From NCBI RefSeq assembly GCF_018977255.1, contig NW_024704742.1, positions 87,668,001 through 87,732,000 on the forward strand: 64,000 nucleotides of DNA, given 5' to 3'. How positions within the stretch are numbered: the stretch's first letter is position 1; the number at the start of each line of letters is the position of its first letter. This DNA comes from Callorhinchus milii (lineage: Eukaryota). Below the pieces are notes generated by a model. It was given only the letters and a program-made list of their open reading frames with translations. It made no database searches and was not told the DNA's origin. The translations under genes were made by a program, and so were the position numbers. Positions 1 to 64,000 of this stretch are shown piece by piece.

Positions 1-160
1 CTCATCACATTGTTGAGGTACCACAAAGTGTTTCACAAGATTTTCTGTAAAGTGTAGTGACTTTTTTTTGCAGGTGAACCCAGCAGCCAACCTACACACA
101 GCAACAACATTCCACAAATAGCTATGAAGCAAAAGACCCATTTTGTCTGGGAGATTGTTG
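1..160 (-). mobile_element. Degenerate SINE 3' fragment (duplicated at ~11350-11530)
   Basis: Similar to the reverse complement of the SINE body at 36051-36383. The tail aataatccttgcattt is visible at ~11350. Confidence 0.55.
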
Positions 161-593
161 GTCAGAATACTACAAATATGTAGGAAATTAACTATTCCCA
201 CTTTCCTCACTGTTCAGAAGAACGTAAACTGTATCTAACTCAACAGTCAATCCCCTCTGCCTAACCCTCCACCACAGACGTTGGTTCCAACATAAACATT
301 GCCTTAACACTGCATTGGGGACAGATTTAACGTTTGTGTTCAGTTGCTCAGCAGCAGCTTGCTTCCAATTGCCCTAAAGTTATTTAACAAGGTAATTGGG
401 TTCAGGACAAACCAGTCCACCAATTGTCCCAGACATGAGCCTGTTTCCTATCAGAGGAATAAAAGAACACATCAGTCAGTTGGGAGATGTTTGTCTGCTC
501 CCCTTCGGTACTGTTTTTAAAAAAGGAGAAGTTAATATACTTTACAGTAATTGATTTGCAATTTAGACTTCTGCTTTTGGCAGAATCGATGAT

Positions 594-657
594 ATGATTC
601 CTTTGCGATTGGCCACACTGCTGCTATTGGCAGTATGTTTATCCAAGTCAATAGATG
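594..657 (+). CDS. Signal peptide exon ([22 protein letters not shown])
   Basis: ATG at 594, basic residue followed by a hydrophobic core, phase-1 donor G|GTGAGT at 658. A candidate acceptor ttttggcAG at 583 suggests an upstream non-coding exon. Confidence 0.8.
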
Positions 658-3600
658 GTGAGTAAGTGTTGGGTTTAAGATCTGATGTCTAGCTCAGCTG
701 TGAGGGCTGTGCTGGAAACTCCTTTCCTACAGAAAGTAACCCTTGAACGTCTAAATATTTTGTTGCTCACAGGCTCCTGTCTGCTCTCATTCTTGAGAGT
801 AAAACTAGTCCTGATCACTTGACCTGTTCAAGTCTCCACCTTCCTGCTGTGTTGTGGCTTCTTTCCCACCCATTTTAAAATGGTGAGATATTTACATGAT
901 TCTTGGGTTCAGTGGTTGTCGAGCACACGTCCCCATTGTTGTCCATCGCCACCTCGCCTGGGGGGGTGACAAACAACCAGCTGATCCGAAGTACGTTTAA
1001 AAATAGTTTTGTATCTCCAGCAGTGGCTCAATTGTAAGCCCCCTCCCCAGCTGAATCTCCATCAGCCAGGAAGGTACTGGCTTTGATTCCTGTCAGTCAA
1101 TGGTACCTGAGGAAGCTGCAGGGATTGTGCAATTGGCTTTTAAATCCATTGTTGCTGCTATAGCCTGCACTTGTAGTTTTATACTAGTCTTTTGTGCCTT
1201 GCAATGCAAAATCTATTGCAAAAGCCTTTGAAGACCAGATGTGCAGGGATATCTTTCAGTGCATACCTCTTTGAAACACTATGCTGATTTGCAGGCAATA
1301 CACCACTGATTTGCAGCCACAGCAGCTCTTGTGGACCCAATAAAATAGTAGTTTTTGCATTTGATAACAGTTCAGTATCATGATGACTCTTCAACATAAT
1401 GTATGCTTTGTGCTGCTCCAGTTATGTTTGGTAGTCTCTGATCCTCTTTATTGTGTGATTATCATATTTTTCACCCAGAGAGGTGCATTTTTTTTAGATG
1501 GCCTTTAAGTTACCAATTTTCTGATGGGCTTAAAAAACATCTAAGCAAATTCTAATTTTGGCTGAGAGCAGATCTTTCTTCTTAGTATTCTTAGTATTGT
1601 TTTGAAATACAGTAATAATAATAATATTATTAATAATAATAGTGCTGTAAAGCGACTCTATGGACCACTGGCTTTTGTGACAATGAGCCTGATTGGAGTT
1701 CTGATTCTGTTAGGATCCTAGAACATAATCAAGTATGCATTTTTTTTTTAAAAATCTTTTTTTATCCCGAGGTTTACAAATTACGTGTGAGGAATATCAG
1801 TTTCAGTGCAAAAACAGACTCTGCATCCCTTCAGAGTGGAAATGTGATGGAGAAGAAGACTGTACTGATGGAAGTGATGAACATTTCTGTGGTAGGTGAC
1901 TTTAGGGTTAAAGGTGTTCAGACTGACTGGCTGCTTGTATGTTTGAACTCTACATCCATTAACAGTGCTACCAACTACAAACTACTTTTAAATTAGATTG
2001 GATATTCTTCTAATTCAATACAATTTATCAAGCAATCTGGGCTAAAAAGTTGCAATGAACCGTATTTCTATAACCACAACAGAAGATGCTTGTAAATCAA
2101 GCTTATTCTTTGGGGAGGTGCGTGGGCATCTCGTGGAGCTCGACCACTGTTTTTTGCGACAATGAGGTTTGGATTTGTGGAATTAAGACAACTCTTATTG
2201 ACAGAGCTTGAAAGGGCAAGGTTTCTTCCCACTTGCTCTTGTGAACCAACCCTGCAAGCCAAAGTACTAGCAGCTGCAAGTTTGCCAGCCAGCACTCTCA
2301 ATGATGAGTTTGCTGTTTTAGACTATTGAGCTCCAGCAGTACCTCAACCACAATTTTAGGAACCCAAGTCTTGGCTCTCACCAAACTGTATCTAATGCAC
2401 TGGAGAACTGATTAAGTGACGTGTACCTCCAGAGAGTGCATTACTGGTTCCAGATGGAAATTTCCATTTGTAGGTGGCATGCATACGACATTCTGTCTGA
2501 TTTGGTTACTAGTAATGCATTTCTAATTGTGCCAGACACCCAGCTGACCAAAAAAAGGATACTTGCAAAACTAATGAGAAGGCTTTCATAACACAAAGCG
2601 AATTGACAGAAAGTGTGGAAATGTGGATGACAGAAGAGAGTTTCGCTCCCAGGGACTAGGATTGGTTGGGATGAAGTGATGTCCCTGAGTGTTTGCACCA
2701 TAAACACATGATTGAACACAATGAGTGTTGGGATTACATTTATGAAACAGTAGTAAAAATCTGTGCTTTAGAATGGGGGTGGAGGGAGGAAAGAGGAGAG
2801 AGTTGGTATTGTTTAAAAGGTCATTGTAAGAAGGGCAAAGAATTGTTTTGGAAGCACAAAGTATCAAGATGTTGAATCTGTTAGAACAGAAATAGGCCAT
2901 GCAGACAATTAGATTGGCAGTGGAGATGCTATCAATATCTTTATTTCATTATTAAATTAGACCTTTTCAAAAAAATGAAACTATCTTTATTAATGTGGAA
3001 AATAAGTAAATTTTACAGTTTCAATTTTAACTTTTAAAATCGTAATGTGGAACCTCTTTAAAACTAGGATTAGTTGGGGGGGGAAGAGGGGAGAAGCAGA
3101 GGGGCGAATTAGAGGAAAGAAAACAGCTGAGACTAGTTGTCAAACGAGCGGAAGCAACAGATCTCAACCTTACATGGTGAATTTGTCTTTTCCAGCCCAG
3201 TCCACTTGCAGTTCTCTAGAATTCACATGCTCCAGTGGCCGATGTGTTTCTCAGACTTTTGTGTGCAATGGGGAAGATGACTGTGGTGATGGAAGTGATG
3301 AACAAGGGTGTCGTACACCTATCTGTGGGCCACATGAGTTTCAGTGCAAGAACTCTGAGTGTATCCCACTGACCTGGGTGTGTGACAACAATGCTGACTG
3401 CACTGATCGATCTGATGAATCTCGAGACAGCTGTGGCCATACCCTTCCTCCTCCTGTGACCTGTTCTCCGAGTGAAATGCCATGTGATTCAGGAGAATGT
3501 ATCCACCGCCTATGGTACTGCGATGGTGGGATTGACTGCAAAGATGGAAGTGATGAAGCTAATTGTTGTAAGTCGAAAGATCTATAAGCTTTAGGTCTCT

Positions 3601-6600
3601 ACAGGTAAGAAGGGGCACATGACGACAGCTTTGCATAAGAACATAAGAAATAGGAGCAGGAGTAGGCAATTCGGTCCCTCGAGCCTGCCCCGCCATTTAA
3701 TAAGATCATGGCTGATCTTCTAACCTAATTCCATTTACCCACCCTATCCCCATATCCCTTTAAGGGGTTGTTTGTGGGTCTCCTAATTATCACAAGCCAG
3801 TTCTTTCTGCTCTGATTCCATGCTGTTTGATGGGGTTGTTGTGCCAACAATCTGGTGAAAATCTTTCTGAGGAACTATTTGAAGGCTCTAGAACCTCATT
3901 TCATATCTTAGATCTTCATGGGAGTGAGTGGCTTTTACTCAGTAAAATACTGTAATTTGTTTCTGTCTTTAGGACAATCGCTATAGCATCAGATGTTTTC
4001 TGCAAGCGAGGTAACTTCTGGGGATTGCATTATACATTGGGGATTTTGAGCCTTTCTTTGTTGAAACATGGAGGGAATGGTTGTCGTTCAAAAAGAATGG
4101 GGCAAATTGTGAACATTGCTAACCTTTCGCAGCTCTTGTGACTCGTTCTATATAGTCAAGTCTTAACATTCAAATCGTTTGCATGCTAAATATTAATGTG
4201 AGAAGATTTCCTGCAACATTTCACTTCCATTTTTCTATCAGCTGCTCAAACGTGTAGACCAGATCAGTTCAGATGTGGTGATGGCAGCTGCATCCCTGAA
4301 AGCTGGGAATGTAACAAAATGATGAACTGCATTGATGGCAGCGATGAGGTCAACTGCACAAAAGGTAGGTGTCCAATCTGAATTATAGGCTTCAAAAGTT
4401 CAATAAATGTTCTCTCCTGAAACGTTTATCATTCTTTCCTCCAGAAGTTCCAACATGCACAGGGCCTACTGATTTCAAGTGCCAAAGCGGAGAATGCATA
4501 CAAATACACCAAGTGTGTAACCGCTATCTGGACTGCAAGGACTGGAGTGATGAACCCTTCAAAAGTTGCCGTAAGTGTCTTGGGAGTGCTACGGATGTGC
4601 ATCTAGTTTAAAATGTCAGCATCTGTTTTACAAGCATTTGTTTCTGACTAAGCCAATCAGTTTGATTATCAGTGCCTGAGATTCCATACAAAGGTGCTTT
4701 TCCTGAGTATCTATTGGGGTTTTGTGCACTGTTCCAATGTAACTCATGTAAAATGCCTGGATTGCCTTAACTGCTGATAATTACAGTCAGTGCAAGGTTC
4801 TCTTCCCAAGGGAACCTGTATTGAATGACCTTTGTGGGATTTGTCATAAACAGTGCAATGTGCATTTTAATCTTCCAAAACTGAAAACGATGTCTTGTGT
4901 TTCCTCTAAATTCCAGGAAGATTTGGAGTTTTTTTTGGGGGGGTGGGGGAAAGGGAAGAGAGGAATCCTTAAGGATTCCGATATGGTCTACTTCCAGAGC
5001 AGCCTTCTCATGGGTCCGTTTACCATGAGTTTCAGTGTGCATTAGACTCAAATACGTGCACTAGTCAGTGCACAGTTTCCACAAGCATTAACCTTTTGCT
5101 GTAATTCAATTCTAGAACTCGTTTGGGCTTTCATTCCCTTTCCTTGTGCCCCCCTTCACCGGGTGTAAAACCAGTTGTTTGAGTAAAGAGGGAGTATTAA
5201 TTTGACCAAAGTGCTGCTTGGGTCATGTGGTAGGTATATGATGGGTCAAGCAGTGATCAGCTTTATTCTTCCTTGATCCTTTTAATCTGCAGATGTGAAC
5301 GAATGCTTGGACAACAATGGTGGCTGCTCTCACCTGTGCAAGGATCTTCCCATTGGGTATGAATGTCATTGTCCTGATGGCTTTGAGTTGATTGACCAGA
5401 AAACATGTGGAGGCAAGTCAACTAACCCTTTGTTGTTGTTGTTAACTAATGGTACAAACTTACTTCTTTTCATGACGATAATGTTATAAACTTGCTCCTT
5501 TCATGAACCTCTTCCATTATAGATGTCGATGAGTGTCAGAAGCCTGGAACTTGCGGTCAAATTTGCATCAATCTGAAAGGAAGCTATAAATGTGAATGTC
5601 ATACAGGCTATCACATTGATCCAACCACTGGAGTTTGCAAGGGAATAGGCAAGTAGAAAGTTAAGGAAAGTCCAAGTTCTCCCTGCCAGGATATTAGTGG
5701 GTAATCTGTTGTTTTTAAGGTAAGGAATGGAAACCTCTCTAGCCTTCTCCTCTTCCCCAAAGAAAATGTACTTCTGTGCCTGAAAACCGTGCAGTAATTA
5801 ATCTTAGCATTCTTCTCTTCTCTCCCCCGAAATACTCTTCACTGTCTGCCCCATACCCAATGGTTCTCCCACTGATGGTGGGGGCGTGAAACAGTCTGCA
5901 GTCTTGTTCCCACCCCAGCTGTAGTTTCTATTTAAATCCTCAACTCCAAATGCTACAAAATATTCAAACCATACCCTTTCTGTATCTCCAATCCTTTAAT
6001 ACCATGGTACTTGCAGCTTTTGTCTTTTGATCTTCAATCCTTCTACCATGTAGATTTCCTTCTACCACATAAGATTTCAACACTGTCATCCTCTTTCTTG
6101 TCCAACTCCCTCATAGAATTGTATTTGACATGTAGTGTCCCAAACAAATATGTAGGACGGTGGAAGATGAACTGAATGGATCTTGATCTTTTGCCTAGCA
6201 AATTCTTATGTTATGTATTTCTCCATTCAAAGTTTGACTTCCTGTTGTATTACTCTACTAGGAACAGAGCCTTATCTATTCTTTACTGATCACCACGATA
6301 TCAGGAAACTAGGACTTCACAGCAAGGAGTACACAAAGGTAGCTCTGGAACTGAGAAATGTGATATCGCTAGACACTGATATTGCTGCACAAAGAATCTT
6401 CTGGGGTGATTTGGGACAGAAGACAATTTTCAGGTAATGCAAACACTGTGGATTTAAGAATTACTATAAACTGTAACGCAGAGATAATTTATAAACCTGT
6501 TAACCTTCTCAGGTGCAGTAGTTGATACAGGTAGATACTGGCCAACACTCACCAGTTAGTTCTTGTATTACCCTAACCTAATTATCTGCCTATCTGCTGT

Positions 6601-9600
6601 TGGACCGACTTATCTTAATTTTTGGATGCACTGTCAACTGCTTCCCTGACCTGTTTTTCAAATATTGGCAAATCTAATTTGGAACCTGTCTTGTGACAGA
6701 CGTCAAGATCCCTCATAAAATTTGTTAGCTATTTTCTTTCTAGAGAATAGTTAATGGAAGGTTAACTGAATGGACCCGAGCTCCTGTGGATCCAGTAGAA
6801 AGGCTTCCTCCAGCTCATGTGCAAAGTCCAGGATCAAGCAGTGAGGTGGATTTGTGGCAAACACGGGAATCATTTGCAAGGAGGAAGGGTGGGCTCTGTT
6901 CTATACAGACCCTGGAGGCTGTTGACTTTCCAGTGGGCACAACTGCTTGCCAAGGCTCCTCACAGTATTGCAGGTGCCTGGCTCATCAGCAAGACCTGGA
7001 AGGGCAGACCAGTCACTGGTGACAGGGACTCTTCCCACTCAGCTCCAATTAACCCCTGCAAGCCAAAGCCCTAAGACGAAGGGTGGTTCTAGCTAGCAAG
7101 AAGCAGACAAGCTTGCAGTGCTATCAATGGCATACTATGGGGTTTTAGCTGATTGTACCCAATGCACACTTTGAGGTCTCCAAATCTTGGCTCTTGCCAG
7201 AATGTGCCTAATGCTTTCTGGAATTAGGTAAGTTGAATTAGGTAAGGAGGGAGAGAGAGCGTATTCCCTTCCAAAAGTCTATCTCTGGAATTTCTATGTG
7301 GAGGTGGGATGCTTGGAGCTCCATTTAGTTTGGATATTCATAAGCACGGTGATTGGTTTCCACATGACACCTGGCTGACCCCAAAACAATCTTTCTAGAG
7401 AAGATATGGCATAATTATGTGTCCTCATCTTAGAAAGAGGTTACTATCTGATAATGGCATGGTCATATGTAACTCATTTCAACAAACTGATCAAATACGG
7501 TTCTGTTGTAGCAAATGCACAAATAGCTTTGCCATTAACTTTGGTTGACTCCATCTTTTCATTGAAGTCTGAGACTCCTAATTTAATGTGAACATCTCAA
7601 TCTTTAAGTATGTCCATAGATAAACAAGAAGACAATCCCAGTGTATTCCAAGTTCTTAAGGGTTCCCATATTCCTGTGGGCATTGCTGTGGATTGGATCT
7701 ACAAGCACATCTACTGGACTGATGCCAGCAATAAAACCATATCCGTGGCTACCTTTGATGGAATCAAAATGAAGATTCTCTTTGACACTGACCTCAGGGA
7801 GCCATCTTCTGTGGCAGTTGATCCACTATCCGGGTACTGATGGTTTATATCAAATTATGTATCCACAACCTGTCTTTCAACATATATGATGGTCTCTATA
7901 TTAGAGGCAATTAAGCACCTTGGGCAGCCAGGTGGCTAATTGAGAGCAAGTCTAGTATACAGTCACAAAAGCTTTTATACTAGTTCTCCTTTCTTGCCAT
8001 ATTTTGTTCATACTGTTTATCTCATCTTTTCTTCCACCACAAAAATACCAAAGTGGAGAGGAAAATGTGCCGCATTCATTACTTCATTATATAAGACAAT
8101 GAATTGGTGGCTCTAGAAAGGCCCACACTTTTATATTGTTATAGTTCTATATTGGCTAGGTATACACTATAGGCTGTACATACACTGTACTGGTTGCTCT
8201 GCCTGTATATACACTGTGTGCACAAGGGAATAACTAGATAAAGATGTAATAAGTAAATGTGCAGTTGCTGAACAAATTTCCCAAAGTTTTATTGCTGCAA
8301 GTGATTGGTGCATTGTTCTCTTNAAAAAAAACTAAGTGGCTAGTTAAATTAATGGCTAATCTCATGTGGAATGGTCCATTCCACCTAAATCTAGGGCTCT
8401 TTTTGATGTAAGCTCATCTGTGTATACCACTGAACTGTAGTCCAGGCAGTCATTGGCTTCCTCTATATATAATGGAAGGTGCTTAAGCATCCTTTATTCG
8501 TCTTGCTACTAGTTGTGGGGAATTTGGGTTTATTTTAATGTATACATCAATGTATCCTAAAATTAAGTCTGTGTGCCCCATGATGTTTGTCAGTTTAGAT
8601 GTGGGGAAGGAAAACACCTGGAGTTTGTGCTAATTCACTGATATACTTTTATGTCGAAGGTTCATTTACTGGTCAGACTGGGGTGAACCAGCAGTAATAG
8701 AAAAAGCAGGGATGAACGGTGTTGATCGTCAGCTCCTGGTTACCCAAGATATTCAGTGGCCAAATGGCATTGCACTAGGTGAGCAGAGTGCTAAAGGTCC
8801 ATTTTTTTCCCAACATTTGGATTGTCAAGTTGTTTCTTTAAGTGATTGCTCCCTTGTCTACAGACCTTGTGAATAGCCACCTTTATTGGGTTGATTCAAA
8901 GGTACACAGCCTGTCATGTGTAAGCTTAAATGGCCAGGATAGAAGAACCGTGCTACAGTCTCAGGAATTCCTTGCTCATCCTTTCAATCTCGCAATATTT
9001 GAGGTAAGGTTCATGTCCTTCAGGTGTGAATGTATGTAACTTTGAATTGAAGTAATATTCCTGGTGAGTGTTGGATGAGCAGAATACTTATTCCTTTGCA
9101 CTGGTCTCTGGTCAACTTTAAAAGATAGTGGACCATTTATGTTCATTACAGAAATTTGTCCATCAATACTTCAATATATTGAGTAGATCACAGCATGCTA
9201 GAAAGCCACCCGATGCTCCTTCAAGCCTCTGGTTGTCTATGTGTCCAAGTTGTTAATGTTTAAAGTATATTGGTTGTATGGTGAAGGAAAACCCAAATCA
9301 CTCCCTGTATAATGAAGGAAGTGGTCTGATATCTTAATAGCCATGAGAAGAGTAGAACTGTGTGGATCTGAAGCATGAGACACCATTACCCATACTTTAC
9401 AGATGAATTTGGAACTAAACATGTAGATATAAAAGCAGCAACGTGAAACGCGACTACAAATGTAATCTTGTTTTTTGTTGTTGTTGTCATAGAGGGGTTT
9501 AATGGACCATAATATACACTACTTCAAATGCAATACTTCCTGGCAGTCTATAGAGCTGATATACCACTTCAATCAAAGAAGGAATGTTAGTGGGTGTTAG

Positions 9601-12600
9601 GTCTTGAAATGAAATTGATTTTGTTCGCAGGATCATGTCTTTTGGATTGATGGAGGGAATGAAGCTCTCTTTCGAGCCAGTAAACTAACAGGAGAGAATG
9701 TGGTGACTTTAGCTTCCAACCTGAAAGAACCTCGAGACATCATTGTGTACCATGAACTAATTCAGCCACCTGGTAAGAGCTCGAGCTGAAACATTTAATG
9801 GAATCAAACTTGATTAAAAACATCTCAATTTGTAAATCCTTGACATTTCCTCATTGTAGCACATTGTGTGGCTCTTCCTGAAGATAACCTGTTGAAATGC
9901 TATTATCTCAACTGTGCCTGGCTTCAGATCACACTTGCAAGACATTCCTCTTTGACTGTGCCTGCAGTCACCTGTTCCCTCCTCTTCTGGGCTCATCTTA
10001 AACTCTGCCATTGTTGTACACTCTGGCACTGACCCGTGTGATGAATGCTATCCAACTGGAAGCTGTATCAATACTGTAAATCAACTTAACTCAAACTCTT
10101 AATAACTAAGGTATGAGGGCACCTTGCTCCAGATGTACTTGAAACCCATACAGTATTTCTTGTATTTATTGATCATCATAGCACTTCTTTCCCTTTTTCT
10201 TAGCCCCCCCCCCCCCCCACACACACACACACAATTCACCCTTTGTCCACATTAATAGGACAGTTGTTCTCTCCAACCACTTTAACCAGTGTTTCATGTC
10301 TTCACTATGGGAACATCCATCGAGTAGGTTATAGCAGATCAGTTCTTGTTTCTGCAATCTATTTTTGTTCGGGCACAAATTTAGTTTACATTATTGAGCA
10401 GTTTGATTAGAACGGTGCTCCAGACAATCTATTGATTTTTGTCCACAGGCATAAATTGGTGCAATGACGGTGTTACGAATGGAGGCTGTGAATACCTGTG
10501 TCTCCCTGCTCCTCAGATCAACACTCAGTCCCTAAAATACTCCTGTGTGTGTCCCTCGGGGATGCAGTTGAAGGCAGGTGGACAAGTGTGTACAAATGGT
10601 AGGTTCTGCACTTCTCAACAATTCAAAGAAGATAATCTAATAACCTAGATAAATTCAACTGCTGGGTGATATACAGTAGGCCACATCTATGGAGCAGATA
10701 TTGATATTGCAGTAACATTACTTAATATTTCTCCTCAGAGTCGTCTATTGCACTCATCAAGGTGTAATTTGTGGTAACTTGTGTTCCATCTCGAAAGAAA
10801 TGGAAGTAAGTTTTGCTGACTTGCAGGAGTGCTGCAGTGTTGGAGCAGAGTTCCCGTGAGACTTGTAACTTGTTACCAAAAGGAGTCCCTGCTCGGTTTT
10901 CTTAAATCCCACTCAATCACAGCACAGACTTCATTGTCGTAAGGCGTCTAACACTTACATATTTCAAACCAATAACAGACAGAGTACTTGCAATGCTTTA
11001 CATAGAAAGAGAAGCTGCATTATATTCATTCAGATTCAGTTTAATGCATTATGCAGGAAGGGAAGCCTTTCTAAACAGTTCACACACAATGACAAGAGTA
11101 ATCTTGAGAAAGCCTATCGAAGTTATAAAGATTTGCAATTTTGCCTGTTTCAGTAATTTTACAGTAGAGTATTCTAAACTGCAGCTTCATGGTTTGTGTA
11201 AATGGTACAGTCAGCAAATAACACCGATCATTATTGGCTCTAATTAGAAAATGAATTGTATTTCTCCCATGTAACTGGTTTGTCAACGTTGTGTTGATCG
11301 GTTTCTCCACATGATGTGATAGTTGACAAGCATATAATAATATAATCAATAATAATCCTTGCATTTAATGTAACGCCTCATCACATTGTTGCGATCTCGC
11401 AAAGTGTTTCTGTAAAGCGTAGTGACTTCTTTGCAGGTGAATGCAGCAGCCAATCTACACACAGCAACAATATTCCACAAATAGCTATGAAGCAAAAGAC
11501 CCATTTTGTCTGGGAGATTGTTGGTCAGAATACTACAAATATGTAGGAAATTAACTATTCCCACTTTCCTCACTGTTCAAAAGTGAGTTTACTGAATCTA
11601 ATTCAAAAGTCGACCCGTCTGCCTCACCCTCCCCACAGACGTTGGTTGCAAAATAGACATTGCCCTAACACTGCATTCGGGACAGATTTAACATTTGTGT
11701 TCAGCTTCTCAGTTGCTCAGCAGCAACTTGCCACCAATTGCCCTATGCTATTTAACAAGGTAATTGGGTTCAGGCACAAACCAGTCCACCAATTGTCCCA
11801 GACATGAGCCTGCTTCCTATTAGAGGAATAAAAGAACACAGCAGTCAGTTGGGAGATGTTTGTCTGCTCCCCTTCAGTACTGTTTTAAAACAAACGGGAA
11901 AAAGTTGATATACTTTATAGTAATTGATTTGCATTTAGATTTCTGCTTTTGGCATAATCGATGATATGATTCCTTTGCGATGCATTTGATAACAGTTCAG
12001 TATCATGGTGACTCTTCAACATAATGCATGCATTGTGCTGCTCCAGTTATGTTTGGTAGTCTCTGATCCTCTTTATTGTGTGATTATCAGATTTTTCACC
12101 CAGGGAGGTGCATTTTTTTTAGATGGCCTTTAAGTTACCAATTTTCTGATGGGCTTAAAAACATCTAAGCAAATTCTAATTTGGGCTGAGAGCAGATCTT
12201 TCTTCTTAGTATTCTTAGTATCGTTTTGAAATACAGTAATAATAATAATAATAGTGCTGTAAAGCGACTCTATGGACCACTGGCTTTTGTGACAATGAGC
12301 CTGATTGGAGTTCTGATTCTGTTAGGATCCTAGAACATAATCAAGTATGCATTTTTTTTAAAAAATTCTTTTTTTATCCCAAGATTTACAAATTACGTGT
12401 GAGGAATATCAGTTTCAGTGCAAAAACAGACTTTGCATCCCTTCAGAGTGGAAATGTGATGGAGAAGAAGACTGTACTGATGGAAGTGATGAACATTTCT
12501 GTGGTAGGTGACTTTAGGGTTAAAGGTGTTCAGACTGACTGGCTGCTTGTATGTTTGAACTCTACATCCATTAACAATGCTACCAACTACAAACTACTTT

Positions 12601-15600
12601 TAAATTAGATTGGATATTCTTCTAATTCAATACAATTTATCAAGCAATCTGGGCTAAAAAGTTGCAATGAACCATATTTGTATAACCAACTTTTTTAATA
12701 TGATCTGCAGCACAACAGAAGATGCTTGTAAATAAAGCTTATTCTTTGTGGAGGTGGGTGGGCATCTCGTGGAGCTGGTTTGGAATTGTGGAATTAAGAA
12801 AACTCTTGTTGATAGAACTGGAAAGGGCAAGGTTCTTCCCACTTGCTCTTGTGAACCAACCCTGCAAGCCAAAGTACTAGCAGCTGCAAGTTTGCCAGCC
12901 AGCACTCTCAATGATGAGTTTGCTGTTTTAGATGACTAAGCTCCAGCAGTACTTCAACCACACTCTGGGGTCCCCAAGTCTTGGCTCTCACCAAACTGTA
13001 TCTAATGCACTGGAGAATTGATTAAGTGACGTGTACCTCCAGAGAGTGCATTACTGTGTTCCAGATGGAAATTTCCATTTGTAGGTGGCATGCATACGAC
13101 ATTCTGTCTGATTTGGTTACTAGTAATGCATTTCTAATTGTGCCAGACACCCAGCTGACCAAAAAAAGGATACTTACAAAACTAATAGAGAAGGCTTTCA
13201 TAACACAAAGCGAATTAACAGGAAGTGTGGAAACGTGGATGTGAGAAGAGAGTTTTGCTCCCAGGGACTAGGATTGGTTGGGATGAAGTGATCTTCCTGT
13301 GTGTTTGCACCATAAACACATGATTGAACACGATGAGTGTTGGGGTGACATTTATGAAACAGTAGTAAAAATGTAGGCTTTAGAATAGGGGTGGAGGGAT
13401 GACAGAGTTGGTATTGTTTAACTGGTCATTGTAAGAAGGGCAAATAATTGTTTTAGAAGCATAAAGTACCAAGCTGTTGAATCTGTTAGAACAGAAGTAG
13501 GCCATCTAGACAACTAGATTGGCAGTGGAGATGTTATGAATATCTTTACAACAACAACAACAAAATTACATTTATAGAGCGCCTTTCACATCAGGAGGAC
13601 GTCCCAAAGCGCTGAACAGTCAGATGTCAGGACCCGAGCATGGGGGAGGGGTGGTGTAGGAGTGAGGAAAGGCAGAGAGTTGGGAGAGAGACCAAAGGCA
13701 CGGTCGAAGAGAAGCGTCTTGAGACTGACATTGAAGGAGGCAAGGGAGGAAGTGAGGCGAAGGGACCGTGGGATGGAGTTCCAGAGTGTGGGGGCAGAGA
13801 GGCTGAAAGCCCGGCCACCAATTGTAGGGCGAGTCGAGTTTTGGATGATCTGCAGCTTGTGAAGGGAAGAGTTGGGAAGACCAATGAGGAGGGAGTTCCC
13901 GTAGTCGAGCCTTGATGTGACGAGTGCGTTCGTGAGGGTTTTGGCAGCCTGCGGGGTGAGGCAGTGGCGGAGTTTGGCAATGTTGCGGAGGTGGTGGTAG
14001 GCAGTGTCGGTCATGGCACGGATGTGGGGGAGAAAGGACAGTTCAGTGTCAAACAAGACACCCAGGTTCCTGACTGGCTTAGTGAGGTTGAGTGTGCAGC
14101 CGTGGAGGCTGATGCTGCCAGCGCCCGAGATGCGAACCAATCAGGAGGGCCTTGGTCTTGCTGATGTTGAGTTGGAGAAAGTTGGCCCTCGTCCAGGACT
14201 TGATGTCGGACTTTACTTCAGTTTGTGCATTAAATGAGACGTTTTCAGAAAATCTAAACTTTATATTTATTAACGTGGAACATAAGTAAATTTTGCAGCT
14301 TCATTTTAACTTTAAATTTCTAATATTAAACCTCTTTAAAACTAGAATTAGTGGGTGGGGGAAGAGGGGAGAAGGAGAGGGGCGAATTAGAGGAAAGAAA
14401 ACAGCTGAGACTAGTTGTCAAACGAGCGGAGGCAACAGATCTCAACTTTAAATGGTGAATTTGTCTTTTCCAGCCCAGTCCACTTGCAGTTCTCTAGAAT
14501 TCACATGCTCCAGTGGCCGATGTGTTTCTCAGACTTTTGTGTGCAATGGGGAAGATGACTGTGGTGATGGAAGTGATGAACAAGGGTGTCGTACACCTAT
14601 CTGTGGGCCACATGAGTTTCAGTGCAAGAACTCTGAGTGTATCCCACTGACCTGGGTGTGTGACAACAATGCTGACTGCACTGATCGATCTGATGAATCT
14701 CGAGACAGCTGTGGCCATACCCTTCCTCCTCCTGTGACCTGTTCTCCGAGTGAAATGCCATGTGATTCAGGAGAATGTATCCACCGCCTATGGTACTGCG
14801 ATGGTGGGATTGACTGCAAAGATGGAAGTGATGAAGCTAATTGTTGTAAGTCGAAAGATCTATAAGCTTTAGGTCTCTACAGGTGAGAAGGGGCACATGA
14901 CGACAGCTTTACATAAGAACATAAGAAATAGGAGCAGGAGTAGGCAATTCGGTCCCTCGAGCCTGCCCCGCCATTTAATAAGATCATGGCTGATCTTCTA
15001 ACCTAATTCCATTTACCCACCCTATCCCCATATCCCTTTAAGGGGTTGTTTGTGGGTCTCCTAATTATCACAAGCCAGTTCTTTCTGCTCTGAATTCCAT
15101 GCTGTTTGATGGGGTTGTTGTGCCAACAATCTGGTGAAAATCTTTCTGAGGAACTATTTGAAGGCTCTAGAACCTCATTTCATATCTTAGATCTTCATGG
15201 GAGTGAGTGGCTTTTACTCAGTAAAATACTGTAATTTTTTTCTGTCTTTAGGACAATCGCTATAGCATAAGATGTTTTCTGCAAGCGAGGTAACTTCTGG
15301 GGATTGCATTATACATTGGGGATTTTGAGCCTTTCTTTGTTGAAACATGGAGGGAATGGTTGTCGTTCAAAAAGAATGGGGCAAATTGTGAACATTGCTA
15401 ACCTTTCGCAGCTCTTGTGACTCGTTCTATATAGTCAAGTCTTAACATTCAAATCGTTTGCATGCTAAATATTAATGTGAGAAGATTTCCTGCAACATTT
15501 CACTTCCATTTTTCTATCAGCTGTTCAAACGTGTAGACCAGATCAGTTCAGATGTGGTGATGGCAGCTGCATCCCTGAAAGCTGGGAATGTAACAAAATG

Positions 15601-18600
15601 ATGAACTGCATTGATGGCAGCGATGAGGTCAACTGCACAAAAGGTAGGTGTCCAATCTGAATTATAGGCTTCAAAAGTTCAATAAATGTTCTCTCCTGAA
15701 ACGTTTATCATTCTTTCCTCCAGAAGTTCCAACATGCACAGGGCCTACTGATTTCAAGTGCCAAAGCGGAGAATGCATACAAATAAACCAAGTGTGTAAC
15801 CGCTATCTGGACTGCAAGGACTGGAGTGATGAACCCTTCAAAAGTTGCCGTAAGTGTCTTGGGAGTGCTACGGATGTGCATCTAGTTTAAAATGTCAGCA
15901 TCTGTTTTACAAGCATTTGTTTCTGACTAAGCCAATCAGTTTGATTATCAGTGCCTGAGATTCCATACAAAGGTGCTTTTCCTGAGTATCTATTGGGAAC
16001 CCTGAGGGGTTTTGTGCACTGTTCCAATGTAACTCATGTAAAATGCCAGGATTGCCTTAACTGCTGATAATTACAGTCAGTGCAAGGTTCTCTTCCCAAG
16101 GGAACCTGTATTGAATGACCTTTGTGGGATTTGTCATAAACAGTGCAATGTGCATTTTAATCTTCCAAAACTGAAAACCATGTCTTGTGTTTCCTCTAAA
16201 TTCCAGGAAGATTTGGAGTTTTTTTTGGGGGGTGGGGAAAGGGAAGAGAGGAATCCTTAAGGATTCCGATATGGTCTACTTCCAGAGCAGCCTTCTCATG
16301 GGTCCGTTTACCATGAGTTTCAGTGTGCATTAGACTCAAATACGTGCACTAGTCAGTTTTCCACAAGCATTAACCTTTTGCTGTAATTCAATTCTAGAAC
16401 TCGTTTGGGCTTTCATTCCCTTTCCCTTGTGCCCCCCTTCACCGGGTGTAAAACCAGTTGTTTGAGTAAAGAGGGAGTATTAATTTGACCAAAGTGCTGC
16501 TTGGGTCATGTGGTAGGTATATGATGGGTCAAGCAGTGATCGGCTTTATTCTTCCTACATTTGTATCCGGAGTAGCTGAGAATAGATTTCCAGTCCACTG
16601 TCAATTGACAGTCCACTCTCGATTCTAAGTTGCCGAGTAGTTTGTATTAGATTTTTCTGGAAGATTTGCCTTTTGTTTTCTTTCAGTTAATAATAATAAT
16701 CCTTGCATTTAATACAACACCTTTTCAGATCTTCCAGACGTCTCAAAGTGCTTCACAGAATATACTGCAAATTTGAATTGACTGTTTGTTTTGTGGGCGA
16801 AACGCGGCAGCCATTTGCACACAGCAATGTCCCACAAACAGTCGTGGATTGAATGACAAAATTTTGATTTATTTTATTTAAAGTGATTATTACTCCTGGG
16901 AAAAGTGATCCCCCAATCGAAAAACAACCGGGTTCCTACTTACTACTGGGTAAACAGCAGCATGTGGCATAAGGAAACTTGCCCAATGTTTCACCCTGCC
17001 CGGCAATCGAACACAGATCCTCTCGCTTGCGAGGCGAGTGCTCTAACCAATGAGCTACAGGACTCCACTGTAGTCTTTGAACTGCTGAAACAACTTGATC
17101 CTTTTAATCTGCAGATGTGAACGAATGCTTGGACAACAGTGGTGGCTGCTCTCACCTGTGCAAGGATCGTCCCATTGGGTATGAATGTCATTGTCCTGAT
17201 GGCTTTGAGTTGATTGACCAGAAAACATGTGGAGGCAAGTCAACTAACCCTTTGTTGTTGTTGTTAACTAATGGTACAAACTTACTTCTTTACATGACGA
17301 TAATGTTATAAACTTGCTCCTTTCATGAAACTCTTCCATTATAGATGTCGATGAGTGTCAGAAGCCTGGAACTTGCGGTCAAATTTGCATCAATCTGAAA
17401 GGAAGCTATAAATGTGAATGTCATACAGGCTATCACATTGATCCAACCACTGGAGTTTGCAAGGGAATAGGCAAGTAGAAAGTTAAGGAAAGTCCAAGTT
17501 CTCCCTGCCAGGATATTAGTGGGTAATCTGTTGTTTTTAAGGTAAGGAATGGAAACCTCTCTAGCCTTCTCCTCTTCCCCAAAGAAAATGTACTTCTGTG
17601 CCTGAAAACCGTGCAGTAATTAATCTTAGCATTCTTCTCTTCTCTCCCCCGAAATACTCTTCACTGTCTGCCCCATACCCAATGGTTCTCCCACTGATGG
17701 TGGGGGCGTGAAACAGTCTGCAGTCTTGTTCCCACCCCAGCTGTAGTTTCTATTTAAATCCTCAACTCCAAATGCTACAAAATATTCAAACCATACCCTT
17801 TCTGTATCTCCAATCCTTTAATACCATGGTACTTGCAGCTTTTGTCTTTTGATCTTCAATCCTTCTACCATGTAGATTTCCTTCTACCACATAAGATTTC
17901 AACACTGTCATCCTCTTTCTTGTCCAACCCCTCATAGAATTGTATTTGACATGTAGTGTCCCAAACAAATATGTAGGACGGTGGAAGATGAACTGAATGT
18001 ATCTTGATCTTTTGCCTAGCAAATTCTTATGTTATGTATTTCTCCATTCAAAGTTTGACTTCCTGCTGTATTACTCTACTAGGAACAGAGCCTTATCTAT
18101 TCTTTACTGATCACCACGATATCAGGAAACTAGGACTTCACAGCAAGGAGTACACAAAGGTAGCTCTGGAACTGAGAAATGTGATATCGCTAGACACTGA
18201 TATTGCTGCACAAAGAATTTTCTGGGGTGATTTGGGACAGAAGACAATTTTCAGGTAATGCAAACACTGTGAATTTAAGAATTACTATAAACTGTAACGC
18301 AGAGAATTTATAAACCTGTTAACACTTCTCAGGTGCAGTAGTTGATACAGGTATAAGGTTTTGTTTTTTATCTGCATATAATCTATTCAAACCTATTAGA
18401 TACTGGCCAACACTCACCAGTTAGTTCTTGTATTACCCTAACCTAATTATCTGCCTATCTGCTGTTGGACCTACTTATCTTAATTTTTGGATGCACTGTC
18501 AACTGCTTCCCTGACCTGTTTTTCAAATATTGGCAAATCTAATTTGGAAACTGTCTTGTGACAGACTTGAAGATCCCTCATAAAAATTGTTAGCTATTTC

Positions 18601-21600
18601 ATTTCTAGAGAATATTTAATGGAAGGTTAACTGAATGGATCCGAGCTCCTGTGGATCCAGTAGAAAGGCTTCCTCCAGCCCATGTGCAACGTCCAGGATC
18701 AAGCAGTGTGGTGGATTTGTGGCAAACGCGGGAAGCATTTGCAAGGAGGGAGGGGGGGCTCTGTCCTCTACTGACCCTGGAGACTGTTGACTTCACAGTG
18801 GACACCACTATTTGCCAAGGCTCCTCACCTGGAATGAGTAGCTGACACTGAGTAACCTGTTATGCAGCGTTGGACTTGAACCTTGAAGGTTGGCACAGTA
18901 CAAGCTGTCCTGTAAAGGTCTGGCCACCATGCTGAAGGCAGATGTCTGCCAGTTAGCTGATGAGGAAATTCTAAAACTTGGGGCAACAGCTGCTGGAACA
19001 TTCTGAAGTCTGAGTTTGCAAATACATGTTTGTACATACAGCGCCTGGGATCCACATTGATTGGTTTACAGAGAGGTCAGCAGCTGCTGGTTAAGTTCGC
19101 ACTTCCAATTGGTGGACCATCACTCAATGGGATGGGACACATTTCTGAGTTGTGGGAAGGAAGATGGTGGTAATACTCTCACACGTGTCATGCTGAGCTG
19201 CGCTGCATACCAGGAAGCTTGCAGGGAGTTCCTTGTACCTACCATGCACCTAGTGAGGGTTCAAACCTGTGCTTGTTGGATGTCAAATAACCAACTAGTG
19301 ACGTTCCTCCAGTGGATGTGAGGGAGGTAAGCAGGGTCTCTTTGGAGCTGAACTGGCTCCAAGGCGACGCGTTTGGCAACAATATGTCGTAATCAAGCCC
19401 ACCCTCTGTGGCGGTCTCAGTTTTCCGGTTCCTGAGGCTGGCAGATTTGCAGTATTCCAGGGTACTGCAAAGCCAGCCTGGCTCATCAGCAGGACCTGGA
19501 AGGCCAGACCAGTCACTGGGGGCAGGGACTCTTCCCACTCAGCTCCAATTAAGCCCTGCAAGCCAAAGCCCAAAGACGAAGAGAGGTCCTAGCTGGCAAG
19601 CTTGCCAGACAGTGCTATCGATGGCAAACTATGGGGTTTTAGCTGATTGTACTTGAGCAGTACCCCAATGCACATGATGAGATCTCCAAATCTTGGCTCT
19701 TGCCAGAATGTGCCTAATGCTTTCTGGAATTAGGTAAGTTGAATTAGGTAAGGAGGGAGAGAGAGCGTATTCCCTTCCAAAAGCCTATCTTTGGAATTTC
19801 TATGTGGAGGTGGGATGCTTGGAGCTCCATTTAGTTTGGATATTCATAAGCACAGTGATTGGTTGCCACATGACACCTGGCTGACCCCAAAACAATCTTT
19901 CTAGAGAAGATATGGCATAATTATGTGTCCTCATCTTAGAAAGAGGTTACTATCTGATAATGGCATGGTCATATGTAACTCATTTCAACAAACTGATCAA
20001 ATACGGTTCTGTTGTAGCAAATGCACAAATAGCTTTGCCATTAACTTTGGTTGACTCCATCTTTTCATGAAGTCTGAGACTCCTAATTTAATGTGAACAT
20101 CTCAATCTTTAAGTATGTCCATAGATAAACAAGAAGACAACCCAGTGTATTCCAAGTTCTTAAGGGTTCCCATATTCCTGTGGGCATTGCTGTGGATTGG
20201 ATCTACAAGCACATCTACTGGACTGATGCCAGCAATAAAACCATATCCGTGGCTACCTTTGATGGAATCAAAATGAAGATTCTCTTTGACACTGACCTCA
20301 GGGAGCCATCTTCTGTGGCAGTTGATCCACTATCCGGGTACTGATGGTTTATATCAAATTATGTATCCACAACCTGTCTTTCAACATATATGATGGTCTC
20401 TATATTAGAGGCAATTAAGCACCTTGGGCAGCCAGGTGGCTAATTGAGAGCAAGTCTAGTATACAGTCACAAAAGCTTTTATACTAGTTCTCCTTTCTTG
20501 CCATATTTTGTTCATACTGTTTATCTCATCTTTTCTTCCACCACAAAAATACCAAAGTGGAGAGGAAAATGTGCCGCATTCATTACTTCATTATATAAGA
20601 CAATGAATTGGTGGCTCTAGAAAGGCCCACACTTTTATATTGTTATAGTTCTATATTGGCTAGGTATACACTATAGGCTGTACATACACTGTACTGGTTG
20701 CTCTGCCTGTATATACACTGTGTGCACAAGGGAATAACTAGATAAAGATGTAATAAGTAAATGTGCAGTTGCTGAACAAATTTCCCAAAGTTTTATTGCT
20801 GCAAGTGATTGGTGCATTGTTCTCTTAAAAAAACTAAGTGGCTAGTTAAATTAATGGCTAATCTCATGTGGAATGGTCCATTCCACCTAAATCTAGGGCT
20901 CTTTTTGATGTAAGCTCATCTGTGTATACCACTGAACTGTAGTCCAGGCAGTCATTGGCTTCCTCTATATATAATGGAAGGTGCTTAAGCATCCTTTATT
21001 CGTCTTGCTACTAGTTGTGGGGAATTTGGGTTTATTTTAATGTATACATCAATGTATCCTAAAATTAAGTCTGTGTGCCCCATGATGTTTCTCAGTTTAG
21101 ACGTGGGAAAGGAAAACACCTGAAGTTTGTGCTAATTCACTGATATACTTTTATGTCGAAGGTTCATTTACTGGTCAGACTGGGGTGAACCAGCAGTAAT
21201 AGAAAAAGCAGGGATGAACGGTGTTGATCGTCAGCTCCTGGTTACCCAAGATATTCAGTGGCCAAATGGCATTGCACTAGGTGAGCAGAGTGCTAAAGGT
21301 CCATTTTTTTCCCAACGTTTGGATTGTCAAGTCGTTTCTTTAAGTGATTGCTCCCTTGTCTACAGACCTTGTGAATAGCCACCTTTATTGGGTTGATTCA
21401 AAAGTACACAGCCTGTCATGTGTAAGCTTAAATGGCCAGGATAGAAGAACCGTGCTACAGTCTCAGGAATTCCTTGCTCATCCTTTCAGTCTCGCAATAT
21501 TTGAGGTAAGGTTCATGTCCTTCAGGTGTGAATGTATGTAACTTTGAATTGAAGTAATATTCCTGGTGAGTGTTGGATGAGCAGAATACTTATTCCTTTG

Positions 21601-24600
21601 CACTGGTCTCTGGTCAACTTTAAAAGATAGTGGACCATTTATGTTCATTACAGAAATTTGTCCATCAATACTTCAATATATTGAGTAGATCACAGCATGC
21701 TAGAAAGCCACCCGATGCTCCTTCAAGCCTCTGGTTGTCTATGTGTCCAAGTTGTTAATGTTTAAAGTATATTGGTTGTATGGTGAAGGAAAACCCAAAT
21801 CACTCCCTGTATAATGAAGGAAGTGGTCTGATATCTTAATAGCCTTCAGAAGAGTAGAACTGGTTTAACAAAACATTGTGTGGATCTGAAGCATGAGACT
21901 CCATTACCCATATTTTATAGATGAATTTGGAACTAAACATCTAGATATAAAAGCAGTGATAAACTACATTCTTATCAAATGTAGCAATTATTTTGGTTAT
22001 TTCTCTATTTGTTGCTCGAGCCTCAGTTTGACTGAGCACATGGAATAGTGTAAGCATTGACTGTCATTGGCGAGAGAGCCTTCAGCCACTCTGCCCTCAA
22101 CCTCTGGAACTCCATCCCCCAGTCACTCCACCTCACCACCTCCTTAGCCTCCTTCAAGTCCCGCCTCAAGACCCTCCTCTTCAACCATGACTTCGGCCAC
22201 CATCTTCCTCTCCCCTTTTCCCCCCCTGACCCCAGCTCAGGTCTGAAATGCTGTACATTGTCCAGCACCTTGGGATATCCTCCCAACGTGAAAGGCGCTG
22301 TACAAATGTAATCTTGTTTTTTGTTGTTATCATAGAGGGATTTAATGGACCATAATATACACTTAAGAATTGCAATACTTCCTGGCAGTCTATAGAGCTG
22401 ATATACCACTTCAATCAAAGAAGGAATGTTAGTGGGTGTTAGGTCTTGAAATGAAATTGATTTTGTTCGCAGGATCATGTCTTCTGGATTGATGGAGGGA
22501 ATGAAGCTCTCTTTCGAGCCAGTAAGCTAACAGGAGAGAATGTGGTGACTTTAGCTTCCAACCTGAAAGAACCTCGAGACATCATTGTGTACCATGAACT
22601 AATTCAGCCACCTGGTAAGAGCTCGAGCTGAAACATTTAATGGAATCAAACTTGATTAAAAACTTCTCAATTTGTAAATCCTTGACATTTCCTCATTGTA
22701 GCATGTTGTAGCATTTTTGTTCGGGCACAAACTTGGTTTACATTATTGAGCAGTTTGATTAGAACGGTGCTCCAGACAATCTATTGATTTTTGTCCACAG
22801 GCATAAATTGGTGCAATGACGGTGTTACGAATGGAGGCTGTGAATACCTGTGTCTCCCTGCTCCTCAGATCAACACTCAGTCCCTAAAATACTCCTGTGT
22901 GTGTCCCTCTGGGATGCAGTTGAAGGCAGATGGACAAGTGTGTACAAATGGTAGGTTCTGCACTTCTCAACAATTCAAAGAAGATAATCTAATAACCTGG
23001 ATAATTCAACTGCTTCATTGTCATAAGTCTTCTAACACTTGCATATTTCAAACTGGAGATTTATGTATTATAAAAACAGTGGCTTAGTGAATTCTAATTG
23101 AATACGTCAATGCAATATTTAAAATTGGCTCATAGTCCCCTCCCTGAACTAACTTCTTTTAGACGATTAAGACATTTAAAAACAGATTATTGCATATTTC
23201 AAGACAACTCTAATATCCAGAAGGTAGGTAGGCCAATGTATAGGCAGACATTGACTTGCCTGCTCTGAGCCTCCTCAGTGAAGTGTTGAAATCTGGTTTC
23301 AAGTTTGGCTTCAACCTGTACTCTCATGTCCATGATATTTAAACATCTTGTCCTCTTCCTCTCTGGGTTTGAAAGCTATAAATAGCTTTCCAGACCTGGA
23401 GCTGTCCTGGTTAAGATTAACTTCCTGTGACTTATTTGAATGAAATGTTTTAAGTACTGCCATGGAAACAGTGACGAGAACTGGGTATTGAGATTGAAGC
23501 TCTACTGGCATCATGCTTAAGTTGATGTTGTCTTTCGGCTGCCTTCTGTGCAGGTAGTACTTCAAAATCACTCTGTATTCTAAATCCTCCTCTAGCTGAT
23601 CTAAAATGCATTGGGGTTGCCTCTACCTGCATTGGAGTACAACCTTCCCTCATTTGACTCTTAAAATGCTTGTGAACCAGTCTTCCCATTTGCCTTGCCT
23701 GGCTTAATTATCCTGTTCATTTTCTCTTGTCTGTAGTTTTCTTGTTATTCCATGCTGTAGGCAACACTTGGCTTGTTGCCTTCCTGAACAGTTGTCTATT
23801 CTATGAATGGCCACATTGACAGCCTTAGTTATGGACATGAATTTTGAAAATATTTGCAATTGAAACCAGTCTTCAATCTACCCATTACTAGAGTCTCCCT
23901 GTGCAGATCTGTTCCTATGCATTTCGCCTATGTAAGCTGACAGCTTGGTAATAAAATCCAGAAGACAACTTAACATTCAAGTGTAAACTGAATTGAGCTG
24001 GAAACATTTAGATGCTTAACATCTAAAATAAGGCATTAAATCCAGGTTCTTGATTCTTTCTCAGCAAGTCATGAAAAAACACACATTCTCAATGGCCGTG
24101 AGTAGTAGATTTGAGTTGGCCCTATTTGGATGGATGAGCTTTACTGGGTCATGATATGCAGCACAATAGAAAATATAGGACAGACACCCTGAGGTGAGTT
24201 AGTTGTGTCCAAATCAGAAGTGGCAATTAATGATGCTGAGAACTGTCAGCCTATTGCTCCATCTGGTCTACAATTGACTTCTCATAATGGAGTAGCTGGA
24301 AACCAAGGATGATTGATGAAGTGACATGGCTACTGCTCTCTTCCTCCATACAGTTCTTGCAATGTTTACTTCCGTGCAATCCGTAAAAGAATGGCAAATA
24401 ACAGTGCTTTGCTGGCAACAAATGTTCAAAACTTTTGATTTGCAGAAGGTTGAGATAGCTTTAAGAAACCTTTTTTCAAGCCAATGAGTAGACTTCTCTC
24501 ATATTAGACAACCACAGGTACACTTCCTTGTCCCATTGAATTATGCTAACTAGAGGAAAGACAATAGATGTAGATTTTTGTCATAATTGCCATCTCCAAA

Positions 24601-27600
24601 ATATGGGGTGAATTACATGTTTGACTCTTCACTTTCCCCCCCTCCCCATCCGCTCCAAATGTCCCATAGCTTTTTTTGGGGGGTGGGGTGGCATACAGCT
24701 CATGCATTTTATTTTAACTTCCATAGTTACTCAGTCAGAAGAAATGTTTTAATATTGTGATGTTTCAGATACCAGTAGATGCCATGTCAATGAATTCAGC
24801 TGTGGTGCTGGATCTCTTCGTTGTATTCCTGTCTCCTGGAAATGTAATGGAGGAAAGGACTGTGATGACAGCAGTGACGAGGATAATTGTGGTAGGTTCT
24901 TTATAAACATTTAGCTAAAGAGAGAGCAACTTCATCTAAAACACAGCTGTCAGAAAAGCTTTCAAGTTGCCAATAAAGATGAAAATAAGCAAGTGACCAC
25001 TTGAATTCAGTGATGTGATTGTAAACTCTTACTGGATCAGCATCAACAATGGACCAATTTTTAAATCCTTGCCCAGTCTTAAACAACATTAATTATTTTT
25101 TGAGGGGGGGAATAAACCTCTGGATCCAGCCTATTGAATGGAACATGTGGGACATTAAGTAAATAAAAAGTAATTCAACTATTCTTTGGAATGAGATCGA
25201 CAAACTCATCAAAGACAACTTGGGTCTATTTGAATAGGACCTACCTATTCAGATTAAGCTTCACCATTCTGCTTTGCATCAAAGGAAATCTTATATTTGA
25301 TATATATTTCCCATTGTTCAAAAGTATCCAAAGAATTTGGAGAAGAGCACACGCAAACTAGAATTTACTTAGTGATGAAGAAAACCTCATGGCTAATGGT
25401 CTCATTTAATTTTATCTTTCAGCCCAGCCTTCTTGCAATCCATTAGAATTCACATGCTCCAGTGGGCGTTGTGTTTCCAAGACCTTTGTTTGCAATGGGG
25501 AGGATGACTGTGATGATGGAAGTGACGAACAAGGGTGTCGTACACCTACCTGTGGGCCACATGAGTTTCAGTGTAATAATTTGGAGTGTATCCCACTGAC
25601 CTGGGTGTGTGATACCAAAAATGACTGTTCAGATGACTCTGATGAATCTGCAAGCTTCTGTATGCGCACCCTTTCTCCTGTAACCTGTTCTCCTAGTGAC
25701 TTCCAGTGTAGTTCAGGTGAATGCGTTCACCACCTCTGGCACTGTGACGGAGACCTTGACTGTAAAGATGGAAGTGATGAAGTGAGCTGCCGTAAGTAGC
25801 TTTATTTTCTGTCCGGAATCACCTTTTTTGTATTTGTAAAGTACAGGCTGCCATTAAATATTTCCCTATACACTCAGTTTAAACGAGTTGTATTGAGTTA
25901 GTGCAGCGACTATAATCCAATAGACTTTTCTGATTTTTAAATCATGTGCTGAAGATGTTCCATCCTTGTAAATTCTTAGTATAAGCCAATTTCAAGAGTG
26001 CATTTGCCTTCTCTAAATGTAGCACTCTTGATACTTCAAAATAAGACATTTCGACCTTTCAATTCTTGCAATGTGAAACTATTTCTGTTCTTTAAATGAA
26101 ATTTGCATCTCGCTTCCACAAAACTGAGTCACCTATTTCAAGTTGATGTTCCATAATGCAGACTTTTACTGAAGCAATATGTCAAAGAGGCTGCTGGTGT
26201 GACAGTAGTTCTGCCTGGGGAAACCAAGCACACTCACCACTGCCTGGCTGAATGTACTTGCTCAGATCAGGCTGGTACTCTAGTGCTTTGCTGGGGGAGT
26301 GTCGAATTGTCTGAAGTACCATCCTTTGGAATGAGATGTTAAATCTCTCATCTGCCTGAACTTTTATCCTGATTTTTCAGCAACTCAAACATGTAGACCA
26401 GATTACTTTAGATGTGATGACGGCAACTGTATTCATGGAAGAAGGAAATGTGATGAGTTTAAGGACTGCAATGATGGCAGTGACGAGGTCAACTGCAAGA
26501 ATGGTGAGCACCCAATTAAATGAAGCAACGTTAGGCTTTCATTTCCAAGCCAAAAGTTTGATCTTTGTTTTTTCTGCAGTTTCAGAGTGCAAGGGACCAA
26601 ATGACTTCAAGTGTCAAAGTGGAGAATGTATAGACATCGCCAAAGTATGTAACCGTATTCAGGACTGTAGGGACTGGAGTGATGAGCCCTTTAATGGATG
26701 TAGTAAGTGCTTAAGGCTTGTAGTTATTGCTATTTTCTGTTCAATCATAAAGCAAAGTCTCAAGTATGTTGTATATCATTGAAGTTGATCTTTGATCTGG
26801 CAATTTTCTAAGCATCTAAACATCTTCTCATCACTCAGCAGTTTAATTCTGTGCCTGGTGTGGTACTAAATGGAGGGAAATAATTGCTTTGCTAGAGGAC
26901 TTGCTCGGTGGCAACTCTTTCAGCCACTGTGCCCCGAAATTCTGGAACACTCTTGGTCTATCCCTTCATCTTGACCCTTTCCCATCTTCAGGTCATGCTA
27001 GAAGACCTTCCTCTTTGACCGGGCCTACGGTCACCTCTGGCTCGGCGTCGTGCTCTGCCACTGTTGAGCGCACTAGGATGCTACCCTGCATGAAGGGCAT
27101 TTTATGTTGACTCTTATAAACAGATTTTTTTCACATCCACTACTCGTTTCATTCATCCACAAGATTCCGTTTGAGCCTCAAACAAGGAGACGTAAATGTA
27201 AGATGGACAAATTTTGGAGGAACTTCCTATAGAGGGTAGGAGAGAATATGGAACTTGCTGCTGGAAGCTGCGGTTGAAATAGAAAGAATTCTTTAAGAGG
27301 AAATTTGATGCTACATAAGGAAATGGAGGGATTGGGTAGAGGCTCAGAGTATAAGTATTAACATGGGCTGGTTGAGCCAAAATGGCCTATTTCTGTGCTG
27401 TATGTGCAATGTTAGTGCATTGCTACGTTTCCCTTCATTTGTCATCCATATTTATATGGTACATTTCACATCAGGAGAATGTCTCAAAGCACTTTACACA
27501 GCTGATTGGGCAGCCAAGAGGGGTGGGGAAATGACTGAAGGGCAGCCCCAGTGAGATTTATCTACATAATGAATATAATGATTAAACGCTCTGAGATGCT

Positions 27601-30600
27601 ACCTTGCTATAATTTCAGAACTAGTTTTCATCCCTTATAGACTTGATTGCTTGTGTCTTTTCAATAAGTGTTTGGAATGTTTATGGCATGCTTCAAAACC
27701 AGATAGATTTGGGGTTTGTGGAGAAGGAAGGGGAGTGAAACCTGACTCGTAACCTGTCAGTATTTGTTCTCTAGCCTACTACTGCTGTCTTCAACTGACT
27801 GGAGCTTATTAAACTTCAAATACTTTTTTCCCCATTCTGCAAGAAGTTTGCAAACTTTAAATTGTTGGCTGTAGTTGGCTCAAATTGATTTTTTTGGCAA
27901 AATGTCTCTTGTGCATTTGGAATCTGTCCATCTCTTCAGTTGGTTCACGTCAGGAAAGCACCAATGTGCTCTTTGGTTTAGTTTCATAAACCCATGTTCT
28001 TAAAGCGCACATGTTTGTGTGTGTTCCTTCTTTAGAGAAAGACTGCACTACAAAGCTACTGCAGCAATAATAATTAATTTTCTGCTGTTTAAAACCTGGG
28101 ATTTAATCAGTTGACTTGGCTATCAAAAATCCTTGTGTGTGATTATCGAGTCTGGTGGTCAAATGACCAGAAGACTTCATTGTTTCATCAAAAAGGTCAA
28201 TAAGTTTTCTTCCATAAGCAATATGTCAAAATTATTTATATTAAAACAAAAGTAAGTTCCAAGCAGCATATGTCAGAAGTAGCATCTAGTTTGTCAAATT
28301 GGCATCAAATGCTGATCTTGGCTTCAGAAACTATCGTTGCAACCAACTAATTTTTGCAAGGGTTAAGGTTGCCAAAAGCTGTGTTGCCATAGCATATGTT
28401 AATTAATGTGGCATCTGTTCTTTTCTGCTCCCAAAAGCCATTTGAAACTATTGTACTGAAATGTGAGGTTTCTCTCTGTAGAGTTGAATGAGTGCCTGGT
28501 GAACAATGGTGGCTGCTCTGACATCTGCAAGAATCTGGTCCTTGGTTACGAATGTGATTGCCCATCTGGTTTGGAGTTGGTTGATGGAAAGAACTGTGGT
28601 GGTAAGTTGGCTGATTCATAACCAGATTCAAGAGATTTGACCTCATTTTATGTAACTATTCCATTGCCACCAGGCTCCATGACCCCACCCCTTGCCCGAC
28701 TCCACTGGCTCCCCATGCCCCAGAGGATTGAGTTCAAGATCCTCGTCCTCACCTTTAAGGCCATCCATGGCCTTGCCCCCTCCTACCTCTCTGATCTGCT
28801 GACTCCCTACCAACCTGCCCGCTCCCTCTGTTCATCGGGCTCCGGTCTGCTCCATGTCTACCGCCCTACCATTGGTGGCCGGGCTTTCAGCCTTTCTGCC
28901 CCCACACTCTGGAACTCCATCCCATGGTCCCTTTGCCTCACTTCCTCCCTTGCCTCCTTCGAGGCCGGTCTCAAGACCCTTCTCTTCGACCGTGCCTTTG
29001 GTCTCCCTCCCAACTCTCTGCCTTCTCTCACCCCTACACCACCCCTCCCCCATGCTCGGGCCCTGACATCTGACTGTTCAGCGCTTTGGGACGTCCTCCC
29101 GATGTGAAAGGCGCTCTATAAATGTAATGTTATTGTTGCTAATTTTTTGCAGATATTGATGAGTGCCAAAACCCTGGAACCTGCAGTCAACTTTGCATCA
29201 ATTTAAAAGGAAGTTATAAATGTGAATGTCGTGCAGGATACCGCATGGATCCAGCTTCCGGATTTTGCAAGGCAGTAGGTGGGTATGTTTTCAACAAGCA
29301 GTGACTTTCAGCTAAACACTATTGCCAATTGCTAGGGGTACAAATCTATGGGTGCTGGGGAAAGCCCACTTGTGCTTGATAGATTATTAGAACTATTGCC
29401 ATTCCTTATCTAAGTCTCCAATTCTGTGCAGCTTTCTCCTGTCTTGGATCTGATGCAATTCCAGTCAATCTTTCCAGTGTTTGTCTATTATGATAATTGC
29501 CGCTTCTTCTCTCCTATTAGCCAAGTATTGGTCCCATTTTAATATTGGTTTATCATAGAATTATACAGCACAGGAGGAGGACAATTTGATGTGTGAAAAA
29601 AATTCTCCACCTCCTATTTTTTTAAGAACTATTTTAAATCGGTGTCCTCGGGTTACCGACCCACCCGCCAGTGGAAATAGTTTCCTCTTGTTCACCCTAT
29701 TGAATCCCCTCATAATTTTGAATTCTTATTAATTCTCCTCTTAACCTTCTCTGCTCCAAGGAGAATAATCCTGGCTTCTCTAGCCTCTCCTGATAACTGA
29801 AGTCCCTCATTCCTGGTACCATCCTTGGCACTGCCTCCAATACTTGACATCCTTCCTAAAGTGTGGTGCCCAGAACTGAACACAATACTCTAGCTGAAGC
29901 CTAACTAATGTTTTATAATTGTGTTTTACAGCACGATTCCTTAAACATGTTCCAAAGCATGGATACAACCTACCTAAATGTGGACTGAGTGTTCTAAATT
30001 ATTGATCCAATTGAATTTAAATTATACTTCAGGAATAATAGACAATTCAATGTGTTGCACATTTCTGTACAGTACATACTTGAAAGTGTTGTGAATGCAA
30101 ACATGTTGAATATCAATGAAGGATCTTGATTAAAATAAAGTACTAATATGATTTTAATTGTGCTCTTCACAAATCACTGCTAAGAGTATTCCAGAATTCA
30201 CCATAGGAATTGATAACCTTTGCACTAAATCTTTGACCTTTCTGATAGGAAAGGAACCCTACCTGATCTTCACTAATCGCCATGACATTAGGAAACTGGG
30301 ACTCCACCACAAAGAGTACACCCAGATAGCTGTGCAGCTGCGAAATGCAGTGGCGTTAGATGCTGACATTGCTGCACAGAGGATTTTCTGGCCTGACTTG
30401 GGAGAGCAGGCGATTTTCAGGTAGGTAAATATTTGAATACAGCAATTGTATTCCTGAAACTACTTTGCAATACTGAAATGCCCGTCCACAATACTTAAAC
30501 TCCTATCATAGCTTTTTTTTTTAGCTGTGGTAGTTAATGCACAACACGTGGCCATGTGGTGGATTATTTGAACATGTCACCAGGCTTAACTTTAAATGAT

Positions 30601-33600
30601 TAAGTATGATTCTTCATCCAAGCCTGAACATAGCTGAATTTGTTACATCTAATTGAGCTGCTGGGTTATATTCAGGCCAAAGAACTGTGAACTTGCATCT
30701 GTGCACCATGAGACATTATTGCTATGGGCTTAATATTGGTACATTTGACAATGATCCAAGAGATTAGTTCAAAAGAATTCCACGATAACCCCATCACTTT
30801 TCTTTCTACATGTATGACAATTTTGTCTTTCCAAAATATTTTTCGGGAGTTTCATTAAAGTTGAGCAAAGTTAAATTGCTCTTATGAGCAATTTCCAATG
30901 TAGTGTACAGAATTAGATCTTCATGCTATGTCCTTTCTTTTGCAGCATGTCCATGGATAAGTGGGAAGGCACAGCTGGTATACCCAGACTGGTCAAGGGT
31001 GCCCAAATGCCTGTGGGAATTGCTGTGGACTGGATCTACAAACACATCTACTGGACTGATCGTGGGACTAAAACCATATCTGTGGCTACCTTTGATGGAA
31101 CCAAATCTAAGATTCTTTTTGACACTGACTTGAGGGAACTAGCTTCTGTAGCAGTTGATCCGCTAACAGGGTATTGAACTTTACTAACGTTGGGTGTTCC
31201 TTGGTGTAAATACAACATGAGGTTTGTTTAAAAAAAAGTCCTGCCTAAATACATATCTTATTGTGGTATTATTTACTATAAAGTATTGTAAGTAAATATC
31301 TCGGGTTTCAAAATTCTAATATTAAAGTATTAGGCTGGGTCAGCAAAAAAAAAGCTAAGGGGGAAGAAATTACTAGGATGGGTAAAAGCGGCCTAGATGT
31401 GTTTGGAATTCTGGGGCCGAAGGAGTTGATAGCATTGCTTTACTTCCCTCAACCAGGTCACGTTTTTACATTACAGAAGGTGGCAAGTCACCAAAAGTTG
31501 CTAATAAGACTGATTGGGATGTTTTGCTTAACTGCATTGCCGTACCAAACTTTAATCCCAAAGTACTTTCTAAATATGTACATCAAAACCTTTACTTGCA
31601 AAATTATCTATTATGTTGCAGATTCATTTACTGGTCTGACCTGGGAGAACAAGCTGCCATTGAAAAAGCAGGAATGAATGGTGGTCATCGCCAACTCCTG
31701 GTTAACACCAACATTCAATGGCCAAATGGCATTGCCCTTGGTAAGTTACGTTAAACCAGTAGAGGGAGCACTTTTCCAATGTTTCACATAAATAAAGCCT
31801 GGTTTATCCACTGCTATTTTCTCCACAGATTTTGTGAAAAGCCGCCTCTATTGGGTTGACTCCAAACTGCATATGGTATCGAGTGTGGACCTAAATGGTC
31901 AAAATAGAATTGACCTCTTCTCCCAGTTCCTCGTTCATCCTTATGCTGTAGCGTTCTATGAGGTGAGATGTGTTTGGCTGGAAAAAGGTGGAATCAAAGT
32001 AGGATGTGAACCGTTGCCCTTTGATGTATGATGAGAGCTGAATTTTTGGGGCTCACTTTTCAGACATAAAATATAACATTTTAGCTTCTAAGAAATCACA
32101 GATCTTCACTAACTTTACCATTGACTTAAGAAAAAGCATCCTCTCTGCTCAAATTTTAAGATTAAACTTTATTAAGTACTAACGATTAGACTAACTTCAA
32201 CAGATATCCTGTCCTATGTGTGTTTAATATTATTAACTAAGTTTTCTGACAAGCCAGATAGACACAATATTATGTTCCTATTCAGAACAGATGGCCTCTG
32301 AATAGTATTCAGTCCAACTGAACATTCAATTCCAGTGATCAACAAATGATCATAATTTCAGCAGTGGTTAAATGATACTTGCCTTGGAACAAACTGTAAT
32401 TTTTTGCTGTAGGATCGTATCTTCTGGACTGATGGGGAGAATAACACCATCTATGAAGCCAACAAATTCACAGGAGCGGATGTGGTGGTTTTAGCTTCTA
32501 GCCTTAAAGAACCTCGGGGCATCATTGTCTATCATGAGCTGATGCAACCATCTGGTAGGAATTCAAATCTGGGGTGTAATATTTGATTTTTTTTTTAAAT
32601 GTAGGAAGATTATGCCTATCTTTCCTTAGGTTAAGTCATTTATACTCTAGTGCAATTCTGCCCCCCTCCCCCCACAGTCTGGTGCACTAGTTTAAACTGG
32701 TGGCTTGCACCAGAATGGCTTCAATGTCGTGAATCGGCTCGGCAAGATTCCACACGTCGTGATTTAATATTGCTGAATGCTGCCTTGACTTGATAGATGC
32801 TACCAGTTGTTTTTTTCATCCTTGCCTATTTCATTGAATATCTATTGATGTTTATTACCAAGCAGATTTTTTTAACTCCTGCTCCATTTGACGGATAGGT
32901 CTTCAGATGTATTTTTTTTAAAAAATTGATGCAGAATATTTAATATTGGAAGATCCCTTCAAAGTATTGGTCATTGTTAGGCCTGCTAGCTTTTGCAAAA
33001 CAAGAAATTGTTAGGAATTGGAAGTGCAGGAAAATGAATGAATTCTGATTTTCTCTCCAAGGTTATCTCTGAAGCAGTTCTCGGGTTCATCCATGCATTT
33101 TGCACTGATTTGCCATAAAATGCAATGCAATAATGGGAGAGGCATCTGAGCACTAAATCTGCCATTTATTTATTAAATTTGTTAACCTGTGTAGTTTTAT
33201 TTTCTATATAGTGGATCTACTGCAGAATGCAACTTGTGAAATTCTAAGCCAGAATCAGCTTAATGAACCACAAAATTTGCTAATATTTATAACACTGATT
33301 GTGACCTTCAGTTTGAATATCTTTAAAAGAGGTAGCTTATGCGATAGTGGAGGCCTTATGTCTGTTCTTCCAAAATTCCTTGGATTCTGGAACAGTCCCC
33401 ATGGATTGGAAGATCGCAAATGTCACACCACTATTTAAAAAGGTGGAAAAGAAAAGATGGGGAACTCTAGGCCAGTTAGTCTCACATCAGTGATAGGAAA
33501 AATTTTAGAATCATTGATTAAGGATGTGATAGTGCGGTATTTAGGGGAGCACAATATAATTAGGCCAAGTCAACATGGCTTTACAAAAGGGAAGTCATGT

Positions 33601-36600
33601 TTGACAAATCTCATAGAGTTTTTTGAGGACATTTCAAGTAAACTAGATAAGGGTGGATCAGTGGATGTGGTCGATTTGGACTTCCAGAAGGCATTCGATA
33701 AGGTGCCGCATAAAAGGTTAGTCCAAAAAATAAGGGCCCATGGAATTGGGGGGAGCATATTAACGTGGATTGGGGAATGGTTAACGGGTAGGAAACAAAG
33801 AGTAGGGATAAACGGGTCCTTTTCGGATTGGTGGGATGTGACTAGTGGAGTGCCACAAGGATCAGTCCTTGGGCCTCAGCTATTTACCATCTACATCAAC
33901 GATCTAGATCAGGACATCAAAGTTAATATCTAAATTCGCGGATGACACAAAACTAGGAAGAAGTGCCAACACAGAGGACGACATTAAAAAAATGCAGCAA
34001 GACATAGATAGGTTAGGTGATTGGGCAGGTAGGTGGCAGATGAAGTATAATTTAGGGAAGTGCGAAGTCATCCACCTGGGTAGCAAAAACAGTAGAGCGG
34101 GTTATTTTTTAGAAGGGGAGAGATTGGAATGTGTTAGCGTCCAGAGGGACTTGGGTGTCCTTGTACACCAATCACAGAAAGTTAGTCTGCAGGTGCAGCA
34201 GCAATTAGGAAGGCGAACGGTATGTTAGCATTCATTATGAAAGGATTAGAGTATAAGAGTAGGGAAGTCTTGCTGCAACTGTATAGGGCCCTGGTGAGAC
34301 CACACCTGGAATACTGTGTCCAGTTTTGGTCTCCTCATTTAAGGAAGGACGTACTTGCCTTGGAGGGGGTGCAGCGTAGATTTACTAGGTTAGTGCCAGG
34401 GATGAAGGGGATGAGTTACGAGGATAGGCTGACCAATTTGGGCCTATATTCTCTAGAATATAGAAGAATTAGAGGGATCTTATAGAAACCTATAAGATCA
34501 TCAAAGGGCATGATAGAGTAGATAGTGGGAGATTGTTTCCCCTGGTTGGAGAAACTAAAACCAGGGGTCACAAACTTAAAATCAGAGGCCAGCCCTTTCG
34601 CACTGAGTTGAGGAAGAACTTCTTCACTCAAAGGGTGGTAAATGTATGGTACTCACTACCCCAAAGGGCTGTTGACGCTCAGTCCTTGAACATATTCCTA
34701 AAGTTATTCTTTAGATTTATCTTCCTTCTTATACGCACTCTAGCTGGTAACCTTCAATTCAGTGGCAGTTATTGTAACAAACTCTTATTTACAGGCAGAA
34801 ACTGGTGCAATGAGAGCTTGCAGAATGGAGGCTGTGAATTCCTGTGTCTCCCTGCTCCTCAGATCAACAGTCATTCCCCAAAATACACTTGTGTCTGTCC
34901 ATCAGGAAAGAACCCAGATAAAGGGGAACCATGTAGAACTGGTAAATAGTTTCAGGTTTTTTTTCTCCATCTCGCCCGCACCCTCCACTCTCCTTCCGAA
35001 TGTCCTACATGGTTCATTGATTGAATATATCAGATCTACTTACACTTCACTGTTGCCAAAACTGGTCATGGGTGTTATTGTATTTGAAAAGTGGATGAGC
35101 TAGTATCATCTGGGGGTAAATGATATTCAGAGAATTAACATTTACAAGCATGTGTATAGCTGGTGTCAAATTACAACTAAAGATTGAATGAGAAACTATT
35201 GTCTAGGTTTAATTCCTGATTTCCGCTAACTTTCTAATTGATGCCATGTTTCATAAACAAACTGGTGAATAGGCATTATCAATTTGCAGTTCCTAGTTGC
35301 AAAGTTTTACTAGTTCTGTACCGTATGACTTTTCTCCACCAGCCAAGGTTACTTGCAGAGAGTCTGACTTCAGGTGCCACAATGGAAGATGTGTAATTGG
35401 GAAATGGCGGTGTGATGGGAATCCTGACTGCGAGGATGGATCTGATGAATATCCAGAACTCTGTCGTAAGTATCCCTATAGGAACGCGTTTTTTTTGTGA
35501 CTCATTTGTTCTCTGTAAATGCTCAAACATTCAAAGAGCCTACACTGCATTGGATGACACAAGCTCTCCTAAATGTCTGAACAATCTAGAATCCATAACT
35601 TGCCCCTGGTAAGTCTTTTCAGTGACTGCAACAGCAATTGCTGTCTTCGACACATGTAACGACTATTCCTTGCTGAACATCTTGTAAAAGCAGTAGTTAT
35701 GAGTGGAAAATGTTCGTCTCGCCCCCAGTCGATTTATTCGTTCCATTTGTTCAAAGAGCTGGGAATGAATGGTACTTTCAACTCAAGGTTACCAGAGATG
35801 TTATGCATTGTCCCTTGAAGAAGGCAAGTATGCTTTGTTTGAACAGCTTTGGATACACTTTTCAGAATAGTGTAATGAAACTAGTGAAAAACAGAATTAC
35901 TGGCATCTGTGCTAAAATTCTTTGAATGTATTTTTCCCCCCTCAGGGCTATGCCTTAGAAAGGTATATTCAATACTTGAACATAAATGCCAATATTAAGT
36001 ATTCATTGGTATGTAACAGTTTCTGTATTCTAATCTACCTAATCTATCTCGTGGAGTCCTGTAGCTCAGTGGTTAGAGCACTCGCTTTGCAAGTGAGAGA
36101 CCTGAGTTCAATTCCAGGCAGAGGGCGAAACCTTGGGCAAGTTTCCTTACTCCACACAGAGCCTAATAATAATCCCTCCAAAACTAAAAACAATAATTAA
36201 ATTGGTCATTTTCAATCTACGACTGTTTGTGGGACATTGCTGTGCGCAATTGGCTGCCGCGTTCGCCCACAAATATACAGTCAATTCACTTTACAGTGTG
36301 TTCTGTGAAGCGCTTTGGGACGTCCTCCCGACGTGAAAAGCGCTATATCAAATGCAAGGATTATTATTATTATTATTATTATTAAAAGGCAGGGCAGGAA
36401 ATCACTGAGCGAGCGATAACAAAATAGCTTAATCCTGACTTTTAGGAAAGGTTTACAAATATTATAAACCTTGCTGGTATATTAATTGTCTAATTATGTA
36501 CCCTTCCAGTGTTGACTTGAACTGTGTAGCTACGCCCCTGTGCTGTGACAAGTGCTCTTTGCAGTTAACCGGAGTGCAATCTGCTTTTTCAGAGACTAGT

Positions 36601-39600
36601 TCATGCAATATCAATGAAATTGCCTGTGGCCCTGGATCTCTTCATTGTATTCCTGTCTCCTGGAAATGTGATGGAGAAAAGGACTGTGATGATGGCAGTG
36701 ACGAGGAGAACTGCGGTAAGCAGATGAGACTTCTTTTGATTTTTTAAATGTTTCAAGACCTTTACTGTTCTTAAATGCTTGTGTTCAGAATAGTCAATTG
36801 AGTTTATTTAAGTTGCCATGATGTAGTTCTAAGTGGATCAGCACTAGATTTTGGCATCCTGAGGTTGTGCCTTGTGAAAGCACTTTAGGGTATCAAACTT
36901 TCGCCTTGCTCAGTACCTTTGTGGTCTAATTATATGGTCATGGTTTGGCTCACACATAGTCCAGGCTGACACTCCAGTGCAATCCTGGAGGAGTGCTGTG
37001 TTATCAGACATGCTATCCTTTAGATGAGATGTTAAAGTCCCTTCTACCTGATGGTAAAGATCATGTGACTCTTTGAAAAAGAGTTTCTGTGTCCTGGCTA
37101 ATATAATGTATAATAATAATCCTTGCATTTAATATAGTGCCTTATCATACCATCTAGATGTCTCAAAGCGCTTCACAGGGCATATTGTAAAGTGAATTGA
37201 CTGTATATTTTATGGCCAAAATGCAGCAGCCAATTGCGCACAGCAGTGTCCCAAATGGTCGTGGATTAAAGGACCATATTTTTTTTTAAGGGATTATTAT
37301 GCCCTGGAAAAGCGATCCGCCAATAGGCTAACAACTAGTTAGTTAAACTGGTGGCTCCCCTAATTAAATTGGTCGCTCACTTCATAATTGTTTCTGGGAT
37401 AGTGTGGCATGAAATTAGTTGTTGCCTGCATCACTTACAAGATAGTCAATAACATCAAAGTAAATTCTGTGAAGCTCAGATTTCCTCCTGACATGAAACG
37501 CTGTCAAATGATATAAGAGCTATATCTTGAATCATGTTAGAATATCTCTGATCAAGGAGATCCCATTGGCAGTCAGGAATTAAGCTAACCTATCTAGTCC
37601 ACTTGACGTCAATGGTATCTCTGCAGTCTAGCTATGCAAAATTCATCAACTTCACGTCAAGCTGGAGTTTTTTCAAATTGTTCAAAAGTTTGCAAAGATA
37701 ATTTTGCTGCCTTAAATTAGGGCTATTTGAATGGTTGGTAGTGGTTCTGACTGAAATTGAATTGGGTGATTTTTTTTGTTTCATTTTTCAGCCCCACTTA
37801 CTTGCAGTCCATTGGAGTTCACATGCTCCAGTGGTCGATGTGTTTCAAAGACCTTTGTCTGCAATGGGGAGGACGACTGTGGTGATGGAAGTGATGAATA
37901 CAACTGCGTTCTTCTGGCCTGTGGCCCTCACCAATTTCAGTGCAGCAGTTCTGACTGTATCCCACTGAACTGGGTGTGTGATGACAATGCTGACTGTACA
38001 GACAAGTCTGACGAGTCTCCAGCCTTCTGTGGGCACACACTTCCCCCTCTTGTCACCTGTTCTCTGAATGAGGTTCAGTGTGGTTCAGGGGAATGTCTCC
38101 ACCGGCAATGGTATTGTGATGGCGACGCTGACTGCAAAGATGGAAGTGATGAAGTTGATTGTCGTAAGTGGCTCTCTCTTATAGTGCAGGATTTGCTGAG
38201 TGATCGTGCTTTACCAGAAGTAGTGTTTCACGCGTTGGCTCAAGGTCAACATGTAGATTGTTGTTGTAGGTTGATGCTTCCTGCGTACTATATGCAGGAA
38301 GTGCCACAAATGTTGCTTCCTGCATGTAGCATGCATAGCAAGTGTGTAAAGTGATGACCTGGAAGACGGTCTTTTTTGTGCTTTGTATCAATATGGGGTC
38401 TTGGTATTAGGAGATTGGCCTGTACTTAGCGTGAGGGAATACTTTGATTCAAAACATTTCTTCCATTTCCCATAATTCTTGCCTTTTGAAATAGCGAGAA
38501 AATCTCAAAGTTCTTTACAAAGAATCTGAGCTGGAACGAATTGGAGCAGGGATGGGAGGTGGCCATAGGTGCAGTCTGAGAGAGGTTTTTGAAACGGGTG
38601 GAGGGAGAGGTGGAAGGTTGTTGGAAGAATTCCAAAGGTGTGGGCAAAGTGTCTGAAAGCTTCACCATTGGTGGGACATTGTGGAAAGGATATGAAATAG
38701 CCATCAATCAATTCTGGGCCATATGTTCACCAGGCTGGTTCTAGCACAGAGCTTAGATTTGACTACAAAGGTACCACGGTGTATTAGTATGATTCAGCCA
38801 GCTATGGTAGTCAACAGAGGCGAGATTTAAGCCTTGTGCTCTCTGATGCACTGGCAGAGGTGACTGCTGAGAGGGTAGAAGTGATTGGTGTACCAGGGAC
38901 ATTGGCAGAGATACAAAGCAGTTCAGGATTTGATGGTTGAGGCAGGGTATTGAGTAAGTTGACTAGCACAATAAAAGCAGTGTGCTCCTGATGAGCAAGG
39001 TAGGATTTACAATAAATCGGTTTTCATGTCCTCCCCCGATATGAAAGGCGTTTTACAAATGTAATTTTGTTGTTGTTGTATTTTAGTGTAAGCTATATTT
39101 ATAACTTTTTTCCAATTTTGGAAGCTTAAAAACTAATTCAAGGTCAAGGAATGGATGTGGGGGAGGAAGGATAACTGGGGATTGAACCTGACGCCTAAGT
39201 TGCACCCAAGTTCAGAGAGTTTTAAGGACAGGTCGGGTAGGTTGAGGAGATCGGAACCATGGGACAGAAGACGTTGACGGGAGTCAAAGCGTATGTCTTC
39301 TGTCTTGTTAATGTTTAACTGCAGAAAATTCGCATTCATCCAGCTCTTGATGTCTGACAGACAAGCTGACAAACATCAGGGGACTGGGGGTCACAGCTGG
39401 AGGTGGAAAAGAGGAGTTGAGTGTCATCCGCATACATGTGGAAATTAATCCAGTATCTGCGGATGACATCACCGAGAGGGAGCATATAGATGAGGAAGAG
39501 AAGGGGCCCAAGGATGGATCCTTGGGGTACCCCGCAGGTTACCAGGTAGAAGCAAGAAGAAAAGCCATTTGCAGAAATGTGGTGCTGGCAGTTTGTAAGG

Positions 39601-42600
39601 TAGGACTCAAACAAAGCAAGTGCGGTCCCACTGAGGTGGATGTTGGAGGACAGGCGATGGGGAAGGATGGCATGATTGACTGTGTCGAACGCAGCGGAGA
39701 GGTCCAGTGACTTTCACGAGCGCTGTCTCTGTATTGTGGGCAGGGCGGAAACCAGACTGGAGGGGTTCGAGTAGGGTGCAGAGGGAGAGGTGTGCAAGAA
39801 GTTGGTTGCAACAATGCATTCCAGAGCTTTGGCAAGGAAGGACAGGTTTGAGATAGGGGAGTAGTGGCTGAGGTTGGAGGAATCGAGGGTAGGTTTTTTA
39901 AGGAGGGGGTTGATGACTGCAGTTTTGAGGGGAAGTGGGACTGATCCAGAGGAGAGAGACTGATTAATAGTGTCTGCCAGCAGTGGGCAGAGGAGGGGGA
40001 GCTGAGTGATCAGCTGCAGGCTGGGGAAAGGGTTGAGGCAGCAGGTGGTGAGAGAGATGGAATGGAGGTGGTGATAGGTGACACAAGGCAGAAGGAAGGA
40101 GCTGCCAGGCGGATGTTGTCAATTTTAGAGGTAAGGAAGTACATGACCTCTTCGCACTTGCCATTAGATGTGATTATTGAGGGGGCCATGGAGGAGGTGG
40201 TGGGAAGTGGAGAATAGGATTTGGGAGTTATTGTTGTCCTCCAGTATAATGGTTGAGTCTTGCGCCGTTTTTGCTTGCGGTAGTTGTGAAGATGTTCAAG
40301 CCACAGCTGGTGATGACCCATGAGGCTTGTTTTCTGCCACCCGCATTCGAGCAGCCGGGTCTTGGATTTTAGGGAGCGGAGATGGCTGTTGTACTGGGGG
40401 AACGGGTGGCTTTGGAGACGGTCCTGGATTTCAGGGGGACAAGGGAGGTGGAGGATGGGTGATCATGGAGCAGCTTGACGGCTGCTTCAGGGTCGCTGTA
40501 GGTGGATAGGAGGTCTGAGGATGAGGGCCTTTGTGAGAGTCTGTGGGAGGAGGGAAGCCTTTTCCATGGGTGGAAAAGTATGGTTGACGGCTTGATGAAG
40601 GAAAGGGGGATGAGAGAGGAGATGAGGAAGTGGTCTGAGATGGCTTTGTCCGTGATGCACAGGTCAGAAATGTCGAGGCCATGTGTGATGACGAGGTCGA
40701 GGAGGTGGCCACAGTTGTGGGTCGACGAGCTGATGTGGAGGGTAAGGTTTAGGGAGGAGAGGAAGGCAGTGAAGCCTGAGGATGTTGTACAAGGGGAGTT
40801 TAGGTGGAGGTTGAAGTCACCCTAATATGAGCAGGCATTCTGAACAGAGGAACAGGGAGGAGAGGAGAGCGGAAATATCAGCAAGAAAGGAGCCAGAGGT
40901 TTTGGGGGGCGATAAACCAGAAGAATTTTGAGTGAGAAAGGAGGGATGGTAGAGGATGAGATGCTCAAATGAAGAGAAGCAGCCAGAGGAATAAGGGGAT
41001 AGACTGAGGGAAGCTTGGTAGATGAGGACCACCCCACTGCCACGTTGGTTAGGTGGGGGATGTGGTGAAAAATGTGGCCAGGAGGGGAAGCTTCAACTAG
41101 GTCACTGGGGGAGAGACAGGTTTCTGTAAGCCCAAGAATATCCATGTGCTCATCCAGGATGAGGTCATCGATAGTGAGGGCTTTATTGGAGAGGGAGCAG
41201 ACATTTTGCAGGGAAATGCAGATTGGTTTGCTGGTGCAGGGTGATGGAGGAGGGAGTGGCATGGAAAGGATTTGGGGTCATGGGGGAGAAATGACTGGAG
41301 TTTGAGGAGCAGGGAGAGTTGGAGACAGTATGGATGAGGGAGGGGGAAGGGGTGTTTGTCTTTCAGAGACAATTGGCGCGGAGTGAGTAAGCGATGGGAC
41401 AGTTGGGGTGGCTGCTCTGAGGCAACCAACGCTGGGAGCCATGATGGGCCTGGCGGAGGATGCCCAGGCAGGAGCAGAGGGAGGTAATGGTGGGATCCAG
41501 GAGAGAGAAAAGACGGGGAGGGCGGTGGGAGAAAAGGACAGAGTGGGAGTAGCGGATAGAGGGAAGTAGAAGGAGGAGTATTACTAAACTAAGTTTAAAT
41601 ACCTATTAATTCCAAATCCTTTCTCTGAATTTCAGCTCCAAAAACGTGTCGCCCAGATCACTTCCGATGTAGTGATGGCAGCTGTTTCCCTCAAAACAAA
41701 AAATGCAACGGATTTCAAGATTGTGTTGATGGCAGTGATGAAGTTGATTGTGAAAATGGCAAGTATATAAATCCACAAGTTAACCTTGACTTATGAACTG
41801 TTAATTTTGAAGCTCTTAACTAGCTTGTTCTTTCTGCAGCTGTAGAGTGTACAGGGCCAACACTATTTGAGTGTGGGAGTGGCGAATGTATAGACTTTAA
41901 CCTAGTATGTAACCGTCGCCAGGATTGCAGGGACTGGAGTGATGAACCCCTCAAAACATGTAGTAAGTGGGGTTGGTCTTTCAAGCCCTTATTTGAAAAT
42001 ATTCAAGAACAGAGACGAGAGCAGCAATAATGGAACACAATTTTACTTTACTTCTGCAGATGTGAATGAATGTTTTGTGAGCAATGGTGGCTGCTCCCAC
42101 GTCTGCAGAGACCTGGTCATTGGTTATGAATGCGGGTGCCCTATTGGTTTTGAGTTGGTTGATGAAAGAAACTGTGACGGTAAGAGGACTTGATCTTGAT
42201 GAGGTTGGAATTAGCTTATTTTACAATGCTGAAGTTGTTTTTATTGATTGTTGCAGATATTGATGAATGTCTCAACCCTGGAACCTGTAGTCAAATTTGC
42301 ATCAACTCAAAAGGAAGCTATAAATGTGAATGCCAAGCAGGATTTCGCATGGATTCAGCTAATGAGACATGCAAGGCAGTAGGTAAGTGCATTTTGGAAG
42401 CAACGCTTAACTGTACACTTATCAGTGAATATTGCATTACTATTAAGATTGACCCTGATTCTCCCTCCACCCTAGCTCGGGTGTCCACAGTTGGCTGTGT
42501 AAAGAGTTTTGAAACATCTTTCTGATGTGAAGGGTGCTAAATGTAAATTGTATTGGAATAAGGATGTCTGTCCCTTCTATTTAACAACTGCAAATGATAT

Positions 42601-45600
42601 GTATAATACTTCTGTATTTTTTGCATTGTATGCAAACAGAATTTTATATTTGAGATTCATGATTAATCTTTGCCATTCACACCCTGAGACTGTATAAACA
42701 TTGGAATGAACTTGTAGTTTACATTCAGTATGTAAATTGTTCCTTTAAAGGAAAAGAGCCCACCTTGATCTTCACTAATCATCATGACATCAGGAAACTA
42801 GGTCTGCATCACAAAGAGTACACTCAGGTCGCTGTACACATGAGAAATGTTGTGGCGCTGGATGCTGATGTTGCAGCCCAAATGATCTTCTGGGCTGACC
42901 TAGGAGAGTGTGCAATTTTCAGGTATGAATCTGTTCAAGCTCAACATTACACTTAATGTGGAATTGGTCCTAATGTCTTCGGTAAGACCTTGTAACTACA
43001 CAAACGATAAGTCCTTCCTTGATTCCCGATGATTGCTTCATCCATTTAATGGAGAAATAATTATTTGAAGNAAAAAACCTTGAATTTGAAGTCCCAGGCC
43101 CATTACCCATGTATAACAAGTTTGGCTTGAATGAAGTTGTGCTTTTGATTCACTTACACTGAATATACCTACACATCTGAGTTACAACCATTGTCTTCTG
43201 TTGTACAGATTGTCCATGGCTAAATGGGAAGGAGTTTCCAAAATAATTGATGCCCAAATGCCTGTGGGAATTGCTGTGGACTGGATCTACAAGCACATCT
43301 ACTGGACTGATCGTAGCGCTAAAACAATATCTGTGGCTACCTTTGATGGAACCAAGATGACGATTCTTTTTGACACTGACCTAACGGAACCAGCTTCTGT
43401 AGCAGTTGATCCTCTATCGGGGTATTTTACCTTTGTGTAACTTAGTAAGAGAGGGCTGCTCTTGTAGCGTGCTGCATTCTGCTCTGCAATTCAAAAACTA
43501 CAATGTCTGGTGCTTAGTTCCAAGGCTGGAGGCAAGAGGATTCTTCCATCCTCCTAACTGATTCTTCGGAGCTGATGCTGTATTACAATGGATTCTAATT
43601 TTTTTTAAATATAGGAGAATTAGAATCTGGTAGTCATCTAAAGGCTCATTTTTTTCTAATTCATTGTATTAAATGTAATACATCAAGCTGCTTTGTAATG
43701 TTGGGGAATGTTAATGCATTCTCTTCACCTAAATTCTTCCAATTCAAGACTTCTTTTGTGCTTCTTGGCTTTAAAGGTTCATTTACTGGTCAGACTGCGG
43801 TGAACCAGCAAAGATTGAAAAATCGGGCATGAACGGTGTTGATCGTCAGCTTCTAGTTGCCAAAGAGATTCAGTGTCCAACTGGCATTGCATTAGGTAAG
43901 TAGGATAAAATACCACCTTCTAGCCTTCTAGGTTACTAAATCCTGGCTGGTAAATTCTACTTTGTCCACAGATCTTGTGAAAAGCCGCCTCTATTGGGTA
44001 GATTCAAAGCTGCATACTTTGTCAAGTGTGGACCTCAATGGACATGTTAGAAGAACCGTGATCCAGTCTAAAGATTCCCTTATTCATCCATATGCTGTTT
44101 CTGTGTTTGAGGTAAGATCAATCTTGTTTCTTCTGTACAATACTTTCTGTATTTTTAAATGCAACAGTTTAATAGAATCTAATGTTAATGTGAAATGGAA
44201 ACTCACTGGCAAGGGAAACTGATTGATACACTGTAACTTGCATTTAACTTTTAGGGTTTTTTAAACCTTTTTCTGGCTGAAATAAAGTTTGTAATCTGAC
44301 TGGTCCTTATTGGGCCACAGGAAATTAGTGCTGGATGTCAGCCAAATTTAGAACTTTGCCTGTTGCATTTAGTTCTGTTTAGTTGAACCATAGCCGAATT
44401 CAATAGTGTGGATACAATATTTGCTTGCAGTACAGAAAAGGGACATTTCACCTTTACCGTCTCAAATGCCATGTAGACCTTAGAGATTGAAATAGGATGT
44501 GTTCAAGTGATGTGATGTATTGAGGGGCCAACGTGTATCTCCTGCAACTGGGAACAGGTTTGATAGACTTGCTGTTGCAGTGAGCTTTGTTCTGCCTTTG
44601 CACAAGGAGAGGAAATTCATAAAAAATACCCATGTTACCCATGCACAAGTTTACAGCAGCCTAGACTGGTTTAAGGCCTTGAACAGTCTGGAGCTGTACA
44701 TATTGTAGGCGATTTAGAGAGCGCATCAGTGCTCAAAGGTTTCAGATGTAGTTGTTTAGATGCTTAACTCTCAATTCTCATTGGCAGTTTTCATACTACA
44801 GCATCCAGTGAAATCCATCTCAATCCATTCTTGTTTGCCAACTGCTGTGTCAAATATAATGTGTAATCTGGACATTAATGGTTCAACTCTTATGTTTTCT
44901 ATCAAAATATTTCTGTAACCCAACTATTTAGGACTAATTATTGTATAGACTGAAAAGAATTGACCAAAAAGCTTAACAAAAACAACGCAGTATAATTTTT
45001 TAGCTTAGTTTTGTGTACAAGATGGTCTCTTTTTGGTAACATTTTAAATATCTTCCGTTAATTACTGTAATCTAATTTTAATTTTATTTAAAAATTAATA
45101 GTAAGTATTTAAAGTCATGTCTTGAATCTGCATTTGTTCCAGGATCAAGTCTTTTGGACAGATGGGGAGAATGGAACCATATATGGAGCCAACAAATATA
45201 CAGGAGAAGATCTGGTGGCTTTAGCCTCTAACCTTAAGGAACCTCAGGATCTTATTGTTTATCATGAGCTAATACAACCAATTGGTAGGATCATTTTCTT
45301 TTGTTCCAAAAAGAAAAGACAATTTGTTATAATAAATAATAATGCTTGCATTTCATATAGCTCCTTATTACGTTGTTGAGATGTCTCAAAGTGTTTCACA
45401 GAATATATTGTAAAGTGAATTGACTATGTTGTGGGCGAAAGATTATGATTCAGGATTTCTTGGCCAGTATGGAAAATAGCCCAATAGATCTTCAATCTTC
45501 AAGATGTGTGCAGAAATTGGTCCCCTTTTGCACTGTTAATGCCATGTTAATGTCTAATTCATCAAGCATGTCGCAATGACTTGTTTTGAAACTTCAGGTA

Positions 45601-48600
45601 TCAGCATAGACTCATAGAATCGTACAGCACAAAAAGAGGCCATTCGGCCCATCGAGTCTGTGCCGGCTCTTTGAAAAGAGCAATGCAATTGAGAAGCTTG
45701 TTTTGTGTCAAGCAATTCCAGATAGATACCTGCTTGAAAGAGCCCAGTGATTAAAGGGCCTGTCTCTTTGGGGATTACAGATAGTCTGAGGTGAATTTTT
45801 TTGTGGGGTGGAAGGGGAGAAAATATGTCCTGGAAAGAGTTGTGATAGTCCTGTGAGGATTAAGGGAAAATTTCAAAGAGCAAGGATGAAAGCCTGCTTG
45901 CCCATCAATTGTCTGAGGTGACCTTACAGACAATAAAGCAAGCCTCTGTCTGCAGAACATTGGGGTAGATGGAGAGAGCCGGACTGCAGGAGATCAGAAA
46001 TAGGTCAAGGGCATATGTTGAGGAAGGGATAGAGCTGATGAGCATTGTATTCCACACGTCTGAATGTTGAGAATTTTCATGTTCACAGGCATAAACTGGT
46101 GCAATGAAAGTTTGAAGAATGGAGACTGTGAATATCTCTGTCTCCCTGCTCCTCAGATCAATGGTCACTCTCCAAAATATGCTTGTGCATGTCCATCTGG
46201 CATGCATCTGGAGGATGGACAGAGGTGTGGATTGGGTATGTTTCAACAAGGTGATTTAGGCTGGGATACGACTGCAAAGATAACTAACATTATTCATTCT
46301 GGTCTGGGGCCATTTGCTTATGTGGAGATCATCATGCCTGATGCTGACCTTGCAACATAGAAGTCATTGATATCCCCATTATTGCTATAGATGAGAGTAA
46401 TTAACAACTAAGACAGTTATCTAAGAAGGGTGGTTGAAGCCAGGGCACTAGACTTGTTTTTTTTAAAAAAAAAGTTCGATGCTGTAATGGGAAAATGGTA
46501 GGTGGGTCAACTGGAAGATGAGATGAAATGAGCCTGAGGGCCTTTTTCATCAGAATAAATTGTGATCCATGAACTCAGTACAAACTAGGGATCAATCACA
46601 TGTTGCATTTACTCAAGGCTAGGGGTGCCCTGAGCTGTTTGGTATAAGGAATTGTGTAGTAGAATGCTATTCAGAACGTGTGTTAAGGCAATGTAGCAAG
46701 TCAATCATCCAATAGCAATAACTGAATTTCTAATATAAATTCAATCACGTTTTCACAAGAATTTAATGTGAGGGAGTACTTAAATCAGTCTTCCTTTCAG
46801 ACATAAGAGCTTGTCCTATCAATAAGCTGAGCTGTGACCCTGAATCTGTACACTGCATTCCTGTTGCCTGGAAATGTGATGGAGAAAAGGACTGTGAAAA
46901 TGGAAGTGATGAGGAAAACTGTGGTATGTTTCGTTTTTGTTCATTCACAATGAATAGATCTTTCCCATCCAACTTAAACTTGAAAAAACTCAAACAATTA
47001 ACTGTGAGTAGGAATGGACAAAATTAGTGGGTGGGGGTTAAGTTAGGATGTGTTTTTAGTGAAAGCTACCGTAAGATTGTGTTTTGGCTACTGAAATGTT
47101 TTGCAAATGCCTTTTAGCTACAAAATAAAATGTCACCATAAGGTATAAAATTTCAAAATGTATTATTGTAGTGATTATTAAAGTGTTATAAAATTCTTCC
47201 ATTTGACATGGCATCTTTCACATTAGGACTCAAACACTACATAGGATTTACTGTAATGTGGTGACTTTGTACCATTGAACCATAAACTTTAAAGCACAGA
47301 AGGTTATTTGGCCCATCAAGTCTGTGCTGGCTCTTAAGATCAATTCTTTCCCCACATCCCTGTAGCTTACTACATATATAAAGTCTTGTATATAATCATC
47401 CTTTGTTTATTTTTTAGCCCAGCCAACTTGCAGTCCACTAGAATTCATGTGCTTCAGTGGTCGATGTGTTTCTAAGACCTTTGTGTGCAATGGGGAAGAT
47501 GACTGTGGTGATGGAAGTGATGAACAAGAATGTCGTACACCTATTTGTGGGTCACATGAGTTTCAGTGCAAGAATTCTGAGTGTATCCCACTGACCTGGG
47601 TGTGTGATGACAATGCTGACTGCACTGACCAGTCTGATGAATCTCTAGATAACTGTGGACATACCCTTCCTCCTGTCATGTGTTCCTTTAGTGAGACCCA
47701 GTGTGGTTCTGGTGAATGTGTCCACCACAAGTGGTACTGTGATGGAGATGCTGACTGTAAAGATGGGAGTGACGAAGTGAATTGTCGTAAGTTTAGCACA
47801 TTGATTCCCTTAATTGCACATGCAATGTACATTTTCCTAGCCAGACCAAGAGAAGCAATGCTGTATATAGCTAGAGAGGATAGGGAATTTATGCTAAAGA
47901 GAAGTAACTGGCTATTTTTGAAACTTGCACAAGTTATGATTTTCTAAAACTGCCCTGAACAAACTCTAAACTAAAAAGTGATGTGTTAATCTTAATCATA
48001 CGAATGATACATTTTTTAAATAAGTACTGACAATATGACTACCTTTATTCCAGCTCCTCGCACATGTAGACCCGATCAGTTCACATGTAGTGATGGCACT
48101 TGTATCCGTGAGGACTGGAGGTGCAATGAAATGTGGGATTGTGTTGATGGCAGTGATGAAGTTAACTGTACAAATGGTAAGTGTATGTATGGATGGCACT
48201 GTATTGGGTTTGACAGATATAAACTGCAATGAGATTATTGACGGCAGAGGAGGTCAACTGTGCTGAGCATGTCCATTGTCTTATCTTAATTTCAACTTGT
48301 CTTCTGTAGCTGCTGAGTGTCTTGGCCCATTTGACTTCAAGTGTCAAAATGGAGAATGCATAGCTGTTACCCAAGTGTGCAACCAACAGCTTGACTGTCA
48401 GGATTGGAGTGATGAACCTTTGTATTGTAGTAAGTGGCAAATCATGGACATGCAAGTTGAATGTTAGTTGTTTACTTGCTCTGGTAAAGGATAAAATGTG
48501 TTACCTCAGTTTCAAAACGTGGCCTGATGGCTTTACAAGCTTCATATTACAAAGCACAGAATTACTAGATTGAAAAGCAATGCTGGTCTCAAAATATAGC

Positions 48601-51600
48601 TGCCGATCCTATTGATATGGCTAGCTACACTTTATCGGATCCTTATTCTCGAGTGCATTGTGGTCTACAATCTTCCATTTGCCTCTTCTGATGTAACCTC
48701 ACAATATCCGAGTACTCTGGAACATAGTATAGCAAATGCTTCAGGTTTTACAAATTCACATTTTGCTACAGTAAATGTATTCCTGAGCAATTCCAATCTT
48801 GCTTATGCAATAGAAGGGTATAAGAATTTGCATATATAGTTAAACTGAATGAATACAAAAGTTGCTTGGAAGTTTTTGTATTCAGGTATATGAAGCAATG
48901 AGGATACTTAACTTAAATTATGTCCTGGGAAATAGATATTGAAATTCCTCTCTCTGCTCTACAGATCTGAATGAATGCTTGGTAGACAATGGTGGCTGCT
49001 CCCATGTATGTAGAGATCTCCCTATTGGCTCAGAATGTGATTGCCCATCTGGTTTCAAGCTGGTTGATGGGAAAACATGTGGAGGTGAGAAGGATGGCCT
49101 AATCTATAAAAATCATGACAATTCGATACTATTTTACAGAATGTGGCTTTTTCTTTCAGATGTTGATGAATGCCTGAGCCCTGGGACCTGCAGTCAAATT
49201 TGCATCAATTTAAAAGGAAGTTATAAATGTGATTGTCATGCAGGATATCTTCTGGATCCAGCTACTGGGCTTTGTAAAGCAGCAGGTAGGCCAGTCTTTG
49301 TTTGGACACGAGGGGTCATCGTCGTGAATGCTGGGTTGATCCCGTCTCAAATGTTCCACCTTCAAACCATTCCACCCTACCTGCTTCCTTTGAGCAGTGG
49401 TCACCAGCCTGCTTCATGTCCCCTGCCCCACTATTGGCAGTCGGACTGTGCCTCTGCTCAAATCCATCCTGGAGTCCCTCCATCTCCACCCTACCTCACC
49501 TTTTAAGGTCCATCTCAAGACCTCCTTCTTCTGGTGCCTTTGGTCCTCTTTCCACTCCTCAGCTCCCACCTCCAGATTGTATACTAATTTAGGACTGTCG
49601 AGCACCTTGGGCATCTTCCCGATACGAAAGGTACTGTATAAATTTGTATCTGTATTCTACGCAAAGTCCAGTTAGTGGAAGAGCCTACAACACTACTGTT
49701 ATATGAAAGGCGCTATACAAATGTAATATGTTGTTGTGTCGCAAAATGTTTTGTAACTCTTGTAATTTTTTTGTATTCTTATCCTGTGCTGCCAAAATAA
49801 TTCAGCATTTCAACATCTGCTTATGTGCATGTCAGGTCTTGGCAACTATGACTTTGCTTCTGAACCTTCAGATTATTAAAAATGTTGCGATACAACAACG
49901 AATTACATTTGTATAGCGCCTTTCATATAAGAGTAGTAACCTACATTGTGAAAAGATAAACAATAATATTGTAAAGTAGGCCTACGCATTCAATAGAGAT
50001 AGTCAATTAAATCGTAACTCTCTGGGTATCATAGTGTCAGTGAACAATCTTAGTTTTTTAAGTTATGGGTCATCTTGAACGCAAGGTATCGTTGTAAAGC
50101 TCGGAAGAACATACAGTTCATCACTGCCTAAACAAGGGTTGACAGTTGTGACAAAGTAAATAGTGATCATAAATTGAGATGTATCACGTGTAGTAGAATT
50201 GAGGCTGTACGTGGCAGTAATAGACCCAATAAATGACAAAATGAATAATCCCAAAATGCTGAAAACAATCACAGGACAGTTTGATTTAGCACAATGTGCG
50301 AAAATTAACTGCACAAAGCAGAATAGAATACCAGCTAGAAATATTTGGCATAAAACCTTATTGTACATAATATGAGCATGAACATTGTCGAAACAACCAA
50401 GAATCATTAAGCAGGAATTATATGATTGATGAAGTAAAATGACCCAAATTATGGCTTGATGCATATTCAACCGTACCAACGAAAAAAAACTGATCAAGCA
50501 GAGACCCCACAAAAAAAATAAGAAAAAAACAAGGTACAATGTGAAACAAGTTTCCAATGATTGCCCGTGTCATTCATGGTGAATGCAACGAGATGATCTG
50601 AAAAACACCTAATGAAGATAATAATGATGGTTAAAAACGTTTGTGATAGAAGGAATTATAATAATAATTCTTGCATTTGATATATTGCCTTATAACGTCT
50701 TTGAGACGTTTCAAAGCGGTTCACAAGATAAACTGTAAAGTGAATTGACTATATATTGTGGACAAAATTAAGAAGGAAGGAAAGTGAACCCTGACCAGGT
50801 TGACTCACAGAATGACCTTCACTGGTGTTGGGGGTGGCAGTGAGAGAGAGGGTAAGAATTGTTTAATTGTAAATACAGGAGCAACAAAAAGACAAATAAG
50901 AGCAGAAAAGGCATTGCTTTAATATGTTTTGTGTGAAACCCTGGAAATTCTATGATTTACCAGAAAGCAGACAGAATGGAAGACCAATTGTTTTTTCTCC
51001 CTGGTCATCATTTGATGGATAATATCGCGAGGTCATTTCTAAAAAGTTTTTGTATTCCGTAGAGTTCTGTATCACATGCCCTGATGCTGTGGTATGACTG
51101 AGTGCTGAGACGTAGCTCCCAGTGTGGATTGCTTGGTTCGTTGTATCCTGGTACAATAATAACAATGATAATCCTTGCATTTGATATAACGCTTTTCACG
51201 TCTTCTCGACATCTCAAAGCGCTTCACAGAATAGACTGTAAAGTGAATTAACCGTATATTTGTGGGCGAAACGCGGCAGCCAATTGCGCACAGCAGTGTC
51301 CCACAAACAGTCGTGGCTTGAAAATGACCAATTTATTATTGTTTTGTTTTTGGAGGGATTATTATTAGGCGTGTGGAGTAAGGAAACTTGCCCAAGGTTT
51401 TGCCCTGCCTGGAAATGGACCCTGGTGTCTCGCTTGCCAGGCGAGTGCTCTAACCACTGAGCTACAGGACTCCACGATAGAATAATGGTCCAGTGTTCAT
51501 GCATAAAGTTGGAAAGATGGTTATTATTCTTCCATATGTCTGTTTTGTCAAGCCCCTTTGTATAATCAAATCTGCTTGATTATCCCAATAGAAGTAACAT

Positions 51601-54600
51601 ATTTGTTCCGTGTCAGTAAGTTCTCATTCTCTTTACCATTTGCCTTTTTCACAGGAAAAGAGCCTTATTTAATCTTCACTAATCGCCATGACATCAGGAA
51701 ACTAGGAGTCCACCACAAAGAGTACACCCAGATAGCTGTCCAGCTGAGAAATGCAGTGGCGTTAGATGCTGACATTATTGAACAGAGGATCTTCTGGGCT
51801 GACTTGGCAGAGCGGGCAATTTTCAGGCAAGTCTAATTTGGCTGCAGTAGTGCAAGATGTGGCATTTTTAGTTGTAGTAATCTCTACATTTGATCATCTA
51901 CCAACATGTTATCCATCTGAACTGAATAATTTAGCCTCCTTAAGTATCTATAAATATTTTCATCTGGCAGGAGCATATACCAATGTGCATGTTGATTGCC
52001 TTCCTAGGCGTCCTTCAAATCAGCTTAAATTGATCATAACTAAATGAAAATTACACTTTGAATCATGAGTAAAGCAGTGAGATCACTTCATGGGAGAAGT
52101 CATCTCCAATTGTTTACAAGTAAAACTAATTTTAATATAATTCATTTTGCACCTGTGTAGTGTCAAGCCAATTGTTAGGCAGAACATTAAATTTTCACTC
52201 AATTCAGTAATGTAATCTTTTTTTAAAAAAAAAGTTTTCACTACTTTTCTGACTTTTTTTCCCTCCTGCAGCATGTCCATGGATAAGCAAAGTACCAATG
52301 GTGTTTTCAAAGTCATTAGTGGTGTACAAATCCATGTGGGTCTCGCTGTGGACTGGATCTATAAGCACATTTACTGGACCAGTTTGGATATTCAGGCAAT
52401 ATCTATGGCTACTTTTGATGGAAACAAAGTGAAGACTCTCTTTGACACTGACCTAAGGGAACCAGCTTCTATAGCAGTTGATCCAATATCAGGGTATTGA
52501 AGGCTACTGTTATCTCGTGTTGATTTCAGAAGGGTTTAATGAGTGAGGAGGCATCTTACAATTTGAAGGCTATCTTCCCAGGTAGCCCAGAATATTGGGA
52601 CCAGGTTGTCCATTTGAATCCCAGCGAGTTAACTCTGCCTTGCAATCAAAGTTGAGTACAGTATTAAAGCAATGCATGTCTATAGGGCTGCTATGAACTC
52701 AAAGAATTATTGGTGCGTGATCACCTTATGTGGCTTACCCACAAGAGTTGGATGCACATTTGTCTTCTACCCTATGAGCTTAAACCACCCCATTGTTTAC
52801 ATAGCTGAACACATTTACCAATCACACTTGAACCAGATTGCTAACTGGCTCTAAATGCAATGTTGAGCCAACCATTGAATGTACTCTCCAATCTCACAAC
52901 TTGAGATATTGCATAAAGTGCAAATTTCAATTGATGTGTGCTTTGGTTGAATTAATAAAGGCACTACCTCACTCTTTAAAGTACACCTTCAAATGCCAAA
53001 ATTTAAACAAGTGTTACTATTCAAAATGCACCAAAGGACTTCAATGTTTAAGACTAAAGCTTTCATTTTGACTATTTGCATTTTTCAAGGTTCATTTACT
53101 GGTCAGACTGTGGTGAGCCAGCAACAATTGAGAAAGCAGGAATGAATGGTGCTGGTGGTCGCCAGCTCCTAGTTACCAAAGGGATTCAGTGGCCAAACGA
53201 CATTACCCTTGGTAAGTAAAATGCTTGTAATTCTCTGGCTCTTAAGTTGCTAGACTAGGACTTAATTCAACACTTTCTTTAAACCAGATCTTGTGAAAAG
53301 CCGTCTCTACTGGGTTGACTCAAAGATGCACATATTGTCCAGTGTGGACTTAAATGGACAGGATAGAAGAACGGTGGTCCAATCAAAGGAATTCCTCACT
53401 CATCCTTTCGGTGTTGCAATATTTGAGGTAGGTTTTCTGGGCAAAATATTTCGCAAATGTATAGAGTAGTTTCTACAACCTAATTCATATTGGCTGCTCC
53501 AATATGAGTATATGCAAGAGTTTCAAACAGTGTGGGAGGGTGGTGTTGTTGGAACCAACCCCAGTAGAATGGAAATGGTTCTTTACTTCAGGAAAGTGAA
53601 CCATCAGATCATAAATTGCTGAGAAAAATGAAATTATTTGATTGAATCCCAGGCACTATTGCCAAACCATTGGAAAGAGTAATATATTATAACCATAGAA
53701 ATTTATAGCTCAGAAAGCCACTGAGCCCACTTTTCTGTGCTGGATTCAAAAGACAGATCATGAATTTAAGTGAATCTTTAAGGTAGCAGTTTAACACAGG
53801 CCCTAACAATCTTGTTTCAGGACCATGTTTTCTGGACAGATTGGGAGAAAAAATCTGTCTACGGAGCCAATAAGTTCACCGGTGAGGACATTGTGAATTT
53901 AGCCTCAAACCTTAAGGAACCTCAAGACATCATTATTTATCATGAGCTAACTCAGCCACCAGGTAGGATGTCATCTTAATGCAAAAACAATTGTGGTATT
54001 AGATGGCGAGAATAAGCATGAATCCGAAAAAGTCAAATTGCCACTTTATATAGCAGTTGTTTTCTGCCGACTGATGGCCTCTGCTGTCACAATGTATACT
54101 GGTGCCATTGCTAACTTTGGGATGTCCTCCTGACATGAAAGACGGTATACAAATTTTGTTTGTTAGCTTGATGACCTTCAACAGAACTTGCTCTAAAAGA
54201 AGCTGCATCTCTGCTTTTTTTTTGTACTCCATGGCATTTGTACTAAACTTTTTACACGTTTATCTACATTGAGGGAAACAATATCACAGGAGGTGAGTCT
54301 ATATGGAGAGAAGTGAACTGACTGCTCGATTTCACCCCGCACATTTGATCTTTAAAGGACATTCAATTGGCTGCATACTGCTCTCCCGCACCTTTTTAAT
54401 GATGGCATTTTGAAGATTTAGTGCTTGCTCTAGTTTCTACTGACTGAAAATTAAGGAATTTGCTTACCTTCACATCTCCTAAACTATCAATTAAGATGTG
54501 AGATTTATAAATTTGAGTGGGTTTCATGCATTTGTAGAATTTTATATAAATAAGTGTCCTGACTGAGGATCTTGAATTTGATGCAAGAAATTAAAGATCC

Positions 54601-57600
54601 TTGATTTTCCAGGTGTCGGTGGTGTTACCTCTTGTAAAGGACAGTCATTTCTACAAAGATTTCTTGCTCTTATCCTGTTTCTCCTCCTCACCAACGTGAA
54701 ACCAGTGTTTATTTGACTTCAGTTGAGTTGCAATGTAGGCAATAGTTTAGCCCCAAACTGTTTTGTGGCACCTGAACAAATTAGAATTTGGATTAAAATA
54801 AGGTACCATTATAATGTAAAATCTGATGGGAACCAGTTTTAAAACTATGGGATTTTAATCACACAGTATCACATTTTCTCTCAGCTTTTTATTCTGGGAA
54901 ACTCTTTCCCCTGATTACATTTTCTCCTTGTGCCTACCTCTCAAGATCAAAAGTAGAAAATACTTGCTTGCAATTCACTTTAAGACTAAAATGAGATTCC
55001 AACAGCAACTTCTTTCAAGTATGTTTTTGGAGCTCTCTAAGCATTTATGTGCCAGACATTTGTTTGAACGTTGGCCCGTATAAGTTGCATTTCCATAACC
55101 GGTGCATCCCACCCTCACAAACTCCAAATCCTTCAGACTTGCCACTGTAATAGCTGTTGTCAAAAGCTGGTTCCCTTTTTGTGTAAATCAAAACTCCTCA
55201 TTACCCAAGAATATACTTTAGCATAAATGTCAGAGGATCCTGTTTTAGTATATTCTTTTTTAAACAGGTGAAAACTGGTGCAATAAGCACTTTATGAATG
55301 GAGGCTGTGAATACCTCTGTCTCCCTGCTCCTCAAGTACATGGTTATTCTCCAAAATACACCTGTGTGTGTCCACCTGGAATGGAACTAGAACACGATGA
55401 AAAACATTGTAAAGCAGGTAAATGTGAAGCAGTTGTTTCCACACTCACACTTGTATAGGTGGCCACTTCCATGTGCATAATTCACAAGATGTGCAACTGC
55501 AAAGCAGAGTCGTCAAGGGCAGGAAGCTGAGCAGCTGCTTGGGCTCTTGGTCAAGAAAGCAGTCATTCCAATGAAATACCATTGGTCCTCATCTGAAGCC
55601 AGCCTGTTAAAGTTTGAAATGTGCACTGTAATTGATCGAAAGGTTACAAGGCTTGTAATGCACACATTTAGGCTAGAGTATAGTAGATCAGGAATTACTT
55701 CATAATTTGTTTCTGTGTAACTTCCCAGTTAAGACTAAGTCATCTATCTGGTAAATCTTTGAAATAAACTATTCTGAGATTTGATTGAATTTGTCAGCAT
55801 GTCCGGGGAAGGACCTTTAACAAGAGTTTTTTAATGGAACTTTCCAAGTGTCCACTTCAATACTTGATATTTAAATAATCCTTTTTAAAAAAAATTGGGT
55901 GACTCAATCCACGACTGTTTGTAGGCGATTGGCTGCCGCATTTCGCCCACAAATATACAGTCTTTACAGTATATCTGAAGTGCTTTGAAACTTCTTGAAG
56001 ACATGATGAGGCACTATGTCAAATGCAAGGATTATTATTACTGTTCTCAAATCTGGGTGCACTATAACTCTGCATTAGGAACAGTCTGCTCTGTCCCAGT
56101 TGTGGCTGGTGTTGGAACATTGTAAACCCAGATTCTAGTTTTGAGGAAAGAAAACGGTAAGATCTCAGCTCAGGAGTTTATGTTTATGATGTTCTTATTG
56201 GGTTTCCTATTCCAGCAGCAGTGTATTTCATAAACACGGCCATTATTTTGTTGTGCAGTCAATTGTCTTAAGGCAATTTGGAATGTTCGTTTTACAGACT
56301 TGTGTCTTATTTCATTTAGTTAAATCTACCTGCACAATATCAGACTTCATGTGCCACAATGGCCAATGTGTGCCTGATAGGTGGCAGTGTGATGGGAATA
56401 CTGACTGTGCTGATGGATCTGATGAAAGTCCAGAAATCTGCCGTAAGTTCTATTTTGAACTATTCCCGCCTTATGAGAACGATTTGAGAGAGAGAGAGAG
56501 AGATAAACTTCTTCGTTCTATTTAGTCGTCAACCTGTTTAGTGTTTTTACCAGAGGTTATGCACTGCTCTGCAGTGGTTGTCTAACCCTCTGCTTTGCAC
56601 TTCAAGGCTTTACCCAGCGTGAAGAGTGCTATATAAATGTTTGTTATGACAATACTCTATGAAATGCAAACGTTACAGTACATTATAATACCTGCATTTG
56701 AACCTGCAAATAACAGTTGATGGAGATGCATCTTGTATTTTAGATAGGTCTAAGGCATCTTTGGTTTCAGCAAACCAACTTATCCAAACTTTTAATGATT
56801 AAGGTGTAAACTTATGACTTCTTCAAACTAAATTGGCTTAGTTTTTATCTTTTCAATCATTCCCAAAGCTATTAAACATGTAGCTAATGTTCTTGTGCCT
56901 GATCTTTGAATGCCCCTTATGACTTTTATTGTTGTGGTTTCAATTGCACACCTGCTATTAACTCAGTTAAGTACTGAATGGTAGCAGTAGTATATCTGGC
57001 ATGTTGATGGATAGTGAGGGTAAATGTTTATCAACCCCAAACTCTAATAGATGAGATAATTCTAGCTGCCAAATATTGTGGTGATCTACGAATGTAGTTT
57101 TGGTTGGAGTTTCAGCTATTGCCTAGTGGTGCAGAATGTATATATCAGATACTCCTGAGAACCATAATTGGCTGATGTGAAGTGTTGTCTAATACCAAGG
57201 CTGTGAATAATTGAGATCTTGCATTTGCTGTGTGATTCAAGCTGTTTTGTGTTGATTTCATGCTTAGAATGGCATCCCAGTTTGAACAAATACTTATCTA
57301 AACTCCAAATGTGCATGTTTTAATGACTGTTAACAAGGCATAGCTTATATTTTTTTAAAAAGTTGGTTGTTCGCTATTTACAACAACTTTGCTGTTTCCT
57401 TCCTGAATTGATGCAGCACTAACTGGAACCTGGATATAATTCTCTTTCAGATATGAAGAAGTGTCCCATAAATGAGATCAGCTGTGGTCCTGGATCATTG
57501 CAGTGTATCCCAGTTGCTTGGAAATGTAATGGGGAGATAGACTGTGAAACAGGTAGTGACGAGAGAGACTGTGGTACGTTAAGAAACTATTTTCTCTGCC

Positions 57601-60600
57601 CCAGGATAAAGCCCTTCATTCTCCTCCTCTTTCCCTCTGCTCCCCCGCCCACTATGAGCGTGTGTAAATGTCAGCTTATCTAATTGTTTGGGAAAGAGGG
57701 AGAATTTTGCATTTCATTAAGAAACATTACAGACCAGGGATTTGCTAGTTCAAATCCCTGACGGCTCAGTCAGCTGGAGCTGTATGGGGGAACCTAAACC
57801 CCTATAGGTTTCCAGATGTGGCAGTCAAGCTCAACTGGGACACCTACAGTGAAGTGGCCTCCAATACTCGCTGCCCAGGTTCACAAATGAATGGGTATCT
57901 TGGTAGGGTACTGGAGGGGAACTATACCCCAGCATGAGGAGGCTGGAGCAAAATCAATCAAAGAGAAAATTGGACATCAAAATTTAGAACAATTACTTAT
58001 GTTCAGCGTTACACAAAATTAGAGTAATGCACCAGAATAGCCTCCTCATGCAAAATATCAGTAGACATTTATAATTAAATTGTCTATAGTGCATCTGGTT
58101 CTCAAAAGCAGAAGCGCAGGTAGACATTGCTATTTAAAACCTTCCAGGTTTACATCCAGGGATAATAAGGAATAAACCAATATCTTGCAATTTTGGAATC
58201 CTTATTTTTTGGCTCTGTTGAACACTGCATGTAGTTTTGTAGGAAGTACACAAGTGTTCAGTGGAAAGAAGACACTGATGTGGGTTATAATTAAGATGAA
58301 ACAGAAGGTTAAAGGGGGAGGATTCCAAATTACGGATTCTTTGGTAAATCAGTAGCAAGAGAACATACTCTTCTGTGGTGCATTTATTACAGCTGGGTGG
58401 CTTGCTTGATCAACCTCAAAGGGCAGAATGCAAGTGGCAAGGATGGCACATTTCCTTCCCTGAAGGGCATTAGAAAACCAATGGGGTTTGCAATCTGGCA
58501 GACTAGTATTTTTCTGTTGCTGACTCAAATTACCAACCTCCCAACAGCACAGCTGAGATCAAGAACTTGTGAATAGGGACTTTTCTTCATGTGTTTTGAA
58601 TTGTATCCCAAAGCCTTTTGCAAGTGCAACTTATCTACACTTATATAGAGTTAACTATAATGAGTTCCTGTGAATCAGTTGGACTTGCTTCTGGTAAGGC
58701 GCATGACTAATTAACAAATCTTGTGATGTATTGCAAATTAATTTAAATCCTATTTGTTTAAAGGCACTGTCTTAATTTCCTTTTACAAAAAGTTCTTTTT
58801 TTCTTCACTTCCTGTTAGGTCGCTTTACTTGCAGTCCAGTAGAGTTCACGTGCTCCAGTGGTCGATGTGTTTCCAAGACCTTCGTCTGCAATGGGGAGGA
58901 CGACTGTGGTGATGAAAGTGATGAACAAGGCTGTGCTGATTCTCAGTGTGGCCCGCATGAATTTCAGTGCAGCACTTCTGAGTGTATCCCTGTGAACTGG
59001 GTGTGTGACAACAATGTTGACTGTACTGATCAGTCTGACGAATCTCCAGGGCACTGTGGATACACACTCCCCCCTCCTGTGTTATGTTCTTCAAATCAAA
59101 TGCAGTGTGATTCTGGTGAATGTATCCACCGCCAATGGTACTGTGATGGTGACACCGATTGCAAGGATGGAACTGACGAAATTGACTGCCGTAAGTAATT
59201 TGTTTTTTCAATCCTATGCTCCTAATATTTCCAGAAGTGCTCTGTTCACTCCCTGCTCTGATAGCTGTGGTTCACCGCTGCTCAAGTTCACCCAGATTCT
59301 TCTTGATGGGAAGCTTCTGTTCAATGAGCATGAAAATATTTTGTATAGAGCCTTGTATGTTGCAAAGTATCATGTGCTAACAGCTATGAGGTGAATTACT
59401 AATCTGAATTTTCATTAGGAGCAGAGATTCTTCTCATTCAACTACTCTTAATCCTGCAAATCAAATTCATGATGGTAGTGTAATCCTAGCAGCAGGAAAC
59501 AGTGTTTGAGATGGCAAATTATTGCAGTTTTAACTCATTAAGCTACATCAGAACCCCAATGCACCCTCTGGGGTGTCTAAGCGTTGCCTTTTGCCAACTT
59601 GTGCTTAAAATACTCCAAACCTGAGCAAGCCGTAAGTGTCTCTGGGGAGAGTTCCCGTGCAACTTTACCTTTTCAATGACATGGATCAAGAAGGCACAAT
59701 GTCAGTTTAACATCTCATCTAAAGGACTGCACCTCTGATTACTCAGCACTCTCCATCTACAGCATGCTACAACAAGGATAGTAAGCCTTTGACTGTCAGA
59801 ATTCCAGAGTCTCTTAAGCTAGATGGTGCTTGATGCTTGTGATCTGCAGAGGCATTGTGGAGTCCTGTAGCTCAGTGGTTAGAGCACTCGCCTTGCAAGA
59901 GAGACACCTGGGTTCAATTCCAGGCCGGGCGAAACCTTGGGCAAGTTTCCTTACTCCACACGCCTAATAATAATCCTTCCAAAACAAAACAACAATAATA
60001 AAAAAAAATTGGTCATTTTCAATCCACGACTGTTTGTGGGACACTGCTGTATGCAATTGGCTGCTGCATTTTGCCCACAAATATTCGGTCAATTCACTTC
60101 ACAGTCTATTCTGTAAAGCACTTTGAGACATCTAGAAGACGTGAAAAGCGCTATATCAAATGCAAGGATTATTATTATCTTCCCTTGTTTAGTACTTCTC
60201 TCACCAATGCTTAGTAACAGTCTAATGGACAAATGTACAAGTGGTAAATTTGGATCATACTTAAATGTGACCATTCCAATTGCAGAAATATTAACTCTGT
60301 ATGCTGCAATACTTCTGTATGATAATGGTTTAATTGGCTGGCTGTTTATAGCAAAATTTCCAAGTACATATCTTAAATTGTTCTGTAATCTTCAATGCCT
60401 ATGCTCTCATGATTTCAGCTCCTCGAACATGTAGACCTGATCAATTCAGGTGTAATGATGGCAGCTGTATTGTTGGAAGTGACCAATGCAATGGAATTGG
60501 GGATTGTACGGATGGGAGTGATGAAGTCGACTGTGTGAAAGGTAAGTTTGTAACTGCATTGCAAGTGACCAGCTCATGAATTGATTTATAATCTGACCCC

Positions 60601-62615
60601 ATTTCTAACTGAATTTAATGTCTGATTTTAGCTCAAGTGTGCAGACCTGATCAATTCAGGTGTGGTGATGGTATTTGCATTGTTGGAAACATGCAATGCA
60701 ATGGAATTGGGGATTGTACAGATGGGAGTGACGAAGTCAACTGTGGACAGAGTAAGTATACAATTGCATTGCTTTAGTGACTAATCTTGTGGTTGTTTCC
60801 ATAGCATAAAGAAACTTTTTTTTCCTTTCAGTTGTTGCAAAGTGCACAGGACCTGCTAACTTCAAGTGTCTGAGTGGAGAATGTATAAATATGACACAAG
60901 TATGCAACCAACACCAGGACTGCAAGGATTGGAGTGATGAGCTACTCAAGAAATGTTGTAAGTGATTTGGAAGGTTCCAAAAGAACAAATGAACTTGATT
61001 TGTGTACAATCTTATTTCCTTCCCCTACTTTTTAAACTGAACATTTACTGATGTACAACAACAAATTACATTTGTATCGCACCTTTCATGTCGGGAGGAC
61101 ACCCCAAGGCGCTGGACAGTTAGGGATATGGACCCGAGCAGGGGTTTGCGATCAGGAGGGGTGGGAGGCAGGGAGGGCAGGAGTAGGAGGGTGACCAAAG
61201 ACGCGGTCGAAGAAGAGTTTTGAGATGTGCCTTGAAAAGGGAGGGAGCGAGGCGAAGGGACTGTTGGATTCTTTGACCAATTCATTGATTCGCTTGCTTT
61301 ATCCTTTCTGTAGACGTCAACGAGTGCTTGGACAACAATGGTGGCTGCTCTGACATCTGCAGGGACCTGGTCATTGGTTATGAATGTGAATGCCCTTCTG
61401 GCTTTGAATTGGTTGAAACCAAAATGTGTGAAGGCAAGTTAACTGATCCTGTTTCTTATACAGTAGTGTAAAGAAAACGGGTAATTTGTACACTGAAGAA
61501 ATATTGTAACTTTTCTATGCAGATATTGATGAATGCCAAACCCCTGAAATTTGCAGTCAAATCTGCACCAACCGAAAAGGAAGCTATATATGTGAATGTC
61601 ATGCAGGATATCACATGGATCAAGTTGATGGGGTTTGTAAGACAGTAGGTAAGTAAAGCTGATGGGTGTTGGACAACTATCTTGCATAGTTCACGACTGA
61701 CTTTTCCATCATTTTTATGATTGGTTGATTTGAGGTTGGAATCTAGCATTAATCAATGCGACTTCTACACTCCCTTCAACTTCAGCTAAAAATTGGTCAT
61801 CCAAGCTCCCTTAGTGACATCAGAAATATATATATACATCTTATAGTGCTTTGGGACATCCTAACATGAAAGGCGCTACACAAATACAACTTGTTGTTGT
61901 TATACAAATGTACAAAGCCAGCTAATAGAGCCTCCTATAACTTTAGTGGGACGCATCTGGTTTGACATGATGAACCCTCTGCCTCCATGCAATTTAATAA
62001 ATCCTAAAAGGCCCACCCCTCCTATTCCCTTTTCTTTTAAATACATTGTTTTTTTTCTTCAACCATAGCTTTCACATTCTCATTCCTTTCAAATTTTCCT
62101 TCTAAACTACCTTTAAGACCTACTAGCCATATCAGATTTATGCATTTTATTCTGAATACTTGTCAATTTCAGGCACTTGTTAAATGACTTGTGTTTTCAA
62201 ATTTTGAACTGCTAGAGGCAAAACATCAGATCTTTTAAAAGTAGATTCAGCTTTTATAGGTCAAACTAAAATGTACTGATTAAGTACAATAAATCAAGAA
62301 TTTAACTATTAATTCTCAATTAGGGATATATATGTAAATTGCTAGTTGCATAATCCTTGCATTTGGTGTATTTTCATGTAATTGGAATGTCTGAAATTAC
62401 TTTACAGGGTTTACTGTGCAGTGAGTAGTGACAACTTGCATCAATCTTTCATGTAGGATAACGACCTATACCTTTGTACACAACAGCCAATTTGTGCACA
62501 GCGATGTTCCACAAACAGCCATGAAGGGAGTCAATGTCCAGATTTTTGTATCTGGAGATTATTGGCCAGCACACCTGTCTATACATGCTTCTCCTCTGTA
62601 TTATATTTTATATAT

Positions 62616-62647
<32 letters not shown>

Positions 62648-63462
62648 GCAATCCTTAGTTGTTAGAGTACTCACCTCTCAAATGAGAAACCTGGGTTTGC
62701 CTGGCAGGCGAAATGTTGGGCAAGTTTTCTTACTCCACACGCCTCTGTTTACCTGGCAATAAGGAACCCGGTTATTAGTTGATTGGTGGATTGCTTTTCC
62801 GGTGGTAATAATTCCTTCAAAAAAATAATAATAAATTGGTCACTCATCAACAACTGTTTGTGAGACAATGCTGTGCATAACTGGCTGCCACGTTTCACCC
62901 ACAAAATATACAGAAAATTCACTTTAAGATCTATTCTGTGAAGCACTTTGAGATGTCTTGAAGACATGAGGTGCTATATCAAATGCAGGGATTATTATCA
63001 TCTTGCATTCTGCATGCTTTCAGCTTGCTTGATCATTTTACGAGATCAATTATCCTACCATCTTTGCACATCTGATTCCTTATTTGGAACCCAAAGGGGC
63101 AATATGGAAACTCGGATGGCGTGGCTGTAATTTGATTGCCTGACCATTTTGATAAATAATAATTGATAGTCAAGATCTTTTGAAAACACACCTTGAAATT
63201 AAATCATTCCATGACCGAAAAAAAATCTCTTCAATATGACTGCTTCTTAAATCAAGAGTGGTTTCTTAATCTGTAAATTGTATTGTATAGGAAAAGAGCC
63301 CTTTTTGATCTTCACGAATCGCCATGATATCAGGAAACTGGGACTCCACCACAAAGAGTACACCCAGGTAGCTGTGCAGCTGAGAAATGTAGTGGCATTA
63401 GATGCTGACATTGCTGACCAGAGGATCTTCTGGGCTGACTTGGGAGAGCAGGCAATTTTCAG
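594..63462 (+). CDS. VLDLR: VLDLR-like receptor gene with tandemly multiplied ectodomain (spliced; 71 exons traced; 3' end beyond window)
   Basis: Exon peptides match VLDLR ([43 protein letters not shown], [23 protein letters not shown]). Propeller exons of 172/119/140/142 bp are the LDLR-family sizes. Splice phases are compatible from exon to exon. Probably a lineage-specific paralog rather than the canonical ortholog. Confidence 0.85.
1772..10598 (+). CDS. VLDLR: Module 1: 6 LDLa + EGF-A/B + YWTD propeller + EGF-C (12 exons, 1935 nt)
   Basis: Exons 1772-1891, 3196-3567, 4242-4364, 4445-4570, 5293-5412, 5523-5648, 6262-6433, 7609-7833, 8660-8778, 8864-9003, 9631-9772, 10449-10598. All open and in phase. 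GC donors at 5413 and 5649. Confidence 0.9.
2130..2500. repeat. Unclassified interspersed repeat fragment (related copies ~6770-7330, ~12750-13110, ~18630-19830)
   Basis: Shared motifs ccctgcaagccaaag and tcttggctct..cc...tgt..ctaatgc occur at two different intronic sites in each duplicate. Confidence 0.5.
3636..3760 (-). mobile_element. CR1-type LINE 3' end fragment (copy at ~14912-15038)
   Basis: cataagaacataagaaataggagcaggagtaggc...aataagatcatggctgatc is a typical reverse CR1 terminus with a short tandem tail. Confidence 0.7.
11953..11989 (+). pseudogene. Destroyed duplicate of the signal-peptide exon
   Basis: Acceptor CAG is CAT here. ATG ATT CCT TTG CGA T is fused directly to the sequence matching position 1357 (about 747 bp deleted, including the donor), which gives MIPLRCI*. 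Confidence 0.85.
12384..22950 (+). CDS. VLDLR: Module 2: near-identical copy of module 1 with a 1-bp frameshift in the second propeller exon
   Basis: Exons 12384-12503, 14474-14845, 15521-15643, 15724-15849, 17115-17234, 17345-17470, 18083-18254, 20114-20337 (224 nt vs 225), 21162-21280, 21366-21505, 22473-22614, 22801-22950. Confidence 0.75.
13550..14210 (-). mobile_element. 5'-truncated L2-type LINE, present only in module 2
   Basis: Minus-strand ORF with RNLGVLFD...[14 protein letters not shown]...[15 protein letters not shown], a (CAA)n tail, and a ctttac direct repeat at 13544-13549 and 14211-14216. The empty site is near 2940. Confidence 0.9.
16688..17068 (-). mobile_element. tRNA-derived SINE
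   Basis: Reverse complement of the head gtggagtcctgtagctca..ggttagagcactcgc, with an (ATT)n tail. Confidence 0.85.
22057..22330 (+). mobile_element. L2 3' fragment
   Basis: [15 protein letters not shown]...[10 protein letters not shown] and the tail gtgaaaggcgctgtacaaatgtaat-(TTG)n. Module 1 keeps only the tail (~9438-9487). Confidence 0.8.
23394..23484 (+). pseudogene. Possible decayed LDLa exon
   Basis: After ttccAG, the stretch aaatgt-tttaagtactgccatggaaacagtgacgag-aactgg resembles aaatgtgatgagtttaaggactgcaatgatggcagtgacgaggtcaactgc of exon 26381-26503. It contains stop codons. Confidence 0.45.
24769..34941 (+). CDS. VLDLR: Module 3: 6 LDLa + EGF-A/B + propeller + EGF-C (12 exons, 1923 nt)
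   Basis: Exons 24769-24891, 25423-25791, 26381-26503, 26580-26702, 28482-28601, 29153-29278, 30249-30420, 30946-31170, 31622-31740, 31829-31962, 32413-32554, 34795-34941. All AG/GT bounded and in frame. Confidence 0.9.
28672..29140 (+). mobile_element. L2 3' fragment
   Basis: [31 protein letters not shown] motif. The 3' part is nearly identical to the element at 13550-14210. Confidence 0.9.
29553..29915 (-). mobile_element. Degenerate CR1 fragment
   Basis: tcatagaattatacagcacagga terminus, and ccttcctaaagtgtggtgcccagaactgaacacaatactc (reverse of [10 protein letters not shown]). Confidence 0.7.
33365..34700 (+). mobile_element. CR1 LINE ORF2 (reverse transcriptase) fragment, frameshifted
   Basis: [49 protein letters not shown] and [13 protein letters not shown] across ORFs 33457-34485. 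Confidence 0.95.
35343..46235 (+). CDS. VLDLR: Module 4: 7 LDLa + EGF-A/B + propeller + EGF-C (13 exons, 2043 nt)
   Basis: Exons 35343-35465, 36593-36715, 37792-38163, 41636-41758, 41840-41962, 42060-42179, 42257-42382, 42751-42922, 43209-43421, 43777-43895, 43972-44111, 45143-45284, 46089-46235. GC donor at 41759. Confidence 0.9.
36051..36383 (+). mobile_element. Full-length tRNA-derived SINE with L2-like tail
   Basis: A box tagctcagtgg, B box gagttcaattcc, tail gtgaaaagcgctatatcaaatgcaagg-(ATT)n. Confidence 0.9.
37110..37330 (-). mobile_element. SINE 3' fragment
   Basis: ataataatccttgcattt...gcagccaattgcgcacagca; same family as 36051. Confidence 0.75.
39133..41580 (-). mobile_element. Degenerate L2 LINE (endonuclease + RT fragments)
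   Basis: Minus-strand peptides LQNVCSL..ILGLTET (APE-like endonuclease), [27 protein letters not shown] and YADDTQL. Multiple frameshifts. Confidence 0.9.
46801..55417 (+). CDS. VLDLR: Module 5: 6 LDLa + EGF-A/B + propeller + EGF-C (12 exons, 1929 nt)
   Basis: Exons 46801-46923, 47418-47786, 48054-48176, 48310-48429, 48965-49084, 49160-49285, 51655-51826, 52272-52493, 53090-53211, 53288-53427, 53821-53962, 55268-55417. GC donor at 51827. Confidence 0.9.
48192..48267 (+). pseudogene. Decayed duplicate LDLa exon inside a 133-bp intron
   Basis: gatggcactgtatt...tgcaatgagatt...attgacggcagaggaggtcaactgt parallels the adjacent exon 48054-48176 (DG.C...CNE...DGSDEVNC). It has indels and no splice sites. 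Confidence 0.65.
49692..49937. repeat. ~53-bp inverted repeat pair with ~140-bp spacer
   Basis: 49692-49744 (actactgttatatgaaaggcgctatacaaatgtaatatgttgttgtgtcgcaa) matches the reverse complement of 49885-49937 with about 4 mismatches. Confidence 0.85.
50063..50557 (-). other. Intronic antisense 164-codon ORF with ~4 hydrophobic segments, origin unknown
   Basis: Long open frame in AT-rich DNA with a TTG start. An ATG AAT GAC ACG lies just upstream in another frame. Confidence 0.35.
51154..51475 (-). mobile_element. Full-length tRNA-derived SINE
   Basis: Reverse complement of the 36051-36383 family. Confidence 0.9.
55905..56040 (+). mobile_element. SINE 3' fragment
   Basis: caatccacgactgtttgt...aaatgcaaggattattatta. 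Confidence 0.75.
56320..63462 (+). CDS. VLDLR: Module 6 (partial): 8 LDLa + EGF-A/B + first propeller exon
   Basis: Exons 56320-56442, 57451-57573, 58819-59190, 60419-60541, 60632-60751, 60832-60957, 61314-61433, 61523-61648, 63291-63462. GC donor at 61434. Continues past the window end. Confidence 0.9.
59857..60178 (+). mobile_element. Full-length tRNA-derived SINE
   Basis: Same head, A/B boxes and tail as 36051-36383. Confidence 0.9.
61055..61265 (-). mobile_element. L2 3' fragment
   Basis: (CAA)n-attacatttgta tail and similarity to 13550-13770. Confidence 0.75.
62650..62999 (+). mobile_element. Diverged SINE, preceded by a (GT)n(AT)n microsatellite at 62617-62647
   Basis: gttagagtactcacc...gggcaagtttt...aaatgcagggattattat. 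Confidence 0.75.
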
Positions 63463-64000
63463 GTAATTCAAGTTATGATTGCTGAGCTATAACTAGGTTT
63501 GCCTCAACTGTACAGTGTGCATTCAGCACAACACTAACAGAATTTCACAACAGTAATTGGAAACTTGCTATTCAGGTCAACTTTCTTTCCATCTCTTCTC
63601 TCCCAACCATCCCAGATATTTACTACTGCTGCTAATTTGCTTCCTGGCCAGCAGAGACTAATTTGATCACTCAATGAATGATGGGTGAATCCATTGCATT
63701 GGGTAGTTCTGTGAACAACCATCATTCACAGTCATGTCTGGCAGTTGCTGTCACTTCTGAAAATCCTCCAGTCTTTGGCTAGTTACAGAAATCACAACCT
63801 GATTCTGCCCTAATTACTTGATGCCTCACCAATTTACTGTTCACTACTTGCAATGCTATACTGCATTAATGCAAGGGAAATTGTGCATTTGTTTATAAAC
63901 CTTTCTCAATGCATCATTGTCGATATATATTCATTTGGAACCTGTGACAAATGTTGCTAATGGGGAAACTTGCTAATGAGAGAGAGGCCGATGTGTTGAC

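What the first reader, a model, noticed from the sequence alone, without database searches (positions are those of the whole stretch)
594..63462. Giant 'poly-VLDLR': one signal peptide followed by at least six whole VLDLR ectodomains in series
Seen: six cassettes of LDLa(6,6,6,7,6,8)-EGF-EGF-propeller-EGF. Every EGF-C exon ends in a phase-1 donor and the next cassette opens with a phase-1 LDLa acceptor. I found no O-linked, TM or NPxY exon between cassettes. Two of the gaps are only 401 bp (34942-35342) and 565 bp (46236-46800), too short for a gene end plus a new promoter. Known: canonical VLDLR has one such cassette and acts as the vitellogenin receptor in egg-laying vertebrates, while LRP1/LRP2 are large through a different, ancient arrangement. 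Inference: an LRP-sized (>3,700 aa, 39+ LDLa), independently evolved multivalent lipoprotein or yolk receptor. Duplicated VLDLR genes may already be described in cartilaginous fishes, so novelty needs a literature check.
Basis: partly seen in the sequence, partly recalled or inferred. Interest (0 to 1): 0.92.

Follow-up and report, generated by a model that had tools for sequence, protein, structure and literature searches.

The report
Multi-unit VLDLR yolk-receptor gene, already described
This is a real, expressed gene that strings many whole copies of the VLDL (yolk) receptor's outer part into one giant receptor, but such multi-unit receptors of sharks and their kin were already described in 2023, so this is a further, larger member and not a new kind.

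Summary
The + strand carries 71 exons forming VLDLR-type cassettes with 6, 6, 6, 7, 6 and 8 LDLa modules. Five cassettes are whole. The sixth is cut by the window end after its first propeller exon. All five cassette junctions are phase 1 to phase 1. I found one signal-peptide exon (594-657) and no TM or NPxY exon. Spliced contigs from 4 of 4 runs (two studies) join EGF-C of cassette 4 to the first LDLa exon of cassette 5 (46235|46801), so at least these two cassettes share one transcript.

The kind is known. Ohishi et al. 2023 (PMC10015161) named chondrichthyan VLDLRc2 (three units) and VLDLRc3 (five units), ovary-expressed in catshark. Database proteins of sharks and rays end in a TM helix and a FENPxF tail.

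Caveats:
- Cassette 2 is a roughly 99% copy of cassette 1. It keeps a truncated first exon and has a 1-bp deletion in one propeller exon that breaks a continuous >3,700-codon frame.
- Only one of the five junctions was tested with RNA.
- The tail lies outside the window.

What is new is modest. There are at least six units, against five and three in print. The module make-up matches neither c2 nor shark c3. One unit duplication is very recent.

The parts
594..657 (+). First coding exon: signal peptide (21 codons + 1 base), phase-1 GT donor
   Evidence: Sequence read. It is the only hit upstream of cassette 1 in the signal-exon scan. The M-I-P-x-R start resembles the N-termini of VLDLRc2/c3 proteins printed.
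1772..10598 (+). Cassette 1: 6 LDLa (LA1 type, then LA4-8 types), EGF-A, EGF-B, five propeller exons, EGF-C; 12 exons
11377..11981 (+). Copy of the gene's upstream region (88% identical to 1-609). It ends in a remnant of the signal-peptide exon (first 16 bases from the ATG, about 11966-11981), cut off by a 746-bp deletion relative to 610-1355
12384..22950 (+). Cassette 2: recent duplicate of cassette 1. Exons differ at 14 of 1935 positions and introns are about 97-99% identical
20114..20337 (+). Cassette 2, second propeller exon: 224 nt instead of 225. It lacks the base matching T7636 (near 20140), which shifts the frame and gives a stop 54 codons into the exon
24769..34941 (+). Cassette 3: 6 LDLa (LA3-8 types), EGF-A, EGF-B, propeller, EGF-C; 12 exons
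34942..35342 (+). 401-bp intron between cassettes 3 and 4. It has no polyA-signal hexamer and no signal-exon candidate. Read-through would stop after 2 codons
35343..46235 (+). Cassette 4: 7 LDLa (LA2-8 types), EGF-A, EGF-B, propeller, EGF-C; 13 exons. The last four exons are confirmed by spliced contigs
46236..46800 (+). 565-bp intron between cassettes 4 and 5, removed in RNA (GT..AG) in 4 of 4 runs
   Evidence: joint 46234>46800, cut +1. Single contigs run from propeller exon 43777-43895 through EGF-C into 46801 onwards
46801..55417 (+). Cassette 5: 6 LDLa (LA3-8 types), EGF-A, EGF-B, propeller, EGF-C; 12 exons. The first six exons are confirmed by spliced contigs
56320..63462 (+). Cassette 6, incomplete in the window: 8 LDLa (LA2-8 types with the LA7 type doubled), EGF-A, EGF-B, first propeller exon; 9 exons

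Best explanation
The window holds the 5' two thirds or more of one gene for a multi-unit VLDLR. It belongs to the chondrichthyan VLDLRc2/VLDLRc3 kind. It is the second such gene of this animal, and I call it c3 by exclusion.

Shown: one signal peptide is followed by whole VLDLR ectodomain units, each an LDLa cluster, EGF-A, EGF-B, a YWTD propeller and EGF-C. Every unit begins and ends in intron phase 1, so units splice head to tail in frame, and a unit can be added or skipped without breaking the frame.

Inferred from full-length relatives and from established knowledge of the LDLR family: the protein ends downstream of the window in a Ser/Thr-rich stalk, one TM helix and a short FENPxF endocytosis tail. 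It acts on oocytes as a multivalent endocytic receptor for vitellogenin or lipoprotein. The LDLa clusters bind ligand and the propellers release it in acidic endosomes.

Cassette 2 is a very recent tandem copy of the gene's start (upstream region, first exon and cassette 1). It became an internal unit, and its own first exon is now truncated. Whether it is translated is open because of a 1-bp deletion.
For: - Exon series, phases and open frames.
- All 39 of 39 LDLa modules keep six Cys.
- No TM or tail exon in the window. No convincing second signal exon.
- RNA: the joint 46235|46801 appears in 4 of 4 runs from two studies. The eight other predicted junctions in 43700-49350 are seen in 3 or 4 of the 4 runs, all GT..AG. 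Single contigs cover four cassette-4 exons plus the first cassette-5 exon.
- Relatives: 5-unit proteins of Scyliorhinus torazame ('very low density lipoprotein receptor c3', 3423 aa), Rhincodon (3489 aa) and Mustelus (3484 aa). 3-unit c2 proteins include a Callorhinchus milii protein (XP_007890808.1, 2164 aa). All end in TM + FENPxF.
- That C. milii protein has the conserved c2 module pattern 8-6-7, which the window lacks, so the window is the other multi-unit gene.
- Among single-propeller receptors in the PDB, VLDLR scores best: 284 bits against 184 for LDLR and 93 for LRP8 on the triple-LDLa exon, and 90 against 82 for LRP8 and 57-64 for LDLR on a propeller exon.
- Literature: units, ovary expression and the multivalent-binding idea.
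Against: - Only one of the five inter-cassette junctions was tested with RNA. The runs are kept as contigs, which cannot show transcript ends or one molecule spanning all units.
- Cassette 2 carries a frameshift, so in this assembly the frame from the signal peptide closes inside cassette 2 unless that cassette (or that exon) is skipped or the base is an assembly error.
- The TM helix and tail were not seen, because they lie outside the window.
- No protein encoded by this window was returned in three length bands: 1178-3794, 1919-6105 and 68-215 aa.
- The unit make-up matches neither shark c3 nor c2. Single-exon trees give no one-to-one unit orthology, so 'c3' rests on exclusion.
- The tissue of the expressing runs is not known to me.
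Confidence: 0.85

Rival explanations
1. The functional receptor has the five old units only (cassettes 1, 3, 4, 5, 6, and perhaps more downstream). Cassette 2 would be a dead or skipped recent copy, or a false duplication in the assembly, so the protein would be of the shark five-unit size.
For: - Cassette 2 has a 1-bp deletion that gives a stop within its second propeller exon.
- Joining cassette 1 directly to cassette 3 keeps frame, and 59 of 59 exons are then open.
- The two copies are 99.3% identical in exons, as a very young or artefactual copy would be.
- Five units is the number in shark c3.
Against: - The rest of cassette 2 is intact. All splice sites are kept, and the exons after the shift are open when entered in the right phase.
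- The copies differ by five large indels (348-736 gap columns each), and the upstream part is only 88% identical. That is more than I would expect (my assumption, untested) for two haplotypes laid side by side, and no N run marks the junction.
- Skipping the 224-nt exon alone, or using a cryptic acceptor just behind the deletion (20134, 20137, 20146), would also restore frame.
Confidence: 0.4
2. A tandem array of separate VLDLR-like genes or gene pieces, each cassette being its own gene (soluble receptors) or a pseudogene, rather than one gene.
For: - Read-through of each EGF-C donor meets a stop within 2-45 codons.
- AATAAA or ATTAAA hexamers follow within 320-1260 bp.
- Contigs lie in part of the 4>5 intron (46346-46534) in 3 of 4 runs.
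- Cassette 2 still has a copy of the upstream region.
Against: - The 4>5 junction is spliced in 4 of 4 runs, with contigs spanning both cassettes.
- Cassettes 2-6 open with phase-1 acceptors and have no signal exon of their own. The only other signal exon is truncated.
- The gaps of 401 and 565 bp leave no room for a gene end plus a promoter.
- Relatives in 10 or more species are single multi-unit proteins.
Confidence: 0.04
3. An expressed but decaying pseudogene: the frameshift in cassette 2 ends translation early and the downstream cassettes are no longer under selection.
For: Frameshift. No window-encoded protein in the database searches.
Against: - It is the single defect in 71 exons. All 39 of 39 LDLa modules keep their six Cys, and 37 of 39 keep the acidic cluster.
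- Cassettes that differ by 21-37% in protein still keep every exon, phase and splice site.
- Spliced RNA of cassettes 4-5 is present in runs from two studies.
Confidence: 0.08

Closest known systems
VLDLRc3 of sharks (Scyliorhinus torazame 3423 aa; Rhincodon 3489 aa; Mustelus 3484 aa), Ohishi et al. 2023
   Same: - One signal peptide followed by whole VLDLR ectodomain units in series.
- Internal units never start with LA1.
- 63-74% identity on single exons.
- More than three units.
   Different: - Sharks have five units with the pattern [LA3-8][LA2-8]x4.
- The window has at least six units, with the pattern [LA1,LA4-8]x2 [LA3-8][LA2-8][LA3-8][LA2-8 with one module doubled].
- No one-to-one unit orthology is resolved.
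- The tail was not seen here.
VLDLRc2 (three units), including Callorhinchus milii XP_007890808.1 (2164 aa)
   Same: - Same kind of unit.
- The closest single protein on several exons (78-83% on three exons).
- Its units 1-2 group with the window's cassettes in the triple-LDLa exon tree (83/84 support).
   Different: - The c2 pattern 8-6-7 is conserved from rays to C. milii and is absent from the window.
- The signal peptide differs.
- The window has twice as many units.
Canonical VLDLR / LR8 (vitellogenin receptor of egg-laying vertebrates)
   Same: - Each cassette is a VLDLR ectodomain.
- 57-69% identity to gar VLDLR on two single exons; 66-69% when identities are summed over the cassette's exons.
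- Best PDB match among single-propeller receptors.
   Different: Canonical VLDLR has one ectodomain with eight LDLa, followed at once by the stalk, TM helix and NPxY tail.
LRP1 / LRP2 (megalin)
   Same: Similar overall size and many LDLa modules. NCBI's automatic names for the shark relatives say 'LRP1-like' or 'LRP2-like'.
   Different: - Much lower similarity (at most about 57% on short stretches).
- Their LDLa clusters are separated by runs of several propellers and are not whole repeated VLDLR units (established knowledge, recalled).
Teleost Lrp13 and insect vitellogenin receptors
   Same: Ovary-expressed LDLR-family yolk receptors with more ligand-binding modules than VLDLR.
   Different: - Lrp13 has 7-13 N-terminal LDLa plus one C-terminal LDLa (passages of PMC9935665), not repeated whole ectodomains.
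- Insect VgR has two units (recalled, not checked here).

Membership tests
Chondrichthyan multi-unit VLDLR (VLDLRc2/c3, Ohishi et al. 2023) | Several whole VLDLR extracellular units in series in one polypeptide | tested here: met
   Five of 5 junctions are phase 1 to phase 1. The junction 46235|46801 is spliced in 4 of 4 runs. The other four junctions rest on sequence only.
Chondrichthyan multi-unit VLDLR (VLDLRc2/c3, Ohishi et al. 2023) | Units closest to VLDLR among LDLR-family members | tested here: met
   the family and gar VLDLR score at or above 96 and 165 bits on two exons, against at most 70 and 110 for all others. VLDLR scores above LDLR and LRP8 in the PDB. No whole-unit tree with LDLR and LRP8 was made.
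Chondrichthyan multi-unit VLDLR (VLDLRc2/c3, Ohishi et al. 2023) | One C-terminal stalk, TM helix and FENPxF tail after the last unit | not testable with these tools
   No such exon in the window.
Chondrichthyan multi-unit VLDLR (VLDLRc2/c3, Ohishi et al. 2023) | Ovary-restricted expression | tested here: inconclusive
   Five runs guessed to be RNA hold 0.05-0.22 of the words. Four other such runs of the same species label hold next to none. Tissues are not given.
VLDLRc3 in the strict (shark) sense | Five units with LDLa pattern 6-7-7-7-7 | tested here: not met
   The window has 6-6-6-7-6-8 and at least six units. The 'c3' label rests on exclusion, because the same species' 3-unit protein has the c2 pattern.
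VLDLRc2 | Three units with LDLa pattern 8-6-7 | tested here: not met
   5 of 5 c2 proteins show 8-6-7. The window does not.
Canonical VLDLR (LR8) | A single ectodomain followed by the stalk, TM helix and NPxY tail | tested here: not met
   EGF-C exons are followed by further LDLa exons, not by stalk or TM exons.
LRP1 / LRP2 | Sequence affinity to LRP1/LRP2 modules | tested here: not met
   LRP1 and LRP2 proteins score about 60-66 bits (propeller exon) and about 100-105 bits (triple-LDLa exon). VLDLR-type proteins score 92-130 and 165-203.
Teleost Lrp13 | N-terminal LDLa cluster plus a single extra C-terminal LDLa | tested here: not met
   The architecture in the window consists of repeated whole units. 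The Lrp13 architecture is taken from passages of PMC9935665. No Lrp13 sequence was compared.

The most novel reading that the evidence does not exclude
This animal's second multi-unit VLDLR gene has grown beyond the five units in print and is still growing. A very recent tandem copy of upstream region + first exon + unit 1 was absorbed as an internal unit, made possible by phase-1 symmetry and a first exon that has no acceptor. All six or more units would then be translated into one receptor of more than 4,000 aa, the largest of its kind. Unit number would be a labile trait: 3 in a skate protein, 5 in sharks, at least 6 here. The units of the two genes in this species may also be homogenised.
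Probability: 0.3. Interest if true: 0.5.

Novelty: new member of a known kind. Interest (0 to 1): 0.3.

Why it matters
This is a clean natural case of a receptor lengthened by adding whole ectodomains. Symmetric intron phases make that possible, and here a young duplicate still shows how a unit is added. For reproductive biology it gives a chimaera counterpart to the shark VLDLRc2/c3 genes, which are thought to load very yolky eggs. It also shows that unit number and module make-up differ between lineages. It is not a new kind of receptor, because the concept, the names, the ovary expression and the multivalency idea are in print.

Tried and rejected
- The search of protein representatives with one propeller exon was dominated by multi-propeller LRPs, as I had feared. 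Its top hits still led to the shark and ray multi-unit proteins.
- The search for homologous proteins with a ray c2 protein, a shark c3 protein and the cassette-1 triple-LDLa exon returned no protein encoded by this window. The third search was meant to catch transcript-derived fragments across the 1>2 junction. It gave only 64-68% relatives.
- Naming ten representatives gave no vertebrate LDLR or LRP8, so those were compared through the PDB only.
- Exon-wise identity sums against 36 reference units were flat at 61-79% and gave no unit orthology.
- I rejected the idea that cassettes 3-4 and 5-6 are a duplicated two-unit block, because identities among the old cassettes are flat at 63-79%.
- Single-exon trees resolve elasmobranch units by position but not the window's. 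The AU tests used groups named after the tree was seen. Test A (window + all c3-type units as one clade, p 0.005) is uninformative, because the shark c3 units are not one clade in that tree anyway. Test B (all nine rows of this species as one clade) is not rejected (p 0.20). Test C (the six window cassettes alone as one clade) is borderline (p 0.04).
- Tandem Repeats Finder found nothing at score 100 or more. The G-rich 38.2-41.6 kb intron is probably an antisense LINE remnant.
- The search of earlier findings by words gave nothing on this gene family.
- The supplements of PMC10015161 (fig. They may show this gene and its species repertoire.
- I did not build, search or fold a joined spliced model, so a whole-unit phylogeny of the window's cassettes was left out.
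Full report
**Observation**

The window is eukaryotic DNA of about 40% G+C with two single N. A six-Cys LDLa pattern with an acidic cluster occurs 30 times on the + strand and never on the - strand. tblastn with the thirteen exon peptides of the first cassette finds the same series again and again: LDLa exons, EGF-A, EGF-B, five propeller exons and EGF-C.

With splice sites and phases this gives 71 exons:
- the signal-peptide exon, 594-657
- cassette 1, 1772-10598
- cassette 2, 12384-22950
- cassette 3, 24769-34941
- cassette 4, 35343-46235
- cassette 5, 46801-55417
- cassette 6, 56320-63462

Cassette 6 stops after its first propeller exon because the window ends. LDLa counts are 6, 6, 6, 7, 6 and 8. 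All 39 modules keep six Cys, and 37 of 39 keep a D-x-SDE-type cluster. All five EGF-C donors and all five following acceptors are phase 1. The modelled exons sum to about 11,230 nt, or about 3,740 codons (plus 9 nt for the better GC donor at 41758).

**One gene or several: sequence evidence**

- A scan for ATG + hydrophobic core + phase-1 donor recovers the exon at 594-657 as the only hit upstream of cassette 1. In the five gaps it gives 0 to 2 weak hits each, four in all, and none looks like a signal peptide of this family.
- The O-linked/TM/tail parts of seven related receptors find nothing in the window (best E 0.26).
- The 3>4 and 4>5 gaps are 401 and 565 bp.
- Read-through of each EGF-C donor would stop after 2 to 45 codons, and AATAAA or ATTAAA hexamers follow at 320-1260 bp. 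Sequence alone therefore cannot exclude short soluble forms.

**One gene or several: RNA evidence**

The look-up of sequencing runs on 41600-49300 listed four runs that hold about 0.2 of the words (X1, X2 and X4 from one study, X3 from another). Four further runs hold about 0.9 and are presumably DNA.

I laid X1-X4, which are kept as Logan contigs, on 43700-49350. The joint 46234>46800 (GT..AG, cut +1, that is 46235|46801, skipping 565) is present in 4 of 4 runs. Single contigs (803 nt in X1, 648 nt in X3) run through propeller exons 43777-43895, 43972-44111 and 45143-45284, then EGF-C 46089-46235, and on for 97 letters into cassette 5.

The eight other junctions I had predicted in that stretch were all seen, each GT..AG, in 3 or 4 of the 4 runs. 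One further joint (45354>45398, AT..TC, X1 only) lies in a very deeply covered intronic repeat, and I set it aside. The spliced contigs also show that these runs are RNA, which their records do not state.

One loose end in X3 (before 43776) carries the 3' end of the cassette-1/2 type of the second propeller exon. The first 21 bases of the next exon are identical in cassettes 1, 2 and 4. This is therefore a cross-mapped piece of a cassette-1 or cassette-2 transcript, which shows that the 5' cassettes are also transcribed.

**What it is**

A propeller-exon search of the 1.84-billion-protein library put three cartilaginous-fish proteins with 47-48% identity over several stretches among the first eleven hits, the first two of them on top. 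Their names are 'LRP1-like' or 'hypothetical'.

Searches from these gave a family found only in sharks, rays and a chimaera:
- 'very low density lipoprotein receptor c3' of Scyliorhinus torazame (3423 aa), with Rhincodon (3489 aa) and Mustelus (3484 aa) counterparts
- 'very low density lipoprotein receptor c2' (2165 aa), with counterparts in rays, in a bamboo shark and in Callorhinchus milii (XP_007890808.1, 2164 aa)

A crude motif map shows five and three LDLa-plus-propeller units respectively. Each protein ends in one TM helix and a FENPxF tail.

Window exons are 78-83% identical to the C. milii c2 protein, 61-77% to the elasmobranch proteins and 57-69% to gar VLDLR. Everything else in the local set of 381 proteins (LRP1, LRP2, LRP4 and invertebrate receptors) reaches at most about 58%, with roughly 60-70% of the bit score. 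Among single-propeller receptors in the PDB, VLDLR scores best on both a triple-LDLa exon and a propeller exon.

Earlier notes of this scan name the genome as elephant shark. I did not verify that beyond the closeness to the C. milii paralogue.

**Literature**

The full-text search for 'VLDLRc3' and 'VLDLRc2' finds one paper: Ohishi et al., Genome Biol Evol 2023, PMC10015161. I read passages of it and sections 8 and 9 in full.

The paper states that:
- chondrichthyans have three tandem VLDLR genes
- c2 and c3 are expressed only in the ovary of the cloudy catshark
- C. milii is in their synteny figure and their repertoire survey

The unit structure is given for the catshark only. The supplements, which may show the C. 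milii genes, could not be opened. A search for VLDLR + Callorhinchus milii + vitellogenin found that paper and one eel paper. Passages of the eel paper describe teleost Lrp13 as having 7-13 N-terminal LDLa plus one C-terminal LDLa, which is a different build. The kind is thus in print. I found nothing in print on a six-unit member (searches).

**How this member differs**

- All five c2 proteins, the C. milii one included, are [LA1-8][LA3-8][LA2-8].
- Of the three shark c3 proteins, Rhincodon and Mustelus read [LA3-8][LA2-8]x4. The S. torazame sequence lacks its N-terminus, and its first unit shows only five modules.
- A skate protein with a c3-like tail has three units.
- The window reads [LA1,LA4-8] twice, then [LA3-8], [LA2-8], [LA3-8], and [LA2-8 with one module doubled].

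The window therefore matches neither pattern. Because the same species already has a c2-pattern gene, I call the window's gene c3 by exclusion only.

Exon-wise identities to 36 reference units are flat at 61-79%, and so are those among the old cassettes at 63-79%. In a tree of the triple-LDLa exon (123 columns), elasmobranch units group by position across species. The window's six cassettes group with units 1-2 of the C. milii c2 protein (support 83/84) and not with any one shark unit. Trees of two propeller exons are poorly resolved but give no contrary signal. Holding all nine rows of this species together is not rejected (p-AU 0.20). The groups were named after the tree was seen. This fits either concerted evolution or lineage-specific unit gains, and I cannot tell which. 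A whole-unit tree was left out because it needs joined exon models.

**The young unit**

Cassettes 1 and 2 differ at 14 of 1935 exon positions. Their introns are mostly about 99% identical, apart from five large indels.

The copy includes the upstream region (1-609 against 11377-11981, 88% identical) and the start of the first exon. In copy 2 the first exon stops 16 bases after the ATG, where a 746-bp stretch (610-1355) is missing. A first exon has no acceptor, so transcripts from the upstream promoter would splice EGF-C of cassette 1 (phase 1) straight to the first LDLa exon of cassette 2 (phase 1).

Copy 2 also lacks one base in its second propeller exon (the T at 7636 in copy 1). This shifts the frame and gives a stop 54 codons into that exon. 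It is the only defect among the 71 exons. The later exons of cassette 2 are open when entered in the proper phase, and leaving cassette 2 out gives 59 of 59 open exons.

Several possibilities stay open: the base may be an assembly error, the cassette or the exon may be skipped, a cryptic acceptor (20134, 20137 or 20146) may be used, or the long frame may truly be broken.

**Mechanism, with what is shown and what is inferred**

Shown:
- the exon architecture and the phase symmetry
- intact ligand-binding modules
- splicing of cassette 4 to cassette 5
- membership of the VLDLR branch

Inferred from relatives: the stalk, TM helix and FENPxF tail lie downstream, and expression is in the ovary.

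Inferred from established LDLR-family knowledge (recalled): calcium-dependent ligand binding by the LDLa clusters, acid-triggered release by the EGF-propeller region, and clathrin uptake through the NPxY-type motif. In sum, this would be a multivalent endocytic yolk or lipoprotein receptor.

**Verdict**

The feature is real and the reading is right in kind. As a kind it is already known. As a locus it is a new and larger member with a different unit make-up and a very recent unit gain. Interest is modest.

Noticed in passing
window donors at 5412, 5648, 17234, 17470, 41758, 51826, 61433: Seven of the 71 modelled donors are GC (all GCAAGT) where the sister cassettes have GT at the same place. 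This is about ten times the share usual for vertebrate introns (that share is recalled). None lay in the RNA-tested stretch.
   Followed up: partly
window 46346-46534 (intron between cassettes 4 and 5): Contigs of 3 of 4 RNA runs lie here (depth 3-5 against 10-21 on exons), just before AATAAA at 46554. Read-through of the EGF-C donor gives 41 codons and a stop at 46358. This could be intronic polyadenylation giving a soluble four-unit form, or just unspliced RNA.
   Followed up: no
window 33457-33930 (+) and 38200-41640 (about 40825-41262 on the - strand): LINE remains in introns: a reverse-transcriptase ORF (RVT_1, E 9.6e-26), and a weak endonuclease-like ORF on the minus strand inside a G-rich (GC skew up to 0.44) 3.5-kb intron of cassette 4.
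   Followed up: partly
window 45212-45778: Intronic stretch with very high summed contig depth (up to about 50,000) and many loose ends in all four RNA runs. It is probably a highly expressed or highly repeated element.
   Followed up: no
window 60419-60541 and 60632-60751: Two neighbouring LDLa exons of cassette 6 are 77% identical in protein. This single-module duplication gives the cassette its eight modules.
   Followed up: partly
window 47529-47575: Five A>G or T>C differences on one contig in each of 3 of the 4 RNA runs, within the triple-LDLa exon of cassette 5. A second contig matching the window is also present in at least two of these runs. This may be an allele or a cross-mapped sister cassette.
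   Followed up: no

Follow-up and report, generated by a model that had tools for sequence, protein, structure and literature searches.

Multi-module receptors of the LDLR family are thought to have arisen by internal duplication and, to our knowledge, intermediates in which the junction is still visible have rarely been described.

The closest described genes are those of chondrichthyans. Ohishi et al. (2023, PMC10015161) described VLDLRc2 and VLDLRc3, which have three and five ectodomain units and in which, as at the locus studied here, the whole VLDLR ectodomain is tandemly repeated within one gene. In the catshark, c2 and c3 are ovary-specific; vitellogenin binding was left as future work, and the supplement lists the Callorhinchus milii c3 as XP_042202724.1 (PMC10015161). 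A second precedent is somatic and testis ACE, a two-domain gene formed by internal duplication, where the somatic transcript skips the retained internal leader exon 13 in mid-gene (PMC3568152). ACE keeps exon 13 and the intron-12 promoter in use (PMC3568152), whereas the internal leader of the present locus is destroyed. Partial gene duplication with gene conversion between the paralogues, reviewed by Katju (2012, PMC3449122), also resembles the present case, in which the 5′ flank and first exons are duplicated and the paralogues appear homogenised. Finally, type I read-through RNAs commonly leave out the downstream gene's initial exon (PMC6862657), an omission that would recur here; unlike those transcript-level fusions, the present case is genomic and heritable and adds a complete module of 644 aa.

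Neither the gene family nor the general mechanism is new. In the literature outside subscription journals, PMC10015161 was the only paper found on this gene, and the text examined makes no mention of a sixth unit, a leader remnant or conversion. A search of the same literature on the mechanism brought up no report of this case.

Gene Identity and Module Layout

The DNA analysed (the window) is a 64,000-nucleotide stretch of the C. milii contig NW_024704742.1. Of its 71 exons, one encodes the signal peptide and the others make up six ectodomain modules of VLDLR type, the last of which runs off the end (Table 1). The gene continues past base 64000, where any units after module 6 and any transmembrane helix and NPxY-type tail would lie. 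Module 1 encodes six LDLa repeats, EGF-A, EGF-B, a YWTD propeller, and EGF-C, which is the VLDLR-type order (LDLa repeats, EGF pair, propeller, EGF); Pfam domains PF00057, PF14670/PF07645, and PF00058 were matched on all seven submitted exon pieces of modules 1 and 2. Every module border is in phase 1, and the 46 exons of modules 3–6 are all open with canonical splice sites.

Each module has the LDLa-EGF-EGF-YWTD-EGF layout of the canonical VLDLR or LR8 vitellogenin receptor (VLDLRc1) and is about 70% identical to the C. milii c1; however, c1 is a single unit with eight LDLa repeats, whereas modules 1 and 2 have six each. The modules are 61–70% identical to the units of shark c2 and c3, with a related signal peptide. 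They differ from shark c3 as follows: there are six units (five distinct ones, with pairwise identities of 67–72%, and a repeat that matches unit 1 at 99%) rather than five, unit 1 opens with an LA1-type repeat rather than an LA3-type one, and a remnant signal exon lies inside the gene.

The gene is most likely the C. milii VLDLRc3, a member of the chondrichthyan multi-module VLDLR genes, an assignment made by elimination and by unit count. A module-1 exon is 100% identical to C. milii-named proteins (among the best 120 of 301 matches), and module 1 is 100% identical to the RefSeq-named C. milii model P0002 in the exons searched. By contrast, identity of the modules to the C. milii c1, and likewise to each of the three units in P0124, is only 61–74% (P0124 being labelled c2 here from its three units and its position in the tree), so that the gene is distinct from both. 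The proteins retrieved included three-unit c2 proteins, one of them from C. milii, and three shark proteins taken as c3 (one so named), all three with five units. In a quick-method tree (54 rows from 22 named proteins plus the six window modules), module 6 groups weakly with the last units of shark c3 (SH-aLRT 85) and modules 1–5 group with units 1–2 of the C. milii c2 (support 93). Among the possible unit orders, the one colinear with shark c3 ranks 27/120 with module 6 and 3/120 without it. None of the proteins retrieved was a C. milii c3 that included its own tail, and the 50%-cluster representatives (best 150 of 34,053) contained no further C. milii model. The joining of module 3 to a c2 C-terminus in another database model, P0382, suggests that c3 adjoins c2 on the same strand.

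Several other features of the window may be recorded. The usual share of GC donors in vertebrates is roughly 1%, below the 7 of 70 module exons here (5412, 5648, 17234, 17470, 41758, 51826, and 61433). The first LDLa exon is of type LA1 in modules 1 and 2 (1772 in module 1), LA3 in modules 3 and 5 (24769 and 46801), and LA2 followed by LA3 in modules 4 and 6 (35343 and 56320); modules 3–4 and 5–6 may represent an old pair duplication. In module 6, an LA7-type exon is tandemly duplicated (60419–60541 and 60632–60751, 83.6% identical), a single-exon expansion. Intron repeats at 34186–34482, 13548–14228, and 28862–29138 resemble pieces of CR1-type LINEs; the first of these repeats had no Pfam match. 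A module-5 intron holds a 60-bp inverted repeat (49692–49751 and 49878–49937, 90%), and single N bases occur at 8323 and 43071.

Table 1. Coordinates of the features discussed, in window positions.
Feature	Position	Strand	Remarks
Copy-1 upstream DNA	1..583	+	Aligns to 11377–11955; 7.6% mismatch in 1–609; ends in candidate acceptor CAG 581–583
Signal-peptide exon	584..657	+	ATG 594, phase-1 GT donor; sole intact one found in window-wide scan
747-bp segment lacking a copy-2 counterpart (hydrophobic core, donor, intron start)	609..1355	+	No other match in window
Module 1	1772..10598	+	12 exons, 1935 nt, frame open
265-bp segment	10664..10928	+	Present 3′ of module 1, absent 3′ of module 2
Stop-containing 67-nt pseudo-exon, candidate poison or terminal exon	10739..10805	+	C-terminus of P0002
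Start of copy 2 after duplication junction 10969/10970	10970..11376	+	3′ homology stops at 10969 = 23053
Copy-2 upstream DNA, CAT 11953–11955, signal-exon remnant 11956–11980, deletion junction 11980/11981	11377..11980	+	
Module 2	12384..22950	+	12 exons, 1934 nt, near-identical copy of module 1
Second propeller exon of module 2	20114..20337	+	1-bp deletion at 20140/20141; premature TGA 20274
Module 3	24769..34941	+	12 exons, open frame
Module 4	35343..46235	+	13 exons, open frame
Module 5	46801..55417	+	12 exons, open frame
Module 6, first 9 exons	56320..63462	+	Open; extends beyond window

Borders of the Tandem Duplication

The 5′ end of the gene has been duplicated in tandem: the first ectodomain unit was copied in full, along with the signal exon and probably about 1 kb of the DNA upstream. 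Self-comparison of the window matched 1–10663 to 11377–23014 in pieces of 88–98% identity. As the initial annotation had proposed, both the upstream DNA and the signal exon were copied: 1–609 aligns to 11377–11981 at 87.8%. The alignment resumes with 1356–2943 against 11981–13548 (91.3%), and the rest of the unit is 95–98% identical. The last matching piece is only 41 bp long (10929–10969 = 23013–23053, 90%), and it is because this match to the intron following module 2 ends at 10969 that the second copy had been given a start at 10970. The stretch 10970–11376 probably represents copied upstream DNA too, its counterpart falling before base 1 of the window; with it, the duplicated upstream DNA, which measures at least 580 bp, would probably reach about 985 bp. 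A search for promoter signs found no TATA match in copy 1 or copy 2, and the CpG observed/expected ratios were 0.17 (copy 1) and 0.36.

The Signal Exon and Its Loss from the Second Copy

Exon 584–657 encodes a hydrophobic peptide of 21 codons, which is 60–69% identical over 14–16 aa to the signal peptides of the whale shark c3, the C. milii c2, and the catshark c2. Pairwise alignment places copy-1 561–608 against 11933–11980, after which 1356 corresponds to 11981. The 747 bp between (609–1355, or 610–1356 given one shared T) were claimed to be a deletion that removes the hydrophobic core and the GT donor from copy 2, and this proves to be so: the segment holds the conserved signal core and the donor, which rules out an insertion into copy 1. 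What remains is a frame of seven codons that opens with an ATG at 11966 and runs into a stop. The other reported lesion, the change of the candidate acceptor CAG to CAT, is likewise present.

A window-wide scan for hydrophobic peptides running from an ATG to a GT gave five matches, of which only exon 594–657 is real; the other four were rejected as intron matches with a weak donor or as exon-spanning matches. With the signal peptide as the query, tblastn on the window gave strong matches at 594 and at the remnant at 11966 and nowhere else. No leader exon was found in the 1.8-kb intron preceding module 3. A nucleotide search with 1–1400 for leader remnants at the older module junctions returned copy 2 and short repeat fragments only.

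The initial annotation had argued that an intact signal exon would put a stop into a read-through transcript, so that its loss lets module 1 splice into module 2. The first part holds, since an intact signal exon entered in phase 1 yields a stop at its fifth codon. For the second part, phase-1 compatibility and the finding of no other leader between the modules are favourable, and exon loss is plausible as an enabling step; as a required step it is not upheld, because somatic ACE skips an internal leader that has been retained (PMC3568152). Moreover, the enabling role depends on AG 583 being a real acceptor. Its score of 6.5, from a position weight matrix trained on 58 exons of the window, suggests that it may be; however, 10 of the 58 training exons score as low or lower, and 96 intronic AGs in 46,451 nt (one per about 480 nt) score as well. 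If exon 584–657 is instead a true first exon, splicing of a read-through RNA would bypass it in any case, the usual outcome in fusions of adjacent genes (PMC6862657). The paired lesions are also weaker evidence than they look. Their order cannot be read. At the local divergence of 7.6%, moreover, the probability that an AG free of constraint is altered in one copy is about 7%, and the second lesion is therefore not a strong sign of selection; the AG-to-AT change probably arose by drift once the exon was dead. The effect of the 747-bp deletion is certain: it removes the option of an independent copy-2 gene and so leaves read-through as the only visible route to modules 2–6.

A Mosaic of Divergence

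The exons of modules 1 and 2 are 99.3% identical. The locus had been presented as a snapshot of how the gene grows, but the snapshot is not a fresh one, since unconverted tracts of the non-coding DNA differ by about 7%. Divergence is 7.1–7.6% in three tracts (1–609, 2101–3195, and 6601–7200), 0.5–0.6% in two exon-rich tracts, and 1.9–3.3% in the remaining three. For tract limits chosen after seeing the data, this amounts to 144 mismatches in 1989 non-coding sites against 22 in 3864. None of 5000 shuffles attained the dispersion index of 8.9. Mismatch increases with distance from the exons, being 1.4% at up to 50 nt and 6.5% at more than 600 nt. There are 24 alignment gaps of at least 5 nt between the copies and four insertions of 327–681 bp in copy-2 introns; the more diverged tracts contain or border three of these four insertions, as well as the 747-bp deletion.

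The mosaic most likely reflects an older duplication that was later homogenised by gene conversion. Such conversion would mean that the 99% protein identity overstates how recent the duplication is and would weaken the intactness of module 2 as evidence of function.

Module 2 and the Reading Frame

The first LDLa exon of module 2 (12384–12503, VLDLR LA1 type) is intact, as had been noted: it has its AG and GT and is 120 nt long, all 39 translated residues are identical to copy 1, Pfam recognises LDLa at 6e-15, and the acceptor at 12384 scores 7.5 against 5.6 in copy 1. Across module 2, all 24 splice sites are canonical and all 55 cysteines are as in module 1. The two modules differ by six synonymous and six replacement changes (first split codon and break codon omitted), giving a pN/pS of 0.26 (P = 0.023 against neutrality). 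However, these changes number only 12 and are also compatible with a dead module 2 that conversion has kept in repair (effective ratio 0.55–0.6, P = 0.12–0.15).

The claim that a partial gene duplication thereby became a domain expansion is sound as regards the tandem copy and the phase-compatible borders, but the frame through both copies is not open in the window. The 1-bp deletion in the second propeller exon, the only one of 27 small indels to lie in a coding exon, stops the six-module read-through frame after 1106 aa (at codon 1107). Splicing would not readily mend this. An AG at +11 yields a stop; those at +20 and +23 restore the frame, but have no pyrimidine tract and lie behind two other AGs; and skipping the exon is in frame, yet removes part of the propeller.

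We take the deletion for an error in the sequence or for an allele that has lost function, and not for the fixed state. P0382, a C. milii model from UniRef, has the second propeller exon intact and free of the deletion, which favours an error or an allele; it carries both of the module-2 markers that it covers (S542 and D638) and continues into module 3. It differs at one residue from both window copies and at one from module 3 (2 in about 590), which indicates that it rests on other sequence data.

Module 2 also carries N255S and L265R at nearly invariant EGF-A sites (N in 50 and L in 51 of the 52 other units). Both changes are in exon 17115–17234, and a 539-bp repeat insertion (16555–17093) ends 21 nt before the acceptor of this exon.

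Database Models and a Third Copy

Annotated models of this gene in C. milii (P0002, P0020, P0021, and P0382) are split or chimeric. P0382 itself combines exons of modules 2–3 with the last 413 residues of a c2-type protein (413/413 identical). P0020 and P0021 carry the module-2 marker V165 but the H226 of copy 1, and P0020 holds sequence from an insertion found only in module 2; like P0382, both are predicted models and could be a collapsed mix of both copies. No C. milii protein spanning modules 1 and 2 was found among proteins of 1443–4120 aa (best 120 of 497), a range that the full six-unit protein could slightly exceed.

P0002 does not use the signal exon 584–657, and its start is implausible, being built from decayed exons. 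Residues 31–171 represent the first two LDLa exons in a third version, distinct from both copies in the window. Compared with module 1, it shows 8 changes in 140 residues, a 4-residue gap, and losses of cysteine, whereas modules 1 and 2 show no differences over the same 163 residues. Since this third copy precedes module 1 in P0002, it presumably lies upstream of base 1 of the window. The 5′ end of the gene thus seems to have been duplicated at least twice, with different outcomes.

P0002 ends module 1 on the exon at 10739, with the C-terminus ESSIALIKV. This pseudo-exon lies within the 265-bp segment that is missing after module 2; its acceptor and donor score 9.8 and 9.2 (medians 10.1 and 9.1), and its inclusion stops the frame at 675 aa. 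Similar pairs of sites are common (six in the junction intron and three in the next intron), so the pseudo-exon is a competitor, not proof of a terminal exon.

Fate of the Second Copy

The reading that we favour, by somewhat better than an even chance, is that the second copy has been retained inside the gene, which would encode a six-unit read-through receptor. The tandem duplication copied the first ectodomain unit in full, with its signal exon and upstream DNA, and the 747-bp deletion destroyed the second signal exon. The full-length receptor would start only at exon 584–657 and run through the junction, with exon 10449–10598 splicing to 12384–12503, as the phase-1 borders permit, to give six ectodomain units instead of five. 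Conversion would have re-homogenised the exon-rich tracts, the large indels marking those left unconverted. By analogy with its relatives, the most likely role of the product is that of a yolk-protein receptor in the oocyte, with an additional ligand-binding unit.

Read-through past the junction is well supported: modules 3–6 are open and cannot do without a leader, which means that transcripts have to pass the junction, and exon 594–657 is the only credible leader found for the 70 downstream exons. The retention of module 2 is supported by a contrast, in that the third copy decayed and module 2 did not. Against a six-unit product stand the stop after 1106 aa, the N255S and L265R changes, and the ending of P0002 at 10739.

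The most serious alternative is a five-unit gene with a decaying internal duplicate, in which transcripts start at the copy-1 signal exon and the productive ones contain one unit-1 equivalent; this is possible, but we think it unlikely. It would entail, with a similarly limited chance, either the skipping of module 2 or a switch from module 1 to module 2 at the homologous exon past the frameshift. Both resulting frames (module 2 skipped, or module 1 joined to the second propeller exon and continued in module 2) are open in the window, at 3099 aa each. It would also entail, which is again rather doubtful, that module 2 looks intact only through repeated conversion from module 1, and the fit of the neutral-module-2 model agrees with this. 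The frameshift, the two changes at nearly invariant sites, the four intronic insertions in copy 2, and the five units of all three shark c3 proteins point the same way. However, 12 exons with unchanged strong splice sites would have to be skipped together, P0382 has no frameshift, and the other dead copy, the third, did decay.

Module 1 might instead be a stand-alone gene for a secreted one-unit protein ending on exon 10739, with modules 2–6 leaderless (a pseudogene in the making) or served by a leader outside the window. A stop near 10766, an AATAAA at 11827, the end of P0002, and an acceptor at 10739 that comes first and outscores the one at 12384 would suit this idea, which we nevertheless regard as improbable. 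Modules 3–6 are fully open and therefore need a leader, and none was found between 657 and the end of the window; equally strong pseudo-exons occur elsewhere (e.g., 24065–24193); the start of P0002 is implausible; and one AATAAA per 1.8 kb is, by estimate, about the chance level.

It is very improbable that a duplicated promoter and another leader serve copy 2 separately, giving two isoforms in the style of testis ACE. The extent of duplicated upstream DNA and the precedent of ACE (PMC3568152) speak for such an arrangement. A working internal leader exon of the ACE type is, however, absent, having been deleted; the remnant ATG opens only seven codons, and the only other nearby match of the leader scan (12005–12107) is shared intron sequence with a weak donor, also present at 1380–1482. 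Lastly, that an assembler placed two haplotypes in tandem is scarcely credible: the near-identity of the exons would fit, but the 7% tracts and the 24 gaps far exceed the difference between P0382 and the window (2 residues in about 590), the junction with unique sequence is clean, and one allele would have no signal exon.

Meaning for the Growth of Multi-Module Receptors

Junction, destroyed leader exon, and probable conversion tracts are all preserved at this locus, which could reveal whether the duplicated start of a gene turns into a functional internal module. A more speculative extension of the six-unit reading, to which we give a low probability, is that the locus keeps both fates of a repeated 5′-end duplication: one copy would have decayed, and the other would have been absorbed as a functional sixth module because its poison signal exon was deleted. 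The deletion and the intronic insertions would then have limited conversion, leaving the exons uniform and the leader never restored, and forms with five and with six units, or alleles with and without the frameshift, may still be found side by side. If this is true, the growth of megalin-like multi-module receptors would be observable in a living population.
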